Origin: Desulfurivibrionaceae bacterium
Lineage (GTDB): Bacteria; Desulfobacterota; Desulfobulbia; Desulfobulbales; JAGXFP01
Assembly: GCA_046484585.1 (NCBI GenBank)
Contig: JAWOIQ010000148.1
Span: forward strand, 1-59,740
Direction: 5' to 3'
DNA: 59,740 bases
Shown here: positions 1 through 59,740 of the stretch, one piece after another
Position numbering within the stretch: position 1 is the first letter of the stretch
Layout of the letters: the number at the start of each line of letters is the position of its first letter
Program-made: the position numbers and the translations under genes
Notes under the pieces: model-generated
The model's input: the letters and a program-made list of their open reading frames with translations, nothing else
Databases searched by the model: none
What the model was told of the DNA's origin: nothing

Positions 1-131
1 GTCATCTTCAATTTTATCTTTCTCGAAGAAAGTCTGTACCCCGGTTGCCGTCCCTATGCAAACCGTTCTCAAGTTAGAGCATATACCATAAGCCTTGCCA
101 CCGGTAAAAAATACCTGACCAATAGCATGGA

Positions 132-253
132 CCTGAATCCGTGACGGCTTCGTGTAAATTTTACTTATCAGTTTGTAATCACATTAGATAATCATTTTTC
201 CAGGGATTACCAGGGTATACCCCGCACCGTTCTCGAACGCTCACGGATTCAGG
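132..253 (+). mobile_element. MITE family A, copy 1 (internally deleted, 122 bp)
   Basis: TIRs CCTGAATCCGTGA / TCACGGATTCAGG; flanked by 5-bp direct repeat ATGGA. Confidence 0.9.
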
Positions 254-407
254 ATGGAGATATTCTCTTTTTATGGTAGATTCGGATGATTCCGGAGAAG
301 TTGCCTCTTGTGCAGCTCCTCGGCCCGGTGCGAAAGGGCGACGGCGGCGTAAGGGATCCTGGCGCGAACGCTCACCGATTCAGCAAAAATCAAACTATAG
401 ATGGAAA

Positions 408-3100
408 ATGACAAATTCGGAACCGGTTTATCTAATCGACGGCAGCGCCTATATCTACCGGGCCTATCATGCCATTTCACCGCTGACCAACAGCAGCGGC
501 CTGCCGACCCACGCGGTTTTCGGGTTTATCAATATCCTCCTTCGGGTAATTCGGGAAAAGGAGCCGCGCTATATGGCGGTGGCCTTCGATTTGAAGGGTC
601 CGACTTTCCGCCATGAGATCTATAAGGATTACAAGGCTAACCGGCCACCGATGCCCGAGGATCTCGCCTGTCAGATTCCCTATGTGCGGGAAGCGGTGGC
701 GGCCTATAATATCCGCTTTCTCGAAGAGGCCGGTTTCGAGGCGGATGACCTGATCGCCTCGGCGGCCCGGCACCTGGAAAGAAAGGGGCATGAGGTGGTG
801 GTGGTCTCCGGCGACAAGGATCTCATGCAGCTGGTCGACCGGAAAACCAGCTTCTGGGACCCGATGAATGACCGCTATTTCGACCGGGACGGGGTGGCCG
901 CCAAATACGGAGTGTCGGTGGATGCCCTCCTCGACTATTTCGCCCTGATCGGCGACAGTTCCGACAATATCCCGGGGGTGCCGGGGGTAGGGCCTAAAAC
1001 AGCCGCCAAGCTGATCGTGGAGTTCGGCTCCCTGGACAACCTTTACCAAAGGCTCGATGAGATCAGTGCCAAAAAACTGGCCGATAAGCTCACGGAAAAT
1101 CGCGAAGCGGCCATGCTCTCCCGGGATCTGATCCGGCTCCGGGAAGATCTGGCGGTACCCGCCGGGCTCGAAGCTTATCTGCTGCCCAAGCCCGATAACG
1201 ACAAGCTGCGCGAGCTTTTCACCTTCCTCGGTTTTAACCGGCTTCTGAAAAGCGAGGTCGCAACTCCGGCCCTTGACCGCAGCGGTTACCGGCTGGTCAA
1301 CGACATCGATGAACTGCGGCGACTTGCCGAGAAACTGGCCGAGGGGCCCCACATGGCCGTCGATGTCGAGACCTCCGGCCTCGATCCGCTTAGCGCGGAT
1401 CTGGTCGGAATCTCCCTGGGCGCCGAGATCGGCGTGGCCTGGTACGTGCCGATCGGGCATCTCGATGGTGACGGCGTCCCGGTGGCCGGCCAGATTCCGC
1501 TGGCGGAGGCCCTGGAGGTTCTCGGGCCGCTGCTTACCGATCCGAAGCTGCCGAAGATCGGCCATAACCTGAAGTTCGATTACAGCGTTTTGCGCAACCA
1601 GGGGGTGCGGCTGGCGGGCCGTCTCTGGGATACGATGCTTTGCTCCTACCTGGTCGCCCCGGCCCGGCGTTCCCATAAGCTTGACGATCTGGCCGAAGAG
1701 CTCCTGGAACTCAAACCGACCTCGTTTGCCGAAATCACCGGCCAGGAGAAAGGCCGGGGGAAAAAGAAGGATCTGAACTTCGCCTTTGTCCCGCCGCAAG
1801 CCGCCGGGGACTATTCCTGCGAGGATGTCGACGTGGCCCTGATGCTCTGGGACCATTTCCGGCCGCAGCTGGTGGAACTCGATTTGTGGGACCTTTTCGA
1901 ACAGGTCGAGTGCCTGATTATTCCGGTCCTGGCCGAGATGGAATTGGCGGGAATCACCGTGGATCGGGACGAGCTCAAAAGATTGTCCCGGGAATTCGAA
2001 GATAATCTGGCCGGTTTGGAAGAAGAGATCTGCAGGTTGGCCGGCGAGTCGTTCAATATCGGTTCGCCCAAGCAACTCGGCGAGATTCTCTTTGAAAAAC
2101 TGAAACTGCCCCAGGGCCGCAAGACCAAGACCGGCTATTCCACCGACGCCAAGGTTCTGGAAAATCTCGGCCGCTATCACGACCTGCCGATCCTGGTGAT
2201 AAATTACCGCAATCTGGCCAAACTGAAATCCACCTATGTCGACAGTCTCCTGGAGCAGATCCACCCCAAAACCGGCCGGGTCCACTCCTCGTTCAACCAG
2301 ACGGTGACCGCTACCGGCCGTCTGTCGAGCAGCAATCCGAATCTGCAGAACATCCCGATCCGCACCCCGGAAGGGCAGAAGATCAGGCGGGCCTTTATCG
2401 CCGCTCCGGGCCAGGTCTTCCTCGCGGCCGACTACTCGCAGATCGATCTGCGGGTTATGGCCCATTATTCACAGGATGCGGCCCTGATCGACGATTTTCG
2501 CTCCGGCAAGGACATCCATCACCAGACGGCGATAGAGATCTTTCGGGTCAGTTCCGGTTTTGTTACCCCGGATATGCGGCGGGTCGCCAAAACCATCAAT
2601 TTCAGCATTGTTTACGGGATCAGCGCCTTCGGGCTCGGCGCGCGGCTTAATCTGAGCCGGAAGGAGGCGGCCACTTTCATCGAACGCTATTTCGAGCATT
2701 ATCCGGGCGTGAAGAAATTCATGGAGACGGTGGTCGAGGAGGCCCGGCAAAACGGTTATGTAACCACGATGCTCAAACGCCGCCGGCAGCTGCCGGATCT
2801 TAAGAGCAGCAACCGGATGCAGCGGGAGGCGGCTGAACGGATCGCCGTCAATACCCCGATCCAGGGCACGGCGGCCGATATTATCAAACTGGCCGCCATC
2901 GAGGTGGACCGGCAGCTCAAGGCCAAAAAACTAGGGGCCAGGGTCCTGTTGCAGATTCACGTGAACTGGTCCTGGAGGTTCCCGAGGACCAACTGGCTGC
3001 AACCAGGGAACTGGTGGGAACTGCCATGGAGTCGGTGATGCGGCTCGATGTGCCGTTGGAGGTCAATCTCTCGACAGGATCCAATCTGGCCGAGACCTGA
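408..3100 (+). CDS. polA: DNA polymerase I (1-bp deletion frameshift near 2961 in motif C)
   Basis: LIDGSAYIYRAYHA 5'-3' exonuclease, DVETSGLD 3'-5' exonuclease, ADYSQIDLR motif A, AKTINFSIVYG motif B. Restoring one A in CAC-G[A]T-GAA gives HDELVLEVP...NLAET* ending at 3100. ATG at 408 preferred over 273. Confidence 0.95.
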
Positions 3101-3106
3101 GAAGAA

Positions 3107-3231
3107 CCTGAGCGTTATCGGGCGTCCCGCAGGGCGGTAGGGTATCCCCTGGCAATCCAGGGGAAAACGATTGTCTAATGCAATTACAAAGTGATAAAGA
3201 AAATTCACCACGAAGCCGTCACGGGTTCAGG
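3107..3231 (-). mobile_element. MITE family A, copy 2 (internally deleted, 125 bp)
   Basis: Ends CCTGAG... and ...TCACGGGTTCAGG, homologous interior, flanked by AAGAA direct repeat. Confidence 0.85.
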
Positions 3232-3239
3232 AAGAAGCG

Positions 3240-4250
3240 ATGTATATTGCCCGGATAAACGAATATGGCGCGGTCCGGTATGTCATCCGGGAGTCGGCGC
3301 CCGCTCCGCGGCATGATTATTTTGTCGCCCGGGACCTGTTTGATCTGGGCAGCGATCCGGCCCGGTTTATCCACTATTCCGGCCGGGGCGCCTTTTACCT
3401 CGATCCGGAGCTCGAAGCGGTGGTCGCCCGCAAGCGGACCAGCCCGGATGAAACCGACCTGGAAGAGTTGTTCCTGCCGTTCCTGGAGCCCGCCGCCCGG
3501 CGGCAGGCCGAGTTTTTCGGCGCCGGCTACCGGAACTTTTCCCCCCGGAAACTATCCGCAGCCGATCTTGCCTATCTTGAGCAGCGCACCCATCTTTTTG
3601 ACAAAAGACGCCTCCATTATCTGCGCTATGTCTCCTTGAGCCAGGCCCGGCTCCATAAAGCCTCTCCGAAGCTGTTTCTGCCCCTCCTCTACAAGTCCCG
3701 GGACGAACTGGAGCAGTTTTTCCTGGTCCAGGAAATGGTCCTCGAACCGACGGAGTTTCGCCAATACGTCTACGTGATCTTCGATCTGCAGAGGTTTTTC
3801 TCGGAAACCGCGGCCCGGCTCATGCCCGAAGGACTCGATCAGGAGAAGCTGGACGAGATTTTCGAAGGCGAGTTCTGTCGGTTGTTCGAAGACCCCTCTT
3901 TCGGAGCCGGTCTGGATGAACGGGCCTTGACCGGCTATCTGAGTCGTTACCTTGTAATGTTTTTCGATTATGGCTTCCCGGCCGGGTCATTCGAGAAAGA
4001 GTATATCCGCCGGTTCATGAACGGGCGCCGTTCTTTTAGCTTTCCCGAAAAAAAGGTGACGGTCGATGAGCGGGAGGTGATCGAGTTATTCGGGATCGAA
4101 CGGGCCGAGCTTGAGCGAATGAGCAAGGCGAGCTTTACCACCCTGTACCGGAAACTCGTCCATGCGCACCATCCCGACAAGGGTGGCGAGCATGACGATT
4201 TCGTCAGGCTGACCGAGCTGTATCGCCATCTCCGCAAAAACAAAAAATGA
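3240..4250 (+). CDS. Hypothetical protein with C-terminal J-domain-like region
   Basis: 336-aa ORF; C-terminal YRKLVHAHHPDKGG with HPD motif. Confidence 0.75.
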   Translation: MYIARINEYGAVRYVIRESAPAPRHDYFVARDLFDLGSDPARFIHYSGRGAFYLDPELEAVVARKRTSPDETDLEELFLPFLEPAARRQAEFFGAGYRNFSPRKLSAADLAYLEQRTHLFDKRRLHYLRYVSLSQARLHKASPKLFLPLLYKSRDELEQFFLVQEMVLEPTEFRQYVYVIFDLQRFFSETAARLMPEGLDQEKLDEIFEGEFCRLFEDPSFGAGLDERALTGYLSRYLVMFFDYGFPAGSFEKEYIRRFMNGRRSFSFPEKKVTVDEREVIELFGIERAELERMSKASFTTLYRKLVHAHHPDKGGEHDDFVRLTELYRHLRKNKK

Positions 4251-4273
4251 TGGCGTCGCAAAAAGTCCGATCT
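4248..4273 (+). repeat. Isolated left end of family D element
   Basis: TGATGGCGTCGCAAAAA identical to the ends at 14521 and 56398; its TGA is the stop codon of the upstream gene. Confidence 0.7.
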
Positions 4274-4573
4274 GAAAGGAAGCTATCCGGAAGGCTTATA
4301 AGGGAAAATCGCTCAATATTCCCCACATAATCAATAAGTCAAGGTTGTTGGCCGGCCCTCTCGCGGTTCCCTGCGAAACCGGCAAAAACGGCGGCCACCG
4401 CCCGCCAAGGCTCATTTCAGCTTGACAGATCCTGTACTTTAAAGGGAATATATATTACTAAAGTAGTTGGTGAAGTCAGATGAAGAGCCAGAAGGAATAC
4501 TAACCGGCCAGAGGGTGAGGCAAGCACGGACTGCGCTTGCATCTTCATGTCAAAACCGTTCCAAGGAGTAACC

Positions 4574-5017
4574 ATGGAAATTCATGACCCCAATTTGCAC
4601 CAGAAGCTCATTGAGATGTGCGATTGTTATCTCGAAACTGATTTCAAGGCCCAGCTCCAGGAAGCGGCGACGGCGTCGACGACCGACCTTGACGAGGACA
4701 GTCTTAAATACCTGGCCCTGACTATCATGTACGCCATTACCGAAAAGGCCCGGAAGCTTAACTATAAAAAGAAGAAAGGCCAATTGACCGTGGTTGTCAA
4801 AGGGGGCGGCGAGAAGAGCTCGGTGAAGGCGCCGCCGCCGGAAATTTTTGACAGGATTGTGGAAATCATCAGAACCATTCTGCATCTTGAAGAAGATAGC
4901 GCCTCGATGCCCCTCTCCCTAGGATTGCGGAACGGTCAGTTCGATGTCCAAGTCAAGGTGGAACGCAAGGACGATAAAGAGTCCCTCAAGTTCAAGTTCC
5001 CCGATTTCGGCGGATGA
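4574..5017 (+). CDS. Hypothetical protein, resembles the isolated N2D domain of PilB/GspE ATPases
   Basis: AAGGAG RBS before ATG 4574; YAITEKA...PPPEIFDRIVEIIRTILHLE pattern; no Walker motifs. Confidence 0.6.
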   Translation: MEIHDPNLHQKLIEMCDCYLETDFKAQLQEAATASTTDLDEDSLKYLALTIMYAITEKARKLNYKKKKGQLTVVVKGGGEKSSVKAPPPEIFDRIVEIIRTILHLEEDSASMPLSLGLRNGQFDVQVKVERKDDKESLKFKFPDFGG

Positions 5018-5145
5018 ACCAGGTGGCTCGTTATTGTCGGTGCCGCAAATGAACCGAATAATGAGAGTCCCCGGCATCCATCCCCGCGGGATGAAAATCG
5101 ACAGATACAATTTGCTGCGGCGAATCTTACCATTGACGGAGAATC

Positions 5146-5364
5146 ATGATGAAAAATTGCACTCTTAATGATTTCATGGAGGAGCTCAAGCCCTGGCTGG
5201 ATAACGATCATATCAAAGAGGTCTTTATTGACAGAAACGGCCGTCTCGCCTTGATGTTCAGGGACGGCATGAAGAACGTCTACGCCATCGACGACTGCAA
5301 TAAGGAGCAGATCGAGGCGGTTCTTCTCGATCTCAAGGAGAGGGGGATTCCGGTCCAGGCTTAA
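5146..5364 (+). CDS. Small hypothetical protein
   Basis: 72-aa ORF with GGAGA RBS and globular composition. Confidence 0.65.
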   Translation: MMKNCTLNDFMEELKPWLDNDHIKEVFIDRNGRLALMFRDGMKNVYAIDDCNKEQIEAVLLDLKERGIPVQA

Positions 5365-5710
5365 CGGCTGCTTATCCGAGGCCGGCCCTGAAGATTTTTG
5401 GGGGTTCCGGATCTTTTCGCTTGTCTCGGACGCAAACTCCCTGCCTTGTGGTTATGTTTTTTCCGACTTTACCGGGCTTCATGCCGACACTTCTCCCACC
5501 GTAAAGTATCTGGGAACCGCATGGGGGCCGAGGCGGGGAAAAGACTGCGGATGGCCCTCGGCGCGGTATTTTTGGCGGCTTACCCCTTGCTGAGGCAAGG
5601 GAAATGGTCGAAACCCGAACGGCCGGCCACCCCGATTGGAAACTTACCGTGTACTTTCTTTATTCTTTTCATGCCCCGATTCTCTTTTATTCCCCGATGT
5701 ATCAAAAAGA

Positions 5711-5739
5711 TTGACGCTTTTTTAGAAAAAACTTAGGAT
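5711..5739 (+). promoter_or_regulatory. Putative sigma70 promoter for ppiD, upstream of MITE copy 3
   Basis: TTGACG-N17-TAGGAT. Confidence 0.45.
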
Positions 5740-5759
5740 TAATCCCCTGTTTATTAATA

Positions 5760-5978
5760 CCTGAATCCGTGACGGCTTCGTGGGGAATTTCACTTTATCG
5801 GTTTGTATTGCAGTTAATAATCGCTTTTCCCTGGGTTGCCACGGTACACCCCGCCGCCCTGCGGGGCGCCCGATAACGGCGCATCTGCGGCGTTGGCAAC
5901 TTGTTGATATACCATTAGTATTATCAACATCGTTGCCGCCTTGCATCCGCACCGTTCTCGAACGCTCACGGATTCAGG
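5760..5978 (+). mobile_element. MITE family A, copy 3 (full length, 219 bp)
   Basis: Perfect 13-bp TIRs; TAATA direct repeat. Confidence 0.92.
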
Positions 5979-6021
5979 TAATATTATATTCATCCCAAAT
6001 AATTTGAGGAGAATCTACAGC

Positions 6022-7902
6022 ATGCTTGAATTCTTACGGCAAAAGGCACAGTCAACCGTTATTCAGGTGATCATTGTGGCGATCATCCTGGTCTTTGTCT
6101 TCTGGGGAGTCGGTGGCCAGCAGGGCAGCGGCGTCAACGCGGTGGCCACCGTAAACGATGAACCGATCCCTTATTCCGAATATCAGCGCACCTATGACGA
6201 GCGGTTCAGCCAGTTGCGCGACCAGCTCGGCGGCAGCATCCCTGATGGTCTTTTGCAGTCATTTGGTCTTAAGGAACAGGTTCTGGAGGGCTTGATTCAG
6301 CGGACCCTGATCAGGCAGGCCGCGCAGCGGATTGGTCTTACGGTAAGTGACAGCGAGGTCCGCGACGCGATTCGCGATATGGAGGCCTTCCGCAGCGAGG
6401 GGCGGTTTGATGCCGAATGGTACAGACAGATTCTGGCCGGCAGCCGGATGAGCGTCGCCGACTTCGAAAAGTCGATGAAGGACGATCTGCTGGTTACCAA
6501 AGTTACCGACCATCTGGCCCGTTTCGGCGGGGCGCCCGACTCTGAACTCCGGGATCGTTTCGAATACAATTACAAGCGCCGGCAATTTTCCTATGTGGCC
6601 TTCAAGCCGGCCGACTTTGCCGACAAGGTCGAGATCGACGCCGGAGCCCTTGCCGAATTTTTCGAGAAACAGCAGGAACAATACCGGGGCGAGCCCCAGC
6701 TCAAGTTGAAATACGTCCGCTTCCCGTTCGACGAAAGGTCCGAAGTGGAAATCCCCGATGTGTCGATCACCTCTTATTTCCAGGAGAACCGTGACGATTA
6801 TGTGGTTCCCGAACAGCGCCGGGCCCGCCATATTCTGATCATGAGCGACGAGGGCGACAGTCAGGAGGAGATTTCCGTCAAAAGGCAAAAGGCCGAAGAA
6901 CTCCTGGAGCGGGCCCGGGAAGGGGCCGATTTTGCCGAGCTGGCCCGGGAAGAGTCCGATGACCTGGGCTCGGCTTCCCGGGGCGGCGATCTTGGTTTTT
7001 TCGGGCGCGGTCAGATGGTCAAACCTTTCGAGGACGCCGTTTTTCGTCTGGAGGAAGGCGGCCTGACCATGGCCCGCTCCGATTTCGGTTATCATGTGAT
7101 CAAGGTTGAGGAGATCAAGCCCCCGCGCGTGAAAAGCCTCGACGAGGTTCGGGACGAAATCATTGCCGAGATCAAGGATGCAGAGATCAAAAATCTTGCC
7201 TTCACGCGGGCCAATGCCGCATATGAGCAGATCATCCTCTCCGGCAGTCTGGCCAACTACGCCGCAAGCGGCGGCCAGATCGAGGAAACGGAATTTTTCA
7301 GCCGACAAAAGACGGTCGAGCCTTTCAAGTCCAATCCCGTCTTCCTGGAGTCGGCATTCAGTCTCAAGGAGGGGGAGTTGAGTTCGCTGCTGGAGGGAAG
7401 CGACAGTTACGCAATCTTCTATGTCGAGGAGATCCGGGAGCCCGCGGTGCCGGCCCTGAGCGAAGTTGAAGAGCGGGTCAAAAAAGATTTCGTCGAACAA
7501 CGCTCGCGGCAGCTGGCCCGGGAGGCAGCCGAGGAAGTACTGGCTGCGGTCAAGGAAAGCGCGTCCCTTCAGGATCAAGCGGCCCGGCTGGGTCTGAAAG
7601 CCGAAGAGTCGCCGTTGATCTCCAGGGCTGAGGCGGAGGACATCGCTCTGCCCTCGCCTCTGGTCGAAGCCGGCCTTGGGCTGAGCGCGGCGGCACCCTA
7701 TCCGGAAACGGTGGTGGCTTCCGGCGAAATCCTCTATGTGGCAGGGTTTCAGGCGGAAGAGCAAGCCTCCGAGGAGGAGTTTGCTGCGAAAGAAGAGGAG
7801 ATCCGTCGGGAGCTGCTCTCTGAAAACGAGGACGATATCCTGAGTGCCTGGCTCACCCTGTTGCGGGAGCGGGCGGAAGTCGAGATCGATAAAAACTTCT
7901 GA
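6022..7902 (+). CDS. ppiD: Membrane-anchored periplasmic chaperone/PPIase (SurA N-terminal + parvulin)
   Basis: N-terminal TM, VATVNDEPI, RARHILI, FAELAREES, GGDLGFF, MVKPFEDAVF, GYHVIKV; GAGGAG RBS before ATG 6022. Confidence 0.9.
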   Translation: MLEFLRQKAQSTVIQVIIVAIILVFVFWGVGGQQGSGVNAVATVNDEPIPYSEYQRTYDERFSQLRDQLGGSIPDGLLQSFGLKEQVLEGLIQRTLIRQAAQRIGLTVSDSEVRDAIRDMEAFRSEGRFDAEWYRQILAGSRMSVADFEKSMKDDLLVTKVTDHLARFGGAPDSELRDRFEYNYKRRQFSYVAFKPADFADKVEIDAGALAEFFEKQQEQYRGEPQLKLKYVRFPFDERSEVEIPDVSITSYFQENRDDYVVPEQRRARHILIMSDEGDSQEEISVKRQKAEELLERAREGADFAELAREESDDLGSASRGGDLGFFGRGQMVKPFEDAVFRLEEGGLTMARSDFGYHVIKVEEIKPPRVKSLDEVRDEIIAEIKDAEIKNLAFTRANAAYEQIILSGSLANYAASGGQIEETEFFSRQKTVEPFKSNPVFLESAFSLKEGELSSLLEGSDSYAIFYVEEIREPAVPALSEVEERVKKDFVEQRSRQLAREAAEEVLAAVKESASLQDQAARLGLKAEESPLISRAEAEDIALPSPLVEAGLGLSAAAPYPETVVASGEILYVAGFQAEEQASEEEFAAKEEEIRRELLSENEDDILSAWLTLLRERAEVEIDKNF

Positions 7903-7910
7903 ACAACCTT

Positions 7911-8222
7911 CTACTTTCCGCCTTTCCCCCATAACGGATCGTCGCCGAAACGGTTCATCCACCAATCGTTATCGTCGAGGAGGCTCTCTTCATCTGGCAC
8001 CAGGGGGAAGCGGAAGTTCTGGCAGTAGTTCTGGATAACCTCATAGGCCTCGGTCAACCGGTGCATTTCGATCTGCTCCTCCTCGGAACCAGCCGTATCC
8101 GGATGATGGAGTTTTGCCTTGGCTCGGTATGCTTTTTTGATCTCCGTCAGGGTGGCGCTCTCCCCCAGGTCCAGAAGTTCCGCGGCTGCGATTATGGCCG
8201 TCCGTTTACTGGATGTGGTCAT
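7911..8222 (-). CDS. Small J-domain protein
   Basis: EIKKAYRAKAKLHHPD, LTEAYEVI. Confidence 0.85.
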   Translation of the reverse strand: MTTSSKRTAIIAAAELLDLGESATLTEIKKAYRAKAKLHHPDTAGSEEEQIEMHRLTEAYEVIQNYCQNFRFPLVPDEESLLDDNDWWMNRFGDDPLWGKGGK

Positions 8223-8818
8223 GATCTTTTTCCCTTCCAGCTTTTCTCTTCGCCCTCCATGAGCCGCCTGATATTATCCCGGTGTTTTAAGACGATCAGT
8301 ACCGCAATGGTCATTGAAATCAGCAGCAGTCCGTCGGAGCCGCCGGTCAGACCGATGATGACCGGCATGGACAGCGCCGCGCCGATCGAGCCCAGGGAGA
8401 CATAACCGCTTATCCGGACGGTCGCGGCAAAAACGGCTACTGCGGCCAGAGTCGGCAGCGGAGCCAGATAGAAAAAGATCCCCAGGGCGGTAGCCACCCC
8501 CTTGCCGCCCCTGAATTTTAAATAGATGGGCCAGCAATGGCCGACAAAGGCGGCGAGCCCGGTCAGCATAATCCACAGGGAGGCGTCGGGCCGGGCTCCG
8601 AGGAGTCGGGCGGCGACCAGCATGGGCAGCAGCCCCTTTAACAGGTCGCTGACCAGGGTCATGGCCCCCAGTTTTTTGCCGAGCAGGCGGTTAACGTTGG
8701 TGGCGCCGATATTGCCGCTGCCCTGGCGCCTGACGTCGATGCCGGCCAGGCGTCCGTAGAGCAGGCCGAAGGGGATCGAGCCGACCAGATATCCGAAAAT
8801 CAGAAGTATATATTGCAT
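8219..8818 (-). CDS. plsY: Glycerol-3-phosphate acyltransferase
   Basis: GSIPFG, GSGNIGATNVNR, GHCWPIYLKFRGGKGVAT, KHRDNIRRL. Confidence 0.95.
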   Translation of the reverse strand: MQYILLIFGYLVGSIPFGLLYGRLAGIDVRRQGSGNIGATNVNRLLGKKLGAMTLVSDLLKGLLPMLVAARLLGARPDASLWIMLTGLAAFVGHCWPIYLKFRGGKGVATALGIFFYLAPLPTLAAVAVFAATVRISGYVSLGSIGAALSMPVIIGLTGGSDGLLLISMTIAVLIVLKHRDNIRRLMEGEEKSWKGKRS

Positions 8819-9257
8819 TGATGATGCCCTTAAGCTCTTGTTTGCGGGATTGAAAGCGATCAGAAAGCATTCGAATCCGCTCCATCGTCGGTATGCCATT
8901 CAGCACCAGCACACTTCGGATGCCCTGCCTCTCCGCACTACACTGTGCAATCCCTTGCCGGCTGGGAGATGAGCCGGCCCGGATGCCTCGTCCCGTGAGT
9001 GAGGCGGGATTCAGGGGTGGATATTACCGGGTCGGGGCGCTCTAAGAAAGAAATTTTTGTATGTCGGAAAGGCAAAGGCTATCCCGAGACTTTTTGCGAG
9101 TTTGGCAAAATGGTGTTGGCCATCGGGACTTTTTCGGGTTAATTGCAAAACCATTCTCTGGAGAGAGAAGCCGTTTTATTAAAATTTGTCGGAGAACCAA
9201 CCGGATCACGTCGGGATAACTTTGCTCCTGTGCGGGTCTGATGGAGAGGGGGTAGTA

Positions 9258-9725
9258 ATGAATGAGGATTTCATGAAGGAGGCCATTCGCCTCTCCATTG
9301 AAAAGATGGCTAATGGCGACGGCGGTCCTTTCGGCGCGGTGGTGGTTCGAAACGGGCAAATTGTCAGCCGGGGCTGGAACCGGGTCACTTCAACCAATGA
9401 TCCCACCGCCCATGCGGAAATTGTCGCCATTCGCGGGGCTTGCCGGGAACTGAATACCTTCTGGCTGGGGGACTGCGAACTTTACGTAAACTGCGAGCCC
9501 TGTCCCATGTGTCTGGCCGCGGTTTACTGGGCCGGGATCAGAAAAATTTACTATGGCGCCGTCCGCCAGGATGCCGCCGATGTCGGTTTCGGCGACGCCT
9601 ATATCGCAGGGGAGCTCGGCAAGCCCGCTGCCGAGAGAAATATGCAGGTCGAGCAGGGCATGAGGGAAGAGGCCCTTGCGGCATTTACTATTTGGGATAA
9701 GATGGAAGATAAGATAGAGTATTGA
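9258..9725 (+). CDS. guaD: Guanine/nucleoside deaminase (cytidine deaminase fold)
   Basis: GGPFGAVVV, DPTAHAE, CEPCPMC zinc motifs. Confidence 0.8.
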   Translation: MNEDFMKEAIRLSIEKMANGDGGPFGAVVVRNGQIVSRGWNRVTSTNDPTAHAEIVAIRGACRELNTFWLGDCELYVNCEPCPMCLAAVYWAGIRKIYYGAVRQDAADVGFGDAYIAGELGKPAAERNMQVEQGMREEALAAFTIWDKMEDKIEY

Positions 9726-9907
9726 GGCCGGTTCCGGGCCAATTACCCCCGGCCGCCCGGGTCGTTGGAATCCGTGAGCGGTGCCTGTATGGCGGGAACA
9801 ATTCTCCACCGCGATCGCCGACAGGTAAGCTGGCAATTCAGGTCGATAAGGACGGGACTGCCCGAAGCAGTCACGGATTTTCGTTTTAAAATAGAAGAGG
9901 CGTAACC

Positions 9908-10459
9908 ATGCATAGAAAAACGCTTATATCGATGGCCGTACTTTTCGGGATTTTGTTTCTTCTGCCGCCGCAGGGCCGGGCCGAAGATGTCAGCTTCTAC
10001 GCCCAGCAGGAAGTGGAAAAGGGTTGGCAGGCCTTTGCCAAGGGTGATCTGGAGGCGGCCTTCCGCGGCTTCAGGCAGGCCACCACGATCAATCCGCAAT
10101 ATGCGGCAGCCTATTACGCCCTGGGCCATGCCAATCTGGCCCAGAACCGGACCGGTGCAGCCATCGCCAACTTCAGAAAGGCCATTGAGCTCGCCGATCC
10201 GCCGATGGTCGAGGCCTATATAAATCTCGGCTTCGCCCTCACCCTTTCCGGCCGTGACCAGGAAGGGCTTGAGGTCTACAATCAGGCCCTGGCCCTTGAT
10301 CCGATGAACGAGGAATTGCATCTCAATCTGGCCAATTACTACTGTTCCCAACTAAACGGCAAGAAGGCCTGGGAGCATATTCGTTTCGTCCGGAAGATGG
10401 AAGGCGAGATCGCCGAGGAGCAGCTTGAAGAGATGCGCTCCCTCTGCCCGGAGGAATGA
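9908..10459 (+). CDS. Exported TPR protein
   Basis: Signal peptide followed by TPR helices (AAYYALG, EAYINLG, LHLNLA). Confidence 0.8.
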   Translation: MHRKTLISMAVLFGILFLLPPQGRAEDVSFYAQQEVEKGWQAFAKGDLEAAFRGFRQATTINPQYAAAYYALGHANLAQNRTGAAIANFRKAIELADPPMVEAYINLGFALTLSGRDQEGLEVYNQALALDPMNEELHLNLANYYCSQLNGKKAWEHIRFVRKMEGEIAEEQLEEMRSLCPEE

Positions 10460-10505
10460 TCCTCGCCGACGCGTTTTTCGACTTTTTGCCAACCTGGCAA
10501 ACTCC

Positions 10506-10536
10506 AAGCCTCCAACCCGGAGGCTTTTTTTATTTT
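10506..10536 (+). terminator. Rho-independent terminator
   Basis: AAGCCTCC-AACCC-GGAGGCTT followed by a T run. Confidence 0.75.
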
Positions 10537-10575
10537 CCTGAATCCGTGACGGCTTCGTGGGGAATTTCATTTTAT

Positions 10576-10624
10576 ACCCACAGGGCATAAGTTTCGTACG
10601 AGCAGACAAGCTGCTCAACTCAGC
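10576..10624 (+). repeat. Element B (short form) nested in MITE A
   Basis: ACCCACAGGGCATAAGTTTCG...GAGCAG-ACAAG-CTGCTC-AACTCAGC flanked by TTTAT on both sides. Confidence 0.85.
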
Positions 10625-10720
10625 TTTATCAGTCTGTACTTGCATCGAATAATCGTATTTCCCTGGATCGCCATGGTTCACCCTGCCGTCCTGCGGGGCG
10701 CCCGATAACGATGTATCTGC

Positions 10721-10775
10721 GCCCCGCAGGAAGTGCCCCCCCTCAAGGGGGGATTGAACAGAATCCTTGGGGTGC
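10721..10775 (+). repeat. Element C nested in MITE A
   Basis: 55-bp insert absent from other A copies; inverted copy at 56499-56552. Confidence 0.85.
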
Positions 10776-10921
10776 CTTGTTGGCAACTCGTTGATATATC
10801 ATTAGTATTATCGACATCGTTACCGCCTTGCATCTGCACCGTTCTCGAACGCTCACGGATTCAGGGTTTTCCCTGGAATTTTCCGCTTTTTCAGAAAAAA
10901 CTGAAATAAACAGTGCCCCCC

Positions 10922-10935
10922 TTGACCTAGGTCAA
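10922..10935. promoter_or_regulatory. Crp/Fnr-family (HcpR-type) binding palindrome upstream of hcp
   Basis: Perfect palindrome TTGACC-TA-GGTCAA about 120 bp before hcp; FNR-like TTGA-N6-TCAA geometry. Confidence 0.7.
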
Positions 10936-11054
10936 AGTCCTGGCTGTCCCGATGTGGTAATTTGTATTCAACAGCAATCGAAAATTCCGGTTGCCCAGAG
11001 GGACCGGACAACCAAAATCGCAATGTGTAAATAATTGAACAGGAGGTTCGAAAA

Positions 11055-12683
11055 ATGTTTTGTAATCAATGTGAGCAGTCGGCCCAGGGTGGATGTTCCA
11101 CGATCGGAGTATGCGGCAAGCAGCCGGAGGTTTCGGATCTGCAGGATCTTCTGATCCATGCCCAGCAGGGTCTTTCTCTCTATGCGGTGGAAGGACGCAA
11201 GGTCGGGGTTGCCGATCCCGAGGTTGGCCGCTTTGCCTGTGAAGGGGTTTTCTCGACCCTGACCAATGTGAATTTCGATGGTGAACGGGTGGCGGATCTG
11301 GTCCGCAAGACCGTTGAGGTAAGAGACGGGCTGAAGGAAAAGGTCAGGGCGGCCGGCGGCAAGGTCGATTTTCCGCAGGCGGCGGCCAGTTTCACCCCGG
11401 CACCAACCACCGGGGAAATGGTCAAGCAGGGCGGCGAGGTTTCCCTGACCGGCAATCCCGACGAGAACGAGGATATCAGGTCCCTCAAGCAGACCCTGCT
11501 GTTCGGGGTCAAGGGTGTGGCGGCCTACGCCGATCATGCCCGGATCATGGGCCAGGAAGACGATGCGGTGTACGCTTTCATCCATGAAGCCCTGGCGGCC
11601 ACGATCACCGAAGGTCTAACGGCCGATGACTGCGTGGCCGCGGCCCTGAAATGCGGCGAGGTCAACCTGCGGGCCATGGAACTGCTCGATGCCGGAAACA
11701 CCGGCACCTACGGCGACCCGGTCCCGACCCCGGTGCCGTTGGGGGCCAAAAAAGGCAAGGCTATCGTCGTTTCCGGCCATGATCTCAAGGATCTCGAGCT
11801 GCTTCTCCGGCAGACCGAGGGCAAGGGCATCAATATCTATACCCATGGCGAGATGCTGCCCACCCACGGCTATCCGGCCCTGAAAAGTTATCCCCATTTC
11901 CACGGCCACTACGGCACCGCCTGGCAGAATCAGGGCAAGGAATTCGCCGAGTTCCCCGGGGCCATCGTGATGACTACCAACTGCATCCAGAAGCCGGCCG
12001 AGTTCTATATGGACAATATCTTTACCACCGGCCTGGTGGCCTGGCCCGGCGTGACCCATATCGGCGCGGAAAAGGATTTCAGCCCGGCGATCGAGCGAGC
12101 CCTGGCCATGGAAGGTTTTCCGGCCGATACCGATAAGGGTTCGGTCATGGTCGGCTTTGCCAGAAACGCGGTCCTTTCGGTGGCCGACAAGGTGGTCGAG
12201 GCGGTCAAGAACAAGGACATCCGCCACTTCTTCCTGGTCGGCGGCTGCGACGGCGCCAAGCCGGGCCGGGACTATTACACCAGATTTGTCGAGCAGGTTC
12301 CCGCCGATTGCATGGTCCTGACCCTGGCCTGCGGCAAGTTCCGCTTTTTCGACAAGAATCTCGGCGATATCGGCGGCATACCGCGTCTGCTCGATATCGG
12401 CCAGTGCAATGACGCCTATTCGGCGGTGCAGATCGCGGTGGCCCTGGCCAATGCCTTCGACTGCGAAGTGAATGATCTGCCCCTCTCCTTTGTCCTCTCC
12501 TGGTATGAGCAGAAGGCGGTGGCGATCCTCCTCACCCTGTTTCATCTCGGGATCAAGGGGATCAAGCTCGGACCCAGCTTGCCGGCATTCATTACTCCGA
12601 ATGTCCTTGATGTGCTGGTCAAGAACTTTGAGATCAAGCCCATTTCGACTCCGGAGGAGGACCTGCAGGAAATTCTCGGCTAA
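11055..12683 (+). CDS. hcp: Hybrid cluster protein (hydroxylamine reductase)
   Basis: MFCNQCEQ...GC...GVCGK, SGHDL, THGEMLP, GGCDG, GQCNDAY, LSWYEQKA. Confidence 0.97.
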   Translation: MFCNQCEQSAQGGCSTIGVCGKQPEVSDLQDLLIHAQQGLSLYAVEGRKVGVADPEVGRFACEGVFSTLTNVNFDGERVADLVRKTVEVRDGLKEKVRAAGGKVDFPQAAASFTPAPTTGEMVKQGGEVSLTGNPDENEDIRSLKQTLLFGVKGVAAYADHARIMGQEDDAVYAFIHEALAATITEGLTADDCVAAALKCGEVNLRAMELLDAGNTGTYGDPVPTPVPLGAKKGKAIVVSGHDLKDLELLLRQTEGKGINIYTHGEMLPTHGYPALKSYPHFHGHYGTAWQNQGKEFAEFPGAIVMTTNCIQKPAEFYMDNIFTTGLVAWPGVTHIGAEKDFSPAIERALAMEGFPADTDKGSVMVGFARNAVLSVADKVVEAVKNKDIRHFFLVGGCDGAKPGRDYYTRFVEQVPADCMVLTLACGKFRFFDKNLGDIGGIPRLLDIGQCNDAYSAVQIAVALANAFDCEVNDLPLSFVLSWYEQKAVAILLTLFHLGIKGIKLGPSLPAFITPNVLDVLVKNFEIKPISTPEEDLQEILG

Positions 12684-12732
12684 AGTGCTTATAATGGTAG
12701 TCGGGGCGGTAACACGCCCCGGCTGCCGAGTT

Positions 12733-12798
12733 TTAAGTTGAGCAGCTAGTCGGCTTTTATGCCCTTTAGGGTGCAAACGAAACTTATGCCCTGTTGGT
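12733..12798 (-). repeat. Element B (long form)
   Basis: Reverse complement ACCAACAGGGCATAAGTTTCGTTTGCACCCTAAAGGGCATAAAAGCCGACTAGCTGCTCAACTTAA. Confidence 0.85.
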
Positions 12799-12838
12799 AT
12801 AAGTCGAATATGAAAATGATTCGCAGGGAGGTGGTTGC

Positions 12839-13591
12839 ATGCAGTGCCCCGGTCAGGATAGCCGTTACTGGGATGGCGAGGCCGTTTTTGAGGAGAAATG
12901 TCCGAAATGCGGCGCAGCCATCGAGTTTTTCAAGGACGACAATACCCGTAAGTGCGGGAAGTGCGGCCACAAGGCCCTGAACCCCCGAATCGATTTCGGT
13001 TGCGCCTCGTACTGCCCCTATGCCAGCCAGTGCCTGGGCGAATTGCCCCCGGAGTTGCTGGCCAAGAAGCAGGATCTGCTCAAGGAGCGGGTGGCCATCG
13101 AGATGAAGCGTTATTTCGATAATGATTTCAAAAGGATAGGGCATGCGACCCGGGTCGAGCGTCTGGTCAAGGAAATCGGCGAGCTGATTATGGAGCGCGG
13201 CGAGGGCGAGGATTACAATCCGGCGGTGGCCGGGATCGCCGGTTATCTCCACGATATCGGCATCAAGGAGGCCGAGCGCAAGTTCGCCAGTTCGGCGCCC
13301 GAATATCAACACCGGGAAGGACCGCCGGTAGCCAGGGCGATCCTGACCGAACTTGGGGCCAATCAGGGCATTATCGAAGAGGTCTGCGAGATCATCGGTC
13401 ATCACCATACCCCCCGCAATGACGAGACCGTCAACTTCAAGGTTCTTTGTGACGCCGATCTGATCGTTAACCTTGAAGAGCAGCAGAAGGAATCTCCCTC
13501 ACCGCCGGAACATCTGGCAAAAATCGTCGAGGCCTCTTTTTTGACTGGGGCGGGTGCCGATATTGCCCGGAAGAAGCTGCTGGCGGATTGA
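12839..13591 (+). CDS. HD-domain phosphohydrolase with N-terminal Cys-rich/zinc-ribbon region
   Basis: CPKC, CGKC, CASYC; H...LHDIG...HH...DAD. Confidence 0.85.
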   Translation: MQCPGQDSRYWDGEAVFEEKCPKCGAAIEFFKDDNTRKCGKCGHKALNPRIDFGCASYCPYASQCLGELPPELLAKKQDLLKERVAIEMKRYFDNDFKRIGHATRVERLVKEIGELIMERGEGEDYNPAVAGIAGYLHDIGIKEAERKFASSAPEYQHREGPPVARAILTELGANQGIIEEVCEIIGHHHTPRNDETVNFKVLCDADLIVNLEEQQKESPSPPEHLAKIVEASFLTGAGADIARKKLLAD

Positions 13592-13779
13592 TATTTGAAG
13601 TATTTCAGGAGAGCGGGGCGGTATCCGGGCGAAAGCCGTCCGGAGCCGACCCGGGAGGGAGCTCATAAATTATCTCTTCCGGCTTCCCATAACCATTCCG
13701 ACCGGCATGGATTCAAGTAAAGTAAATAAACCAAGTCAGAGGTTGCGCTTTTTAACGCAGCTTCCTTAGAGGGATTGAT

Positions 13780-14517
13780 ATGAAGGTGATGCGAAAGATA
13801 ATCGAGATCGACGACCGCTTATGCAACGGCTGCGGGGAGTGCGTTCCCTCCTGCGCCGAAGGCGCTCTGGTGATCGTTGACGGCAAGGCCCGGATGATCG
13901 CCGAAAAGTATTGCGACGGTTTAGGGGCCTGCCTTGGTGACTGCCCCCAGGGGGCTTTGCGGATCATCGAACGGCAAGCCGATGATTTCGACGAAAAGGC
14001 GGTCGAGGAACTTCTCAGCCGCAAAAAAGCGGAAGGAAACGCGCCCGCTCCCGGCTGTCCGTCGGCTAAACTTCAGGTTTTTGGAGGGTTGGGTTCCTGC
14101 CAGCAGGCCAACCAGCCGGTTGGCGCGGCGGGAAACCCCGATTCCGCCCTGGGCCACTGGCCGGTCCAGATCAGACTGGTACCGCCCGGGGCGCCCTTTC
14201 TGAAAAACGCCGATCTCCTGGTCGCGGCCGATTGTGCGCCGGTCGCCTATGCCGGCTTTCATCGCGAGTTTCTGCCGGGCCGGGCGGTGATGATCGGCTG
14301 CCCCAAATTTGACGACCAGGCCGCCTACATTGAGAAATTCCGGGAGATTTTTAAAACCGCTGATCTCAAGTCGGTTACCATGCTGATCATGGAGGTCCCC
14401 TGCTGCGGGACGATGCGAGGAATAATCAGTGAGGCTCTCAAACAGTCCGGCAAGGCTGTCAAGATCAACGAGGCGGTGATCGGGGTCGGCGGCGCCTTGA
14501 TTTCCAGCACCCTCTGA
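13780..14517 (+). CDS. 4Fe-4S ferredoxin-domain protein of hcp clusters
   Basis: CNGCGECVPSC, CDGLGACLGDCP, WPVQI, GCPKFD, MEVPCC. Confidence 0.85.
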   Translation: MKVMRKIIEIDDRLCNGCGECVPSCAEGALVIVDGKARMIAEKYCDGLGACLGDCPQGALRIIERQADDFDEKAVEELLSRKKAEGNAPAPGCPSAKLQVFGGLGSCQQANQPVGAAGNPDSALGHWPVQIRLVPPGAPFLKNADLLVAADCAPVAYAGFHREFLPGRAVMIGCPKFDDQAAYIEKFREIFKTADLKSVTMLIMEVPCCGTMRGIISEALKQSGKAVKINEAVIGVGGALISSTL

Positions 14518-14520
14518 ACC

Positions 14521-14770
14521 TGATGGCGTCGCAAAAAAATCGCCTGCTCCCGCGTTGCTGCAATTGCCTCGTCATTGCAGCGTACTGAAGTAAGCTGCAT
14601 TCCTCGAAATTGCGCGCCCTGGCTCTGACGATTTTTACCCCGGAAGGGGGTATTGCATGCCTAGCCATCCCATTTTTGTACCCACAGGGCATAAGTTTCG
14701 TTTGCACCCTAAAGGGCATAAAAGCCGACTGGCTGCTCAACTTAAGCTTTAACTTTTTGCGAACTCGTCA
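14521..14770 (+). mobile_element. Family D palindromic element with nested element B and a mini-hairpin insert
   Basis: Ends TGATGGCGTCGCAAAAA / TTTTTGCGAACTCGTCA; B at 14680-14747; TACCCC-GGAAG-GGGGTA at 14636-14652. Confidence 0.8.
14680..14747 (+). repeat. Element B (long form) nested in family D element
   Basis: Near-identical to 29692-29758 and to the reverse complement of 12733-12798. Confidence 0.85.
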
Positions 14771-15179
14771 AAATTGTTTGTGGGAAACAAATTTCAAATA
14801 AGAATCAGGAACCGGGGAAAAAACTGAAATCAGCTCTTTCGGACTGCCGGAGCTCGGCGCCGGGATTATCGGCGCTGGAAGCAACAGGGCTGCCGCGATT
14901 AAAGCCAGGGAATCCAGCCGGATTACCCAAACCGGAAAGTTGAATTGTTTATATAAAAAAACTTTTCGATTGGCATGATAAGAAGTATTATCAAAGAGTT
15001 GTCGATACCGATTCGCTCCGGCAATAACATTTAAGGAACTGGTCACAACAGGGTATGCGAGCAATTCAAGTATTCTGCCGACTGTTAAGCGAGCGGCCGA
15101 TAATGAAGCGGATCTCGTACCAGCTGATCGCTTACCCATAAAAAATAAGCTCTGGCAATACGGTGAAGACATGTGCTGC

Positions 15180-15677
15180 ATGAAGAAGGTCGGTGGTTTT
15201 TGGGGATTGGCGGTGGTGGTTGTCCTGGCGATTCTTATGCTGGCGGGCTTTGCCGGTGCGGCTGAAAAGATGCCGGATTTCAGTGAAAAGAATATCGTCG
15301 GCGACGGCGTGGTCAAAAGTGAAGATTTTGCCGGCAAGGTGATTCTGGTCAACTTCTGGGCAACCTGGTGCCCCCCCTGCCGTAAAGAGATTCCCGCCCT
15401 GATTAGAATTCATGACAAATATAAGGACCAGGGGTTTTCGGTGATCGGCGTCTCCATGGATGAAGGGGGCCGTCGGGTCGTCGAGAAGTTCGTTGAGAAA
15501 CTGAAAATAAACTACCCGGTTTTTATCGGCAATGCCAAGCTTGGTCGCGGGTTCGGCGGAGTAATGGGGATTCCGGTGACCTTTCTGGTTGATCGGGAAG
15601 GCAACCTGGCCAAAAGACTTGACGGCTATATCAGTGAAAAGGTGCTGGAAAAGCAATTGCAACTGCTGCTCAAATAA
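15180..15677 (+). CDS. TlpA/ResA-like thiol-disulfide oxidoreductase
   Basis: Signal/TM segment, NFWATWCPPC, GIPVTFLVD. Confidence 0.9.
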   Translation: MKKVGGFWGLAVVVVLAILMLAGFAGAAEKMPDFSEKNIVGDGVVKSEDFAGKVILVNFWATWCPPCRKEIPALIRIHDKYKDQGFSVIGVSMDEGGRRVVEKFVEKLKINYPVFIGNAKLGRGFGGVMGIPVTFLVDREGNLAKRLDGYISEKVLEKQLQLLLK

Positions 15678-15779
15678 GGTTCCTTTTTGAGTTTTTCCTT
15701 GACAGCCACACCGTTAAACTTATAAATTCCTCTGTAATAGAGGATGTTTCACTTCAATCAAACGAGATAGGAGCTAATC

Positions 15780-15992
15780 ATGAGCAAGAAAATTATTACT
15801 CTGTTGATGGCTGCAGCTTTCACGGTCGGAGCGGCCGGTGTCAGCGTAGCTGCCAAAGCTGTAAAATGTGAAGTAAAAAATGTCGACGGCAAGACCCTCA
15901 CCCTGGAATGCAAGGAAGATGCGGACACCTTCAAGGCCGGTTCCAAGGTCACGGTGAAAGCCGCCAAGAGGAGAGCTATCGAAGGTTGCTGA
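15780..15992 (+). CDS. Small exported protein, ExtJ-like
   Basis: AGGAG RBS, signal peptide, Lys-rich beta domain, C-terminal AIEGC. Confidence 0.65.
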   Translation: MSKKIITLLMAAAFTVGAAGVSVAAKAVKCEVKNVDGKTLTLECKEDADTFKAGSKVTVKAAKRRAIEGC

Positions 15993-16021
15993 TTAGTTTC
16001 CATTCATAGTTTTTCGTAAAT

Positions 16022-16061
16022 AAGCTGCCCGATTTTTATCGTCGGGCGGCTTTTCTTTTTT
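16022..16061 (+). terminator. Rho-independent terminator
   Basis: AAGCTGCCCGA...TCGGGCGGCTT plus T tract. Confidence 0.7.
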
Positions 16062-16074
16062 GGAGGGCTTTGTT

Positions 16075-16569
16075 TCAAGGACCGGATTGAAATAACCGGT
16101 AGAAGATCAGGCCGACCATGACCAGGCCGACCGTAAATTCGAAGAACAGGGAGAGCAGAACGCCGATCAGGGAGCCGACTCCCGAGCGCATCGCCAGCCT
16201 CAGGTCTTTGAAGTCGAAGATTATCTCAAAGGCCACCGCTCCGATAAAGGCCCCGGCAAATATGCCCCCCGGGATCGGCAGGATAAAACCAGCCAGCATG
16301 CCGAGGCAGGCCCCGACAATCCCGGATTTTGACGCCCCCATTTTCCTGCCGGCAACGGCGGTGATCAGATACTGACCGAGATAACCGGCCAGGCAAAGCA
16401 GGATCAGAGCCAGAAGGACTTGCCAGACAAGGGGAGAGAAGTCGGTCAAAACAGCATGGAGCAGGGCGCCGCTCAGAATTATCCCGGTACCTGGCAGGCT
16501 CGGCAGCAGGGTTCCGGCAAGGCCGAGAAGGATAATCACAATGAGCATGATATTCAGGGGGTCGGTCAT
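16075..16569 (-). CDS. DUF456-like membrane protein
   Basis: GTLLPSLPG, GASKSGIVGA, GAFIGAVAFE hydrophobic pattern. Confidence 0.8.
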   Translation of the reverse strand: MTDPLNIMLIVIILLGLAGTLLPSLPGTGIILSGALLHAVLTDFSPLVWQVLLALILLCLAGYLGQYLITAVAGRKMGASKSGIVGACLGMLAGFILPIPGGIFAGAFIGAVAFEIIFDFKDLRLAMRSGVGSLIGVLLSLFFEFTVGLVMVGLIFYRLFQSGP

Positions 16570-16576
16570 ATGTTTT

Positions 16577-16798
16577 CCTGAATCCCGTGACGGCTTCGTG
16601 GGGGATTTAACTTATCAGTTTGTAATTACATTATATAATCGTTTTTCCCTGGATTGCCAAGGTTCACCCCGCCGCCCTGCGGGGCGCCCGATAACGGCGC
16701 ATCTGCCGCGTTGGCAACTCGTTAACATACCATATTAGTATTATAAACATCGTTGCCGCCTTGCATCTGCACCGTTCTCGAACGCTCACGGATTCAGG
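16577..16798 (+). mobile_element. MITE family A, copy 5 (222 bp)
   Basis: TIRs (one extra C in the left end); flanks GTTTT/TTTTT. Confidence 0.9.
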
Positions 16799-16896
16799 TT
16801 TTTTTCTTCCGGCTTGGCCGGGAAGCTGTGTTTCAGTTAACTGAAATGTCGCCTTTTTGTTTACTTTTAAGGGGTCCTTTCTTATAGTGGCCAGCC

Positions 16897-17706
16897 ATGA
16901 ATATCCTTTATGCTATAATTCTGGGTTTTGTACAAGGAGCGACCGAGTTTTTGCCTATTTCCAGTTCCGGGCACTTGGTCCTGGCCGCCCATCTCCTGGG
17001 TCTTGAGGATGTCAGTCTGGCCTTTGATGTGGCTCTGCATCTGGGTACCCTGCTGGCTATTCTGGTCTATTTCCGACACGATTTCCTCTTGATGGGCCGG
17101 GCCCTGTTCTTTGGCAAACTTCCCGGCGACGACGAGGTCTTTTACCGGAAACTGGCGATCTATATAGTAATAGCGACGATTCCCGGTGTTCTGGCCGGGC
17201 TGTTTGTCGGCGGCTATGCCGAGACCTATCTGCGGCAGCCGGTGGTGGTGGCTTCCACCCTGGGAGGGGTGGCCCTGTTTTTACTGTGGGCGGAACGGGT
17301 CGGGAAGAAAAGTCGCGATTTCCATAAACTTGGCTTGCGCGATGCCGTGGTTGTGGGTCTTGCCCAGGCCATGGCGATTGTGCCGGGGGTGTCGCGAAGC
17401 GGGGTCACCATGACGGCCGGTTTGTTTCTTGATCTTGACCGCCCGACCGCGGCCCGGTTCTCCTTCATGATGGCGGCGCCGATAATTTTCGGGGCGGGGG
17501 TTTACAAAATTCCGGATATGCTTCACGAAGGCAGCCAGGGAGGCCAGTTCGGCTTTTATCTGGCCGGTTTTTTGTCTTCGGCCTTCTTCGGTTATATGTT
17601 TATCGCCTGGCTGATTAAGTTCATTCGGGCCAGGACTTTCGATATTTTCGCTTATTACCGCCTGGGTCTGGCAGCTCTTATCTATCTGCTGGTCTTCCTG
17701 AGTTAA
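16897..17706 (+). CDS. uppP: Undecaprenyl-diphosphatase
   Basis: VQGATEFLPISSSGH, PGVSRSG, AARFSF. Confidence 0.95.
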   Translation: MNILYAIILGFVQGATEFLPISSSGHLVLAAHLLGLEDVSLAFDVALHLGTLLAILVYFRHDFLLMGRALFFGKLPGDDEVFYRKLAIYIVIATIPGVLAGLFVGGYAETYLRQPVVVASTLGGVALFLLWAERVGKKSRDFHKLGLRDAVVVGLAQAMAIVPGVSRSGVTMTAGLFLDLDRPTAARFSFMMAAPIIFGAGVYKIPDMLHEGSQGGQFGFYLAGFLSSAFFGYMFIAWLIKFIRARTFDIFAYYRLGLAALIYLLVFLS

Positions 17707-17735
17707 TCCATATTCGGACTTTTAGTGGTGTGAAC

Positions 17736-18467
17736 ATGACCGAAAAAGCTCTTCCCGAAAAAGCCGCCGGGATTTTGCGGCAAATCAGGAAAAAGTACAA
17801 AACGGAGGTCGACATATTGCGGGTTCGCGATCTGGACCTGCGGATCTTGCAGGTTTCCGATATCGAACCTCTTCTCAAGGGCAGGGATCCCTTCGAGGAT
17901 GTCAGCAATTTCCCCTTCTGGGTGCGGCTCTGGGACGCGGCTCTGATTCTGGCGGATAGCATCGTCGGCCTGCCGCTGCCGCCCGGGAAGCGGCTGCTTG
18001 AGCTGGGGGCCGGGTTGGGGGCGCCGGGTCTGGCCGCGGCCGCGGTCGGCTATCAGGTGACGCTCAGCGATTATGAACCCCACATCCTGGACTTCCAGAG
18101 GGTGAGCGCCGCGGCCAACCATCTGGACAATGTGGAGTTCAGAATAATAGACTGGAACAGGCCGCCGGAAATGGAGCGATTCGATACGATTATCGGGGCC
18201 GAAATCCTTTTCCGGGAGGATTTCTTCGAACCGCTTCTCAATATATTGCGACGCTATCTGAGTCCGGATGGTACCGTTTATCTGGCCCATGATGCCGAGC
18301 GCCGCAGTTTAGCGCCTTTTCTGGAGATGGCATCCGAATATTTCAAGATCGGGGTGATCTCCCGGAAGATAACCACGGAAGATAAAGAGACCACTATTTT
18401 GCTGAATCGTTTGCAGTTTCGGGATGGCGGCACTGAGCCGGGATCGGATCGGAAGCGGGGTGGATAA
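17736..18467 (+). CDS. Class I SAM-dependent methyltransferase (protein lysine MTase-like family)
   Basis: PFWVRLW, LELGAGLG, IIGAEIL; no CheR N-terminal domain. Confidence 0.8.
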   Translation: MTEKALPEKAAGILRQIRKKYKTEVDILRVRDLDLRILQVSDIEPLLKGRDPFEDVSNFPFWVRLWDAALILADSIVGLPLPPGKRLLELGAGLGAPGLAAAAVGYQVTLSDYEPHILDFQRVSAAANHLDNVEFRIIDWNRPPEMERFDTIIGAEILFREDFFEPLLNILRRYLSPDGTVYLAHDAERRSLAPFLEMASEYFKIGVISRKITTEDKETTILLNRLQFRDGGTEPGSDRKRGG

Positions 18468-18583
18468 GCAGGCTTTCGGCATGCAATCATTTTTGTATTT
18501 GTTTGTTAAACAGGCAAGGTTCTCTTTAAAGGCGATGCCCCGCCCCGTTCTTTAACGGGCCGGTTTGGCTGGAGGGTGGAAGT

Positions 18584-19921
18584 GTGCGGATAATGATAGT
18601 TGGGGCCGGCCGGGTCGGCTACTTCCTCAGCGAGAAGCTTTCCGGTGAAGGTCAGAACGTTGTCCTGGTCGATCGTGATCCCATCAAGCTGCGCCGGATC
18701 GAGCGAGATCTGAATATCATGACCGTCGAGGGCAGCGGCGTTTCGGCCCGGGTCCTTGAAGAGGCGGGAATCGACCGGACCGATCTCTTTATCGCGGTAA
18801 CCGACAGCGACGAGGTTAACCTGGTCGCCTCTATTATTTCCCAGCAATACGAGGTCGAGACCAGGATCGCCCGGGTCCGTAATGAGGATTTCTATCCTGA
18901 CGATGCCGCCCACAGCAGCCGTTCCCTCGGCATTGACCTCCTGATCAGCCCGGATCTCGCCATGACCGACGAGATCATCAAGCTCTGCACCCGTTCCAGC
19001 GCCTTCGAGACCGCCGATTTTGCCGGCGGCCAGGTGATGCTCCTCGGTTATGTGCTGCCGGAAGGCAACCCCGCTCTGGGCAAGCCTCTGGTCGATATCG
19101 AGATGAAGTGCGTGGTGGTCGCCATCGTCCGGGGCGACAAAACCATTATTCCCCGCGGCGATGACATTCTCGAAGCCGGCGACAAGATGTATATCGTGGT
19201 TCTCAAAGATGAGGTGGCCGGGGTCGAGCAGTTGTTCGATTTCTCCAGCAATCTGCCCAATCAGGTTTTTATCGTCGGCGGCAGCGATATCGGCAGGATG
19301 ACCGCCAGCCGCCTTGAAAAGCTGGGTATCGAGGTGCGGCTTATCGAAAAGGACATGGCTACCTGCAAGCGCCTTACCGAGCAGCTTGAGCGCACGGTCC
19401 TTCTGAACATCGACGGACTTGAGGCCCACGACCTGATCGAGGAAGAAATCGATAAAGCCGATATCGTGGTGGCGGTTACCGGCAGCGATACCACCAATAT
19501 CCTCTCCAGCCTGTTGGCCAAGCACCATGGGGCCAGCAAGTGCATCACCAAGATTTCCCGGCCCGATTTCATCCCGATGCTCGGTAATCTGGGCATCGAC
19601 ATGGCCCTGAGCCCGCGGCTGGTGGCGGCCAATATGATTTTGCGCTATGTGCGGGGCAGCGGCTCGATCGTCTCGGCGGCCTCGCTGCTGGGCAGCGATG
19701 CCGAAGTGGTCGAGATGCGGGTGCCGCCCAGCGACCGTTTCGATGGAGTGGCCCTGCGCGAGCTCGCTTTTCCGAGGGGTACTATCGTCGGCGCGGTCGT
19801 ACGCAGCGACGGGGCGATAATCCCGACCGGCAATACCATCCTCGATATGGATGACCGGCTGATTATCTTCCTGATCAGCGAGGCGCGCGAGGCCCTGGAG
19901 ACCTTCTTCAGGGTGGCCTGA
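18584..19921 (+). CDS. trkA: Trk potassium uptake NAD-binding subunit
   Basis: Two RCK pairs: IVGAGRVG...VTDSDEVN, IVGGSDIG...VTGSDTTN. Confidence 0.92.
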   Translation: MRIMIVGAGRVGYFLSEKLSGEGQNVVLVDRDPIKLRRIERDLNIMTVEGSGVSARVLEEAGIDRTDLFIAVTDSDEVNLVASIISQQYEVETRIARVRNEDFYPDDAAHSSRSLGIDLLISPDLAMTDEIIKLCTRSSAFETADFAGGQVMLLGYVLPEGNPALGKPLVDIEMKCVVVAIVRGDKTIIPRGDDILEAGDKMYIVVLKDEVAGVEQLFDFSSNLPNQVFIVGGSDIGRMTASRLEKLGIEVRLIEKDMATCKRLTEQLERTVLLNIDGLEAHDLIEEEIDKADIVVAVTGSDTTNILSSLLAKHHGASKCITKISRPDFIPMLGNLGIDMALSPRLVAANMILRYVRGSGSIVSAASLLGSDAEVVEMRVPPSDRFDGVALRELAFPRGTIVGAVVRSDGAIIPTGNTILDMDDRLIIFLISEAREALETFFRVA

Positions 19922-19935
19922 GCCGGGGAATTGAT

Positions 19936-21429
19936 ATGCATAGCGGCGGAGTTCTAAATATTTTCGGGAAACTGCTTATCCTCCTTTCCCTGTTCCTGCT
20001 GGCGCCCATCCCTTTCAGCCTCTATTATCACGACGGCATGCTCGCCGCCTTTCTGCTCAGCTCCCTGGTAGGCGCCGGTCTGGGCGGCTTGCTGATCCTG
20101 CTCTTCGTCCCCGAAAAGGATCTCGGCTACCGGGACGGCTTCGCGATCGTGGTCTTGAGCTGGCTGGGGCTCGCCTTGCTCGGCGCCCTGCCTTACGCTT
20201 TTTCCGGACAGATGGGCTCTTTTGCCGACTGCTTTTTTGAATCGATGTCCGGGTTTACCACCACCGGCTCCTCCATTTTGAGCGAGATCGAGGTCCTGCC
20301 GCCCAGCGTGCTGTTCTGGCGCTCCCTGACCCACTGGCTGGGAGGGATGGGAATTATCGTCTTGTCCCTGGCCATCCTGCCCCTTCTCGGGGTCGGCGGC
20401 ATGCAGCTCTACCAGGCAGAGATGCCCGGGCCCACCAAGGACCGGCTGGCTCCGCGGATCGAGGATACCGCCAAGATTCTCTGGTCGGTCTATCTGCTGA
20501 TGACCCTGATTGTGATTCTGCTGCTGATGCTGGGGGGGGTCGGTTTCTTCGACGCGGTCTGCCACTCCTTCGCGACCTTGGCAACCGGCGGTTTCTCCAC
20601 CCATACCGCCAGCGTCGGCTATTTCAAATCCGTCTATGTCGAAACGGTGATTATCGTCTTCATGTTTCTGGCCGGCACCAACTTCGCCCTTCACCACCGG
20701 CTGCTTTCCGGCAAGTACAGGACCTATTTGAAAAACGAGGAGTTCCGCCTCTATTTCAAGTTGACCTTTTTTGCCATTCTCATGATCGTCCTGGCCAATA
20801 TGCGCTACGGGATTTACGACAGCTTCGCCGACAATCTCAGGGCGGCTTCCTTCCAGGTTGTCTCGATCCTCACCACCACCGGTTTCGCCACCGCCGATTT
20901 CGATCTCTGGCCGCCGGTCTGCAAGATCATCCTGATCTCGCTGATGGTGATCGGGGGGTGCGCCGGGTCCACCGGCGGCGGCATCAAGGTGGTGCGCTTT
21001 CTGCTGTTCTTCAAGTATGCCCGGCTCCAGCTCCGCAACCTGGTCCACCCCAAGGCGGTCGGGGCCATCAAGCTCGGCAAGCTCAAGGTTCCCCAGGAGG
21101 TGATGGTTGCGGTCCTCGGCTTCTTCGCCCTCTATATCGCCTTTTTCATGATTGCCACCCTGCTGGTTACCGCGATGGGGGTCGATATCGTCACCGGCGC
21201 CACCGCGGTCATCGCCACCCTGAACAATATCGGCCCCGGCCTTAACCTGGTCGGCCCGGCCGCCAATTTCGGGCACCTGCCGGCCGCGGCCAAGGTTCTC
21301 CTCTCTTTCTGCATGCTGGCCGGACGCCTAGAGTTATATACCGTCGCGGTTCTCCTAACCCCGGATTTCTGGGCCATGGCCCGTAAACCGGTCTGGCGCA
21401 GGTTCCTGCCGGTTAAAGCGGCAGGCTGA
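19936..21429 (+). CDS. trkH: Trk potassium uptake membrane subunit
   Basis: FESMSGFTTTG, WLGGMG, TGGFS, TTTGF, GGCAGSTGGGIK, NNIGPG, GRLE. Confidence 0.93.
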   Translation: MHSGGVLNIFGKLLILLSLFLLAPIPFSLYYHDGMLAAFLLSSLVGAGLGGLLILLFVPEKDLGYRDGFAIVVLSWLGLALLGALPYAFSGQMGSFADCFFESMSGFTTTGSSILSEIEVLPPSVLFWRSLTHWLGGMGIIVLSLAILPLLGVGGMQLYQAEMPGPTKDRLAPRIEDTAKILWSVYLLMTLIVILLLMLGGVGFFDAVCHSFATLATGGFSTHTASVGYFKSVYVETVIIVFMFLAGTNFALHHRLLSGKYRTYLKNEEFRLYFKLTFFAILMIVLANMRYGIYDSFADNLRAASFQVVSILTTTGFATADFDLWPPVCKIILISLMVIGGCAGSTGGGIKVVRFLLFFKYARLQLRNLVHPKAVGAIKLGKLKVPQEVMVAVLGFFALYIAFFMIATLLVTAMGVDIVTGATAVIATLNNIGPGLNLVGPAANFGHLPAAAKVLLSFCMLAGRLELYTVAVLLTPDFWAMARKPVWRRFLPVKAAG

Positions 21430-21456
21430 CGGCGGCCGCTTTTTTGCAGCCGCGGA

Positions 21457-22860
21457 ATGGATATGAGAGAAAATAAAGAAACCAACCGGCCCAGGTCGCT
21501 TTCGCGGATCCTCGAAATGCATCCCGCCCCGCTGGTGGCCTTCAGCTTTGTCATGGTTATTGCCGCGGGCAGCCTGGCCCTGATGCTGCCGGGTGCGACC
21601 CGGGCCGGCGATATCGCTTTTGTCGACGCCCTGTTTACCGCGACGTCGGCGGTGTGCGTCACCGGCCTGGTGGTGGTCGACACCGGCAGTTTTTTCAGCC
21701 TCTTCGGCCAGGGGGTCATTCTCGTCCTGATGCAGATCGGCGGGCTTGGGGTCATGACCGTGTCGGTCATGCTGTTCCGGGCCATCGGCAGAAGCGTTAC
21801 CTTCCGGCAGCGCATGGTCATGCAGGATATCTTCGCCCATACCCCCCGCGAAGATATCCTCCACATGCTGAAAACCATCATCGGCTTCACCTTGCTGGTC
21901 GAGGCGTGCGGTTTCGTCCTGTTCTATCTCCACTGGCAGGGGGAATTCCCGCCGGCCCGGGCCGCTTTTTTTGCCTTGTTCCACGCCGTTTCCGCCTTCT
22001 GCAATGCCGGTTTTTCCCTGTTCCCCGACAGCATGGTGCGCTACGGCAGCGATCCGCTGCTGAACTTCACCGTCTGCGGCCTGATCGTCATGGGCGGCAT
22101 CGGTTTTCCGGTGGTCCATGACCTCTACCGGAAAATCGGGGAGGGAGGGACAAGGCGCAGCAAGTTATCGATCCAGACCAAAACGGTGCTTCTGACCACC
22201 CTGGTCCTGATCGTCGCGGGGGCGGGTTTTTTTTGGTTTCTGGAATATAGTCATTCCCTGGCCGGGAAATCGGTGTCCGAATCCCTCTTCCTCTCCTTCT
22301 TCCAGTCGATCACCTGCCGGACCGCCGGCTTCAATTCCACCGATATCGCCGCTCTGAATCCCTCCACCCTGACCATGATGCTCGGCCTGATGTTCTTCGG
22401 CGCTTCGCCGGGTTCCTGCGGCGGCGGAGTCAAGACCACCACCCTGGCCGTGATCGGGGCCTTTACCTGGAGCCGGATCCGGAGGAAGAGACGGGTGAAC
22501 ATGTTTCACAAAAGCGTCCCGATCGAAACGGTAAATCGCAGTCTCTCCCTGACCCTGGTGGCGGCCGTGCTGATCGCCGGCATATTTTTCCTGATCCTGG
22601 CCGGCGATACCGTCGCAGGAATTCATCCCTCCGTCGGCGGCGAGATGTTTCTTGCCTACCTGTTTGAAACGGTTTCCGCTTTCGGGACGGTGGGGTTGTC
22701 GATGGGGATTACGCCAACCCTTTCGGCCTGGGGGAAATTGCTTATCATCCTCTTGATGATGATCGGCCGGGTCGGGGTCCTGACTTTTGCCTATATTATT
22801 ATCGGCGGGGGCGTCGCCAACGGCGTGGAGTATTCAGAGGAAAACATCATGATCGGGTAG
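21457..22860 (+). CDS. ktrB: Ktr potassium uptake membrane subunit
   Basis: SAVCVTGL, SAFCNAGF, RTAGF, SAFGTVGLS, GRVG. Confidence 0.9.
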   Translation: MDMRENKETNRPRSLSRILEMHPAPLVAFSFVMVIAAGSLALMLPGATRAGDIAFVDALFTATSAVCVTGLVVVDTGSFFSLFGQGVILVLMQIGGLGVMTVSVMLFRAIGRSVTFRQRMVMQDIFAHTPREDILHMLKTIIGFTLLVEACGFVLFYLHWQGEFPPARAAFFALFHAVSAFCNAGFSLFPDSMVRYGSDPLLNFTVCGLIVMGGIGFPVVHDLYRKIGEGGTRRSKLSIQTKTVLLTTLVLIVAGAGFFWFLEYSHSLAGKSVSESLFLSFFQSITCRTAGFNSTDIAALNPSTLTMMLGLMFFGASPGSCGGGVKTTTLAVIGAFTWSRIRRKRRVNMFHKSVPIETVNRSLSLTLVAAVLIAGIFFLILAGDTVAGIHPSVGGEMFLAYLFETVSAFGTVGLSMGITPTLSAWGKLLIILLMMIGRVGVLTFAYIIIGGGVANGVEYSEENIMIG

Positions 22861-22893
22861 CGCCACGCGCTTACCCGGCAGGGAGTATGGATT

Positions 22894-23553
22894 ATGAAAA
22901 AATTCGCGGTTATCGGCCTCGGCAATTTCGGCTTTCATGTCGCCAAGGCCCTCTACAACGACGGGAGCGAGGTTGTCGCCATCGATACGGATAAGGTCCG
23001 GGTCCAGGCCATCGACCCCTTTTCCTCGGAGGCCATAGTCATGGACGCAACCGACAGGGAGGCTTTGTGCTCCCTCGGGCTGGAGCATCTGGACGGGGTT
23101 ATCGTCTCGACGGGGACCAAGATCAGCATCAGCATCCTTATATGTCTGTATCTGCAGGAAATCGGCGTCAAGGCTATTTTTGCCAAGGCCCTGGACGAAG
23201 ATCATGAAAAGATTTTAAGACGGGTGGGCGCCACCGAAATTATCCATCCGGAACGGGACATGGCCCTGCGCGTCGCCAGGGGGCTGTCCAGCCCCAATGC
23301 CCTCGACTTCATTCCCCTGGCCAAGGATTTCGAACTGGTCCAGGTGGCGCCGCCCAGGGAATTTCTCGATAAGACCCTGGCCGAGCTCAATCTGCGGGCC
23401 AAGTATAAAGTCCAGGTCATTGCCATTAAGGAGCTGGCCCCGGAAAACATGGTGCTGGCGCCGCCGGCGGATTTCGTGGTCAAAAGCAGCGATCTTCTTA
23501 TCATCCTCGGCAAATCCCGGGACATTGACCAGATCAAGGCCCTGAAGGGATGA
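22894..23553 (+). CDS. ktrA: Ktr potassium uptake regulatory subunit
   Basis: [10 protein letters not shown], single RCK_N + [13 protein letters not shown]. Confidence 0.9.
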
Positions 23554-25430
23554 CTATGACCCCTTCAAACCCCGATTATGATGTAGTGGTGGTCGGCGCC
23601 GGCCATGCCGGCTGCGAGGCGGCCCTGGCCGCGGCTCGGCTCGGCTGTAAGACCGCGCTTTTGGTGATCAATGTTGATACCATCGGCGCCATGTCCTGCA
23701 ATCCTGCGATCGGCGGGCTGGCCAAGGGGCATCTGGTCAAGGAGATCGACGCCCTGGGCGGCGAGATGGCCCGGAATATCGATGCCACCGGTATCCAGTT
23801 CCGGCGGCTGAATACCAGCAAGGGCCCGGCGGTCTGGTCGTCCCGGGCCCAGGCGGACCGCCTCCTTTACCGGCTGCGGATGAAAGAGGTCATCGAGGCT
23901 CAGCCCGATCTTGAGGTGCGCCAGACCGTGGCCGACCGCTTTATCATCGAAGAGGGCCGGGTTTGCGGGGTTTTCACCTCCCTCGACGAGGAGATCCGGG
24001 CGAAAACGGTGGTGGTCGCCACCGGCACCTTCCTGAACGGCCTGATCCATATCGGCCTGAAGTCCTTTCCGGCCGGGCGGATGGGGGACGCGCCCTCGGT
24101 AAGTCTGGCCGACGATCTCAAAAATCTCGGTTTCAACATGGGGCGGATGAAGACCGGCACCACTCCCCGGATCGACGGCAATTCCATCGATTACTCGGAG
24201 CTTGAAGCCCAGCACTCCGATCAGCCGGCCAACCTGTTTTCCTTTGCCGGCGGCGGTCCGCGTCTGCCGCAGCGGCCCTGCTATATAACCTACACCAACG
24301 AGAGGACCCATGAGATCATCCGGGCGGGCTGCGACCGTTCGCCGATGTTCACCGGGATTATCGAGGGGGTGGGGGCCCGTTACTGCCCGTCGATTGAAGA
24401 CAAGGTGGCCAGGTTCCCGGAAAAGGACCGCCACCAGATTTTCCTCGAACCGGAGGGACTCGATACCGTCGAGGTCTATCCGAACGGGGTGCCGACCAGT
24501 CTGCCGCTGGACGTGCAGGACCGGATGCTGAAGAGTATCAAGGGGCTGGAGAAGGTCAGGATCATCCGGCCCGGCTATGCGATTGAATACGACTATGTCG
24601 ATCCCCTCGAACTGAAGCCGTCCCTGGAGACCAAAAAACTGGCCGGGCTCTTTCTGGCCGGGCAGATCAACGGCACCTCCGGCTACGAGGAGGCGGCGGC
24701 CCAGGGCTTGATGGCCGGAATCAACGCGGTCCGCCGGGTGCGCGGGGAGGAGCCTCTGATCCTCGATCGCTCCCGGGCCTATATCGGGGTGCTGATCGAC
24801 GACCTGGTCACCCGCGGCACCAAAGAGCCTTATCGGCTTTTTACCTCCCGGGCCGAGTACCGGCTGCTGCTCCGCGAAGACAATGCCGATCAGCGGCTGA
24901 CCGAAATCGGTTGGCGGCTCGGCCTGGTTGACCGGGAGGCCTACGAACGGTTCCGGTTCAAGAAAGAGGCCATCGAGGCCGGGATCGCCTGGCTGCAATC
25001 GACCATGCTGGCGCCGACCGGCGAGGTGAATGCGCGGCTGGCGGTGGTCGGCGGCTCGCCCTTGCGACAGAAGGTTTCCCTGGCCGAACTGCTCCGGCGG
25101 CCGGAAATGGATTTCGCCGGGACGGCATCGGTATTCGGCGGGGAGTTGCAGGTTTCCGAGAAGTACTGGCCGGACATCAATCTGCAGGTCAAGTACGAGG
25201 GTTACATCAAGCGCCAGCAGGAACAGGTCGAAAGGTTTCGCAAGTTCGAGTCGATCGCTCTGCCCGAAGATCTTGATTACGCCGCGATTCCGGGGCTCTC
25301 CGCCGAGGTGGTTGAAAAGCTCACCCTGATCAGGCCTTTAAACCTCGGCCAGGCCTCGCGGATTTCAGGGATTACCCCGGCGGCGATCTCGATTCTCCAG
25401 GTGCAGCTCAAGAAAGCGGGTTTACTGTAA
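23550..25430 (+). CDS. mnmG: tRNA uridine 5-carboxymethylaminomethyl modification enzyme
   Basis: [54 protein letters not shown]. Confidence 0.97.
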
Positions 25431-25484
25431 GAGCGGCCGGCGGGAGCGGCCGGGCGATGCGGATTTTTTCCGAAGGAGGGATAG

Positions 25485-26330
25485 ATGACCAAGGGACTTA
25501 AACTGGGCGCTTTCGAAATATTCTGGCTCGACGGCGGGGTCTTCGAACTGGACGGCGGCTGCATGTTCGGGGTGGTGCCGCGGGCCCTGTGGGGGAAGAA
25601 GTTTCCCTGCACCGACGATTATCATGTCAAACTTGCCAATACCCCGATCCTGGTCAGAACCCCGGCGGCCGATCTGATCATCGACAGCGGCCTCGGCAAC
25701 AAGCTCACCGCCAAGCAGAAAAAAATCTTCAGGGTAACCGAGGAGTGGGATGTGGAGGGCAGCCTGGCCCGGATCGGCCTAGGCAGGGAGGATATCGATC
25801 ACGTTATCCTCACCCACTGCGATTTCGACCACTCCGGCGGGGTTGTCATGCATAATCGATCGGGTGAGCCGGAATTGACCTGGCCCAAAGCGGTTCATCA
25901 CATCCAGCGGAGCGAATGGCAGGATGTCAGCGAGCCCGACCGGAGGGCAGCCAACACCTATTGGCCGGTAAACCTGGATCTTCTCCGGGATCACCGCCTG
26001 CTTAATCTGCTCGACGGCGAGGCGGAGCCGGTCCCGGGGGTCCGGCTGGTTCCGACCGGCGGTCACACCAGGGGCCATCAGATAATTAGGCTATCTTCGG
26101 AGGGAGAAGGTGGGCTGCATCTCGGCGATCTGCTGCCCAATCACGCCTACTTCCACCCCTTGTGGGTTACGCCCTACGATAATTTCCCTCTGGAGTCAAT
26201 CGCCCGGAAGGAGGAGTTGATCGCTCCGGCCGTCGAGGAGGGGCAGTGGTTCCTCTTTTATCACGATCCGTACATGGCGGCCTGCAAGTTCGACCGGGAT
26301 GGCAATGTGGTCGAGAGTTTTGTCCCGTAG
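25485..26330 (+). CDS. MBL-fold metallo-hydrolase (YtnP-like)
   Basis: LDGGCMFGVVP, THCDFDH, GGHTRGH, GD, FYHD. Confidence 0.85.
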   Translation: MTKGLKLGAFEIFWLDGGVFELDGGCMFGVVPRALWGKKFPCTDDYHVKLANTPILVRTPAADLIIDSGLGNKLTAKQKKIFRVTEEWDVEGSLARIGLGREDIDHVILTHCDFDHSGGVVMHNRSGEPELTWPKAVHHIQRSEWQDVSEPDRRAANTYWPVNLDLLRDHRLLNLLDGEAEPVPGVRLVPTGGHTRGHQIIRLSSEGEGGLHLGDLLPNHAYFHPLWVTPYDNFPLESIARKEELIAPAVEEGQWFLFYHDPYMAACKFDRDGNVVESFVP

Positions 26331-26344
26331 TCGAGCATCTCTTG

Positions 26345-27130
26345 TCAGGCCGGCGGCAGGAAGAACATGATGAACAGTTCCCTTATTTCCGGCTCATAAT
26401 ATAGGTAGACCATGGCGGCAATGGATAGAAAAGGTCCGTAGGGAATCACGGTTTTCCCCCCCTTGCCCTGTTTGAGCATGGCCCCGATCCCGATTACCGA
26501 ACCGAGCATGGAACTGCCGAAAACCACGAAGGGCAGGGATTGCCAGCCAAGAAAGGCGCCGATCATGGCCAGTAGCTTGATGTCGCCGCCGCCCATGCCC
26601 TCCCTCTTGGTAAAAAGATAGTAGGCGGCGGCGATGGCATAGAGGATCCCGCCCCCGAGCAGGATGCCGATGGCGGAACTCTGCCAGGTGGTGGCCGGAT
26701 TGATGAACGATACCGCGAAGCCGAGCGGAATCCCGGGCAGGCTGATCGCATCGGGGATTATCTGGTGCCGGAAGTCGATCACGATGATGGCCAGCAGGGC
26801 CGCGCAGAAGACAAAATATATGCCGAATAGAATCGACAGGGAAAAGCGGACGTACAGGGCGTAGGAGATCACGGCCATGGCCAGTTCGACCATGGGGTAT
26901 TGTCTGGAGATCGTCATCCGGCAATAGCGGCATCTGCCCCGGAGCAGGATAAAACTGACGATCGGAATATTGTCGTACCAATGGAGTTTAGTCAGGCAGC
27001 CGGGACAATGGGAGGAGGGAAAAACGATCGAGGCCCCTTTTTCGGGGAGTCTGAAGATTACCACGTTCAGAAAGCTGCCGACGATGGCGCCCAGCAGGAT
27101 GCAGATGGTTGCGGCAAAGGTTTCGTCCAT
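26345..27130 (-). CDS. pilD: Prepilin peptidase/N-methyltransferase
   Basis: GSFLNVVIFRLP, SHCPGC, GRCRYC, MGGGDIKL, PYGPFL. Confidence 0.95.
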   Translation of the reverse strand: MDETFAATICILLGAIVGSFLNVVIFRLPEKGASIVFPSSHCPGCLTKLHWYDNIPIVSFILLRGRCRYCRMTISRQYPMVELAMAVISYALYVRFSLSILFGIYFVFCAALLAIIVIDFRHQIIPDAISLPGIPLGFAVSFINPATTWQSSAIGILLGGGILYAIAAAYYLFTKREGMGGGDIKLLAMIGAFLGWQSLPFVVFGSSMLGSVIGIGAMLKQGKGGKTVIPYGPFLSIAAMVYLYYEPEIRELFIMFFLPPA

Positions 27131-27158
27131 GGCTTTGCATACTCCCGGTTAATTTAAA

Positions 27159-27436
27159 CCTGAATCCGTGACGGCTTCGTGGTGTATTTTGCTTTATACC
27201 CACAGGGCAGAAGTTTCGTGCGAGCAGACAAGCTGCTCGACTCAGCTTTATCCATTTGTTGTTACGTAAAACAATCGTTTTTTCACTGGGTCGCCTCGAT
27301 TCACCCCGCCGCCCTGCGGGGTGCGCCCGAGAACGGCGCATCTGCCGCGTTGGCAACTCGTTGATATACCAATAGTATTATCAACATCGTTGCCGCCTTG
27401 CACCTGCACCGTTCTCGAATGCTCAACGGATTCAGG
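27159..27436 (+). mobile_element. MITE family A, copy 6 (278 bp) with nested element B
   Basis: TIRs; TTAAA direct repeat; B inserted at the same TTTAT site as in copy 4. Confidence 0.9.
27198..27246 (+). repeat. Element B (short form) nested in MITE A
   Basis: Homologous to 10576-10624; flanked by TTTAT. Confidence 0.85.
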
Positions 27437-27659
27437 TTAAAAAATAAGAATCGGTATCTTAAATGGTTTTGCCGGTCAGGGGAATGCTAAATTTCGGCCT
27501 TTGTTAAATTAATCAGGCATATACCGTCAGTCGATTATTGTGGTCGCCGGCCGCCGGAATGAAATGGCTTTGCTCATTTGCAAAATATATTATAGTGCTG
27601 ATTGGTTGGCGGATGATCCGCCGCAAACAGAATAATCACACTTGCGTTATTGATTGCAT

Positions 27660-28208
27660 ATGCCAGATCAATATAATGACAGACGCCGGGATAACAGGGT
27701 TGTTTTCCGGACCACGGTAAAGGTAATATTTTCTGACGGTCGCGTCTTTGCCGATTGTGAAACCAGCGACATCAGTATCAGCGGCGTCTTTGTCAATGGC
27801 GTGACAGGCGGCGATTGCGGCGAGAAGTGCCGGATTGAGCTGCAACTTGCCGGCAATACCAGTAATTTGTTGTTGAAAATAAGCGGGGAAATTGTCAGAT
27901 CCCAGGAGGATGGGGTCGCCCTGGAGTTTTCCGAGGTGGATGAAGATAGTTTCTATCATTTGCGGAATATCGTTTATTTCAGCTATAAACACGCAGACGT
28001 CGGTCAGGGGGATTTGATCTCCGAGCTTGATGATGCCGCCGGGGATGAAAACCTTTATCTCGATCTTGATTCCGGCAACAAATCAGCCTCGTTGCCCGAT
28101 GATTATCTGGCCGGGGTTGTCGATATTGAAGAAGATGATTTTGATGACGATTTCGCCGATAATATTGCCGGATACATCAGACTTCGGCAGGATGATGACG
28201 ACTACTGA
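27660..28208 (+). CDS. PilZ-domain protein with acidic tail
   Basis: RRDNR (RxxxR) and DISISG (DxSxxG) c-di-GMP motifs; Asp-rich C-terminus. Confidence 0.85.
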   Translation: MPDQYNDRRRDNRVVFRTTVKVIFSDGRVFADCETSDISISGVFVNGVTGGDCGEKCRIELQLAGNTSNLLLKISGEIVRSQEDGVALEFSEVDEDSFYHLRNIVYFSYKHADVGQGDLISELDDAAGDENLYLDLDSGNKSASLPDDYLAGVVDIEEDDFDDDFADNIAGYIRLRQDDDDY

Positions 28209-28223
28209 GACGGGAGGCGGTAA

Positions 28224-28562
28224 ATGGCTTTGATGCAGATAAATATCATCCCGCTTGGGACCGGTTCGACCAGCATGGGAGAATTCGTGGCCGGGATCAT
28301 GAAGACTGTTGCCCGGGCAGGGGTTGTTTGTAAATTGACCGATATGGGCACGTTGATCGAGGGTGAAACTGAAGATCTCCTGAAGATCGCCGCCCGCATG
28401 CATGAGACTCCTTTTCGGAAAGGGGCGCAAAGGGTTGTTACCCACATATCGATCGATGACCGGCGTGACAAGAAAGTGGGCATCGGCGACAAGGTTGCTT
28501 CCGTAAACAGCAGGTTGAATCCGGAAGAAAATTCCTCCCCCACGAGTTCCGAAGATAGCTGA
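28224..28562 (+). CDS. MTH1187/YkoF-like thiamine-binding protein
   Basis: IIPLGT, MGTLIEG, RVVTHISIDDRRDK. Confidence 0.85.
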   Translation: MALMQINIIPLGTGSTSMGEFVAGIMKTVARAGVVCKLTDMGTLIEGETEDLLKIAARMHETPFRKGAQRVVTHISIDDRRDKKVGIGDKVASVNSRLNPEENSSPTSSEDS

Positions 28563-28723
28563 TGGTGAAGAAAAGAAAGAATCGTAATCGGGTGAGGAAG
28601 GAGCCGTTCATCGTTATCGCTTTTTTTCTGTTCATCTGGTTTATCGGAATCTCTTCGGACGAGCCGGTCCGGGTTCTTGAGCAGGCCGTCCGTATTTGCC
28701 TCAGCTGTATAGGTATCGGTTAG
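28562..28723 (+). CDS. 53-aa membrane peptide with C-terminal CxxC (CLSCIGIG); not in the ORF track
   Basis: ATG overlaps the upstream TGA; MVKKRK...FIVIAFFLFIWFIG...ICLSCIGIG*; stop lies 2 bp before the next ATG. Confidence 0.8.
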   Translation: MVKKRKNRNRVRKEPFIVIAFFLFIWFIGISSDEPVRVLEQAVRICLSCIGIG

Positions 28724-28725
28724 TT

Positions 28726-29619
28726 ATGGAATTTGTTCGAAAATGGGTCCAGGTTGTCTTCGGTTTTCTGACCAACGGCTACTGGGCCTTTCCCTTTACC
28801 CGGAACATCTACCAGGGTCCCCTGAAGGTAATCTGCGCACCCGGCCTTAACTGCTATTCCTGTCCCGCCGCCACAACTTACTGTATTATCGGATCCATCC
28901 AGCAGCTTTTGGCCAACATTCGTTTGTCCCTGGAAGGGGGGCAGTATTTTTTGGGGCTTTACGTGGTCGGCTCGGCCGGCATCCTGGGAGGCCTCTTCGG
29001 CCGGATGATCTGCGGCTGGGCCTGTCCATTCGGATTTATCCAGGAGTTGCTGAACAAGATCCCTTCCCCGAAGTTCGGGGTGCCGCGCCCCCTGCGCTAC
29101 GGTAAATTTGTTTTCTTATTGGTTTTTGTTATACTATTACCAGCCTTTGTCGTGGACGAATTCGGGGCCGGCAGCACCTGGTTCTGCAAGTATATCTGTC
29201 CGGCCGGGACCCTGGAGGCGGGCCTGCCGATGATCTTTCTGCAGCCGGGCCTCCAGGCAAATCTTGGCTATCTGTTCGTGAACAAGGTTGTCCTTATGGT
29301 GTTTTTCCTGGGGTGGAGTGTGGTAGCCAGCCGGCCTTTCTGCCGGACAGTCTGCCCCCTCGGCGCATTTTACGCGCTGTTCAAGCGCCATAAGCTGGTC
29401 AAGCTGAGGTTGAATCGTGATAATTGCACATCGTGCGGGGCTTGCCATGCGGTATGTCCGATGGGGGTAAAGTTTGATGAATCCCCGGAAGATCAGGACT
29501 GCATTTCCTGCATGAAATGCATGACCAAAGCCTGCCCCTTTGATGCGATTTACCTGGAGGTCGGGGGGATGCCCGCGACCAGCAGGGAACCCCGGATAAG
29601 GCCGGTGGCGGTAGAGTAG
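28726..29619 (+). CDS. Membrane 4Fe-4S binding protein (NapH/YccM-like)
   Basis: GRMICGWACPFG, FCKYICPAG, FCRTVCPLG, CTSCGACHAVCP, CISCMKC. Confidence 0.85.
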   Translation: MEFVRKWVQVVFGFLTNGYWAFPFTRNIYQGPLKVICAPGLNCYSCPAATTYCIIGSIQQLLANIRLSLEGGQYFLGLYVVGSAGILGGLFGRMICGWACPFGFIQELLNKIPSPKFGVPRPLRYGKFVFLLVFVILLPAFVVDEFGAGSTWFCKYICPAGTLEAGLPMIFLQPGLQANLGYLFVNKVVLMVFFLGWSVVASRPFCRTVCPLGAFYALFKRHKLVKLRLNRDNCTSCGACHAVCPMGVKFDESPEDQDCISCMKCMTKACPFDAIYLEVGGMPATSREPRIRPVAVE

Positions 29620-29636
29620 TTGATTTATCTATTTGT

Positions 29637-29758
29637 ACCCACAGGCATAAGTCTCGTACGAGCAGACATGCTGCTCAACTCGGCTTTTTATACCCACAGG
29701 GCATAAGTTTCGTTTGCACCCTAAAGGGCATAAAAGCAGACGAGCTGCTCAACTCAGC
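29637..29758 (+). repeat. Tandem pair of element B (short 29637-29684, long 29692-29758)
   Basis: Head-to-tail copies separated by TTTTTAT. Confidence 0.85.
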
Positions 29759-29802
29759 TTTATTATTTAAGATACCAACAGTGCAACAGGCGGGAGACAG
29801 GT

Positions 29803-30243
29803 ATGTTCGGAAAGGTTGTATTTACGTTGTTTTTTTTCTTGTCGATTTTTGCTACAGCCGAAGCGATCTCATTGGTCAGCGTGGACGGCGAAAATGTTAA
29901 TATGCGGTCGGGACCGGGCAGTAACTATTCAGTACTCTGGGAGTTGGGCCGGGGGTTTCCTTTAAAGGTTCTGGATCGTAAGGGAGGTTGGGTCAAGGTC
30001 GAGGATTTCGAGGGGGACAGCGGCTGGATCTATGGAAAGCTGGTCGCCAAAAATCCTCATCTCATTGTAAAAAAAAGAAGGGTTAACGTTCGCAGTGGTC
30101 CCGGGCGCCAATTTCGTCTGGTCGGTAAAGCCAATTACGGGGTGGTATTCAAGACGGTTAAAACCTCTAATGGATGGGTGCAGGTAAAGCATGAGAACGG
30201 CCTGACCGGCTGGGTGAAAAGGGACCTACTCTGGGGCTGGTGA
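29803..30243 (+). CDS. Exported tandem SH3b-domain protein
   Basis: Signal peptide; two VN(M/V)RSGPG...GW repeats; ends LLWGW. Confidence 0.88.
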   Translation: MFGKVVFTLFFFLSIFATAEAISLVSVDGENVNMRSGPGSNYSVLWELGRGFPLKVLDRKGGWVKVEDFEGDSGWIYGKLVAKNPHLIVKKRRVNVRSGPGRQFRLVGKANYGVVFKTVKTSNGWVQVKHENGLTGWVKRDLLWGW

Positions 30244-30373
30244 GAAGTGACCCCCTGGGGCCGGACCAAGCCATTGAAGAAACCTGATTCTCTGACGATA
30301 TCGCCGCCTACACCCCCCTCCGGCGGCGTTGCCCCTGGGGGTAGATGAAATCATCTTATTTGAGCAGAGTGTC

Positions 30374-30571
30374 TTATAAGTCGGCCATCATCTTTTCGTA
30401 GACCTCGCAAACCCGGCAGTTCTGGATTTTCTGCTCATAGGTGCCCTGGACCTCACCCTTGCAGAGGGTCTTTGCAATACTGAAGCACATTTTCCCGTTA
30501 TCCGGGTAGGCCGGGCAGTCCTTTTCATTACCGCAGTTCATGATTTCCCAGCAATCTCTCTTCTCCGCCAT
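30374..30571 (-). CDS. Small Cys-rich protein (CW-motif type)
   Basis: GAGGTGGGG RBS; CWEIMNC...CPAY...CF...TLC...CRVC. Confidence 0.75.
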   Translation of the reverse strand: MAEKRDCWEIMNCGNEKDCPAYPDNGKMCFSIAKTLCKGEVQGTYEQKIQNCRVCEVYEKMMADL

Positions 30572-30721
30572 TTCCCCACCTCACAAAGTTATCTGAATGA
30601 TAATGAATCAGCCAAGACTCTCTTTCGTTGGCCCTGCTCGTCAACCAATAATTATATCAATTTATTCCCCTGAAATCAAACCAAAACATAGTCCGGCGTC
30701 GTTGGTTTGATTAAAAGGGAG

Positions 30722-33529
30722 TTACGGTTTATGCTCCTTTTTCAACAAGATAGCCTGTTCCGGGTAAATAAGGTCGGGATTGGCGATATCGTTCTCGTTG
30801 GCCACGGATGGATAGTTGTAAGGGGTGCCGGTGAACCGCTTGGAGATAGCCCAAAGGGTGTCCCCCTTTTTTACCGTGTAAACCCGGGTCGGTAAAGGGA
30901 TATTGTCGGGAACTGTAATGGTGAGGGTCGGCCGCTCCCTTTTTAGCGCCCCGGTGACTAATTCCGGGCTGCCGGGAGATGCGGCAAGCGGTTCGTCGGG
31001 CTCGGCGACGGCAGGTTCCGCGGTGGCCGATTTCAGGTCGGCAACGATCTGATTCGCGACTGAAGAGCGATCTTTAGGTACGGTAAGCAGTTTCTCCGGT
31101 TTATGGTCGGGGGGAGACCATAATATAAAAAGATTGATCATCGCCATGAGCAGAAGGGAGAGGAGCACAATCGAGCGTGCCCGGGAACTTCGGTTTTGCC
31201 GCTCAACCGCGGCGGGGAGGGCTGGAGGTAACTCAGCCTCTTCCAGCTGCCGGTTTTCATGGTCTTCTGAAGAGGTCGGTATCGGCGGCTCCTTCTCCGA
31301 GGGGATTTCAGCCTCCCCGCCCAGCAGGGTTTTTTCAAACTCCCGTACCTCGTCTGCCTGCCGCCGCTTTTCGGACTTCTGATCCGGGCCTGAATCCGCG
31401 GCTATTGGTTGCGGCGGCTCTTCGGCTTCCGTTTGTGCTTTTTTCTGAACAAATCGACTCCCCGGTTCTTTTTGCTTTTGCCGGGCGATGATTCGGTGCA
31501 TGCCGGCCAGCAGCTCGGCGGCGTTTTCAGAATTGTCCGTGCCTTGCTCCATCGGCGGGGCCGGCTTAAGAATCTCTTCCGCTGACTGTTCGGCGGAGAT
31601 TGGGGGGTTATTCCCGGCAGCTTCGGCGGCTTCTCTCGCGGGACTTTCCCCGCTAACGCTCATCCCGGAAAGTGATCTGGATGCAATGGCATTTAGCGGG
31701 CTTTCGGGTTCCCGGGGCGATGGCGGGGCGGCATTACCGGCATTCCCGGCAGGTTTCGGCTCTTCGGGCAATTGCCCGGAAGTTCCCGGCTTCAAGGGCA
31801 GGGGGCATTCGGCGGAATGGGGCAATACCATGATCTCGTCATTTAAGGACTGGTCGATCGAGCTCGTTATTCCGCCGCTTTTATCCTCCGGCAGCTCATA
31901 TGTTTTTGCCTTGATCGCTCCCGGTTCCCGGCTGGAATCTGGCGGGGCGGTTATCTCCCTGCCAGGTTGTTGCGTTTTCCGGGTTTCAGCCGGAATCTCG
32001 GGAACTCCCGCGCCGACTTCCGTTTGTTCCCGGAATTTCGCGGGCAAATCCAACAACAAGGTCTTCTCTTTCAATCCGGCAAGGGGCCGGGCTTGCGACG
32101 ATGTATCGGCCAGTCCCGCGGTGTGGGAGGAGAGGAACTCTCTGACGCCGTTTTTGTCGAAACGGGTGGCAAGGTCGGCGGCATTGATGATCAGGCGAAC
32201 CCGGTTGGCATCGGGGTAACACCCGTAAACCAGACTGTCGCTATGGCTGAGCGGCACTTCCTTGTGGATAGACAGCGGCAGTTTCCGGTCCGGAAAGGTC
32301 GATTCGCTGACGATGAAGGCCAGAAAATCACCGTTCTTGATCAGAATCATTTGCCAGTCAAGGCTGATCGGGGAGAAGCGGCCAAAGACCAGGGCCGGGT
32401 CGAGGATGGGTACGATCCTGTCCTGATGCATGATTATCCCGATCACCAGGGATTGGAGACCGGGGAGTTTCCGAAAAGAGCTGACCGGTAAAATATCCTC
32501 GACCTCTTCCCTGGGAAGGGCGTGTTTTTCCCCGAGAAGGATAAACTCCACTACTTCAATATCCCGATGGTTAAAGTGCCGGGAGAATTTTGAATCGAGC
32601 CGGTAGCTGTGTTCGGGCGGGGAGTACTTTTTTTGAGCGGAGAGGTCGGGGTCGAGGATGGCGGGGGGCTCAAGCAGGGGGATCAGCTCCCCGTCGTAAA
32701 CAACGATCGATTTGATCAGCGGTGATTGTGCCAGGGGGGGAAGATGGTGGACGATATACTGATGGTCGCCAATTTCCCCCAGATAAGCATCGACCAGAAG
32801 GAAGAAACGATCTTCGCCGAGATCGATGTTCAACAACCGTTCGGCCTGATCGATTCGCGCAGGCAAATCGATTTTTCCGGTCAGGTCGATGACCGGGCTT
32901 AAGAAATTATCGACAAAAGCCACCCCCTTAATAAAAGGCGGGGTCGCGGGAAGAGCTGTAATGGACAACGGTTTGTCGAAAACGCGATCGGCAATCTCAC
33001 CCGGCAATCCAAAAACTTCTCCGCCGGCCTTGCATAATTTGATGCTTTTCGGTTCCGGGGCCGGCGGCCTTTGGTCGGGCGCCGGGAAAGTGGGCAGGGA
33101 TGGAGTCAGCTTTCCGGCGTTGATGAGCCGGTAGAGGGCTTTTAAATCGATTATCGGTACGGCGCGGCCCCGATAATCGAGGCAGGATGAGATCTCGGCG
33201 GTTGCCAGGTATCGCGGCATCCGGTGGAAGGATTCTTCCCCGATCTCGATTTCGGCAAGCTCCCCGGCGAAGATAAAACCGGACTCTGCCCCCTCACCGG
33301 CGCCAATGATAACTTGGGCAGGATATTTGCCGGCGAAGGAGGGCAGGCCGATCAGGGCCGCGAGATCGGCCAGGGCGATTCTGCGCCTGTCGATCATCGC
33401 CAGGCCGACGATGTGTTCCGGGCTGAACGGCAACCGATGGACCCTTTCGACCTCCATTGCCGTTGCCACATCTTCCTTCCGGACGGCAAAGCGATGATCG
33501 CTCAAGGTGAGTTGGTAGATTGCACTCAT
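30722..33529 (-). CDS. Triple CheW-domain, low-complexity linker, TM, LysM protein
   Basis: Three CheW-like repeats (LPFSPEHIVGL, LPATPPFIKGV, LPGLQSLVIGI); TM IVLLSLLLMAMINLFILW; LysM YTVKKGDTLWAISKRF...NDIANPDLIYPEQAI. Confidence 0.85.
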   Translation of the reverse strand: MSAIYQLTLSDHRFAVRKEDVATAMEVERVHRLPFSPEHIVGLAMIDRRRIALADLAALIGLPSFAGKYPAQVIIGAGEGAESGFIFAGELAEIEIGEESFHRMPRYLATAEISSCLDYRGRAVPIIDLKALYRLINAGKLTPSLPTFPAPDQRPPAPEPKSIKLCKAGGEVFGLPGEIADRVFDKPLSITALPATPPFIKGVAFVDNFLSPVIDLTGKIDLPARIDQAERLLNIDLGEDRFFLLVDAYLGEIGDHQYIVHHLPPLAQSPLIKSIVVYDGELIPLLEPPAILDPDLSAQKKYSPPEHSYRLDSKFSRHFNHRDIEVVEFILLGEKHALPREEVEDILPVSSFRKLPGLQSLVIGIIMHQDRIVPILDPALVFGRFSPISLDWQMILIKNGDFLAFIVSESTFPDRKLPLSIHKEVPLSHSDSLVYGCYPDANRVRLIINAADLATRFDKNGVREFLSSHTAGLADTSSQARPLAGLKEKTLLLDLPAKFREQTEVGAGVPEIPAETRKTQQPGREITAPPDSSREPGAIKAKTYELPEDKSGGITSSIDQSLNDEIMVLPHSAECPLPLKPGTSGQLPEEPKPAGNAGNAAPPSPREPESPLNAIASRSLSGMSVSGESPAREAAEAAGNNPPISAEQSAEEILKPAPPMEQGTDNSENAAELLAGMHRIIARQKQKEPGSRFVQKKAQTEAEEPPQPIAADSGPDQKSEKRRQADEVREFEKTLLGGEAEIPSEKEPPIPTSSEDHENRQLEEAELPPALPAAVERQNRSSRARSIVLLSLLLMAMINLFILWSPPDHKPEKLLTVPKDRSSVANQIVADLKSATAEPAVAEPDEPLAASPGSPELVTGALKRERPTLTITVPDNIPLPTRVYTVKKGDTLWAISKRFTGTPYNYPSVANENDIANPDLIYPEQAILLKKEHKP

Positions 33530-33558
33530 GAATTTGATTTCTGGCGCTAACTCATTTT

Positions 33559-35409
33559 TTAACGTTCGGCGGCAGGCGGTTTCCGGTTGCATTGATGAAC
33601 CGCTTGCTCGGCGGTCGGCGAGGACACGAGCCGGCTTTCATTGTCCAGAATTTCCCGGACCCGGTGCAGTAATTCGTTCGGTAATATCGGCTTGGAAAGA
33701 AAGTGGGCGCCTTCGGTGACCATCCCCTGGTTTTTGATGATATCGGGCGCATAGCCGCTGATGAAAAGGACTTTGGCTTCAGAGGATTCGCGGAGGATTT
33801 CAGCGAAGACCTCCTTGCCGTTTTGTCCCGGCATGATTACATCCAGGATGACCAGTCCGATCGGGTTATCGGCCTCTTTAAATTTAGCAACCGCCTCGTG
33901 GCCGTCCTTGGCCATGATAATCCTGTACCCGTAGCTTCCCAGGATCTCGGACAATAATTTTCTTACCGACTCTTCGTCCTCGGCGATCAGGATGGTTTCA
34001 TTGCCCCCCTCGATCTTGTAAGATTCGGATCGATGTTTCTGGGCAACCGATTTTTCGGTGCAGGGAAGCAGGATCTGGAAGGTCGTGCCATGGCCTTTCC
34101 GGCTGTGGGCGTCTATGTAACCCTTGTGCTGCTTGATGATGCCGTGCACGATGGAAAGTCCCAGCCCGGTGCCCTGCTCCTCATCCTTTGTGGTGTAAAA
34201 TGGCTCGAATATTTTTTCAAGGGTTGCGCCATCCATCCCCTCGCCGTCATCCGAAAATGAAATGCGGGCATATTTACCGGCTCGGTCGAGTTCGAAGGCT
34301 TTCGAGGCTTTTTCGTCAAGGAAGGTTTCAGAAACTTCGATGGTGAAGGTCCCGTTGTCCTTGATGGCGCCACTGGCGTTGGCGGCCATGTTAATTATTA
34401 CCTGCTCCAGCTGACCCGAATCGGCCTTGGCGATCAGCCTGTCTGGAGATGTTTTAATGATAAGTTCGATGTTTTCTCCCAGAATTCTACCCAGGAGTTT
34501 CTCCATGCCCGTGACCACTTCGTTGACATCGACCGGTTTGGGATTCAGGATCTGTTTGCGGCTGAAGGCAAGCAGGCTTCTGGTCACCGCCGCCGCCTTG
34601 TTGGCGGCCGAGAGGATCTCGGTCAAGTTTTCGTGATCGGGATTGTCATTTGCCATGTTCATCAGGCTTAATTCGCTGTAGCCGACGATTGTGGTAAGAA
34701 AATTATTGAAATCGTGGGCAACCCCACCGGCAAGCTGGCCCAGGGCCTCCATCTTCTGAGCCTGGCGCAGCTGGGCTTCGAGCTGCCTGTTTTCGGCCTG
34801 GGTCTCCATGATCTTGGTGACGTCGAAAAAGAAACCCTTGAGATAGATCGCTTTCTCGTCCGTGGTTTCGACGAAAACGAGATCCCTGATCCAGAGGGTT
34901 CGGCCGTCGGCGGTGATCATCCGGTAGACGAGCTCATGGTCCGCGTTTTTTCCCGTGGCGGAAAGGCAGAAGTCCATCGCGAACTCCCGGTCGTCGGGAT
35001 GGATCTTGTCGGCCCAGGACTCGAAATCTATCATTTCCCCGGGCTTGTAACCGGTCAGCGAGGTGAGCCTTTCGCCCATATAGATGAATTTTTGAGTGGC
35101 AACGTCAAGCTTCCACGGTACCGCCGAGGTTGAGTCGATCAGTTTTTTGAGCTCCGTCTCGCTGGCGTTTTTCCCCTTCTCCGAGGCAACCGCCTTTTCG
35201 TAATAATCGGCGATCAGCAACCCGAAAAGAAACATGGTAAACAGGGTCATGCTTCGGATGAAAATCTCGTTGCCAGGGACCTTGAAAATCAGCAGATCCA
35301 GAAAAGAAGCGTCGTAAAAAAGAACGCTGTCCACCCAGGCATCGGTAACTCCGATCAGGATGCCGAAGAGAATGGAAGCGGTGATGATTCTGGTCTTTTT
35401 GGTCATCAT
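33559..35409 (-). CDS. Membrane PAS hybrid histidine kinase (CckA-like)
   Basis: 2 TM, PAS (IHPDDR), AGGVAHDFNN, FEPFYTTK, GTGLGL, C-terminal receiver LDVIMP. Confidence 0.92.
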   Translation of the reverse strand: MMTKKTRIITASILFGILIGVTDAWVDSVLFYDASFLDLLIFKVPGNEIFIRSMTLFTMFLFGLLIADYYEKAVASEKGKNASETELKKLIDSTSAVPWKLDVATQKFIYMGERLTSLTGYKPGEMIDFESWADKIHPDDREFAMDFCLSATGKNADHELVYRMITADGRTLWIRDLVFVETTDEKAIYLKGFFFDVTKIMETQAENRQLEAQLRQAQKMEALGQLAGGVAHDFNNFLTTIVGYSELSLMNMANDNPDHENLTEILSAANKAAAVTRSLLAFSRKQILNPKPVDVNEVVTGMEKLLGRILGENIELIIKTSPDRLIAKADSGQLEQVIINMAANASGAIKDNGTFTIEVSETFLDEKASKAFELDRAGKYARISFSDDGEGMDGATLEKIFEPFYTTKDEEQGTGLGLSIVHGIIKQHKGYIDAHSRKGHGTTFQILLPCTEKSVAQKHRSESYKIEGGNETILIAEDEESVRKLLSEILGSYGYRIIMAKDGHEAVAKFKEADNPIGLVILDVIMPGQNGKEVFAEILRESSEAKVLFISGYAPDIIKNQGMVTEGAHFLSKPILPNELLHRVREILDNESRLVSSPTAEQAVHQCNRKPPAAER

Positions 35410-35562
35410 TTTTGTCGTGACTGGTTGGCGTTTGAATGGTCTCGCAATCGTTTATCAAGCTGGTTGAGCAGTTCTTAACAAATAACACATGTGACAATGT
35501 AGTACAATCCGATTCCGGGCCGGCAAGGTTCAACCCGGGATTGAAACCGAAAATCCTAATCC

Positions 35563-36597
35563 TTACTCATCCATGATAATGCTCGAAAAACCGTTGACCT
35601 GGCTGAGGTTCGCCTCCCTGGCGAAACGGTCATCAATCAGGCCCGTAATCTCGTTGGTTGCTGAAAGGCCGAATTCCACCATCAGGTCGGCCAGTTGCTG
35701 CATTTCGACGGGGTCCGGCGTGAACCGATCGAATCTGACCCGGTCCGTCGGGTTACCCATCACGTAGCTGATCAGCTCTTCCGGCTGATTCCAGTAACCC
35801 GCGGCGATCCGGGCAGCTTCATCGAGATTGGACCGGGCCCAGATCCCGCTTCGGGCCGCGTTCTGGACCAGATTTTTAACGGTTTCCGGTTCCCGGTCTA
35901 TCAGCGACTGATTGGTGATAAGCAGGTTGCAGACAAAATCGGGCCAGACATCCTCGACATAAAAGAGTAAAGAGGAGTCGCCGTTCCGGATGGTCTGGGC
36001 CGCGAAGGGTTCCCCGACAAAATAAGCATCGAGCGCTCCCGTAGCCATGGCCGAGGCCATGTCGGGAGGGTTCATCTCGACGATATTTACGCTCCGGGCC
36101 AAGCCCTGATCGGCAAGGAGGCGGCGCAGGATCAGGTTGTGACCGGAGAAGCGCATGGGCACGGCGATGGTTCCGCCGGCCAGATCGGCCAGTGATTCAG
36201 CCTTGAGATCCTTGCGGGCGACCAGGCTGCTTTCGTGGCGGTTGCCGATATAGACAATCTTGATGTCGCTGCCCTGCTGCCGCAGGACTACGGCCAGCGG
36301 CGCGATGATAAAGGCGGCCTGGATGTGCTCGTTGCGCAGGGCCTCGGCCATTTCGGCAAAAGAGGAAAATTTTAAAGCCTTGTAGCGCGTTCGGCCGTGG
36401 TCGCGGCTGGCATGGTCGAGAAGGGGCGCGGCCAGATTGCTGACCACCGGCATATAGCCCATCCGGATCACCTTCGCCTGGCCCTGGTAGATATTGAACC
36501 GGTAATGGGACCAGGAGATCAGGATCAGCCAGGCTAAGGCGAGAACGGCAATGCGGACCGGCAAGGAGCTATTCTTAAGCGAAACCTTAAACGGCAT
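35563..36597 (-). CDS. NitT/TauT-family ABC transporter substrate-binding protein
   Basis: MGYMPV, IAVPMRFS, MNPPDM, VGEPF; N-terminal anchor. Confidence 0.85.
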   Translation of the reverse strand: MPFKVSLKNSSLPVRIAVLALAWLILISWSHYRFNIYQGQAKVIRMGYMPVVSNLAAPLLDHASRDHGRTRYKALKFSSFAEMAEALRNEHIQAAFIIAPLAVVLRQQGSDIKIVYIGNRHESSLVARKDLKAESLADLAGGTIAVPMRFSGHNLILRRLLADQGLARSVNIVEMNPPDMASAMATGALDAYFVGEPFAAQTIRNGDSSLLFYVEDVWPDFVCNLLITNQSLIDREPETVKNLVQNAARSGIWARSNLDEAARIAAGYWNQPEELISYVMGNPTDRVRFDRFTPDPVEMQQLADLMVEFGLSATNEITGLIDDRFAREANLSQVNGFSSIIMDE

Positions 36598-37381
36598 AAC
36601 TGACTCCGAGCATAAAAAAGATTTCTTCCCTCAACTCCTGCAACTCCGGCGCGGTTTTCGGGTCGCGGGGATGGGGGAAGTCCAGCTTGCGGTTCAGCTT
36701 CACCTGGGCCGGGCGGCCGCTCAGGATCACGACCCGGTCGCCCATGATCAGGGCATCGTCGATATTATGGGTGACCAGCAGGATAGTCTTGCCCAGATAA
36801 AGATGCATGTTGACTACTTCCTCACGCATCTTCATGTGAGTCAGGAAATCGAGGCCGCTGAACGGTTCATCCATGATAAGCATCTCAGGGTTGACCACCA
36901 GGGCGCGGGCCAGTTCGGCCCGGCGCTGCATGCCGCCGGACAACTGGTGGGGATAGTGGTTTTCGAAGCCTTCCAGCTCGACCATGTCGATATACTCCTG
37001 AATGGTCTCTTCCCGTTCGACGGGATCATTGAGCCGGCGGATCCCGAGTTCGATATTCTGCCAGACCGTCATCCAGGGCAGCAGGCCGTTATGCTGATAT
37101 ACGAAGATGTTGTCGGGACTTGGTTTCGACAGTTGGTGACCGTCCTGCAAAACCCGGCCGGAGCTCGGTTGCTCGAAACCGGCGATAATCCGCAGCAGGG
37201 TCGATTTTCCGCAGCCCGATGGTCCCAGGATACAGACCATCTCCCCGGCCTCGAATTCAAGGTCCAGATCCTCAAGGACCGTTACCGTCCGGTCGGATTC
37301 AGGCCTGCCGTCCTTATCCCGCTTATGTTGACGCCGTTCGATAAACTCTTTGTTCAGATTTTCGATGAGGATGTGGCCCAT
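36587..37381 (-). CDS. NitT/TauT-family ABC transporter ATPase
   Basis: GPSGCGKST, LSGGM, MDEPF, VTH. Confidence 0.93.
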   Translation of the reverse strand: MGHILIENLNKEFIERRQHKRDKDGRPESDRTVTVLEDLDLEFEAGEMVCILGPSGCGKSTLLRIIAGFEQPSSGRVLQDGHQLSKPSPDNIFVYQHNGLLPWMTVWQNIELGIRRLNDPVEREETIQEYIDMVELEGFENHYPHQLSGGMQRRAELARALVVNPEMLIMDEPFSGLDFLTHMKMREEVVNMHLYLGKTILLVTHNIDDALIMGDRVVILSGRPAQVKLNRKLDFPHPRDPKTAPELQELREEIFFMLGVSYAV

Positions 37382-37425
37382 GGTAGTTGTTTTTCCTGAA
37401 AAAATTGCAGGGTGACCGAACTCGG

Positions 37426-38196
37426 TTATCTGTGGCCCATGGTTCCCCAGGCCGCCGACTCGATGTTCATCAGCTGGCGCATAATGTAGTCGAGCAGCAG
37501 GCCGATCACCCCGATCACCACCATGCCGACCATCACATAGTCCATGCGCAGGGCATTTCTGGAGTCAAGGATCAGATAGCCAAGGCCTGACTGAACCGCG
37601 ATCATCTCCGCCGCTACCACTACCAGCCAGGCGATGGTTATGGAGAGCCGCAGGGCCGTGACGATGGCCGGAATGGTGGCGGGAACCATAATCTTGGTAA
37701 AGCTTTCCAGCCGGCTGAAATTGAAATTGTTTGCAACCTGAAAATAGATAGGATTGATCGAGCGGACGGCGATGGTAGTTGCGACCAGCAGGGGAAAGAA
37801 GCTGGAAAGAAAGATCAGAAAGATTGCCGGCAAGTCGCCGATCCCGAACCACAGCATCGATAAGGGAATCCAGGCCAGTGGCGAGATGGGCCGCAGGAAA
37901 TGGATAACCGGATTTACCATGAGACGCAGAGGTTTGCATCTGCCCAGACACATTCCCAGAGGAATGCCCAGGAACATGGCCAGATAAAAACCGGCGGTGA
38001 CCCGATACAGACTGGCTATCGAATGCCTGATCAGGGTGCCGTTGCCGGTCAGTTCGATCAGACTGGCCAGGACCGCCCCCGGCCCCGGGAATATCTGGGC
38101 GCTCCAGCCGCTGAAACGGGCGGTCAGTTCCCAGAGCGTCAGGGCGCCCAGAAAGGCGGCAGCGGCATAAATAAAGGCTGGTTTTGAGGATTCCAT
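37426..38196 (-). CDS. NitT/TauT-family ABC transporter permease
   Basis: LRPISPLAWIPL, VVAAEM, GLGYLI. Confidence 0.92.
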   Translation of the reverse strand: MESSKPAFIYAAAAFLGALTLWELTARFSGWSAQIFPGPGAVLASLIELTGNGTLIRHSIASLYRVTAGFYLAMFLGIPLGMCLGRCKPLRLMVNPVIHFLRPISPLAWIPLSMLWFGIGDLPAIFLIFLSSFFPLLVATTIAVRSINPIYFQVANNFNFSRLESFTKIMVPATIPAIVTALRLSITIAWLVVVAAEMIAVQSGLGYLILDSRNALRMDYVMVGMVVIGVIGLLLDYIMRQLMNIESAAWGTMGHR

Positions 38197-38270
38197 CGGA
38201 TAATTTTCTCTGCCCCGGTTCCGGTGCTAAACCGTAGAGGAGGGCGGTGTGGGTAAGGAGATGGCTTCGA

Positions 38271-39203
38271 TCATGATTTTTCGCCGCGAAGTTCCTCGGC
38301 CAGTTCCATATATTGGCGGGCCGAACTGCTGTTGGCGTCATATTGGGCGACGGGAACGTTCATTATTTGCGACTCCTGAAGTTTTACATCGAAGTCGATG
38401 GTGGTCGCGAAGACCTTGTCCCTGTATTTGTTTTTGATCTTGTCATGGATCACCTTGGTGGCGGTGCTGTTCTCGTTGAACATGGTGATCAGGATTTTGT
38501 AATCGATACTGTCGTTCTGTTTGCGCCTGACGATATCGATTACTTCCTCAATATGGGCGACGCCGTGCATCGACAGGTATTCGCACTGGGTCGGGATTAT
38601 TACGAAATCGGAGGCCATCAGGGCGTTTAAGGTAAAAAATTCGATGGTGGGCGGTGTGTCGATGATGATATGGTCGACCTTGTCCTTGATCCCTTCCAGT
38701 TTATCCCGGAGTATTTGTTCGAAGTTAGGCCGGTTGATATTCTTTTTCATCAACAGAGCCAGATTCGGTCCGGACGGCAGCAGCCAGAGATTAGAGTACT
38801 TGGTTCTGGTAATTACATTGGCGAGGGTGGCGCCGGGGACATGGAGCAGATCGTAAAAGGTTCTGTTTTGCCGGTTGAGCCCCAGGGCGATGGTCAGACT
38901 TGCCTGCATGTCGAAATCGATCAACAGCACCCGTTTGCCGCGCAGGGCCAGGGCCATGCCCAGATTGATGGCGCTGGAGGTTTTGGCGACCCCGCCTTTC
39001 TGGTTGCTGACGGCAATGATCCGATGGGGAGGGACGGCCGGCAGGGCCGCTTCTTCCGGCAGATCAAGGGGTTTTATCTCCTCGGGCTTCTGGACGGTAA
39101 AGATCTTGCCGCATTTTGAGCACTTGACCTTGAAGATCGACTGGCTGATCAGTTCATCGGCAACATTGTAGCGGGTTTCGCACTGTTCGCAGGTGATTAT
39201 CAT
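38271..39203 (-). CDS. ParA-family ATPase with N-terminal MJ0042-type zinc ribbon
   Basis: CEQC...CSKC; deviant Walker A NQKGGVAKT; LIDFDMQ; IIDTPP. Confidence 0.9.
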   Translation of the reverse strand: MIITCEQCETRYNVADELISQSIFKVKCSKCGKIFTVQKPEEIKPLDLPEEAALPAVPPHRIIAVSNQKGGVAKTSSAINLGMALALRGKRVLLIDFDMQASLTIALGLNRQNRTFYDLLHVPGATLANVITRTKYSNLWLLPSGPNLALLMKKNINRPNFEQILRDKLEGIKDKVDHIIIDTPPTIEFFTLNALMASDFVIIPTQCEYLSMHGVAHIEEVIDIVRRKQNDSIDYKILITMFNENSTATKVIHDKIKNKYRDKVFATTIDFDVKLQESQIMNVPVAQYDANSSSARQYMELAEELRGEKS

Positions 39204-39290
39204 GTCGTAACTCTTTCCTTACGGCCCTTTATTGCCGTCCTTGCTGTCCGGATTGCCCGGGTTATTTCGTTTTAAGCGGCTTAACGGACC

Positions 39291-40331
39291 TCAACCCATT
39301 ATGGTTTCGATCTGCCCGACGATTTCATTTTCCTCGACAAGGTAGTCTACGGCTCCCTGTTCCACAGCGTGCTGGGTCAGATTGGGGTAAACGCAGGTAT
39401 TGGTGCTCTGGGCGATGGTCGCGCCATCTTTTTCCTTGATCTTGGCAAAGCCGACGGCCCCGTCGTTGCCTACTCCGGTCAGGAGAAGGCCGATGGTGTT
39501 ACGTTTAAATACTTCGGCGGCCGAGGAGAACAGCAGGTCAAGGGGCTTCTCCACCCCTGCCGATACTCCGATGATCGCCTCGCCGTCACCATTGGTTGCG
39601 ATGGTCACCGCGTTTTCGTTCGAGGCTATATAGCAGGTTCCCTGTTCCATCACAGTGCCGTCCCTGGCGATTTCTATCTTCCAGTCCGTATGCTCGTCGA
39701 ATTTCCGGACGAATGACTCGAGGATCTGGGAGGCGATGTCCATGACGATGACCGTGGTGGCCGGCAATTGCGGGGAAAGATTGGAGAGCAGCCGGATGAA
39801 GGTATTGGGTCCGGAGATGGTGGTGCCGATAGCGATGATCGACTCCAGATCCTGAAAGCCGTAGCGTTGGCTGAGGGATTGTTCGACATCGAGTTTCGAG
39901 AGCCGGACCCGCCTGATATTTTCGATATTGACCGCGGTGGCGATCTTGATCCGGTCGATGATTTTCCGGCTGGCGCTGTGGATGTCCCGCGAGACCGCGC
40001 CGGAAGGTTTCGGCACGAAATCGACCACTCCCAGGCGCAGGGCCTCGAAGGTTATGGAGCCGTCGTTGTAAAGCGAACTCAGGACCACGATCGGTATCGG
40101 CGCCTCGATCATGATATGGCGGACCGCCCTGATCCCGTCCATCACCGGCATGTCCATGTCGAGGGTGATGACGTCCGGCCGTAGCTCCTTGACCTTTGCC
40201 AGCCCTTCAAGACCGTTTTTGGCGGTTCCCACCACCTCGAGCATCGGATCGGATTCGAGAATGTCGCTGACCGCCTTGACCATGAAGGCGGCGTCATCGA
40301 CTACCAGCACTCTGATCTTTTCATTGTCCAT
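39291..40331 (-). CDS. cheB: CheB-like response regulator with degenerate methylesterase site
   Basis: Intact receiver (VDD, LDMDMP, KP); GTTISGP in place of GASTGGP, MDI in place of QHM, GNDGA retained. Confidence 0.85.
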   Translation of the reverse strand: MDNEKIRVLVVDDAAFMVKAVSDILESDPMLEVVGTAKNGLEGLAKVKELRPDVITLDMDMPVMDGIRAVRHIMIEAPIPIVVLSSLYNDGSITFEALRLGVVDFVPKPSGAVSRDIHSASRKIIDRIKIATAVNIENIRRVRLSKLDVEQSLSQRYGFQDLESIIAIGTTISGPNTFIRLLSNLSPQLPATTVIVMDIASQILESFVRKFDEHTDWKIEIARDGTVMEQGTCYIASNENAVTIATNGDGEAIIGVSAGVEKPLDLLFSSAAEVFKRNTIGLLLTGVGNDGAVGFAKIKEKDGATIAQSTNTCVYPNLTQHAVEQGAVDYLVEENEIVGQIETIMG

Positions 40332-40383
40332 ATAGGTCCCGTATTATTTCGTGGTCCAGGTTGCCGAGCCGCGAAACACTTCT

Positions 40384-43300
40384 TCAGTGAATGGTTTCCG
40401 GGCCGGCCGCTTCGGCGCTCGGCACTTTTTTCATGCCCCCGCCGGCCTTGATGACCCGGTTTTTGTTTTTACGACTCATGGTCTGGGCTCTGGAGCGTTC
40501 GATCTGTTTTTCGGAGGTCATCTTGACCAGTTCATAGATATCGAGAATCAGGGAGATCCGGCCGTCGCCGATGATCGTTGCTCCGGAGAAACCGCTCTCC
40601 TCCCGGAGGTAGTCGACCAGAGGCTTGATCACAACTTCTTCCTGGCCGATCAGCTCGTCGACCACCAGGCCGATCTCCTGCATGCCGGTGGTGACGATGA
40701 CCACGAAGGACTGGCTGATGTCCCTGCTGGCGCCTTCAATCCCGAAGACATCGGCCAGCCGGAAAATGGGCATGGTCGTATCGCGCATATGAATAACCTC
40801 GACGCCCTCGATGGTGGAGGTGTCATGTTCGAAGATCCGCAGGGTTTCTTCAACCACCGACAGGGGAATGGTGAAAAGTTCATCGCCGACCCGGACCATC
40901 AGGGCCTGGATGATGGCCAGGGTCAGGGGGATCTTGATCCGGATCATGGTCTGCACGCCCTGCTGGGACTCGACCTCGACGGTGCCGTTCAGCTTTTCGA
41001 TATTGGTTTTGATCACGTCCATGCCGACCCCGCGCCCCGAGGTTTCGGTGGCGGTTTCGGCGGTGGAGAAGCCCGGCATCATGATGAACCTTCTCGCCTC
41101 GGCATCGGAAATGCGGGAGATCTCCTGCTGGCTTATCAAGCCCTTGGCGACGGCCTTGCTCTTGATCTTGTCGATGTCGATGCCGCGGCCGTCATCGGTG
41201 ATTTCGATGACGATATGATTGCTTTCATGATAGGCTTCGAGGACCAGGGAGCCGGTTTCGTCCTTGCCCGCTTTGCGCCTTTCCTCCGGGGTTTCGAGGC
41301 CATGGTCGACCGCGTTGCGGATAATGTGGATCAGGGGGTCGGAGATTTCCTCGATCACCATTTTATCGAGTTCGGTTTCCTCGCCGCGAACTTCCAGATT
41401 GACTTTTTTGCCGGTCTTGTGGATCAGGTCGCGGACCAGGCGCGGGTAACGGTTGAAGAGCTGGGCCACCGGCAGCATCCTTATTTTCATTACACCTTCC
41501 TGAAGCTCGTTTGATACCCGGCCCAGGCCGACGGTGGCTTCGCCCAGCTTGAAGGTCAGTTCCCTGATCGGTTTCAAGCCCTTGGCGTCGAAGCCGCCTT
41601 CCTCCTTCATCTCCTGTTGAAACTCCTTCAGGTAGTTGAAGATCTGGGCAAAATAGGCGCGGCTGACCACCAGTTCGCCCACCTGGTTCATCAGCGAATC
41701 GATCTTGTCGGAGTCGACCCGGATGCTCTGCTTATAGGTGCGTTCACCGCCCTCCCGGCGTTCTTCCCGGCGGCGTTCAGTCCGGCGGCGTTCCTCCCCG
41801 CCGAGATCCGGCGTCGCGACTTCGCCTGTTGCCTCGACAGGTTCCTCGCCGCTTTCCGTCCCGCCCGGCTCTTCATCAAGCTCGGGGGCTGAGGGTGTTT
41901 CAATCGGGGCTTCCTCGTTTACAGAGGACGCCTCGCCAAACAACATCTCTTCCAGGATGCCGTGCAGGGGTTCCATGCCCTGCCGGTTGCCGCCGGCCAT
42001 GGCGGTGTCGATGGAGTCGCTCAGGGTTGCGAACAAATCATCTTCGTTGCTGCGATCTTCGCCGCCGGAAGAAGGTTCGGCCCGGGGGCCGTCCGTATTA
42101 TCGGCGAATAACCGAGGTTCCTCTTCGGGGCCGCTATCCGGCAAGTCCGGAAACAGAGCGCTCATCAAGTCAAGATAGTCGTTTATAAAACCCGGATCAT
42201 CATCCATTCCGGCTTCGCTGATCTGGGCGTGCCATCTCTCGTAGAGATCGACCAGGTTTGCGTATCCCATATAGTTAGCCGAGGACTTGAGTTTGGCGAC
42301 GCGGTCCCGGCAGAGTTCGAGCAGGTTTGTCCGGTCGCCGGTCCCGCCTTCGGCCATGGCCCGGCGGATTGAGCCAAGGTTTTCCGAAACCTGTTTGAGG
42401 AAGATTTCGAACAGTTCGTCGTCGTAAAGCTCTTCCGAAATTTCGGCCCTGATTGTTTCTTCATCGGTTGCACACACCCCGGCAACTGACGGAACGGCAA
42501 GGTCTTCGCCACCCTGGTTTTCCGCGAAAGGGTCGGCGGCGGCCGGTTGCGACTCGTTCAGCCGGGGGATGGTCCGGAAAATCAGGGCCAGATGATCGTC
42601 CATAAAAGAAAAATCGGTTTCGGCGGATTCCGCGAGGCGTTCCCCGGCGGCGGAAAGTTCGGCCTGCCAGAGATCGTAGAGGCCAACCAGATTGGCATAG
42701 CTCATATAGTTGGCGGAAGACCTGAGGTTTGCCAGCAGATCCCGGCAACTCGCGAAGCTCTCCGCGCCGTTCGCAGGATCGTGCAATTGCGCGGTCAGCT
42801 GCCGGAGTTTGTCGAGATTGTTCCTGGTCTGCCCGATGAAAATATCGAAGAGTTCCTCATCGTGTTCCTCTCCCCGCAGTTCATTGCGGATGAGTTCTTC
42901 GTAGAGCGGTTCGGAGGAGGAGGCGAACAGCTCTTCCTGGTCCGGCCGGTTTGGTGGCGAATCCTCACCGAAAAAATCACCCAGTATCGAGGTGTCGAGG
43001 TCGTCGTCTTGGATCGAAGCCGCCGAGCCGCCGGCGATAACGTCGTCCAGGATGGAAGTGTCGAGGGCTTCTTCCAGGGCACTCCTCAGATCGAGCTCAT
43101 CGGAGGGGGCTTCCGCCGGGGGCTCTTCAGGACAATCCAGGGCCGGCGGGGCCTCATCCGATAATGACAGGATCCTGGCCAGCAGGTCATCAATTTCGCT
43201 TTTCTCGGCCTGATTGATTTCGAGTTCCTTGGTGAGGTTAATCAACCGGTCCCGGGTTTCGATCAAGGTGTCGATGATATCCTGATTTACTTTCTTCTCA

Positions 43301-43539
43301 CCCTGGCGCAGAAGATCGAGTAGGTTTTCCATCTTGTGGGACAGTTCCGAAACCCTGGGCAGACCGACGAACTGCGAGGCCCCCTTGATGGTATGGATGG
43401 CCCGGAATATATCGTTGAGGATTTCAAGGTCATCCGGCTCCCTTTCGAGTTTGAGCAGGCCTGATTCCATCTCTTCAAGATGCTCGTTGGCTTCGGTGAT
43501 GAAATCCTGAAGTAGCGATAAATCAATCATGATATCCAC
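40384..43539 (-). CDS. cheA: Chemotaxis histidine kinase with extra pseudo-Hpt domains
   Basis: FRAIHTIKG Hpt, NQVGELV dimerisation, IRNAVDHG, DDGRG, SGRGVGMDV, PLTLAI, P5 domain. Confidence 0.95.
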   Translation of the reverse strand: MDIMIDLSLLQDFITEANEHLEEMESGLLKLEREPDDLEILNDIFRAIHTIKGASQFVGLPRVSELSHKMENLLDLLRQGEKKVNQDIIDTLIETRDRLINLTKELEINQAEKSEIDDLLARILSLSDEAPPALDCPEEPPAEAPSDELDLRSALEEALDTSILDDVIAGGSAASIQDDDLDTSILGDFFGEDSPPNRPDQEELFASSSEPLYEELIRNELRGEEHDEELFDIFIGQTRNNLDKLRQLTAQLHDPANGAESFASCRDLLANLRSSANYMSYANLVGLYDLWQAELSAAGERLAESAETDFSFMDDHLALIFRTIPRLNESQPAAADPFAENQGGEDLAVPSVAGVCATDEETIRAEISEELYDDELFEIFLKQVSENLGSIRRAMAEGGTGDRTNLLELCRDRVAKLKSSANYMGYANLVDLYERWHAQISEAGMDDDPGFINDYLDLMSALFPDLPDSGPEEEPRLFADNTDGPRAEPSSGGEDRSNEDDLFATLSDSIDTAMAGGNRQGMEPLHGILEEMLFGEASSVNEEAPIETPSAPELDEEPGGTESGEEPVEATGEVATPDLGGEERRRTERRREERREGGERTYKQSIRVDSDKIDSLMNQVGELVVSRAYFAQIFNYLKEFQQEMKEEGGFDAKGLKPIRELTFKLGEATVGLGRVSNELQEGVMKIRMLPVAQLFNRYPRLVRDLIHKTGKKVNLEVRGEETELDKMVIEEISDPLIHIIRNAVDHGLETPEERRKAGKDETGSLVLEAYHESNHIVIEITDDGRGIDIDKIKSKAVAKGLISQQEISRISDAEARRFIMMPGFSTAETATETSGRGVGMDVIKTNIEKLNGTVEVESQQGVQTMIRIKIPLTLAIIQALMVRVGDELFTIPLSVVEETLRIFEHDTSTIEGVEVIHMRDTTMPIFRLADVFGIEGASRDISQSFVVIVTTGMQEIGLVVDELIGQEEVVIKPLVDYLREESGFSGATIIGDGRISLILDIYELVKMTSEKQIERSRAQTMSRKNKNRVIKAGGGMKKVPSAEAAGPETIH

Positions 43540-43553
43540 TCTCTGATTAGTTA

Positions 43554-43695
43554 GTGCATGTCCATAAATGGTCTTTTTGCCCGATAACTTCGTCGCCGCG
43601 GAGTCGGAAAGTGCTCACGTACCTGAGTACGCTGCGCTTTTCCGACATCCTTGCTTTTCGTTCTCGGACAAAAATCCTCATTTATCGACAGACAC
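43554..43695. repeat. Palindromic element F
   Basis: Imperfect TIR GTGCATGTCCATAAATG / CATTTATCGACAGACAC, nested stems, centre CGTAC-CTGA-GTACG; supplies the stop codon of the upstream gene. Confidence 0.75.
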
Positions 43696-44434
43696 CAGGT
43701 TGCGATTTCCCGGCGTCGTTTTTGGCTAATGCCATATTTCCCCGCAAGGTTACGTCGAAGAATTCGAATTGGCTGGTGAGATCCTGCATCTGCACCAATT
43801 CCGCCCTGATTAGTTCGAGACGGTCCAGAATCTGTTCCCGGGAAACTCCCTGGGGTTTCTCCAGGGTTTTGATGGTCTCTTCGACAATCCCCAGATTGTG
43901 GTCGCTGAGATTCCAGACCAGCAGGAGAACCTCTTGCAGATTCATGGCCAGGGAGTTGACGTTTTCACCGATCGCGCCGATCGAACAGCCGGCGTTCTCG
44001 CTGTCCCGGACCAGACGGTCCAGGCGGCCGTCGGCCATGTCCCGGCTGAACTTCTCGAGTTTATCAAGGGGCTGAATAATGTTACGGACGAAAAAGACCA
44101 TAAACAGGATCAGGATGCCCGCCAGAACCAGGGTCATGACGGTCAAGCCGAATTCCAGGGCGACATGGGTGCGGGCCAGGGCTTCATTGCCGAGGGTTGC
44201 CGGGTTTTTGCCGGCTTGCTGTTTGTCGTCGGCAATGGCGATGGTATCCAAGATCGCCTCGCCCCGGTTATGGTGGTAAATGGCAACGACACTCAAGAGC
44301 GAAGCCAGCAGAATCAGGATGGTGAAAAAAACCAGGGTTTTCTGGTGGAGCCCGGAACCGATTACACCCAGCCGATTATTGGAGGGCCCGGAATCCATTT
44401 CCAATTTGGAGCTTAACAAAGCGCAGTTCTCCAT
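43682..44434 (-). CDS. 2TM-HAMP protein without a signalling domain
   Basis: Two TM helices, IIQPLDKLEKFSRDMADGRL...IGAIGENVNSLA HAMP, short coiled-coil tail; AAAGG RBS before ATG 44434. Confidence 0.75.
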   Translation of the reverse strand: MENCALLSSKLEMDSGPSNNRLGVIGSGLHQKTLVFFTILILLASLLSVVAIYHHNRGEAILDTIAIADDKQQAGKNPATLGNEALARTHVALEFGLTVMTLVLAGILILFMVFFVRNIIQPLDKLEKFSRDMADGRLDRLVRDSENAGCSIGAIGENVNSLAMNLQEVLLLVWNLSDHNLGIVEETIKTLEKPQGVSREQILDRLELIRAELVQMQDLTSQFEFFDVTLRGNMALAKNDAGKSQPGVCR

Positions 44435-44459
44435 TGTTATGTACCTTTTGGGCTGTGCC

Positions 44460-44630
44460 GAATATTCGTAACCGTTCAGCAGTACCACATCTTCGGACGA
44501 TCGGCCCGGCTTACGTACACGAGGTACGCGGCGCCGGTCCGCTTGTCCAAATCTGCGCCACTGCTGAACGGTTACAGGCCGGCAGTTTTGGGTACTTTGG
44601 CGACCGCCCCGGTGAACGGTTAAGAATATT
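44460..44630. repeat. Palindromic element G
   Basis: Perfect 16-bp TIR GTAACCGTTCAGCAGT (44468-44483) / ACTGCTGAACGGTTAC (44560-44575); centre CGTAC-ACGAG-GTACG; second right end TGAACGGTTAAGAATATT at 44613-44630. Confidence 0.8.
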
Positions 44631-44656
44631 AAGGCCTGAACCCTGGGGAGCGGTGG

Positions 44657-45010
44657 TCATATTCCGTTGATCAGATCCAGGATTTCGGCGGCCTTGTACT
44701 TGTTGACGAAACCGACGGCGCCCATCTCCTCCACCTCTTTCTGGTACTTCGCCTCGTTAAGGTTCGAGAGGAAGATGATCTGGGCGTTCGCGTCAAGATT
44801 TAAAATCTCCCTGGCGGCGGTAATGCCGTCCATGCCCCGCATGGTGATGTCCATGGTCACCAGATCCGGTTTCAACTCCTGATACATCTCAACCGCCTCT
44901 TCCCCGCTTTTGGCCTGGCCGATTACGATGTGGCCGGGGGGATTCAGGATATTGGCGATCATTTTTCGCATCATCGATGAATCATCAACTACCAGAATGC
45001 GTTTACTCAT
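44657..45010 (-). CDS. cheY: Single-domain response regulator
   Basis: ILVVDDS, PDLVTMDITM, conserved Lys; located within the che cluster. Confidence 0.85.
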   Translation of the reverse strand: MSKRILVVDDSSMMRKMIANILNPPGHIVIGQAKSGEEAVEMYQELKPDLVTMDITMRGMDGITAAREILNLDANAQIIFLSNLNEAKYQKEVEEMGAVGFVNKYKAAEILDLINGI

Positions 45011-45011
45011 G

Positions 45012-45530
45012 CTATTCGTCCCCTTCGGCTTCATCCATTGACTTTAGTTTCTTGAACTCTTCCTGCAACAGAATCCGTTTAAAATCGAGGAGGATCAGCA
45101 GCTGGGCGCCGATATCGCAAACCCCCCGCAGATACTGGCTTTCCAGCCCGGCCTTGATGATGTCGGGCGGCGCTTCGATGGTGTTCTCCTGGATCTTTAT
45201 AACCTCGGTTACCGAGTCGACAATAAAGCCGGTGGTCTTGTTCTGGATATCGAGGATCAATATCCAGGTGTCATCGTGATCGGACTCGCTGCTCAGTAAA
45301 CTCAAGCGTTTACGCAGATCGATAACCGGCAGGATGTTGCCGCGCAGGTTGATGACTCCTTCCACGAATTCCGGTGAGTTTGGAACCGGGGTTATCGGGG
45401 CGGCCCGGATGATCTCCTGAACCATTAAGATATCGACACCGAACAGCTCCTTGCCGATCGTGAAACCGACCAGCTGCATCAACTCCTGTTCGGCTTCAAG
45501 TTTCTCGGTAGCTGCATACCTGTCAGCCAT
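45012..45530 (-). CDS. cheW: Chemotaxis coupling protein
   Basis: FGVDILMVQEII, VPNSPEFVEGVINLRGNILPVIDL, GFIVDSV. Confidence 0.95.
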   Translation of the reverse strand: MADRYAATEKLEAEQELMQLVGFTIGKELFGVDILMVQEIIRAAPITPVPNSPEFVEGVINLRGNILPVIDLRKRLSLLSSESDHDDTWILILDIQNKTTGFIVDSVTEVIKIQENTIEAPPDIIKAGLESQYLRGVCDIGAQLLILLDFKRILLQEEFKKLKSMDEAEGDE

Positions 45531-45696
45531 GGCGTGGTTTCTCCCTTCACTGGTAAAATTTTTGGTCAGCCGCGGAAAAGGGCAACCGGGTTTTTGAGTT
45601 AAAAAAACAGCAGCGCCGCCGCGGGGTGGATGGGTTTGAGCGAAAACACACCCCGCGCGGCGACATCGAGTATCAAAAACCAGCGGTTCCGGCCGG

Positions 45697-48255
45697 TTAA
45701 GCCCGCTGTACCTTGAACTGCTCAACCTGAAGTTTCAGGGCCTGGGACTGGCTTTGCAGCTCGTCGGTAATATTCATTACGATTCCGGCGCCTTCGGAGG
45801 TCTGGGTCGCCGCCGCCGAGGACTGGTTCGAAATTTCCATTACCGCCTGGGACCGTTTGGCCTGCTCGCCGGTCATCACTGCCATTTCCTTGGTCCGGCT
45901 GACGATCTCGTGCATTTCCGTGTTGATGTCGGCGGCGCCCTGGTTGGCCTGCCGGACCTGTTCGGTGATTTCCGCCGATTTTTCCTGCAGGGCCTTCAGG
46001 GCGGCCTCGGCGGCCTGCCGACGGGGACCCTGCTCAATAGCCATCGCACCGATGTTCTCGGCCAGATCGTTGAGCTCCTTCATCAGGGTCTGCACCTGGC
46101 CGGTGCTTTTGGCCAGCATGGTCGAGACCGTGGAGATCTCGGTGATCGCCTCCATGTTTACCTTGCCGCTCTCGTCGATCCTGGCAAGCGCCTTTCGGGA
46201 ACTGTCGGTCAACTGGGTTCCCTCTGTTACCCGGCTGGTCGAATCCTTGATAAGCTGGGTGATCTCCTTGGCGGCCTCCGAGGAGCGCTGGGCGAGTTTA
46301 CCAACTTCGTCGGCAACAACCGCGAAACCTTTACCGTGGGCGCCGGCCCGGGCCGCCTCGATAGCGGCGTTAAGGGCGAGGAGGTTGGTCTGCTCGGCAA
46401 TATCGGTAATAACCCCGATGATCTCGGAGATTTGCTCGGAAGATTCGGAGATGGAGCGCATACCTTCAACGGTGGCGGCAACCGAGTTGCTGCCTTCCTC
46501 GGCCGCGGCCAGGGAGGCGGTGCCGTGCTCGGTGGCCCGGGCAACCGCTTTGTTCATCTCATCCACCGCCTTGGCGATTTCGTTTACCGAAGCGGTAACG
46601 CTGACCACCATCTTGCCCTGCTCCTGGGCGGTGGCGGCAACCTTGCCGCCGGTCTCGCCCATCTCGGCCACCCTGGCGGCGGCTTCCTGGGCTTCCCGGT
46701 TCTGGGCCTCGGCGGCCTCGGCGGCCTCTTTCATCGATTGCAGCAGAGCTTCCAGGGTCTTGGTTGATTTGGTCGCCGCGTTTTTCTGACCGGTGGAGGC
46801 CTGGTTGACCATACCGGCGGTGCCGGCCATTTCCTTGATGATCGAGGCGGCCCGGGAGGTTTGCTCCACCTCGTGATCGGCCCTTGTCTTGTTGCCCGAA
46901 GCGCGTTTAGCCACCTCGCCGGCGCCGGTTGCCACCTGCTGGGAGGCGTTGGTTACCTCGACGAATGACCTGTTCAGCTCGTCAATCATGGAGTTGAAGT
47001 CACCCGCCATCATGCCTACCTCGTCCTGGCCCGCAACCGGAACCTTGATGGTCAGATCCTTCTCCCGGGCAACTTTCCGGATCAGGTTGGCGATACCGGC
47101 AATCGGCACCGAGATTGCCTGGGCGATGAAGTAGGCGATCAGGAAGGCGAAGAAGGTCCCGATAATGATACCGGCGATATTCTGCACAGTCGCGGCGGCC
47201 GTAGTGCGGTCGGCGGCGGCATTCGCGGCCTGGATAATCTCTTTCGCATCCGCCTCTACCTGTCCAACCTTGTCGGCAAGGACGATACCGAGGTTGTCGA
47301 TCGAGGTATCGAGATCGGCCAGGGTCTGCTCGATTTTGACGGTGGCGGCGTGATTGTCCATAACCCGCATGGCGGCCGGTTCGAACCGGTTGTTGAGCAT
47401 GGTCAGGGTCGTGGCGGCCATCGACTTCAGATTGCTGTCGGTAAGGGCCCTGATCTGCCCCATATTTTTGGTGTTGGCGCCCTTTGCCATGCCGTTCAGC
47501 CAGATTTTGGCCTTGTCGATATGTTCGGCGAATTCTTGCCGGAACGCGGCATGTTCGGCGCTGTCGGATGACTGGACAAATTCTTCAATGGCCAATCGGG
47601 CGGCGCCGGTCGACAGGGCGATTTCCATGGAAAGGTCTTTCCATTTATTCTCCCTCTCGGCCAACGACTGGACCGAGGTTCCCGAGCGGATCGCCGAATC
47701 GACCAGCCCGTCGACGCCCTCTTCCAGTTCGGTCAGCGCGGCCAGCAGCTCCCGGAAGGATCCTTTCATGTTCGCCATCCCTGCCGCTTCTTCTTTTTCG
47801 GCGGCAAACTTGGCGTTCATGTTCCGGTAAACCTCCTGCATCTGCGGAGTGAATTCGGCGTCGTGCATTCTGGCGGCCTCGGCGACCTCATTGGCCAGCT
47901 TCTGGTCTTCAACCTTATAGATGGTGCCCATCGCGGTTTCGCCGCCCTTGAGAATCGCCGCGGCGTAACCGTCGAATTCCGCGTCGAACTCCTGGTGCTC
48001 CCGCCACATCTCGTCGAGTTCGGCCTTGTCCCCGGCGGTGAGGATCTCCATGAGGATCAAGCGGTCGTTGGTCAGGGCCAGGTCCATTTCCATCGAGGCG
48101 TCGGCTACGGAGGCCGCCTTGTTGACCTCGGTCATCGCGCCCCTGATCGCCGAGATGTTAAAATATCCCAATCCACCGACGATCAAGAGCACAAGGATTA
48201 CCGGCGTGAAGCCGAGCAACAGTTTGTTCTGGATCTTTAAGTTTTTCCAATTCAA
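45697..48255 (-). CDS. Methyl-accepting chemotaxis protein with very long signalling domain
   Basis: TTG start with AAGGAGG RBS; 2 TM, HAMP (GQDEVG), [20 protein letters not shown]...GFAVVADEV. Confidence 0.95.
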
Positions 48256-48372
48256 GGCACCCTCCTCCTTTTGTGAGTTTGCTTAATTCAGTTGTAGTTT
48301 TTTCGTAAAAATATGCTTAAGCGGCCCCGCGGCCGCAGTTCTTCCCGGCTGAAACCGCCCCGTCTCCAGGGG

Positions 48373-49413
48373 TCAGGCACAACATAAATTTATCGCCGCG
48401 GCCAGGCCGGTGTCACCTACGACAAACTTTGTCCGGCATCTGGCCAGGGCGTTTTCGGGCATTTCCCGGTACATGCATGATCGCGGTTTCTGGACGACGG
48501 CCTCGCCGCCGTGGGCGATGATTTCGCCGAGGCCTTCGGCTCCGTCGTCGCCGGTGCCGGAGAGGATCACGCCTACGCTCTTCCGGCCGACCAACTCCGC
48601 GGTCGACAGCATCAGCATGTCTATTGCGCCGCGCCGGGTCGAGAAGGGGGCCGGGCTGACATGGAGCAGAAATTCACCGTCCTCTTCGCGGATGGTTATG
48701 TACTCGTCCCCGGAGCCTATGTAGCAGACCCCTTTTTTCAAGGGGGCGCCCTCGGCAGCCCTTCTGACCGGCAGCTCTGAACATCGGTCCAGATAATCGA
48801 CAAAAGCGTCGATGTGCTCGGTGGCCGCGTAAAGGATTGCGATGCAGGCGGCGGACAGTCCGGGGTCGAGGCCGGGGATGAATTTCAGCAGGGCGCTGTA
48901 ACCGCCCTCGGCCGCGCCGATGATGACAATTCTTTTTATTATCTCGTCGCTGGTTCCGGCGGCGGCCGGAGATTTTCGGACCCCGGTTCTGATGAATTGC
49001 ATGGCCTCCAGTTCCACTCCGGCGGCGGTTGCTACCTTGTCGGTTATTTTAGCGGTTTGATCCCGCATGTCGCCGGCGAGGGAGGATGGTTTGGCGAGGA
49101 AGTCCACGGCCCCGTATTTCAGGGAGTCGAAGGTCACGGTGGCGCCGTCCCTGGTGAGGGTGCTGAGCATTATGGTCGGAGTCGGGAATTGGATCATCAT
49201 GTGCTTCAGGGTGGTGATGCCGTCCATTCCCGGCATGTTGACGTCCAGGACGATCACATCCGGGCTCAACCGGGGAATCAGCCGCAGGGCCTCGCTGCCG
49301 TTCACCGCCTCGCCCACAACCTCCATGGCGTTGTTGGCCGCGAAGATGTCCTTGACCGCTTTTCGCATCAAGCCTGAGTCGTCGACAATCAGTATTCTGG
49401 TTTTTCGGGCCAT
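48373..49413 (-). CDS. cheB: Second CheB-like response regulator with degenerate methylesterase site
   Basis: Intact receiver (VDDS, LDVNMP, KP); GAAEGG in place of GASTGG, LYA in place of QHM, GDDGA retained. Confidence 0.85.
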   Translation of the reverse strand: MARKTRILIVDDSGLMRKAVKDIFAANNAMEVVGEAVNGSEALRLIPRLSPDVIVLDVNMPGMDGITTLKHMMIQFPTPTIMLSTLTRDGATVTFDSLKYGAVDFLAKPSSLAGDMRDQTAKITDKVATAAGVELEAMQFIRTGVRKSPAAAGTSDEIIKRIVIIGAAEGGYSALLKFIPGLDPGLSAACIAILYAATEHIDAFVDYLDRCSELPVRRAAEGAPLKKGVCYIGSGDEYITIREEDGEFLLHVSPAPFSTRRGAIDMLMLSTAELVGRKSVGVILSGTGDDGAEGLGEIIAHGGEAVVQKPRSCMYREMPENALARCRTKFVVGDTGLAAAINLCCA

Positions 49414-49498
49414 GTTTTAACTTTAAAAAAGCTGATTCGTTGTTCGGGTTATCCCGTTTCTTGAGGACCGGCGGCAAACAGATGAGAGCAGGCCCCGG

Positions 49499-51247
49499 TT
49501 ACTTTAAATATTTTCTGACTCTGGCAGTCAATTCTTCCGGGGTAAAGGGTTTGGTCAGATATTCGTTGCAGCCGGACATCCTGCCCTTGACCTTGTCGAT
49601 CATGCCGTCCCTGGCCGTAAGCATGATGACCGGAATTTTCCTGAAATTGCTGTTGTGTTTCATGGTGGATAAAACCTGATAACCGTCCATGCCCGGCATG
49701 ACGATGTCAAGGAGAACCAGGTCCGGGGTCATCTCGTTGAACCTGGCCATTGCCTCGATGCCGTCTTTTGCCTCAATAACGTCAAAACCTTCATGCCGGA
49801 GGATGACGGTGATCACCTTGCGGGTGGTGGCGCTGTCCTCGACCACCAGGACCGTTTTGTCCCGGCGGTTTTCGGTGGCGGCAACAATTTTTTTATTCGG
49901 CGCCTGATCGGAGTTATCGCCCATGGGCAGCTCGACATTGGCCATATGGTCCAGGAGGAGGTTCAGTTGCCGGCGGTACTGTTCATTGTCCGGCTCAAGT
50001 TTTCTGGTCTTGTATAATTGGTCGAGCCCCTCTTCCCATTGATTGCTATTAAGATGGGCCAAGGCGAGGTTGAAGTGGACCCGATGCTTTTTCTCGACCA
50101 GAATAATCTTGGTGTACCGGTGGATCGCCTGGTCGATGATCTCTTTGTTTACCTGTTTTTTGGGAGATCTCAGCATGGCCGGGGTAATCCGGAAATAGGC
50201 CTTGCAGTGCGCGCAGGACTCGGGACTTTCGATATAGGGGGTCCGGCAGAAAGGGCAGTGTCTGATGGTCGTGCTTTTGGAGCAGCCATTTTCGTAGGCT
50301 ACTTGCAGCTTTTTGATTTCCTCGCCGACTTCCGGATCGTTCTCCGCCAGGATTTTGGCGTTATCCAGGGCGGCCTCAACCGCTTTTATGTTGTCGGTCA
50401 CCCTGGAATACCAGAGCCAGGCCTCGCTATTGCGCGGATTCTGTTTCAGCAGGGTAGCCAGCATCTGCTGGGCCTGCTTGTTCTCGTTGGCTTCCGCCCG
50501 CCTGATTGCCTGGTAGAGCAGATCTCGGGTGTCGGACTTTTTGAGCGGCTCGGAAGATATCACATCTTTTTTAAGCTCATCCTTGCGCCTGGCGCTTTCC
50601 AGGATCAAGGTTTTGAGTCCGAAGCCGATTTTTTTTTCCTGTTTTTCCTCGGGTAGACTTTTTATCCGGAGCCTGGCGCTTTTCCAGCCGATCATGGTCA
50701 TGGCCGCGCGATCGGCGGTCAGATCTTGATATTCCGCATTGTGGAGCCTGCCCTTGACGAAGTAGAAGCGGCCGGTCTCCTTCCTGGCGTTGCTGGCTTC
50801 CAGGATACAGCTCTTCTCTTCCATTTCGATAAGCTGCAGAAAGCCGGCGACGGAGAGGCCGTCAAGGGAGGTACCCTGTTCGAACTGGGCCAGGGCATCG
50901 ATGATGGCGTTGGCGAGGGCCTGGAGATCAATGGGTTTTTCGAGATAGTGAAAGATGCCGCGCTGGTCGAGGATATCTTGAATTTCGGCGCTGCCGAAGG
51001 CGGTCATGACGATGCAGGGGACTCTGGGCTGATTCTGGCTCATGTAGGCGAGCAGTTCCAGGCCGTCCATCTTCGGCATGTAAAGATCGGTAACCAGAGC
51101 GGAAACAGTCTCTTTTTTGAGCAGGCATACCGCTTCTTCACCGTTGGCGGCGGTCAGGATCTCGAAATCGGATTCGTATTTCCGCAGACCCAGGACGATG
51201 GGGTTCAGCAGTTCCTGGGAGTCGTCGACGATCAGCACCTTGTTCAT
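49499..51247 (-). CDS. REC-DUF4388/PATAN-TPR-zinc ribbon-TPR-REC regulator (PatA/PilG-like)
   Basis: TDLYMP receiver; LQLIEMEEKSCIL...GRFYFVKGRLHNA; AWLWYS TPR; CPFC/CAHC; C-terminal PVIMLTARDGMIDKVKGRMSGCNEYLTKPF. Confidence 0.85.
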   Translation of the reverse strand: MNKVLIVDDSQELLNPIVLGLRKYESDFEILTAANGEEAVCLLKKETVSALVTDLYMPKMDGLELLAYMSQNQPRVPCIVMTAFGSAEIQDILDQRGIFHYLEKPIDLQALANAIIDALAQFEQGTSLDGLSVAGFLQLIEMEEKSCILEASNARKETGRFYFVKGRLHNAEYQDLTADRAAMTMIGWKSARLRIKSLPEEKQEKKIGFGLKTLILESARRKDELKKDVISSEPLKKSDTRDLLYQAIRRAEANENKQAQQMLATLLKQNPRNSEAWLWYSRVTDNIKAVEAALDNAKILAENDPEVGEEIKKLQVAYENGCSKSTTIRHCPFCRTPYIESPESCAHCKAYFRITPAMLRSPKKQVNKEIIDQAIHRYTKIILVEKKHRVHFNLALAHLNSNQWEEGLDQLYKTRKLEPDNEQYRRQLNLLLDHMANVELPMGDNSDQAPNKKIVAATENRRDKTVLVVEDSATTRKVITVILRHEGFDVIEAKDGIEAMARFNEMTPDLVLLDIVMPGMDGYQVLSTMKHNSNFRKIPVIMLTARDGMIDKVKGRMSGCNEYLTKPFTPEELTARVRKYLK

Positions 51248-51712
51248 GCGATCGCCTCTAACCCGTTGCAGTTAGAAAAAAGATTTGGTAATGACATTCG
51301 GAAGTCCCCCCCTTACACAGGACATCGAGCATATTATCACGTAACTCAATGAAAAGTGAAGTGTTTTTTTGACTTCCGGCTCATATAACAAAAGGTTGGG
51401 CCTTTGTAAATAATTTAATAGATAGGGTTTGGTCAGGCTTTTTGGTCAGGGGTCTTCTTCCTTTTCGGTTCTGATATTCGGTTGATATTTATAGTAAATT
51501 AGATTTCATGGATAATTGGGCCACCGTAAGATTAGGTGCGACGGTGTGGTATTTGCCGGGCCCGAAGAGTAACTTTTGGATTTATGGAACTTTTTTTTAA
51601 TTGACATTGTTTGCCTCTCATTTTCTTATATAGGCCGATTGTTGTGGTCCAGGGGGGGCCTGGCTTGTACGTAATATTTTCAACTAAATTTATTCTGATG
51701 ACAGGAGAGATC

Positions 51713-52879
51713 ATGAAAATCCGTGGAGAAATCTTAAGTTCTTCCCTCAGGGGCGCTGTTTCGAGGACGGCTTTTTTGTTGACGGCGGCGGTTGCCGTGG
51801 CGGTCATGCCGGCTGTTTCCCATGCCGGCGAGGCGGAGCTTAAAGCCGAGATCGACAAGATCTGGTCCAAGCTCGCCAATGTGGAGGTCGCGGCCGGGAT
51901 TACCGAGCCCGCGCCCGTCGAACCGACCTGGAGCGACCGGCTGACCATCGGCGGCGTGGTTGAAGTCGAGGCCGGGGTTTATGACGACGACACCTTCACC
52001 GAGAGCGATATTGCGGTGGCCACCGTCGAACTGGGCATCGAGGCCGAGGTCAGCGACTTCAGCTCCGCCCATGTCCTCCTCCTCTATGAGGACGATGATG
52101 ATCTCCAGGTCGACGAGGCCTTTATCACCCTCGGCAACCTTGAAAGAAATCCCTTTTATCTGACCGCCGGTAAGCTTTATGTGCCCTTCGGTAATTACGA
52201 GTCCCAGATGGTTTCCGATCCCCTTACCCTGGAGATCGGCGAAGCCCGGGAAGACGCGCTCCTGGTAGGGATTGAAGTTGCGGGGTTTTATGTCTCGGCC
52301 TACGGATTTAACGGCGACACCCAAGACGACGGCGATGACGTGGTCGAGCATTATGGCGCCAATCTCGGCTATGCCTTCGAGGCCGAGACGGTGAGTTTCG
52401 ATATCGGCGGCGGCTGGATCAGCTCCATCCGCGACAGCGACGGGCTTTCCGATATATTAGGAGCTATTGTTGAAGATCCGTTGGATCCGTTGTCGCCTTT
52501 TGTGGAAACTGAATATATCCAAGGCTATAGCGCCCATCTGATCGCCGGTCTCGGTCCGCTGACCCTGATCGCCGAATATCTCACCGCCGCCGACGATCTG
52601 CTGGCCGCCAATCCCTTCGTGACCAATTCACGGATCTCCGCCTATAACGTTGAAGCGGGCGTGTTCTTTCCCCTGGCCGGCCGGGATGCATATGTTGCCG
52701 TCGGATACCAGGAAACCGATGAGGCCCTCTGGGCCGGTTTGGCCGAGAAGCGGATCGTGACCGCCGTGGCGGTGGAGATCATGGACGGCACCTCCCTGGC
52801 CCTGGAATGGTTGAATGAAGAGGATTACGACGGCGTAGACTCGGATATCTATACCCTGCAGCTGGCCGCCGAGTTCTAA
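51713..52879 (+). CDS. Outer-membrane porin (LbtU-like)
   Basis: AGGAG RBS, signal peptide, short coiled coil, AGKLYVPFG, SDPLTLEIGE, terminal Phe. Confidence 0.75.
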   Translation: MKIRGEILSSSLRGAVSRTAFLLTAAVAVAVMPAVSHAGEAELKAEIDKIWSKLANVEVAAGITEPAPVEPTWSDRLTIGGVVEVEAGVYDDDTFTESDIAVATVELGIEAEVSDFSSAHVLLLYEDDDDLQVDEAFITLGNLERNPFYLTAGKLYVPFGNYESQMVSDPLTLEIGEAREDALLVGIEVAGFYVSAYGFNGDTQDDGDDVVEHYGANLGYAFEAETVSFDIGGGWISSIRDSDGLSDILGAIVEDPLDPLSPFVETEYIQGYSAHLIAGLGPLTLIAEYLTAADDLLAANPFVTNSRISAYNVEAGVFFPLAGRDAYVAVGYQETDEALWAGLAEKRIVTAVAVEIMDGTSLALEWLNEEDYDGVDSDIYTLQLAAEF

Positions 52880-52902
52880 GAAGCAGTTTCCCGGTTGTCT
52901 GC

Positions 52903-52947
52903 AAAAAAACGGATCGTCTCCCAGTTTGGAAGACGGTCCTTTTTTTT
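52903..52947. terminator. Bidirectional terminator between convergent genes
   Basis: A tract, GGATCGTCT...AGACGGTCC stem, T tract. Confidence 0.7.
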
Positions 52948-52994
52948 AAGCAAATTCAGGAATCAGCAAAAAATATCTAGAATAATTTCCACCT

Positions 52995-55109
52995 TCAATC
53001 CTGTTCATCCAGGGCCAGTCCCACGGCGTGACTGAGTTTGTCGATGCCGATCGGTTTTTCCAGACAGCAGCTGATAAAATTTATCTTCCGTTCCTCGATG
53101 ATTCCGTCGATCTTCTCGGTTGTGTCGCCGGAGAGGATTATAATCCTTGCCGACGGGTTCAGGCGGTTAATCTCCACGGCGCAATCGAGCCCGTTTCCGG
53201 TCGGCATATTGTAGTCGATGATAATCAGGTCGGGCCGCCAGGTGTTGAGCGCGGCAAGGGCCTCTTCGCAATTATTGGCGCTGGCGGTTTCGTAGCCGAT
53301 TTTATCGAGCAGCCGGGTCATCGGGACAATGGCCTGCGCCTCGTCGTCGACGATCAGGATTCTTTGGCCCAGCCCCTCAATGTCCTTCAGGGGAGTAAGC
53401 CGGTTTCGAGTGACGCTGTGATCGCAGAGGGGTAGGGTTATGGTTACCGTGGTACCGATTCCCAAGGTGGATTCTATTTTTATATCGCCGCCGTGTTCCT
53501 GGATAATTCCGTAACTGGAGGAGAGCCCCAGGCCGGTTCCCTTGTCGACTTCCTTGGTGGTAAAGAACGGTTCGAAAACCTTGTCGATAATCTTTTCATC
53601 CATGCCAGAACCGGTATCGGTAATAATAATCGTAGCCTCGGCGTCGACTCCCAGGAGCTTGATTTTAAGATCCCCTCCCCAGGGCATGGCGTCGGCGGAG
53701 TTTGCGCAGATATTGGCCAGGACCTGGAAAAGGGCGGCCGGATCTCCCATGACTTCCAGGGACTCCGGGGCCTCGTAGGTCAGGTTGACATCCTTGCCCA
53801 CCGAACTTTTGATCAGGGTGTAGGCATCGGGAATCAGTTGGGCCAGATCAATTTCCTGAAATTCCCGTTCTCTCTTTGGCTGGGAAAACTGCATGAGCCC
53901 GGTGACCAGTTTCGAACCGGCCTGGACGGAATCGTTAATCCAGGTGGTTACTTCCTGTATTTGCGGATCGTCCTCGTGGTTACTCTGGAGGACCTGGCTG
54001 TTCATCAGGATGCCGGCCAGGATATTCCTGAAGTTGTGGGCGATGCCTTTGGTCAATACGGCCAGGGCGTCCATCTTCTGACCTTTCTGAATCTGTTGCT
54101 CCATGATGCGTTGATGGGTGATGTCGCGGGAGGTGTGGACGAAGCCGTTTATATGACCGTATTCGTCGAACAGCGGCGCGGCCGAGATCCACAGGGTCTG
54201 CCCGGTGGCGCGGGTGTGCTTTTCGATATGGTGGGGCTTGCCGTCTTCAATTACCTGGGGAATGGGGCAATCGGGACAGATCTCGGATGACTGCTCGAAT
54301 ATCTCGTGACAACGATGATCAACCAGTTCGGGAAAATCGGCATGGAGCCTCTCCCGCCCCGCCTTGTTGATTCTTTTGATGGTGAAGGAAGGATCGATGA
54401 TGGCGATTACGTCGTCAATGGCGTCAAAGGTTTTCTCCCATTCCACCTTGGCGTGAAGGATCCGGTTTTGCGCGTCTTGCTGCTCTTTGCGATGCTTTTT
54501 TTCCTTCTCCTCGGCGATGATGAAGGTCGCCGCCACCAGCATCAGGATGCTGATTATCATCATATTGTGTTTCAGCTTGAGCGAGGAAAGGGCTTTCTGT
54601 TGTCGGGAGACGTTGGTGTATATTTCCACGGCTCCGATCAGTCTGCCTTCCCTGGTCAGCGGATAATAGGTTTCGATAACATCATGCTGAAAGGACTCGT
54701 TGTCGACGGAAAGGTTTTTTTCCTTGACGATCTTCGAGTAACTCGACCCGTTGGCTATTTTTTCCCAGAAGCCGGCATCGGGATAAGTTTCGCCGAGGTT
54801 CTCCGGGGTTGTCGAAAAAACGACGGTGCCGTCGACGGAAAATATTTTGATTTTTAATATCTTGAAATCGTTGAGGAATTTTCTTGATTCCTCCCCCAGT
54901 TCGGAGGGGATGCTTGCCGCGGTTATGCCAGGATTGCCGACGATCATTCGGGAAAGATGTCTGGCCGAATTAATGGCGCTGGTCTCAAGATTGCCGAAGA
55001 TCAGGTCGGTGAACAGCGGAGTCATGATAAAGACCGAATAAAGCGGCAGGATAGTAATTATCAGAAAGACCAATAACCTGAAGGCCCGATATTTGCTGGA
55101 AGGCGGCAT
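52995..55109 (-). CDS. Membrane hybrid histidine kinase (periplasmic sensor, PAS, HK, REC)
   Basis: 2 TM, EWEKTFDAI PAS, GIAHNFRN, FEPFFTTK, GTGLGL, IDYNMP. Confidence 0.9.
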   Translation of the reverse strand: MPPSSKYRAFRLLVFLIITILPLYSVFIMTPLFTDLIFGNLETSAINSARHLSRMIVGNPGITAASIPSELGEESRKFLNDFKILKIKIFSVDGTVVFSTTPENLGETYPDAGFWEKIANGSSYSKIVKEKNLSVDNESFQHDVIETYYPLTREGRLIGAVEIYTNVSRQQKALSSLKLKHNMMIISILMLVAATFIIAEEKEKKHRKEQQDAQNRILHAKVEWEKTFDAIDDVIAIIDPSFTIKRINKAGRERLHADFPELVDHRCHEIFEQSSEICPDCPIPQVIEDGKPHHIEKHTRATGQTLWISAAPLFDEYGHINGFVHTSRDITHQRIMEQQIQKGQKMDALAVLTKGIAHNFRNILAGILMNSQVLQSNHEDDPQIQEVTTWINDSVQAGSKLVTGLMQFSQPKREREFQEIDLAQLIPDAYTLIKSSVGKDVNLTYEAPESLEVMGDPAALFQVLANICANSADAMPWGGDLKIKLLGVDAEATIIITDTGSGMDEKIIDKVFEPFFTTKEVDKGTGLGLSSSYGIIQEHGGDIKIESTLGIGTTVTITLPLCDHSVTRNRLTPLKDIEGLGQRILIVDDEAQAIVPMTRLLDKIGYETASANNCEEALAALNTWRPDLIIIDYNMPTGNGLDCAVEINRLNPSARIIILSGDTTEKIDGIIEERKINFISCCLEKPIGIDKLSHAVGLALDEQD

Positions 55110-55271
55110 GGTTTGTTTCTCTTTGGAGCTGGTTGATGTAGTGGAGGTTGAGGCCTCCTGGATTGTGGTGGTCTAGAATAGCAGATTTATTTCAATTAAT
55201 TAAGGTTTCTTCCCGCTTTACCGGCTTTTATGCTCCATCGGCTACCACATGTATGGCCTTGTCGCATAAAG

Positions 55272-55372
55272 TCGAGGGTACCATAATGTCATTTCGACCA
55301 AAGGGAGAAATCTTAATAGTAACAATAAGTTAAAGAACAAGATTTCTCACATTCGTTCGAAATGACAGCTTT
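55272..55372 (+). repeat. Palindromic element H, copy 1
   Basis: GTCATTTCGAC...GAGAAATCT-loop-AGATTTCTC...TCGAAATGAC; inverted copy at 57128-57228. Confidence 0.85.
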
Positions 55373-55518
55373 ATAGGAATGCATCAACCAGGCGTCTTTC
55401 GATGACCGCTTGTTCTCCGGGTTCTACCTGCTTCCAGCTTGCCTGGCCTAGGCAATGGTTGTTCGTTTTATAACTTGCACCCCCTGGTTTTTCTATAATA
55501 CACTTAATTTTACCGAAA

Positions 55519-55577
55519 CCTGAATCCGTGAGCGTTCGAGAACGGTGCGGATCAAGGCGGCAACGATGTTATCGGGC
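55519..55577 (-). mobile_element. MITE family A, copy 7 (truncated, right end only)
   Basis: CCTGAATCCGTGAGCGTTCGAGAACGGTGC...GGCAACGATGTT. Confidence 0.8.
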
Positions 55578-55630
55578 ACAAAGATCATTTATGGACAGGC
55601 ACCAGTTTTACTACGCGGAGGTGAAAACAT

Positions 55631-56179
55631 ATGCACCGAATGACCGAACAGCACCTTATCAACGCCTTCGGCGGTGAGAGCATGGCCAATATGCGCTATC
55701 TTCATTTCGGTAATCAGGCCGAAAAGGAGAATTTCGCCAATGTGGCCCGACTCTTTCGGGTCATTGCCTATGCCGAATTCATCCATGCCGGCGACCATTA
55801 TCGCGAAGTTAAGCACCTGAAGGGCGGTTTCGTGGCCAACAGCATGGGCGCCTTCGGGCCCGGCGATACCGAAAAGAACCTGCAACTGGCGATAGACGGC
55901 GAAACCTTCGAGATCGAGGAGATGTACCCCTCTTATATCGAAGTCGCCAGAATGCAGGGTGAAAAGGGGGCGCAGCGCTCTTTCGAGTGGTCTTACGCCA
56001 CCGAGAAGATGCATAAGAAACTGTTCACCAACGCGCATGAGCATGTGAAGAGCGGCAAGGACACGGAACTCGGCGCGGTCCAGGTCTGTGAAGTCTGCGG
56101 TTATACCCTGGAAGGAGAGGCGCCGGACAAGTGTCCGGTCTGCAACGCAAAGAAAGAAAAATTCACCGCCTTCGAATAA
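55631..56179 (+). CDS. rbr: Rubrerythrin
   Basis: AFGGES, AEFIHA, GETFE..EMYP, EKMH, CEVCG...CPVC. Confidence 0.93.
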   Translation: MHRMTEQHLINAFGGESMANMRYLHFGNQAEKENFANVARLFRVIAYAEFIHAGDHYREVKHLKGGFVANSMGAFGPGDTEKNLQLAIDGETFEIEEMYPSYIEVARMQGEKGAQRSFEWSYATEKMHKKLFTNAHEHVKSGKDTELGAVQVCEVCGYTLEGEAPDKCPVCNAKKEKFTAFE

Positions 56180-56199
56180 ACCGGGCAGAGGAGGAATGT

Positions 56200-56400
56200 A
56201 TGTGCGAGTTACCTAAGGAAAAAAACAGTAAGGGCGAGAGAATCTGTCCGTTGTGCAAAGGCGAAAAAACCATATCCGGCACCTGTACCTGCGATATGGA
56301 GTGGCGCGGCACCCAGAGAGACTCGGATTGGAGCGACTGCAAGTGCACCCCGACCGAAGAGTGCCCGACCTGTCACGGCGCCGGGGTGGTCCGTGATTGA
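56200..56400 (+). CDS. Small Cys-rich zinc-finger-like protein
   Basis: GAGGAGG RBS; CPLCKG, CTC, CKC, CPTCHGAG. Confidence 0.75.
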   Translation: MCELPKEKNSKGERICPLCKGEKTISGTCTCDMEWRGTQRDSDWSDCKCTPTEECPTCHGAGVVRD

Positions 56401-56602
56401 TGGCGTCGCAAAAACTCTGATCTACTGCGTCGTAGCGCATTTTTGCTCCTTCGGCATACCACATGTATGGCCTCAGTCGCAAAAACACACTACTTCTTGC
56501 ACCCCAAGGGTTCTGTTCAATCCTCCCTTGAGGAGGGCACTTCCTGCGGGGCGTATATCAAAGTTTTGCTTAGCCATTCCGTGACTTTTTGCGAACTTGT
56601 CA
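56398..56602 (+). mobile_element. Family D element with nested element C
   Basis: Ends TGATGGCGTCGCAAAAA / TTTTTGCGAACTTGTCA; element C at 56499-56552. Confidence 0.8.
56499..56552 (-). repeat. Element C nested in family D element
   Basis: Reverse complement matches 10721-10775. Confidence 0.85.
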
Positions 56603-56657
56603 TGATTGACTGATAAGGGGCGGCCCTTCGGATAAAAATCTACCAGGAGGTGGCATT

Positions 56658-56930
56658 ATGTTGAACAAAGAGGAAATCTGCAAAAAAATAACTGAAATTT
56701 ATCCGGACATCGGAGCATGCGGCATCGATGTGAAGGTTGATTACGATGAGGCGCAAAAGGCCTGGGTGGTCGACTTGAAAAAGGATGAACATGAACTGAA
56801 AACCTATATCGAGACGCCGGAGGCCGAAAAATGTCTGGAAGGGAAGCAGTGCGTCTCTCTGGGCCTTGAGATCGCCCAGCTGCGGAAAACCATCGAAGAG
56901 CTGCACGGTTCGGCGAAATACGGCGGCTGA
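56658..56930 (+). CDS. Small hypothetical protein
   Basis: AGGAGG RBS; 90-aa ORF. Confidence 0.75.
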   Translation: MLNKEEICKKITEIYPDIGACGIDVKVDYDEAQKAWVVDLKKDEHELKTYIETPEAEKCLEGKQCVSLGLEIAQLRKTIEELHGSAKYGG

Positions 56931-56956
56931 AAGGGGCATCGGTGGCTGCTCATTTC

Positions 56957-57099
56957 CGATAAACTCGCAAAAAATGATTTACCACGTCATTGTGAGGCGC
57001 GAAGCAGCGAAGCAATCCAGTATTTTCAATTAGTTACATGTTCTGGATTGCTTCGCTGCGCTCGTAATGACTGAATTGTGACTTTTTGCGGCCTCATCA
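56957..57099. repeat. D-like shell enclosing a GTCATT...AATGAC palindrome
   Basis: CTCGCAAAAA / TTTTTGCGG ends; inner perfect stem GCAGCGAAGCAATCCAG / CTGGATTGCTTCGCTGC. Confidence 0.8.
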
Positions 57100-57127
57100 C
57101 TCTTGATGAGTTCGCAAAAAGGACAAA

Positions 57128-57228
57128 AAAGCTGTCGTTTCGTACGCATGTGAGAAATCTTGTTTTTTAACTTCTGGTTATTATTAAGATTTCTCCCTTT
57201 GGTCGAAATGACATTATGGTAACCTCGA
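57128..57228 (-). repeat. Palindromic element H, copy 2
   Basis: Reverse complement aligns without gaps over about 100 bp with 55272-55372. Confidence 0.85.
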
Positions 57229-57232
57229 GTTA

Positions 57233-59128
57233 TCACTCTTCTTTCATATCCAACAGCTTCCGGATCTCTTCGATCGAGAGGGTTTCCTTGCGGCGCAGCT
57301 CCTGCCGCAATAGATCAAGTTTGTCCCGGTGCTCGCGCAAGGTCTCCATGGTTTCCTGCTTGATTCGGCCGAGAAGTTCCTGGATTTCCTTGTCGATCAG
57401 CCAGGCGGTTTTTTCGCTGTAATCCTTCTGCTCGGCCAGACTCCTTCCCAGGAAAGGGTGGGGGGCGCCGTGCTGATAGGATACCGGTCCCAATTCCTCG
57501 CTCATCCCCCATTCGGAGATCATCCTTCTCGCCATTTCGGTAGCCTTTCGCAAATCGTCGCCGGCCCCGGTGGTAATGTCGTCGTAGACCAGAACTTCGG
57601 CAGCCTGACCGCCGAGGAGGATTTTCAGGTGATTAATAAGAGTTTTTCGGCCGAGATTATGCCGGTCTTCCCTGGGGGTCTGCTCGGTCGCCCCCAGGGA
57701 GCGGCCATGGGGGATAATGGTCACTTTCTTGATGGGATCGGCCCCGGGAGTGAAAAGCGCCATCAGGGTGTGGCCCGACTCGTGACAGGCGATCACCTCT
57801 TTCTCGTCTTCGGTGACCAGATCTTCGCGGGCGATGCCGAGGATTATCTTGTCGCGGGCCTCCTCGAAATCCTCAGGAGTCACCTTTTTCCGGTTCTTGC
57901 GGGCGGCCATCAGGACCGCCTCGTTGACCAGATTTTTAAGGTCGGCGCCGGTAAAACCGACGGTGCGGGCGGCGATATTTTTCAGATCGATGTCTTTGGT
58001 CAGGGGTTTTGGGGCGGTATGCAGTTCGAGAATTTTCTGCCGCGCCTCCCTGGTCGGGTGATCGAGGGTGATCTGGCGGTCGAAGCGGCCCGGTCTGATC
58101 AGGGCCGGGTCGAGAACGTCCGGGCGATTGGTGGCGGCGATCACCACCACCGATTCATGGGGCGAAAAGCCGTCCATTTCGGAGAGGATCTGGTTCAAGG
58201 TCTGTTCCCGTTCGTCGTGGCCGCCGCCGACCCCGGTACCGCGGACCCGGCCGATGGAGTCAAGTTCGTCGATGAACACGATGGCCGGGGCTTCTTTCTT
58301 GGCGTTGTCAAACATATCGCGGACCCGGGAGGCGCCGACCCCGACGAACATTTCGATAAATTCGCTGCCGCTGATACTGTAAAAGGTTACCCCGGCCTCG
58401 CCGGCCGTGGCCCGCACCAGCAGGGTTTTGCCGACTCCCGGCGGACCCACCAGGAGGATGCCCCTGGGCAGCTCGGCGCCCAGCTCCTGGTATTTTTCCG
58501 GCGAGCGCAGAAAGTCGACCACCTCCATCAGTTCCTTCTTGGCGTTTTCGAGTCCGGCCACGTCCTTGAAAGTGGTGCCGACTTTCGATTTGGTATACAA
58601 CTTCGCCTTGGATTTCCCAAAACTGAAGGGGCCGTCCGCCCCCTGGAAGCGTTCGCTCATCTTTCTGCTGGTGTAGACGAAGAAACCGATGATCAGCAGC
58701 CAGGGCAGCATTGAGATAACTATTCGCCAGAAGAAGGGATCCCCCTCTTCCTCGGCGTGGATGGTTATTTGATGTTCTTCCAGTAAATCAAGGAGGGAGT
58801 TGTCCTCAATCGGGGGCATAACCGTTTTGAAACCCGGTGTGGCTTGCCTTTCACCATTTTTTCTATTTGCACCGTTTTCAGAATCTGTTCCTTTTTCGGC
58901 AAAGCTGCCGGAAATCCGGCTGCCTTTTATGGTTACCGAACTTATTTCGCCGGACCGCGCTTGCTTTTTGAAATCGGTATAGGATATTTCCTCGGGGGAC
59001 ATCTGCCCGGCGGTATAAAGGTTGAGGATGGAAACAAAGAGCAGCCAGATTAGGATGGATATGAGGATCCACGATAATCTTGGCTGGCTTGGCGGAGATT
59101 GGGCAGGTGGGGGCGGACTGTTATTCAT
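57233..59128 (-). CDS. ftsH: ATP-dependent zinc metalloprotease
   Basis: 2 [41 protein letters not shown]; GAAGGAGG RBS before ATG 59128. Confidence 0.96.
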
Positions 59129-59147
59129 CAAACCTCCTTCATTTATA

Positions 59148-59365
59148 CCTGAATTCGTGAGCGTTCGAGAACGGTGCAGATGCAAGGCGGCAACGATGTT
59201 GATAATACCGATGGTATATCAACGAGTTGCCAACGCGGCAGATACGCCGTTCTCGGGCGCCCCGCAGGGCGGCGGGGTGTACCCTGGCAATCCAGGGGAA
59301 AACGATTATCTAATGTAATTACAAACTGATAAGTGAATTCACCACGAAGCCGTCACGGATTCAGG
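59148..59365 (-). mobile_element. MITE family A, copy 8 (full length, 218 bp)
   Basis: TIRs (one mismatch); TTATA direct repeat. Confidence 0.92.
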
Positions 59366-59740
59366 TTATAGGAAATATCTTGCGATTATCACGAAGCCGA
59401 GCAGAACCAGGCCGAACCAGATAAACAGGTTTAACGAGATGTAGGCCAGCGTGGCGATTTCATTTTTTTGCTCGATTTTATCCAGCATTTCCATGGTTTT
59501 TTGGCGGCTGAGTTGGGTGTCGCGTCTCACCCTGGGGTATTTGGGCGCGAAAATAGTGAGCAGCAGGGCCGTTACAATCCCGGCCAGGACAAAAGGCAGC
59601 CAGTTCTCGCTACTCAAGGGAGCCCCCGGGGGTTTTCCCCAGATCCCCGCCGCGAGGATCGCCAGGAAAATCAGCAAAAAAAACCAGAAAAACCCACGGC
59701 GCGGACCTTTTCGCAGGATGATTCCGGCGAAAATGACACT
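59366..59740 (-). CDS. Membrane protein, 5'-partial
   Basis: Frame open to the window edge; several hydrophobic segments; stop TAA lies within the MITE target duplication. Confidence 0.7.
   Translation of the reverse strand, partial: SVIFAGIILRKGPRRGFFWFFLLIFLAILAAGIWGKPPGAPLSSENWLPFVLAGIVTALLLTIFAPKYPRVRRDTQLSRQKTMEMLDKIEQKNEIATLAYISLNLFIWFGLVLLGFVIIARYFL

Follow-up and report, generated by a model that had tools for sequence, protein, structure and literature searches.

We observed that a 15-gene cluster within the 59,740-nucleotide stretch analysed here (the window) forms the only chemosensory pathway in a member of the Desulfobacterota that lacks flagella. Its gene content and synteny follow a widespread conserved order: CheB-like 1, long MCP, CheW, CheY, small HAMP protein, long CheA with additional Hpt-like segments that have no His, CheB-like 2, zinc-ribbon ParA and an NMT1/SsuA-type ABC importer. 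Many uncultured sediment bacteria carry most of these genes. Both CheB-like proteins have lost the catalytic triad, no cheR is linked to the cluster, and in relatives a PATAN domain is fused to a CheB-like domain. On balance, we lean towards a reading in which this sole pathway, of the conserved cluster kind, works free of methylation, with output through the PATAN regulator, placement of the array by ParA and a hold on the wall by a LysM protein.

Using Pfam and NCBIfam domain calls, the cluster was seen as a minus-strand run of 15 co-oriented genes, read from 51247 to 30374 (Table 1). The gene order and domain content that the initial annotation had given for these 15 genes agreed with the coordinates and with both profile sets. 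Intergenic distances, calculated manually from the gene positions, range from -11 to about 220 bp, with gaps of 150-153 bp ahead of the kinase gene and ahead of the two-CW gene. A scan of the region returned 11 promoter-like sites (9.4 expected) and 31 terminator-like sites (26.4 expected); since these counts were no higher than chance, the sites were not used for defining operons. The region's best promoter-like match sits directly upstream of the two-CW gene. A search of sequencing runs for positions 36000-45900 listed no RNA run, and the best DNA runs had a share of 0.23. The two-CW protein scored 53.3 bits against the curated NF045718 cut-off of 35, and it is kept in the related genomes G005 and G001. 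The substrate-binding protein scored 109.5 bits with the NCBIfam SsuA_fam model, under the cut-off of 163.5. The start of CheW was placed at an internal Met of the ORF 45012-45725, and the alignments of relatives begin at about residues 1-18 of this short form. For the small membrane protein, relatives' alignments begin at residues 10-18 and the HAMP match is sub-threshold (17.8 bits, cut-off 25). This small HAMP protein is present in related clusters too, and the Protein Atlas gave nothing but HAMP clusters without names for it, mostly from Thermodesulfobacteriota.

Table 1. Genes of the chemosensory cluster, in order of reading, with their positions in the window
Gene product	Coordinates	Strand	Basis and remarks
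REC-PATAN (DUF4388)-TPR-CxxC...CxxC-REC regulator, 582 aa	49499..51247	-	Pfam; first gene of cluster
CheB-like protein 1, receiver + CheB_methylest	48373..49413	-	Pfam, 1A2O alignment
Chemoreceptor (MCP), 852 aa	45697..48255	-	4HB_MCP_1, HAMP, MCPsignal (3.9e-41)
CheW, 172 aa	45012..45530	-	Pfam CheW 1.1e-36
CheY-like single receiver domain	44657..45034	-	Pfam 5.8e-25
Small membrane protein, weak HAMP	43682..44488	-	Two hydrophobic segments; likely start 44437
CheA, 1051 aa	40384..43539	-	Hpt (2 stretches), H-kinase_dim, HATPase_c, CheW
CheB-like protein 2, receiver + CheB_methylest	39291..40331	-	Pfam, 1A2O alignment
Zn-ribbon ParA-type ATPase	38271..39203	-	Zn_ribbon_4 (1.8e-14), AAA_31/ParA (2.8e-49)
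ABC transporter permease	37426..38196	-	BPD_transp_1
ABC transporter ATPase	36587..37381	-	ABC_tran
NMT1/SsuA-like substrate-binding protein	35563..36597	-	NMT1_2; N-terminal hydrophobic segment
Membrane PAS hybrid histidine kinase	33559..35409	-	PAS_3, HisKA, HATPase_c, receiver
CheW3-TM-LysM protein, 935 aa from Met22 of ORF (ORF 30722-33592)	30722..33529	-	CheW x3, LysM
Two-CW domain protein, 65 aa, eight Cys	30374..30571	-	NF045718

The draft genome is 98.4% complete, and profile searches were run over all of its contigs. A single CheA and a single MCP (one MCPsignal match) were found in the whole genome, both in the cluster, and this supports the earlier claim of sensing through one receptor. 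Flagellin_N and Flg_bb_rod gave 0 matches each in the whole-genome search, and so did each of CheD, CheC, CheX and CheZ. The window does lack cheR, cheD, cheC/X/Z and flagellar genes, as had been claimed, and the same lack extends genome-wide for all these genes except cheR. CheR (PF01739) has one match genome-wide, on contig C48, outside the cluster. It belongs to a protein (contigs C55/C48) in which CheR is fused to an EE-rich coiled coil, PAS domains and a CheB domain that has no receiver, and it fits the self-contained MAC type. Its CheB domain has the Ser, His and Asp all present, and with this intact triad the fusion might conceivably modify the receptor. The CheA clade was also seen in 21 other genomes. 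It provides the only CheA in eight of them, none of which has flagellin, while all eight of the 21 genomes with flagellin carry at least two CheAs.

The receptor is very long, as the initial annotation had stated, with about 211 and 213 residues flanking the hairpin tip. The cytoplasmic arms have about 30 heptads each, a count taken from the arm lengths for comparison with the long 58H and 64H classes. Hydrophobic segments were found at residues 8-38 and 354-392, together with a HAMP domain and a periplasmic domain that spans about 315 aa; the C-arms of relatives' MCPs have 204-271 residues. When we examined CheA, the HTIKG histidine was present in the first Hpt only. At the equivalent place, both of the later Hpt-like segments carry SSANYM, in line with their description as pseudo-Hpt. 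No C-terminal receiver was found in CheA by Pfam. In a CheA tree (FastTree), all long-CheA clusters fell into a single clade, inside which the canonical f29 family is nested; no order of events is claimed from this tree, since it is midpoint-rooted and support values are not shown.

Each of the CheB-like proteins has a receiver (PF00072, 2.8e-23 and 2.2e-22) with the receiver Asp retained, and a CheB_methylest domain (PF01339, 4.3e-36 in CheB-like 1 and 1e-38 in CheB-like 2). On alignment to Salmonella CheB (1A2O), whose triad positions we take to be Ser164, His190 and Asp286, CheB-like 1 reads Ala-Tyr-Asp and CheB-like 2 reads Thr-Asp-Asp. The Ser-His-Asp triad is missing in each, and both are indeed atypical CheBs as had been proposed. 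In the 80 metagenome loci that hold the CheB-like 2 type there are 109 CheB-like ORFs, and none of them keeps the canonical triad. A CheR-like match was found in 0/80 of these loci, with a query that recovered 12/12 known CheR loci as a control. Since both triads are lost and no cheR is linked here or in the 80 related loci, classical methylation adaptation, which the initial annotation had taken to be absent, is unlikely. The clade is not uniformly methylation-free, since the f29 family retains a canonical CheB plus a cheR adjoining the cluster. A methylation-site regex, built on what we presumed to be the consensus, found 0 sites in the cluster MCP. This regex was uninformative, since it failed as well on clusters keeping CheB and CheR, where two of three MCPs gave 0 sites and the only match in the third, at residue 247, was not in the signalling arms.

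The homologues of CheB-like 2 were without the His in 120/120 cases, reading T/S/N - E/D - D, and from these residues CheB-like 2 belongs to a conserved subfamily and is not a case of random decay. The Thr/Ser with Glu/Asp and Asp could also be an alternative catalytic set and not a dead site. One could thus argue that methylation adaptation persists, with CheB-like 2 acting as a hydrolase through its Thr/Ser-Glu/Asp-Asp set and with CheR supplied in trans, by the C55/C48 fusion or from unlinked genes in relatives. We consider this quite unlikely. The replacement residues are conserved, as is the protein (56-88% identity across the 80 loci), but cheR is linked in none of these loci. A Ser-His-Asp CheB domain does run into a CheR domain in this genome; however, the multidomain protein that contains this only CheR brings along an EE-rich coiled coil and PAS domains of its own. 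CheR is encoded somewhere in 19/21 related genomes, the exceptions being G001 (95% complete) and G385 (89%), where it had no match. The CheB-like 1 orthologues of G361 and G127 retain Ser, His and Asp, whereas the two CheB-like proteins studied here score under the NCBIfam CheB cut-off of 293 (257.4 for CheB-like 1 and 263.2 for CheB-like 2).

Conservation of the cluster was counted over the same 80 metagenome loci, with denominators that vary by item. CheA lies ahead of CheB-like 2 in 55/57 loci, and CheW (19/19), CheY (19/19), CheB-like 1 (18/19) and the MCP (17/19) are similarly regular. The zinc-ribbon ParA, which has an N-terminal MJ0042-type zinc ribbon and KGGVAKT in its translation, follows CheB-like 2 in 55 of 63 loci and is missing in the other eight. 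ParA is hence a conserved member of the cluster, as the initial annotation had it. The three ABC genes were the most constant accessory, being found downstream in 41/43 loci, where they hold their position after parA or after CheB-like 2. In two more families (f75 and f112) they adjoin the cluster as well. The PAS hybrid kinase is a variable accessory, and is missing at the equivalent place in G007. The co-occurrence expected of pseudo-CheB, Zn-ParA and CheW-LysM was only partly seen: ParA accompanied CheB-like 2, but the CheW3-LysM gene was linked in only three of 26 sufficiently long metagenome loci.

We further examined the CheW3-LysM protein. PF01584 matches it in three stretches, giving the CheW.III architecture. 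The CheW-like domains begin at about residue 1, so there is no separate N-terminal region. They are followed by a linker of about 320 aa that is rich in Glu, Pro, Ala and Ser (net charge -16) and by a single hydrophobic segment at residues 804-828, with basic residues before it and a C-terminal LysM after it. The family has 371 representatives at E<=1e-30. Its linkage to che genes was seen in this genus and in the three metagenome loci, and in L166 and L178 the gene comes directly after parA. In 23/23 Nitrospirota and Gallionella-type loci it lies apart from che genes; in the Gallionella-type loci it is found between receiver-GGDEF and PAS-GGDEF-EAL genes. A single positioning and cell-wall anchoring module, as originally proposed, is therefore not one unit, since CheW3-LysM forms a separate family. 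We also considered whether CheW3-LysM travels with CheB-like 2 and rejected this, as the best CheB match was only 30-38% identical in 12/12 Nitrospirota/Gallionella-type genomes. Within the genus, CheA and CheW3-LysM were both found in four genomes and both not found in three.

These data also bear on whether the genes downstream of parA (ABC, hybrid kinase, CheW3-LysM and two-CW) are chance neighbours with independent functions, which we think very unlikely. The ABC genes keep their place in 41/43 loci over 56-88% identity and stand beside the cluster in f75 and f112 as well, and this argues against chance. The kinase, missing in G007, would be easier to explain in that way, as would the 150-153 bp gaps before the kinase and two-CW genes and the promoter-like site upstream of the latter. 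The rarity of CheW3-LysM in the long metagenome loci and its separation from che genes in other phyla point in the same direction. On the other hand, the gene order is held in G001 although the LysM protein there is only 40-44% identical, the gene directly follows parA in two metagenome loci, and the CheW-like domains have just one CheA and one MCP in the genome available to bind.

The PATAN regulator gave matches to Response_reg (two, 5.6e-53), DUF4388 (2.6e-11) and TPR_16 (6.2e-08), and its translation contains a CPFC...CAHC motif. It is 97% identical in G005 and 73% identical in G001. Single-protein fusions of PATAN, receiver and CheB_methylest were found in three families of relatives; among the 120 fusion homologues listed, 114 had all three Pfam domains, one being from Desulfomonile tiedjei. 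In cyanobacterial regulators the PATAN domain binds PilB1 and PilC, according to the available part of a preprint (bioRxiv 10.1101/2021.06.11.447907). The present genome has two PilT-family genes over the cut-off, and PilD and a PilZ protein are encoded within the window. On contig C85 the order is Roadblock, Ras-like GTPase, TPR-MshEN-T2SSE ATPase and receiver-PATAN. An output to type IV pili or cell polarity, as the initial annotation had suggested, is thus plausible.

The pathway might instead serve a different cellular function. It could, for example, regulate the ABC importer, act on gene expression by way of the hybrid kinase, or control matrix or c-di-GMP physiology. We regard this as unlikely. 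The constancy of the ABC genes would suit it, as would a TauE exporter that lies within a related cluster, the PAS hybrid kinase of the window cluster and the GGDEF-type neighbours of CheW3-LysM in Gallionella-type loci. However, PATAN is the sole recurring output-type domain in the clusters, and by Pfam the cluster encodes no DNA-binding or GGDEF output. Elsewhere in the genome, receiver-PATAN genes either neighbour a T2SSE ATPase and an MglA/MglB-like pair or form fusions with Roadblock, and the experimental report cited above, in its available part, ties PATAN to the pilus motor.

In the reading that we favour, the single receptor would control CheA, and it may sense the substrate-binding protein of the cluster's own transporter in its loaded state. 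A complex prediction between residues 31-344 of the substrate-binding protein and a dimer of the receptor periplasmic domain (residues 39-353) scored 0.00 with 9-row alignments, and is evidence neither way. CheA would then pass phosphoryl groups to the receivers of CheY, the PATAN regulator and both CheB-like proteins. The PATAN domain may in turn signal to the ATPase of a type IV pilus, or to an MglA/MglB-like polarity module whose genes lie in another part of the genome. The CheB-like domains, having presumably lost demethylation, would act as phosphorylation-dependent receptor-docking or regulatory modules; adaptation, if any, would for this reason proceed without methylation. ParA would place the array. 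The LysM protein of this genus would insert its three CheW domains into the array baseplate, and with its long acidic linker and periplasmic LysM it would hold the array to the cell wall, so tethering it to peptidoglycan. A bolder proposal is conceivable, although we think it rather doubtful: a phylum-spanning class without receptor methylation, whose CheB-like domains, now docking modules switched by phosphorylation, would ferry PATAN output domains, either fused or separate, on and off the array. Its input would be a loaded binding protein from the co-encoded ABC importer, and in one genus a single protein uniting the roles of ParP (CheW-like insertion) and HubP (LysM anchor, acidic linker) would staple the very tall array to peptidoglycan.

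How chemosensory pathways adapt and give an output without methylation or flagella is poorly understood. The gene set offers a natural test case, as the methylation pair is lost while two or three CheB-like proteins are still under selection, physically tied to PATAN, the only domain for which contact with the pilus motor has been shown. The fixed link with an ABC importer gives a route to studying the coupling of receptor and binding protein, and the CheW3-LysM family suggests that arrays may be fixed to the wall by means unlike HubP and FimV. Since the cultured Desulfomonile tiedjei carries a PATAN-CheB fusion, bench tests are feasible. Full-text literature searches gave no description of CheW with LysM, of PATAN/DUF4388 with CheB or of a CheB-like pseudoenzyme. 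The gene set was likewise not described in the full texts found for F4 systems and cable bacteria chemotaxis, or in the Geobacter and Desulfuromonas papers examined.

Compared by domain architecture, CheA may resemble the F4 class in its three Hpt-like segments and in having no C-terminal receiver, but two of the three segments here are without the His. The F classes are predicted to be flagellar, whereas flagellin was found neither here nor in the eight single-CheA relatives. PatA-type regulators, like that of the cluster, have PATAN (DUF4388) and a receiver and are encoded first in the che locus. PATAN comes first in PatA; in the cluster regulator it comes after the receiver. The cyanobacterial Tax/Pix systems are, to our knowledge, also without CheB and CheR. 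They too belong to pilus-bearing, non-flagellated organisms and have a PATAN regulator first in the che locus (bioRxiv 10.1101/2021.06.11.447907, available part). Unlike them, the present cluster has the order receiver-PATAN-TPR-receiver, a CheA without a C-terminal receiver, a much longer receptor, CheB-like proteins (fused to PATAN in relatives), ParA and an ABC importer.

Pil-Chp of Pseudomonas aeruginosa (Tfp class) shares the presumed output through type IV pili and the extra Hpt domains in CheA, some without the phospho-accepting His. In the available text on this system ChpA ends in a receiver (PMC10782961), unlike the cluster CheA, and PilK and ChpB form an active methyltransferase/methylesterase pair (PMC12129077, also in part). 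Pil-Chp is without PATAN, ParA or ABC genes. Proteins with three CheW-like domains (CheW.III) are described as rare, and as linked to an unusual receptor in Vibrio cholerae, in the accessible part of one preprint (bioRxiv 10.1101/2022.05.07.491037). The cluster protein adds to this the linker, transmembrane segment and LysM; the term 'LysM' has 0 occurrences in the accessible parts of two preprints on CheW domains.

The array-positioning system ParC/ParP/HubP of Vibrio, as presented in the available text of three papers (PMC5706961, PMC8789113, PMC12918733), is similar in three respects. The gene for a ParA-type ATPase comes after cheA and cheB, a protein with CheW-like domains is proposed to enter the array, and a protein with LysM, transmembrane and acidic regions provides a link to the cell wall. 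The ParA of the present cluster, which may position the array, is like ParC in its ParA type and gene position; here it has a zinc ribbon, and there is no flagellum. Judged by sequence layout, CheW3-LysM may differ from ParP in the N-terminal ParC-binding region, for which there is no separate stretch ahead of its CheW-like domains. Its acidic region and single transmembrane segment are all that it has in common with HubP and FimV, and Pfam found no FimV C-terminal domain in it. Its topology is reversed, with the CheW domains N-terminal and cytoplasmic and the LysM C-terminal and periplasmic, whereas the LysM of HubP is N-terminal. Thus, in contrast to Vibrio, where they belong to ParP and HubP, the CheW-like domains and the LysM here share one polypeptide.

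We observed that 15 co-oriented minus-strand genes make up the cluster, and that neighbouring genes either overlap by at most 11 bp or are separated by gaps of up to about 220 bp (computed by hand from the coordinates). Every domain named in the initial annotation was confirmed with Pfam and NCBIfam, and the gene cluster observed there could be extended to loci of the genus, the phylum and metagenomes. The LysM protein (CheW3-LysM) is 935 aa long and starts at Met22 of its ORF in the public protein collection; counted from there, it no longer seems to overlap the kinase gene. The 1.7 kb that separate the cluster from the upstream kinase, in which only ORFs without a Pfam match were seen, may contain the promoter region of the cluster. 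A similar kinase also lies upstream of the cluster in two other genomes of the genus (G005 and G001). On the downstream side, the genes for the prepilin peptidase and the PilZ protein are 3-4 kb from the cluster.

Features of the cluster, its flanks and related loci (positions in the window unless a contig C of the source genome G000 or a fetched locus L is named)
Feature	Position	Strand	Remark
Cluster, 15 genes	51247 to 30374	-	
Gene 1, receiver-PATAN(DUF4388)-TPR-CxxC/CxxC-receiver protein		-	Pfam/NCBIfam
Gene 2, CheB-like 1	48373-49413	-	
Gene 3, MCP		-	852 aa
Gene 4, CheW		-	
Gene 5, CheY		-	
Gene 6, membrane protein, two segments		-	weak HAMP match
Gene 7, CheA		-	1051 aa
Gene 8, CheB-like 2	39291-40331	-	
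Gene 9, ParA		-	MJ0042-type zinc ribbon at N-terminus
Zinc ribbon of ParA	38271-38390	-	residues 1-41
Genes 10-12, ABC permease, ATPase, NMT1/SsuA-like binding protein		-	
Gene 13, membrane PAS hybrid kinase		-	
Gene 14, LysM protein	30722-33529	-	three CheW-like domains, one transmembrane segment, C-terminal LysM
Gene 15, two-CW domain protein	 	-	65 aa; NCBIfam
ORF without Pfam match	51611-52879	+	1.7-kb stretch
ORF without Pfam match	51532-51948	-	1.7-kb stretch
Second PAS hybrid histidine kinase with receiver	52995-55109	-	upstream of cluster
Prepilin peptidase (A24)	26345-27130	-	just downstream of cluster
PilZ-domain protein	27654-28208	+	just downstream of cluster
Secreted double-SH3 protein	29803-30243	+	just downstream of cluster
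Orphan CheW gene, then two single-receiver genes	C154:144-1487	-	3-kb contig
CheR match	C48:5-382	+	opens contig
Third CheB domain	C55:225-752	-	
Roadblock/LC7 (MglB-like), Ras-like GTPase (MglA-like), unannotated 658-aa protein, TPR-MshEN-T2SSE ATPase, receiver-PATAN	C85:2373-9568		in that order
Receiver-PATAN-Roadblock fusion	C201 (L013)		
TauE/SafE sulfite-exporter gene and HAMP protein	L111:3886-5275	-	G361, family f75

We further searched the whole assembly of the source genome (3.38 Mb in 213 contigs, of which the window is C205, rated 98.4% complete) for the relevant protein families. A single CheA dimerisation domain and a single MCP signalling domain were found, both within the cluster, and the assembly gave no match for flagellin, the flagellar rod protein, CheD, CheC, CheX or CheZ. 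CheW-like domains were confined to the cluster and one orphan CheW. The sole CheR match continues in frame into an EE-rich coiled coil and PAS domains, and a third CheB domain, which has an intact Ser-His-Asp triad and no receiver, gives way at its contig end to a CheR N-terminal domain. These pieces (C55 and C48) are probably one MAC1-type CheB-CheR-coiled-coil-PAS protein split by the assembly, and this fusion is not a dedicated receptor methyltransferase. Contig C55 also bears a two-CW domain match.

Both CheB-like proteins were aligned to the CheB of structure 1A2O, and the residues at the triad positions (which we take to be Ser164, His190 and Asp286) were read off. CheB-like 1 has Ala, Tyr and Asp at these positions, and CheB-like 2 has Thr, Asp and Asp. 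Both retain the receiver aspartate, and both score under the NCBIfam CheB cut-off. The alignments indicate that the two proteins have different histories. Comparison with its 120 best homologues (59-100% identical, and including MAGs labelled Desulfobulbaceae, Desulfobacteraceae, Competibacteraceae and Gammaproteobacteria) places CheB-like 2 in a tightly conserved subfamily: the His position is Glu or Asp in all 120, and the Ser position is Thr in 91, Ser in 27 and Asn in 2. The loss of the triad in CheB-like 1 looks more recent, its orthologues reading S-H-D in two phylum relatives (G361 and G127), S-Y-D in a third (G385), and A-H-D and A-Y-D in G005 and G001. Among the 43 CheB-like ORFs of 20 phylum loci and the genus loci, Ser-His-Asp was retained in 8 (two in clusters of another type, L043 and L045, four in family f29, and two CheB-like 1 orthologues of f75). 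It was seen in none of the 109 CheB-like ORFs of the best 80 of 391 metagenome loci, and the Ser position was Gly in all nine long CheB-like ORFs of metagenome loci.

These metagenome loci came from a contig scan in which aligned CheB-like 2 homologues served as the query; of the 391 relatives that it gave, we retained the best 80 loci (56-88% identity). As the 80 are interrelated, the following figures are counts and not independent trials, each taken over the loci long enough to show that neighbour: CheA precedes CheB-like 2 in 55/57, CheW and CheY each lie upstream in 19/19, CheB-like 1 in 18/19 and an MCP in 17/19; the next gene is a zinc-ribbon ParA in 55/63 or the ABC permease, with no ParA, in 8/63; and all three ABC genes follow on the same strand in 41/43. 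The zinc ribbon was present in 55 of 55 adjoining ParA genes; in the phylum families f72, f29 and f25 it was not matched in ParA. In the window, the ribbon gives a weak NCBIfam match (E 1.7e-05) to the N-terminus of GltJ, a Myxococcus gliding protein. A set of 14 CheR queries, one of which alone detects 12/12 Pfam-confirmed CheR loci, gave no CheR-like match in the 80 loci.

Within the genus, G005 retains the entire gene order at 80-98% identity, as does G001 (CheA 68% and LysM protein 40-44% identical), and G007 has the same order minus the hybrid kinase, as far as its contig end. Of the seven other genomes, three encode full-length relatives of the LysM protein. CheA was found in G000, G001, G005 and G007, and also in G003 (56% complete), there on a fragment of a contig. 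G002, G004 (95% complete) and G006 gave no match to CheA or to the LysM protein. Since these genomes are kin, this shared pattern of presence and absence no more than hints that the two genes were gained or lost together. In the phylum, 400 genomes were searched with CheA P3-P5, and relatives were seen at 60% identity in f75 and at 44-51% in f72, f112, f29, f25, f93, f108, f85, f22 and f62. The first 20 of the 30 loci listed were fetched, and the recurring pattern was CheB-like, CheW, long MCP, CheY, often a HAMP protein, long CheA, ParA and CheB-like. ParA was present in 13 of the 20, NMT1-type ABC genes adjoined the cluster in five, and the LysM protein was found in none. CheR adjoins the cluster only in f29 (G052, G093); it had no match anywhere in G001 and G385, and in the other non-f29 genomes lies on other contigs. 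In f75, a TauE/SafE gene and a HAMP protein stand between parA and the ABC genes, a position which hints that the transporter may handle sulfonates. The C-terminal arms of the MCPs are 204-220 residues long in this clade (245-271 in f112). Nearly all of the receptors (the window MCP and L037-L129) end with a conserved (E/D)QFK(V/I)-like motif in the last 8 residues, which may be a docking site, with the CheB-like domains as candidate partners.

The LysM protein has a single hydrophobic segment (804-828, ORF numbering) with RSSRARS before it and about 125 residues ending in LysM after it, and with this layout the CheW domains should be cytoplasmic and the LysM periplasmic. Some 320 residues, rich in Glu (42), Pro (39), Ala (40) and Ser (30) and with a net charge of -16, link the CheW domains to the segment. 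The receptor arms run to about 211-213 residues, which at 0.15 nm per residue would put the baseplate about 30 nm from the membrane, whereas a receptor of 36 heptads would measure about 19 nm. To span that distance, a CheW protein anchored in the membrane would have to have a long, flexible linker. The CheW3-LysM proteins form a genuine, sizeable family: 371 of 1.84 billion representatives matched its profile at E<=1e-30, and 103 of the 150 best members have a late hydrophobic segment and a terminal LysM-like motif. Genome contigs of Nitrospirota and Gallionella-type MAGs carry members at 29-35% identity. Neither CheA nor ParA was present within the flanks of these 23 loci; the neighbours were receiver-GGDEF, PAS-GGDEF-EAL, D-Ala-D-Ala carboxypeptidase or housekeeping genes, and the CheB matches of these genomes were ordinary only (30-38% identity). 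This absence of che linkage indicates that the putative anchor is an independent module, which entered the cluster in this genus and in a few lineages besides. Among the metagenome loci, a CheW3-LysM match lay downstream of CheB-like 2 in 3/26. One of the three, L147, has the window's own gene order; in L166, as in the shorter L178, the LysM gene comes directly after parA. In a Desulfobacterales MAG contig (L072), the contig end truncates a LysM-ending gene, after which come receiver, CheA, CheW, MCP, CheR-like and CheB genes, the che genes being of an ordinary cluster type.

As proposed in the initial annotation, the receptor is single and long, the methylation pair is missing and ParA is a conserved member. 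The integrated anchoring module proposed there is borne out only in part: the LysM protein is in the cluster in this genus, but apart from che genes in the Nitrospirota and Gallionella-type loci. Beyond gene content, every mechanistic step is inferred.

When we examined the PATAN regulators, PATAN-receiver-CheB_methylest proteins (Pfam) were seen in the clusters of three families (L121, L126, L111), some with an extra N-terminal receiver, and L126 has an additional PATAN-receiver protein between CheA and CheB-like 2. A search with the L121 fusion found all three Pfam domains in 114 of the 120 homologues listed; one such homologue comes from Desulfomonile tiedjei (6.5-Mb genome). These fusions link the CheB-like proteins and the PATAN regulator in function. 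In cyanobacteria, according to passages of Han et al. (bioRxiv 10.1101/2021.06.11.447907), the PATAN domain of PatA-type regulators is by itself enough to reverse phototaxis and binds PilB1 and PilC, and these regulators are mostly the first gene of the che locus, as is the PATAN regulator here. The source genome has four further receiver-PATAN proteins, one of them the last in the gene row of contig C85 and another the Roadblock fusion. It also has two PilT-family genes that score above the curated cut-off, and T2SSE ATPases were matched five more times. This CheA clade is the only CheA in 8 of the 21 other carrier genomes, and flagellin was found in none of those 8; the 8 genomes with flagellin all have at least two CheAs. 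Together with the PATAN evidence, these counts suggest a non-flagellar output, for which type IV pili or polarity would be the simplest plausible candidates.

The system is of clear interest to the chemotaxis field. Full-text literature searches found no published description of CheW-LysM fusions, PATAN-CheB fusions or triad-less CheB, and MiST may already assign these CheAs to a class. The layout of cheA, cheB-like, parA and, further on, a cheW-like gene resembles that of Vibrio ParC/ParP, whose order we take to be cheA-cheB-parC-parP. CheAs of the Tfp and ACF classes can have extra His-less Hpt domains, and those of class F4 have three Hpt domains, in the portions of PMC10782961 that treat them. 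Tfp and ACF CheAs typically carry a receiver, which the CheA of the cluster lacks; F classes are predicted to be flagellar, and the genome here is without flagella. Proteins with three CheW domains are a known rare architecture (in part of bioRxiv 10.1101/2022.05.07.491037), although those are without the membrane anchor and LysM seen here. The LysM protein falls outside the definition of HubP, but its design resembles the LysM, acidic region and transmembrane segment of HubP/FimV, as these are outlined in sections of PMC5706961, PMC8789113 and PMC12918733.

Follow-up and report, generated by a model that had tools for sequence, protein, structure and literature searches.

A conserved membrane protein that joins three CheW-like domains to a LysM domain at the end of a chemosensory gene cluster

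Analysis of the 59,740-nucleotide window, which is the whole stretch of DNA considered here, revealed a gene that forms the end of a long chemosensory cluster in a Desulfobacterales genome and whose product combines CheW-like domains with a LysM domain. This raises the question of what a protein of this design contributes to a chemosensory system. The gene is located at 30722..33529 on the reverse strand and encodes 935 amino acids plus the stop codon. An uninterrupted open frame on this strand spans 30722..33592. The start at 33529 gives the 935-residue product and matches the N-termini of the close homologues P0002 to P0004, and with the alternative upstream ATG at 33592 the gene would extend into the kinase gene that precedes it. 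A first-pass annotation, made from the sequence, had described three CheW domains, a long linker, a transmembrane (TM) helix and a LysM domain in this order. Pfam profiles and an AlphaFold2 model confirmed this architecture. The open frame is thus a conserved membrane protein gene encoding a fusion of three CheW-like domains with LysM.

The N-terminal pieces were scored one by one against the Pfam CheW profile (PF01584, cut-off of 23.5 bits). CheW-like domain 1 (D1; residues 1 to 137, 33119..33529, reverse strand) reached 39.8 bits, D2 (residues 162 to 291, 32657..33046, reverse strand) 39.7 bits and D3 (residues 324 to 469, 32123..32560, reverse strand) 34.6 bits, and the matches covered profile positions 2 to 135 of 138. 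Profile comparison by hhalign placed all three domains nearer to CheW than to the P5 domain of CheA. The E values against CheW were 1.2e-14 for D1, 2.3e-20 for D2 (2.9e-23 for D2 against D1) and 1.4e-10 for D3, compared with 0.077 for D3 against P5. In the AlphaFold2 model of residues 1 to 480 (pLDDT 90.9, pTM 0.87; above 88 in D1), the CheW fold begins at residue 2 and the three domains are modelled as a single rigid body. Among the Foldseek matches to the PDB at E values of 0.001 or lower, 17 of 18 were CheW or CheA-P5 chains. Against CheW chains that stand alone and against 4jpb_A, an isolated P5 chain, target-normalised TM scores were 0.65 to 0.81. The rmsd over the 17 matches ranged from 2.3 to 8.6 Å (2.3 to 2.9 Å for the best crystal chains), at only 11 to 26% identity to the solved CheW and P5 chains. 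These results indicate that the N-terminal repeats adopt the beta-barrel fold with two subdomains that is shared by CheW and CheA-P5, and the first reading of the repeats as CheW domains holds for both profile and fold.

The module shares Pfam family and fold with canonical CheW and CheA P5 but differs from them in sequence motifs. The position of the INLRG-motif arginine, which is R62 in E. coli CheW and important for receptor/kinase coupling, is occupied by D, D and Q in the three domains. Throughout the family, these columns contain mostly D, E, N or G in all three domains, and the arginine is not conserved. In contrast, it is retained in the cluster's own CheW and in the aligned CheW chains of T. 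maritima and T. tengcongensis. Because the arginine is not conserved, receptor or kinase coupling may be non-canonical. Of the three domains, D3 is conserved best among family members, yet it has diverged furthest from CheW. Its YGCYPD motif is nearly invariant, the cysteine of this motif is invariant, and the invariant residues include G364 and C437. When the triple-CheW module and P5 of CheA were submitted to complex prediction, the ipSAE values were 0.00 and 0.01, which were counted neither for nor against binding.

The CheW-like module is followed by a disordered, acidic linker rich in Pro, Ala and Glu (residues 470 to 785, 31175..32122, reverse strand), which is predicted to be cytoplasmic. 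Its length, from the end of the D3 profile match to the start of the TM helix, is 316 residues, in agreement with the roughly 300 residues of Pro/Glu/Ala-rich sequence noticed initially. Over residues 470 to 783 (314 residues), the composition is 13.4% E, 12.4% A, 12.4% P and 9.2% S, and no Pfam family matched the linker piece. In the full-length AlphaFold2 model, residues 1 to 470 were confident, residues 484 to 783 had pLDDT values mostly below 50 except for two short helices, and a helix was formed by residues 783 to 803. The best hydrophobic 19-mer (residues 786 to 804, 31118..31174, reverse strand; Kyte-Doolittle mean of 2.46) coincides with this helix and nearly exactly with the TM helix proposed earlier at 31121-31175. 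A low-complexity spacer, predicted to be periplasmic, occupies residues 805 to 883 (30881..31117, reverse strand) and was of low confidence in the model (pLDDT below 50 for residues 807 to 863). The C-terminal LysM domain (residues 884 to 929, 30743..30880, reverse strand), which had been placed at 30735-30882 in the first-pass annotation, scored 39.1 bits against Pfam LysM (PF01476, cut-off of 20.9 bits). Residues 869 to 931 adopt a beta-alpha-alpha-beta fold in the model, with pLDDT values of about 87 to 95 from residue 871, strands at 869 to 873, 883 to 885 and 926 to 931, and helices at 892 to 900 and 903 to 912.

No signal peptide was found, and the CheW fold already starts at residue 2. 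In the protein itself, 4 K+R residues precede the TM helix and 3 follow it. Across the family, K and R are more numerous on the N-terminal side of the helix in 104 of 140 relatives, equal on both sides in 18 and less numerous on the N-terminal side in 18. The predicted topology places the CheW domains in the cytoplasm and the LysM domain in the periplasm, the opposite of the cytoplasmic LysM that would speak against a link to the cell wall.

HMMER searches for related proteins yielded 194 clusters at E values of 1e-30 or lower. Clustered at 50% identity, the family comprises at least 194 clusters in at least two phyla, which carry automatic names only. The same TM helix and terminal LysM occur in 140 of 155 relatives on many independent contigs, and the helix lies between D3 and LysM in all 140 LysM-bearing relatives. 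In the 15 relatives in which LysM is absent, the proteins are 393 to 753 amino acids long and may be cut at contig ends. The linker varies from 126 to 724 residues (median of 269.5) and is acidic across the family (18.0% E and 5.6% D versus 5.7% R); a median of 56 residues separates the TM helix from the beginning of the LysM profile match. Carriers are sparse and patchily distributed: the gene was present in 5 of the 401 genomes that were sampled across the phylum and, in the family to which genome G041 belongs, in 2 of 121. The first-pass annotation itself had raised a chimeric assembly or a missed stop as possible origins of the fusion. Such an origin, or a frameshift that joins a triple CheW gene to a separate LysM gene, is effectively refuted: the frame is single and uninterrupted, the relatives that share the architecture are 23 to 90% identical and reside on contigs of up to 1.2 Mb, and the matches in all four genomes of the genus that carry the gene (G000, G001, G005 and G007) are free of internal stops. 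The probability of such an artefact is negligible.

Searching NCBIfam revealed no model for the whole protein, only three LysM-type matches. In the available parts of the literature on CheW and LysM, including PMC8789113, PMC9600634 and PMC12579266, no description of a CheW-LysM fusion was found. The main text of a survey of Geobacter che clusters (PMC2577667) mentions neither LysM nor multi-CheW proteins. The term LysM is likewise missing from the main text of a survey of CheW architectures (bioRxiv 10.1101/2022.05.07.491035), the supplements and figures of which, covering 111 architectures, may include the fusion.

All genes of the cluster are encoded on the reverse strand. A gene for a PAS/HisKA/HATPase/REC hybrid histidine kinase (33559..35409) ends 29 nucleotides upstream of the triple-CheW/LysM gene. 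It is preceded by genes of an ABC transporter (35563..38196; permease, ATPase and NMT1-type binding protein), which separate the kinase from a gene encoding a ParA/MinD-type ATPase with an N-terminal MJ0042 zinc ribbon (ZnParA; 38271..39203), five genes upstream of the triple-CheW gene. The core chemosensory genes (39291..48255) encode a methyl-accepting chemotaxis protein (MCP; 852 amino acids), CheW, CheY, a 268-residue TM protein to which no Pfam family could be assigned, CheA (1,051 amino acids) and CheB. A second CheB and a REC-DUF4388-TPR-REC protein are encoded at the head of the cluster (48373..51247). The MCP and CheA of this cluster are the only ones in the genome, which is 98.4% complete, and no FlhA-family match was present in the genome, as in a non-flagellate organism. 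Each arm of the MCP hairpin comprises about 212 residues, which bears out the earlier description of a very long MCP; the baseplate is therefore estimated to lie roughly 30 to 35 nm below the membrane. A linker of 316 residues is long enough that it can cover such a distance. A cognate MCP is identifiable only at cluster-linked loci, where the lengths are nearly equal (852 and 851 amino acids; about 811 in locus L025).

The gene order CheA-CheB-ZnParA-ABC-(kinase)-triple-CheW/LysM is maintained at four loci (L016, L017, L030 and L033). The ABC transporter is kept in all four, and the histidine kinase is present in L016 and L017 but not in L030 and L033. At L025, the gene is rearranged to the opposite end of the same che cluster. 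Within the genus, the triple-CheW/LysM gene occurs in G000, G001, G005 and G007, CheA and ZnParA occur in these four and in G003 (56% complete), and none of the three genes was found in G002, G004 and G006. Full-length ZnParA orthologues were found only in the five genomes G000, G001, G003, G005 and G007 among 41 relatives. At least one CheA is encoded in all 14 carriers checked (G000, G001, G005, G007, G041 to G045, G050, G093, G129, G195 and G502), which counts for little as evidence, CheA being widespread in those groups. The flanks of 13 betaproteobacterial loci contain no CheA, CheW or ZnParA gene, and only weak matches were seen there (CheB-like in L023, MCP-like in L026); the neighbors at L018 are housekeeping genes. 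Three loci of the Desulfobacterota family f22 have no che neighbors, and the gene stands alone in Gallionella-type MAGs and in f22 genomes. A REC-GGDEF gene is located directly upstream in L026 and L029, with a similar upstream REC match in L021 and L028. A genomic link to chemosensory genes is thus supported in the genus, where the gene belongs to the cluster with the only MCP and CheA and stands near the ParA-like ATPase gene, but in most other lineages the gene lies away from che genes.

Comparison with known systems revealed similarity to the HubP-ParC-ParP system of Vibrio and to FimV of Pseudomonas, in that all have a periplasmic LysM (predicted here), one TM helix and an extended acidic stretch in the cytoplasm. 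The last of these traits is represented by the linker with its 13.4% E. The CheW-like domain that contacts the array and the parA-like gene in the che cluster of the HubP-ParC-ParP system also have counterparts here. ParP consists of an N-terminal ParC-binding region and a single C-terminal CheW-like domain, and its gene adjoins parC. The protein described here is set apart from ParP as so described by its three CheW-like domains, TM helix and LysM. Features distributed over three proteins in the HubP chain are found on one polypeptide, three CheW-like domains replace one, and an MJ0042 zinc ribbon distinguishes the ParA-like ATPase from that of the HubP-ParC-ParP system. The orientation is reversed: HubP and FimV have an N-terminal LysM, the TM helix and a cytoplasmic C-terminal part, whereas here the CheW domains are N-terminal and inside and LysM forms the extreme C-terminus. 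Sequence homology to HubP is limited to LysM, the protein had no NCBIfam match to the FimV family, and FimV_Cterm (TIGR03504) had no match anywhere in the genome. The proposed merger of ParP-like and HubP/FimV-like roles does not extend to homology: with its reversed orientation and purely LysM-type NCBIfam matches, the protein is no apparent homologue of ParP or HubP/FimV. HubP itself, as described in the available part of PMC8789113, has a periplasmic LysM, one TM helix and an acidic cytosolic region and positions arrays via ParC and ParP.

The three tandem CheW-like domains are shared with CheW.III proteins such as VC1402 of the F9/cluster I system. According to the available part of PMC7534058, VC1402, a concatenated triple CheW, forms baseplates with CheA in the cluster I arrays of V. 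cholerae. CheW.II and CheW.III are rare architectures, and CheW.III is defined as having no other detectable domain (bioRxiv 10.1101/2022.05.07.491035, available part). CheW.III proteins are soluble; the added TM helix and LysM place the protein described here outside this definition. VC1402, compared here by its description, serves cytoplasmic arrays, whereas the only MCP in this genome is a transmembrane protein. The same order also contains a soluble triple CheW (G025, locus L005), whose similarity to the protein is weak (24 to 26% identity, E value of 3e-10).

The best reading of these data, to which we give about an even chance of being right, is that the protein is a peptidoglycan-tethered scaffold of the chemosensory baseplate, in which the HubP-ParC-ParP idea is compressed into one chain. 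The protein would be a bitopic inner-membrane protein whose N-terminal 470 residues form a rigid cytoplasmic triple CheW-like unit. This unit would slot into, or nucleate, the baseplate of an array built from the single long MCP, CheA and CheW. From there, the flexible acidic tether of about 316 residues would run up to the single TM helix, and the periplasmic C-terminal LysM would grip peptidoglycan, stapling the array to the wall. Such stapling would fix the site of the array and stop its diffusion or its loss at division. The co-inherited zinc-ribbon ParA-like ATPase possibly shares in array retention.

Several of the observations above also suit a protein that is not devoted to arrays. It may be a wall-anchored landmark or hub of a general kind, in which the CheW-like domains are re-used for non-array partners such as response regulators, diguanylate cyclases or pilus components, the che linkage being secondary in the genus. 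The loss of the canonical arginine from all three domains, the divergence from CheW of the domain that is best conserved, the solitary gene in Gallionella-type and f22 genomes and the upstream REC-GGDEF and REC genes are consistent with such a hub, as is the acidic linker, which is similar to the partner-binding region of HubP (PMC8789113, available part). However, all three domains exceed the Pfam threshold for CheW and adopt its fold, co-occurrence with CheA is strict in the genus, and the linkage persists through the rearrangement at L025. The presence of CheA in every carrier checked points weakly in the same direction. We consider a general hub unlikely.

More doubtful still is a sensory function, in which the periplasmic LysM would detect the peptidoglycan state or muropeptides and alter CheA via clustering or tether tension, so that the wall is the stimulus. 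The predicted topology is receptor-like, with a ligand-binding domain outside and a CheA-coupling domain inside; extra inputs would be useful to a genome with a single MCP, and the system is non-flagellar, without an FlhA match. However, a disordered, non-conserved linker of 126 to 724 residues cannot carry a conformational signal, and LysM, the sole periplasmic domain, lies behind a disordered spacer at the very C-terminal end of the protein.

A bolder and quite improbable reading is that the rigid module of three CheW-like domains imitates one half of a CheW ring with six members. A baseplate ring would be closed by two such modules, or by one module together with CheA-P5 and CheW, and each ring would hang from peptidoglycan by one or two long acidic tethers. 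The wall and the kinase lattice would then be in direct mechanical contact. This link could serve to position the array and pass it on with no need for a polar landmark, and could also convey strain in the envelope or remodelling of the wall to CheA in a non-flagellar system.

Array placement and inheritance are known in only a few model bacteria, in which they proceed via several proteins, namely HubP, ParC and ParP, or FimV and its partners. If the proposed role is true, a single chain reaching from peptidoglycan to the baseplate does this multi-protein positioning job. The family would then offer a clean system for asking whether arrays must be physically connected to the wall and how concatenated CheW modules function in the lattice. 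A family of this size and phylum range that goes by automatic names only is a considerable gap in the inventory of chemotaxis proteins.

Analysis of the minus strand revealed an uninterrupted open reading frame spanning positions 30722 to 33592, in which a start at 33529 yields a protein of 935 aa. Close homologues share this N-terminal start position, and the stop of the hybrid kinase gene lies 29 nt upstream of it. Pfam analysis of the whole protein identified CheW (three stretches) and LysM. Scored as separate pieces, the CheW-like repeats reached 39.8, 39.7, and 34.6 bits (curated cutoff, 23.5) and the LysM piece reached 39.1 bits (cutoff, 20.9); the 313-aa middle piece, submitted in the same way, gave no Pfam match. 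An AlphaFold2 model of the whole protein, based on 78 relatives, was consistent with this layout. Residues 1 to 470 were modelled confidently, residues 484 to 783 had pLDDT values mostly below 50 except for two short helices, the hydrophobic segment formed a helix (residues 783 to 803), residues 807 to 863 were of low confidence, and residues 869 to 931 adopted the LysM fold, with pLDDT values of about 87 to 95 from residue 871. The linker contains 13.4% E, 12.4% A, 12.4% P, and 9.2% S. The arrangement of three CheW domains, linker, transmembrane (TM) helix, and LysM domain proposed in the first-pass annotation was therefore borne out by Pfam and AlphaFold2, with coordinates that differed by a few bases.

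When residues 1 to 480 were modelled alone (AlphaFold2, 91 relatives), the mean pLDDT was 90.9 and the pTM was 0.87. The short linkers between the three CheW-like domains (D1, D2, and D3) were also fairly confident; therefore, D1 to D3 are predicted to form a single rigid body rather than beads on a string. Foldseek comparison with the PDB returned 18 matches at an E value of ≤0.001, 17 of which were CheW or CheA P5 chains, with target-normalised TM-scores of 0.65 to 0.81 for stand-alone CheW chains and the isolated P5 chain 4jpb_A. Profile-profile comparison placed D1 and D2 near each other (E = 2.9e-23) and each of the three domains nearer to CheW than to P5. Against the CheW of the cluster, D2 (E = 2.3e-20) and D1 (E = 1.2e-14) were followed by D3 as the furthest (E = 1.4e-10). 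Within the family, D3 is the best conserved domain, with G364 and C437 invariant. C437 sits in a near-invariant YGCYPD motif (residues 435 to 440; D3, positions 32123 to 32560), an unusual feature in a scaffold domain of the cytoplasm. By profile and by fold, the protein belongs to the CheW-like and LysM domain families. It departs clearly from canonical CheW in one respect: the INLRG motif, present in the window's own CheW and in the aligned T. maritima and T. tengcongensis CheW chains, has its arginine replaced by D, D, and Q in D1, D2, and D3, and the corresponding columns of 145 aligned family members hold mostly D, E, N, or G. This arginine corresponds to Escherichia coli CheW R62, which is important for coupling.

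A word-based search retrieved 10 proteins that combine CheW and LysM (33 to 100% identity), and HMMER, run exhaustively against 1.84 billion cluster representatives, gave 2,956 matches at an E value of ≤0.001 and 194 at ≤1e-30. In the set of 155 relatives combined from both searches, a profile built for this LysM detected the C-terminal domain in 140, and in all of these a hydrophobic helix separates D3 from LysM; the 15 relatives without LysM are all short (393 to 753 aa). The idea that the gene is a chimera or an assembly artefact is effectively excluded. The linker varies across the family between 126 and 724 aa in length (median, 269.5), is unconserved in sequence, and is acidic (18.0% E, 12.9% A, and 8.3% P). 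Across the 140 LysM-bearing relatives, K plus R averaged 4.2 in the 15 residues before the TM helix and 2.4 after it; the count before the helix exceeded that after it in 104, matched it in 18, and fell below it in 18. No signal peptide was found at the N terminus of the protein, where the CheW fold starts directly. Together, these features predict that the CheW domains lie in the cytoplasm and LysM outside the cell. Database names for the family are purely automatic: the ESM Atlas holds a 108-member cluster named "CheW-like/LysM domain-containing protein," most commonly from Nitrospirota, and further, shorter CheW-plus-LysM clusters from Pseudomonadota, and the family is not covered by any NCBIfam model.

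The gene is the last in a same-strand series with short gaps: a REC-DUF4388-TPR-REC protein, CheB, a methyl-accepting chemotaxis protein (MCP; 852 aa), CheW, CheY, a 268-aa TM protein without a Pfam family, CheA (1,051 aa), CheB, a ParA/MinD-type ATPase with an MJ0042 zinc ribbon (ZnParA), an ABC transporter (permease, ATPase, and NMT1-type binding protein), a PAS hybrid histidine kinase, and the CheW-LysM protein. The genome (G000; 98.4% complete) encodes one MCP and one CheA and appears to have a single chemosensory system; a second CheW lies outside the cluster on a small contig, paired with CheY. A genome search gave no FlhA-family match and eight T2SSE-family ATPases, so the che system is not flagellar. 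The protein at the cluster head (positions 49499 to 51247) carries DUF4388, the PATAN domain of PatA-type regulators tied to type IV pilus motility, which would fit a non-flagellar output.

Several further features of the region were observed. The che cluster (positions 39291 to 51247) contains two cheB genes and no cheR; the genome's one CheR-domain match belongs to a CheR/coiled-coil/PAS fusion, located at the beginning of contig C48, that may therefore not act as a chemotaxis CheR. CheA (positions 40384 to 43539) has about 500 acidic residues between its Hpt and dimerisation domains, in which two similar modules of ~100 aa ending in SSANYM.YANLV, unnamed by Pfam, can be seen by eye. The 268-aa protein between CheY and CheA (positions 43682 to 44488) has hydrophobic segments and a single, weak NCBIfam match, to a PmrB N-terminal region, and is kept in the same position at loci L025 and L033. 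The ABC transporter (positions 35563 to 38196) stands between the parA-like gene and the kinase and CheW-LysM genes, a position conserved at L016, L017, L030, and L033, and could provide the single MCP with ligand or binding-protein input. Converging on the 3' end of the CheW-LysM gene is a gene (positions 29803 to 30243, plus strand) for a small secreted protein that carries two bacterial SH3 domains (TIGR04211 type), and the neighbourhood of this protein, a Fer4 membrane protein, a thiamine-binding protein, and PilZ is kept in L015/L030 and L016.

The order CheA-CheB-ZnParA-ABC transporter-(kinase)-CheW-LysM is conserved at L016, L017, L030, and L033, with the kinase absent from the last two. 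At the more distant L025, the gene is divergent and at the opposite end of the same che cluster, and this contig encodes CheA and ZnParA with 55% and 54% identity to the window's proteins. Full-length ZnParA orthologues (71 to 96% identity) were found only in G001, G003, G005, and G007 besides G000, and these five genomes also encode the orthologous CheA. Thus, the CheW-LysM gene travels with the che cluster in the window's lineage. The ZnParA gene (positions 38271 to 39203), whose full-length orthologues occur only in genomes with orthologous CheA, occupies the place after cheB that parC has in Vibrio. Elsewhere in the order, a genome encodes at L005 (G025:C3:51467-52672), ~4 kb from a CheA gene, a soluble CheW.III-type protein (~542 aa) in which three CheW-like matches lie in tandem.

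The family has a sparse and patchy distribution. Among GTDB representative genomes, a motif scan revealed 18 loci, 5 in Desulfobacterota-type MAGs (L016, L017, L025, L030, and L033) and 13 in Gallionella, Nitrosomonadales, or "beta proteobacterium" MAGs. Within the window's genus, full-length copies were present in G000, G001, G005, and G007, and none was found in G002 (80% complete), G003 (56%), G004 (95%), or G006 (84%); with the window's protein as query, the order's remaining 33 genomes yielded no copy. In the phylum sample, 5 of 401 genomes carry the gene, namely, G000 and four of the five genomes of another Desulfobacterota family (f22). Of 121 genomes in the family to which the betaproteobacterial G041 belongs, 2 carry it (seven candidates scored per genome).

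The CheW fold, the predicted rigid triple arrangement, and the che linkage suggest a baseplate role for the N-terminal module. A precedent exists in Vibrio cholerae, where the concatenated triple CheW VC1402 is reported to form array baseplates (PMC7534058). The main alternative, a hub that is anchored to the wall and binds other partners through its divergent CheW-like domains, is favoured by the lost INLRG arginine and the non-che neighbourhoods. In the fetched flanks of the 13 betaproteobacterial loci, phmmer searches that used the window's proteins as queries gave only weak matches, CheB-like at L023 and MCP-like at L026, and none to CheA, CheW, or ZnParA. At L018, the gene has proB, obg, rho, and a HAD hydrolase as neighbours. 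In the Gallionella-type MAG loci L026 (positions 5961 to 6950) and L029 (2640 to 3689), the adjacent upstream gene on the same strand encodes a REC-GGDEF response regulator, and a similar REC match lies upstream at L021 and L028. Che neighbours were likewise absent from the three f22 loci. Carrier genomes without che neighbours at the locus do have chemosensory systems: three to four CheA matches were found in each of G041 to G044 (one of about 1,850 aa) and three to five in each of G050, G093, G129, G195, and G502. These genomes have no ZnParA orthologue. We consider the hub rather improbable. A sensory role for LysM is less probable still, and the long, unconserved, disordered linker is hard to reconcile with it.

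Known systems offer partial likenesses. One catalogue lists the tandem architectures CheW.II and CheW.III as rare and defines CheW.III as having "no other domain" (bioRxiv 10.1101/2022.05.07.491035). The CheW-LysM protein, with its TM helix and LysM, falls outside CheW.III. HubP crosses the membrane with one TM helix and has a large acidic region in the cytosol; its periplasmic LysM is both required and sufficient for targeting to the pole, and the protein positions arrays through ParC/ParP (PMC8789113). The C-terminal half of the CheW-LysM protein resembles HubP in mirror image. Homology to HubP/FimV was rejected; the orientation is reversed, and NCBIfam gave no FimV family for the protein. 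The full-text literature searched describes no CheW-LysM fusion, supplements that possibly list rare CheW architectures being outside the search.

The sole MCP has TM helices near residues 12 to 30 and 360 to 382, about 212 residues per hairpin arm after the HAMP domain, and a hairpin tip near residue 640, which places the baseplate an estimated 30 to 35 nm below the membrane (at 0.15 nm per helical residue). With its contour length of >100 nm, the disordered linker of 316 residues can reach the baseplate. The chances appear about even that the CheW-LysM protein is a baseplate scaffold tethered to peptidoglycan, by which the array is fixed to the wall. As such a scaffold, its triple-CheW module would sit in the chemosensory baseplate, with the co-inherited ParA-like ATPase as a possible partner, and its LysM tether to peptidoglycan would hold the array at the wall.

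Follow-up and report, generated by a model that had tools for sequence, protein, structure and literature searches.

The window, the whole stretch of 59,740 nucleotides analyzed here, comes from a 213-contig, 98.4% complete assembly of a Desulfurivibrionaceae bacterium and carries a co-directional gene array on its minus strand. Pfam matches indicated that the first gene encodes a REC-PATAN(DUF4388)-TPR-REC response regulator of 582 amino acids (49499..51247; two Response_reg domains, 178 bits; DUF4388, 44 bits; TPR), and it is followed by the gene for a CheB-like protein here called CheB_B (P0002; 48373..49413). Next come an MCP with a 4HB-type sensor, two TM segments, HAMP, and MCPsignal (45697..48255; 852 amino acids as listed), CheW (45012..45725; 126 bits), a CheY-like single-domain response regulator (44657..45034; 88 bits), a 268-amino-acid open reading frame (43682..44488), and a CheA of 1051 amino acids (40384..43539) with Hpt, dimerization, HATPase, and CheW-like domains, as well as two extra Hpt-like repeats in which Ser replaces His. 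The 268-amino-acid frame is not a CheR; it has two segments of hydrophobic residues and a region weakly similar to HAMP (17.8 bits, below the cut-off). The array continues with a second CheB-like gene, CheB_A (P0001; 39291..40331), a 310-amino-acid protein joining an MJ0042-type zinc ribbon to a ParA/MinD-like ATPase (38271..39203; Pfam and NCBIfam), and an ABC transporter (35563..38196) made of a permease (37426-38196), an ATPase (36587-37381), and an NMT1-like binding protein (35563-36597). Farther downstream lie a PAS-HisKA-HATPase-REC hybrid histidine kinase (33559..35409) and a 956-amino-acid protein with three CheW-like domains, a TM segment at residues 804-822 predicted by hydropathy, and a C-terminal LysM domain (30722..33592). 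Genome-wide profile searches found one CheA and one MCP, those of the window being the sole H-kinase_dim and MCPsignal matches, and no match to CheD or to the flagellar marker FlhA. We conclude that the window carries the only chemosensory (chemotaxis-type) pathway of the genome and that this sulfur bacterium is non-flagellated.

CheB_A and CheB_B are encoded by open, full-length frames of 346 amino acids each, and each combines a receiver (Response_reg, 79.8 and 82.7 bits, respectively) with a CheB_methylest domain (133.2 and 124.7 bits; cut-off 24). Both score under the NCBIfam CheB cut-offs. The initial annotation had reported GTTISG and VMDI in CheB_A and GAAEGG and ILYA in CheB_B, and these motifs, which start at residues 169 and 196 and at residues 166 and 193, were confirmed; triad positions were read from HMMER alignments to Salmonella 1A2O and Pectobacterium 6YMZ (E values of 1e-43 to 1e-47). 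For 6YMZ, the published triad is S165-H191-D287 and the phospho-acceptor is D56 (PMC7698151, Fig. 6). The Ser/His/Asp positions (GASTGG, QHM, GNDGA) are T171/D198/D290 in CheB_A (codons 39819-39821, 39738-39740, and 39462-39464) and A168/Y195/D290 in CheB_B (codons 48910-48912, 48829-48831, and 48544-48546). D290, within GNDGA in CheB_A and GDDGA in CheB_B (both from residue 288), bears out the further claim that the GxDGA Asp is kept. The receivers are likewise intact, with phospho-acceptors at D58 of CheB_A (40158-40160) and D57 of CheB_B (49243-49245), and the DD, phospho-acceptor Asp, Ser/Thr, and Lys residues do not vary among the 17 and 18 family members aligned. Both proteins had been said to look like pseudo-enzymes, which holds insofar as the Ser-His pair is gone from both but is not established for CheB_A, where a hydroxyl residue, a carboxylate, and the Asp are kept; the nucleophile position is the second T of GTTISG, with Ser swapped for another hydroxyl residue. 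We conclude that CheB_B is almost certainly dead as an enzyme and that CheB_A, judged by its residues, could be an altered hydrolase.

A CheR-less module of the same kind was found at 52 loci in cable bacteria, Desulfobacterales, and several Gammaproteobacteria. Its order is [REC-PATAN regulator]-CheB_B-MCP-CheW-CheY-[small HAMP membrane protein]-CheA-CheB_A-[Zn-ribbon ParA-like ATPase]-ABC transporter, and each module includes two to four CheB-like paralogues with a replaced Ser-His pair. Homologues of the 268-amino-acid frame occur at 20 of the 52 loci and of the NMT1-like binding protein at 35, while the hybrid kinase has a match scoring at least 200 at only 2 and the triple-CheW-like LysM protein appears only at the 3 closest. 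A literature search found no description of this module. The best explanation is that the module is non-flagellar and horizontally spread.

The initial annotation had also stated that CheR is missing from the cluster, and a six-frame PF01739 search of the whole genome agreed, with no CheR domain in the window and a single match on another contig. This sole CheR domain sits in a CheB-CheR-PAS fusion, pieces of which lie on contigs C55 and C48; its CheB part has canonical GASAGG/His/Asp motifs and lacks a receiver. It is this genome's one member of the CheB-CheR fusions with PAS/kinase modules and could in principle modify the MCP of the window. Loss of a cheR gene in assembly gaps is formally possible. 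CheR was found at 0 of the 52 module loci, and a module-bearing genome of the same genus (G006; 95% complete) had neither a CheR match nor the CheB-CheR fusion. CheR genes are present elsewhere in four of the five other module-carrying genomes and may methylate the module MCP in trans. At two distant loci, L053 and L055, an A-like gene adjoins a CheR, an arrangement that is not decisive because one of the two genomes also encodes a canonical-scoring CheB some 12 kb from there. No methylation consensus was found in the cytoplasmic part of the MCP, and none was conserved across 31 MCP orthologues, which is weak evidence since the consensus is loose (about 2 to 3 chance matches expected by hand estimate). 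The MCP orthologues terminate in QFK[IVL] and lack a pentapeptide tether.

Triad residues were counted among 120 homologues listed for each family. Family A read TED in 56, TDD in 35, SED in 26, NED in 2, and SDD in 1, such that Thr/Ser occupied the Ser position in 118 of 120, Glu/Asp the His position in 120 of 120, and the third Asp was universal (120/120), with His at its canonical position in none. Family B read AYD in 77, AHD in 21, GHD and SYD in 8 each, GYD and SHD in 2 each, and SND and HYD in 1 each. One possible objection, that orthologues retain the canonical triad, fails because Ser-His-Asp occurred in 0 of 120 family A and 2 of 120 family B homologues listed. Within the 52 module loci, none of 53 A-type genes had the His, 3 of 29 B-type genes were SHD, and none of 31 further CheB-like domains was canonical. 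By the identical procedure, 25 of 25 CheBs outside the module were SHD, as were 126 of 152 rows comprising 150 library representatives and the two queries. We conclude from these controls that the substitutions in A and B are well beyond chance.

To either recent pseudogenes or sequencing and assembly artefacts, we assign next to no probability. The missing catalytic residues, and nothing else, speak for such a reading, but both genes have uninterrupted frames of full length, and the same substitutions occur in hundreds of homologues from many taxa, down to 45-59% identity. Moreover, dN/dS was far below 1, with values for the esterase-like domain of 0.028 to 0.179 in 22 A pairs and 0.027 to 0.093 in 4 B pairs, compared to 0.034 to 0.085 in 3 canonical CheB control pairs. 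Recent decay was rejected on the homologue triad patterns and dN/dS, and the view that both full-length paralogues were retained by selection is upheld (esterase-like domain dN/dS, 0.03-0.18). We conclude that the C-terminal domains of A and B are under purifying selection comparable to that on canonical CheB.

Comparison with 126 canonical domains, in which 27 columns are conserved at 85% or more, indicated that the consensus differs at 11 columns in A and 13 in B, with the GMP motif replaced in both and the Gly/Asp scaffold retained. Each family has acquired near-invariant residues of its own, 19 in A and 14 in B, including a Cys common to both (C233 in A, 97%; C230 in B, 99%) at a position that is Cys in 0 of 126 canonical domains. 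An unrooted tree of 77 catalytic domains (LG+C20+F+G4) supported A at 99/96, B at 95/85, and the split of canonical CheB from A+B at 100/93; a quick tree of 175 rows gave the identical split at an SH-aLRT of 96. Long-branch attraction may help the A+B grouping in this unrooted tree. CheB_A and CheB_B would be sister lineages derived from canonical CheB in which receiver, esterase fold, and buried Asp persisted, while the Ser-His pair and adjacent active-site motifs gave way to family-specific invariant residues. We conclude that A and B are old conserved families that were remodeled and not recently decayed.

The initial annotation had named a phosphate sink among possible roles. In a sink-only version of this role, all that the two proteins do is take phosphoryl groups off CheA through their receivers, and their C-terminal domains serve no function. 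Multiple CheYs serve as phosphate sinks in other bacteria, and the cluster encodes five receivers for its single CheA, with a sixth in the downstream hybrid kinase; the receivers of CheB_A and CheB_B are intact, and their conservation exceeds that of the C-terminal domains (REC dN/dS, 0-0.09). However, the new invariant residues and canonical-level constraint of the C-terminal domains fit poorly with inertness, as do their retained fold in models and their occurrence fused to PATAN or zinc-ribbon modules. Moreover, a CheY-sized protein suffices as a sink and the cluster already encodes one, and we regard the sink-only explanation as very improbable.

Both proteins share the two-domain architecture, REC plus CheB fold, of canonical CheB, a protein-glutamate methylesterase/glutamine deamidase (1A2O/1CHD, 6YMZ, and Thermotoga 3SFT/3T8Y), at about 30% identity, and their structures were predicted. 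The CheB_B model (pLDDT 83.9, pTM 0.80) superposed on full-length 6YMZ_A with TM scores of 0.79/0.80 and an rmsd of 3.9 Å, and at 0.79 to 0.80 on closed full-length 6YMZ and 1A2O, and it reproduced the arrangement in which the receiver covers the active site. The CheB_A model (pLDDT 79.4) had a pTM of 0.61, its domain arrangement being uncertain, and its C-terminal domain matched 3SFT (TM 0.87, rmsd 2.0 Å) and 1CHD (TM 0.86, rmsd 1.7 Å). We conclude from these models that the CheB fold is retained in A and B.

An intact predicted fold would also suit a CheB_A that is still an enzyme, with a center rebuilt from Thr/Ser-Glu/Asp-Asp or Cys233 and acting as a deamidase, esterase, or other hydrolase whose substrate is the MCP or something else, and with CheB_B as its non-catalytic regulatory partner. 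Ser-Glu-Asp triads and Thr-nucleophile amidohydrolases are known from other folds. Consistent with activity, the hydroxyl, carboxylate, and Asp are near universal in the listed family A homologues, entropy at the triad columns is 0.9 bit against a family median of 1.12, constraint equals that of canonical CheB, and T170, N317, Y315, and C233 are new invariant polar residues beside the old motifs. The A domain nevertheless lacks a conserved His or other fold-typical general base, the GMP motif and other canonical fixed columns are replaced, no CheR is at hand to supply a methyl-ester substrate, and both proteins fall short of the NCBIfam thresholds. We consider a catalytic CheB_A unlikely and infer that hydrolysis was lost.

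Fusions in other genomes suggest what family B is coupled to. Long-form B homologues of 528 to 597 amino acids make up 17 of the 120 listed, and residues 3-239 of one, P0149, align to the N terminus of the window's REC-PATAN regulator (32% identity over its first 240 residues, E value of 4e-31). REC-PATAN-REC-CheB architectures occur at L016, L024, L053, and L055, and L048 encodes PATAN-REC-CheB in the frame scanned. In Synechocystis, the PATAN domain is an output domain that binds PilB1 and PilC, according to a preprint (10.1101/2021.06.11.447907). No pilus genes lie in the window; the genome has eight T2SSE-family ATPase matches, and another of its REC-PATAN genes comes after a TPR-MshEN-T2SSE ATPase gene. 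The family B fusions, together with the PATAN analogy, point to a type IV pilus output.

The gene for the ParA-like ATPase lies within 300 nucleotides of CheB_A at 46 of 52 loci, which raises the alternative that CheB_A is mainly an adaptor connecting this ATPase with the receptor array so that the array is positioned or inherited. ParA-like array-positioning systems are known in che clusters, with ParP-ParC and PpfA as analogues, and one family B protein, P0217, has a zinc ribbon of the same type fused to REC-CheB. As gene adjacency is otherwise its sole support, and as it leaves CheB_B and the PATAN fusions unexplained, we find a predominantly adaptor role distinctly unlikely.

Phosphorylation-gated binding, also suggested initially alongside a heterodimeric effector, is the best fit of the proposed roles, and the CheB fold here is probably now a phosphorylation-controlled, non-hydrolytic binding module. 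CheA would phosphorylate the receivers of CheB_A and CheB_B, phosphorylation would, as in CheB, uncover the receiver-masked face of the C-terminal domain, and the freed domain would bind a partner without hydrolysis. The likeliest partner is either the single MCP, through its adaptation region, or some other component of the array. Such binding would feed back on kinase activity or would tether or release other components, CheB_B would couple to the PATAN regulator with a putative pilus output, CheB_A may couple to the adjacent ParA-like ATPase, and the module would operate without receptor methylation. We favor this explanation as a whole with moderate confidence. If it is correct, the binding module would be one of the methylation system's own enzymes, disarmed.

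The proposed module resembles and departs from several known systems. As in canonical CheB, the phospho-acceptor Asp and third triad Asp are common to A and B, which are encoded beside CheA, CheW, and MCP, but Ser-His has become Thr/Ser plus Glu/Asp in A and Ala/Gly plus Tyr/His in B, and a CheR partner is absent. Bacillus CheD/CheC and CheV provide methylation-independent adaptation by binding proteins, a concept akin to a receptor binder that is set by phosphorylation and feeds back on the kinase with methylation unchanged, although the protein folds are unrelated and this genome has no CheD. Pseudomonas Pil-Chp, the type IV pilus chemosensory system, has PilK (CheR) and ChpB; like it and cyanobacterial Tax/Pix, the pathway of the window is non-flagellar, has a single MCP dedicated to it, and includes both a long CheA bearing additional Hpt-like repeats and a response regulator that contains a PATAN domain, but unlike Pil-Chp it has no CheR in the module. 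Cyanobacterial chemosensory systems with PatA-type PATAN-REC regulators are described in the same preprint as being without CheR and CheB (10.1101/2021.06.11.447907). Whereas Tax/Pix has no CheB-like proteins, the module of the window keeps them and its relatives fuse them to PATAN.

The 30.7- to 51.2-kb part of the window is a co-directional minus-strand array in which two CheB homologues accompany a set of chemosensory genes. From its high-coordinate end, the array encodes a regulator with receiver (REC), PATAN (DUF4388), TPR, and second receiver domains (49499-51247), CheB_B (48373-49413), an MCP (45697-48255), CheW (45012-45725), CheY (44657-45034), a 268-aa protein with two transmembrane segments (43682-44488), CheA (40384-43539), CheB_A (39291-40331), a zinc-ribbon ParA/MinD-like ATPase (38271-39203), downstream of it an ABC transporter with an NMT1-like binding protein (35563-38196), a hybrid kinase (33559-35409), and a protein of three CheW domains, a transmembrane segment, and LysM (30722-33592), all on the minus strand. 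The 268-aa ORF between cheY and cheA was considered as a hidden CheR and rejected, as it contains two hydrophobic segments, a weak HAMP-like stretch only, and no methyltransferase match. Searches of the assembly (213 contigs that total 3.38 Mb; completeness, 98.4%) found a single CheA and a single MCP, both within this cluster, and found neither FlhA nor CheD. Because the only CheA and MCP are located here and FlhA is missing, we conclude that the organism is non-flagellated and has this cluster as its one chemosensory pathway.

CheB_A and CheB_B (A and B) are each encoded by an intact 346-aa frame and match both CheB domains in Pfam, with scores for PF01339 (CheB_methylest) of 133.2 bits in A and 124.7 bits in B against a gathering cut-off of 24 and scores for Response_reg of 79.8 and 82.7 bits, respectively. 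The receiver active-site residues, namely, the DD pair, D58 in A or D57 in B, the Ser, and K108, are invariant across both family alignments. Full-length frames, the motifs GTTISG and VMDI in A and GAAEGG and ILYA in B, and intact receivers had been reported in the initial annotation, and all were borne out by Pfam and the alignments. HMMER alignment to CheB of Salmonella (1A2O), the triad of which is given in the initial annotation as S164/H190/D286, and of Pectobacterium (6YMZ) placed T171/D198/D290 of A and A168/Y195/D290 of B on the canonical Ser, His, and Asp (E, 1e-43 to 1e-47), and the codons were confirmed. For 6YMZ, the legend to Fig. 6 of PMC7698151 gives the triad as S165-H191-D287 and the phospho-acceptor as D56. 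The earlier claim that the triad is degenerate in both proteins therefore stands, with the refinement that the nucleophilic Ser of A is replaced by Thr and not lost outright.

The domain architecture was also supported by structure prediction. AlphaFold2 models had a mean pLDDT and pTM of 79.4 and 0.61 for A and of 83.9 and 0.80 for B, and the C-terminal domains of both superposed on the Thermotoga and Salmonella CheB catalytic domains with TM scores of 0.83 to 0.90 and rmsd of 1.7 to 2.2 Å. The A model matched catalytic domains 3SFT and 1CHD at TM 0.87 and 0.86, and the B model matched 3SFT at TM 0.90 and full-length closed CheB at TM 0.79 to 0.80 (rmsd of ~4 Å; TM 0.80 to 6YMZ). An ESM Atlas search with the A domain returned generic CheB clusters only. 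We conclude that A and B are members of the CheB domain and fold family, and the models indicate that the fold is retained in both and that the receiver-over-pocket arrangement is retained in B. Prediction of a complex between full-length A and B gave ipSAE values of 0.00 and 0.00, which say nothing for or against a heterodimer.

CheR is absent from the window, in agreement with the earlier claim that the cluster lacks it, and PF01739 found no stand-alone CheR in the six-frame search of the whole assembly. The one PF01739 match was at the edge of contig C48 (positions 2 to 1882), where the C-terminal part of a CheR domain is followed by coiled-coil and PAS-like sequence. The third CheB domain of the genome, which lacks a receiver, is at the edge of contig C55 (positions 3 to 899) and runs into a CheR-N-like segment; by eye, a GASAGG motif, a His, and the Asp motif GTDG can be read in it, and it is the only canonical CheB domain of the genome. 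Most simply, the two pieces (loci L001 on C48 and L002 on C55) would belong to one CheB-CheR-coiled-coil-PAS fusion gene that the assembly has broken in two, such that the single CheR domain of the genome resides in a fusion on other contigs. As the triad is absent, the NCBIfam CheB cut-offs are missed (NF001965, 263.2 for A and 257.4 for B with a cut-off of 293; NF009206, 233.2 and 218.9 with a cut-off of 342), and no CheR partner accompanies them, the sequences argue that A and B should not be filed as methylesterases.

The receptor was inspected for methylation sites. The cytoplasmic part of the window MCP has zero matches to [ASTG]xx[EQ][EQ]xx[ASTG], a loose consensus that makes the absence weak evidence, and the best methylation-type site is common to 13 of 31 MCP orthologues. 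Only two E/Q pairs are conserved in the orthologues, the EQ of the hairpin tip and a pair at residue 741, and the C termini read QFK[IVL] with no pentapeptide tether. These features weakly suggest a methylation-free system.

To place the cluster in a wider context, loci were collected from one-per-species genomes, and 52 of the 80 loci kept contained an A-type gene. We refer to the CheR-less che gene set around A as the module. Carriers include Candidatus Electrothrix, Electronema, other Desulfobulbaceae, and Desulfobacterales (including Desulfatitalea alkaliphila M08but, locus L048), as well as Methylococcales, Chromatiaceae, Thiohalomonadaceae, and unclassified Gammaproteobacteria, and the source names of B homologues add Desulfonema magnum and Competibacteraceae. 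Among the 52 loci, many of which are cut by contig ends, CheA was found in 45, CheY in 37, CheW in 36, the MCP in 32, B (score of at least 260) in 27, the small HAMP protein in 20, and the PATAN regulator in 12. The ABC binding protein is kept in 35 of the loci, across phyla, and the transporter may be a sensory input or a co-transferred function. Occurrence is patchy: of 401 genomes drawn evenly from the phylum, 5 carry the module, as do 5 of 8 genomes of the genus. We conclude that the module is conserved and horizontally spread among cable bacteria, other Desulfobacterota, methanotrophs, and sulfur-oxidizing Gammaproteobacteria.

A partial-CheR query found CheR in none of the 52 module loci but detected it in five canonical and two distant loci and thus works as a control; CheR was therefore never part of the module. 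Of two same-genus genomes, one that is 95% complete and carries the module (G006) had no CheR match, and the other (G012) had one 295-aa CheR frame. CheR genes occur elsewhere in four of five other module-bearing genomes, and methylation of the receptor in trans is possible in some of them. CheR also lies beside distant A-like/B-like pairs in loci L053 and L055, which might be taken as a sign of active A-like esterases; the pairing is not decisive, because one of the two genomes also encodes a canonical-scoring CheB at a distance of ~12 kb.

Triads at the module loci were read by hmmalign. His was present at the triad position in none of 53 A-type genes, the complete Ser-His-Asp triad (SHD) was present in 3 of 29 B-type genes and in 0 of 31 further CheB-like domains, and all 25 CheBs at non-module loci were SHD. 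The further domains include a third CheB copy in relatives, with a REC-PATAN-REC-CheB or related PATAN-REC-CheB architecture in frames of 480 to 690 aa and mostly Gly-Ser-Gly at the triad, such that even Asp is lost, and a fourth copy in cable bacteria of ~465 aa with mostly Gly-Asn-Asp. Extra copies are located between cheA and cheB_A (L016, L024, L048, and others) or downstream of the ABC genes (L012, L019, L027, L033, L035, L041, and L054); neither the third nor the fourth copy is present in the window.

One way in which two full-length CheB proteins could lack the triad is recent decay, with orthologues still canonical. That reading is refuted, as the canonical triad was found in 0 of the 120 best A homologues (59 to 100% identity) and 2 of the 120 best B homologues (45 to 100% identity). 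The A homologues had TED (56), TDD (35), SED (26), NED (2), or SDD (1) at the Ser, His, and Asp positions, with His in none and Asp in all 120, and the B homologues had AYD (77), AHD (21), GHD (8), SYD (8), GYD (2), SHD (2), SND (1), or HYD (1). Because the nucleophile is missing in 108 of the 120 best B homologues, we predict with high confidence that B is catalytically dead. A holds a hydroxyl, a carboxylate, and an Asp at its triad sites and might be an altered hydrolase, which we consider rather unlikely.

Constraint on the esterase-like domain was estimated by the Nei-Gojobori method for pairs with at least 80% amino acid identity. The dN/dS was 0.028 to 0.179 in 22 A pairs and 0.027 to 0.093 in 4 B pairs, near the 0.034 to 0.085 of three canonical CheB pairs treated alike; many dS values exceeded 1.5 and are saturated, so the ratios are rough and reliable for the lower-dS pairs alone, but all are nonetheless far below 1. 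The proposal that the paralogues are retained under selection is thereby upheld. A role for A and B as pure phosphate sinks fits badly with constraint on the C-terminal domains, and we regard it as highly unlikely.

A search with the A catalytic-like domain against 1.84 billion cluster representatives yielded 150 proteins. Together with the two queries, 126 of 152 rows were Ser-His-Asp. Of 24 non-canonical library rows, 20 fell in the A or B clades or were fragments outside the tree (four with Asp only in the three triad columns), and the other four were P0246 and P0255, which have two CheB domains in tandem, and P0273 and P0349, long REC-PATAN-REC-CheB proteins of the B clade. The 126 canonical domains have 27 columns that are at least 85% conserved; the A consensus departs from them at 11 and that of B at 13, and the glycine/Asp scaffold is preserved in both. 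Moreover, 19 near-invariant residues in A (e.g., T170, F211, W217, Y315, P316, N317, and L318) and 14 in B (e.g., E169, Y172, G262, and Y238) are seldom found in canonical CheB. A derived Cys is common to the two families (A C233, 97%; B C230, 99%) where canonical CheB has V, A, or I, and both pockets gained an acidic residue, by His to Glu/Asp in A and by Thr to Glu beside the old nucleophile in B. The pattern of substitution points to remodeling of the active site, not erosion.

A tree of 77 catalytic-domain rows (IQ-TREE, LG+C20+F+G4 PMSF), which is unrooted and in which the bootstrap was not fully settled, supported A at 99/96, B at 95/85, and the separation of 47 canonical domains from A plus B at 100/93, and a quick tree of 175 rows was concordant. 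Given these supports, A and B look like sister lineages from one duplication, with the caveats that the tree has no root and that long-branch attraction may contribute. P0246 (570 aa) and P0255 (557 aa) each carry CheB domains as a tandem pair and lack a receiver, and the query-aligned copy is degenerate (Asp-Tyr-Asn and Ala-His-Asp, respectively), which may represent another independent disarmament of the CheB domain.

Candidate partners of the paralogues were indicated by gene fusion and adjacency. Among the 120 listed B homologues, 17 are 528 to 597 aa long. DUF4388 was detected in eight of nine long B forms scanned at E ≤ 0.1, only two of them above the Pfam cut-off, and the first 240 residues of one long form, P0149, resemble the REC-PATAN N terminus of the window regulator (32% identity; E, 4e-31). 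Clear REC-PATAN-REC-CheB proteins are encoded in L016, L024, L053, and L055, Pfam gave PATAN-REC-CheB in the scanned frame of L048, and another B member, P0217, bears the zinc ribbon of the ParA-like protein. According to the preprint 10.1101/2021.06.11.447907, PATAN of Synechocystis is the output domain and binds PilB1 and PilC in systems without CheR and CheB. The window contains no pilus genes, and the genome has eight T2SSE-family ATPase matches and five PATAN-domain matches. By analogy with Synechocystis and from the gene fusions, the pathway is probably pilus directed. The Geobacter che alpha and beta clusters, as described in PMC2577667, contain CheR and CheB and lack an MCP and thus are not this module.

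We lean toward the reading that A and B are neofunctionalized CheB paralogues, namely, binding modules gated by phosphorylation, and that their pathway works without methylation and is probably directed at pili. The ParA-like gene is present in 46 of the 52 loci, always less than 300 nt from A, and from this adjacency A could instead be an adaptor for that ATPase, a role that we consider distinctly unlikely. A broader form of the binding-module reading, which we offer tentatively and as a doubtful possibility, is that the CheB fold was converted once, long ago, into phosphorylation-gated "reader" domains that replace receptor methylation. A and B, and the third and fourth copies elsewhere, would dock onto the receptor array as dictated by kinase activity, and docking would reset the receptor, giving adaptation without CheR or CheB chemistry. 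PATAN and ParA-like effectors, held or released by the docked proteins, would direct type IV pili or gliding in cable bacteria and other filamentous bacteria of the sulfur cycle. In a bolder version, CheB_A would be a hydrolase of a novel type, and its center, either Thr/Ser-Glu/Asp-Asp or built on Cys, would modify the receptor irreversibly or in a different manner.

The accepted hallmark of chemotaxis-type adaptation is reversible methylation by CheR and CheB. Here, the methyltransferase has been dropped, and two to four CheB paralogues, their catalytic pair gone, are kept under strong selection. If they are phosphorylation-controlled binding modules, they would reveal a new principle by which chemosensory arrays adapt or produce output, along with a clear bacterial example of an enzyme fold that became a signaling adaptor, and they would offer a handle on steering in non-flagellated, gliding, filamentous bacteria. 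We found no description of triad-less CheB paralogues in the full-text literature outside subscription journals and supplements, and the available portion of a Geobacter review (PMC8396549) contained nothing relevant to them. The public annotation of all these proteins as "chemotaxis protein CheB" or "methylesterase" is probably functionally wrong.

Other features of the genome were noted. CheA (40384-43539) has a canonical Hpt domain (AIHTIKG) and two Hpt-like repeats (residues ~262 to 300 and ~407 to 445) with Ser at the phospho-accepting His position (L[RK]SSANYM), and the Ser-type repeats resemble the Ser/Thr "Xpt" domains of Pseudomonas ChpA. The 956-aa CheW-LysM protein (30722-33592), with one predicted transmembrane segment (residues 804 to 822) and a C-terminal LysM, has homologues with scores of at least 300 in the three closest loci only and would act as a peptidoglycan-anchored scaffold for a cytoplasmic array. 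ORFs 51611-52879 (plus strand, 422 aa), 51532-51948 (minus strand, 138 aa), and 55589-56044 (minus strand, 151 aa) had no Pfam match, and because the 422-aa ORF overlaps the 138-aa ORF on the other strand, one or both of these two are probably not genes. Finally, on contig C85 (4500-12500; L102), a gene for a 767-aa TPR-MshEN-T2SSE (PilB/MshE-like) ATPase is followed directly by a gene for a 437-aa REC-PATAN regulator.
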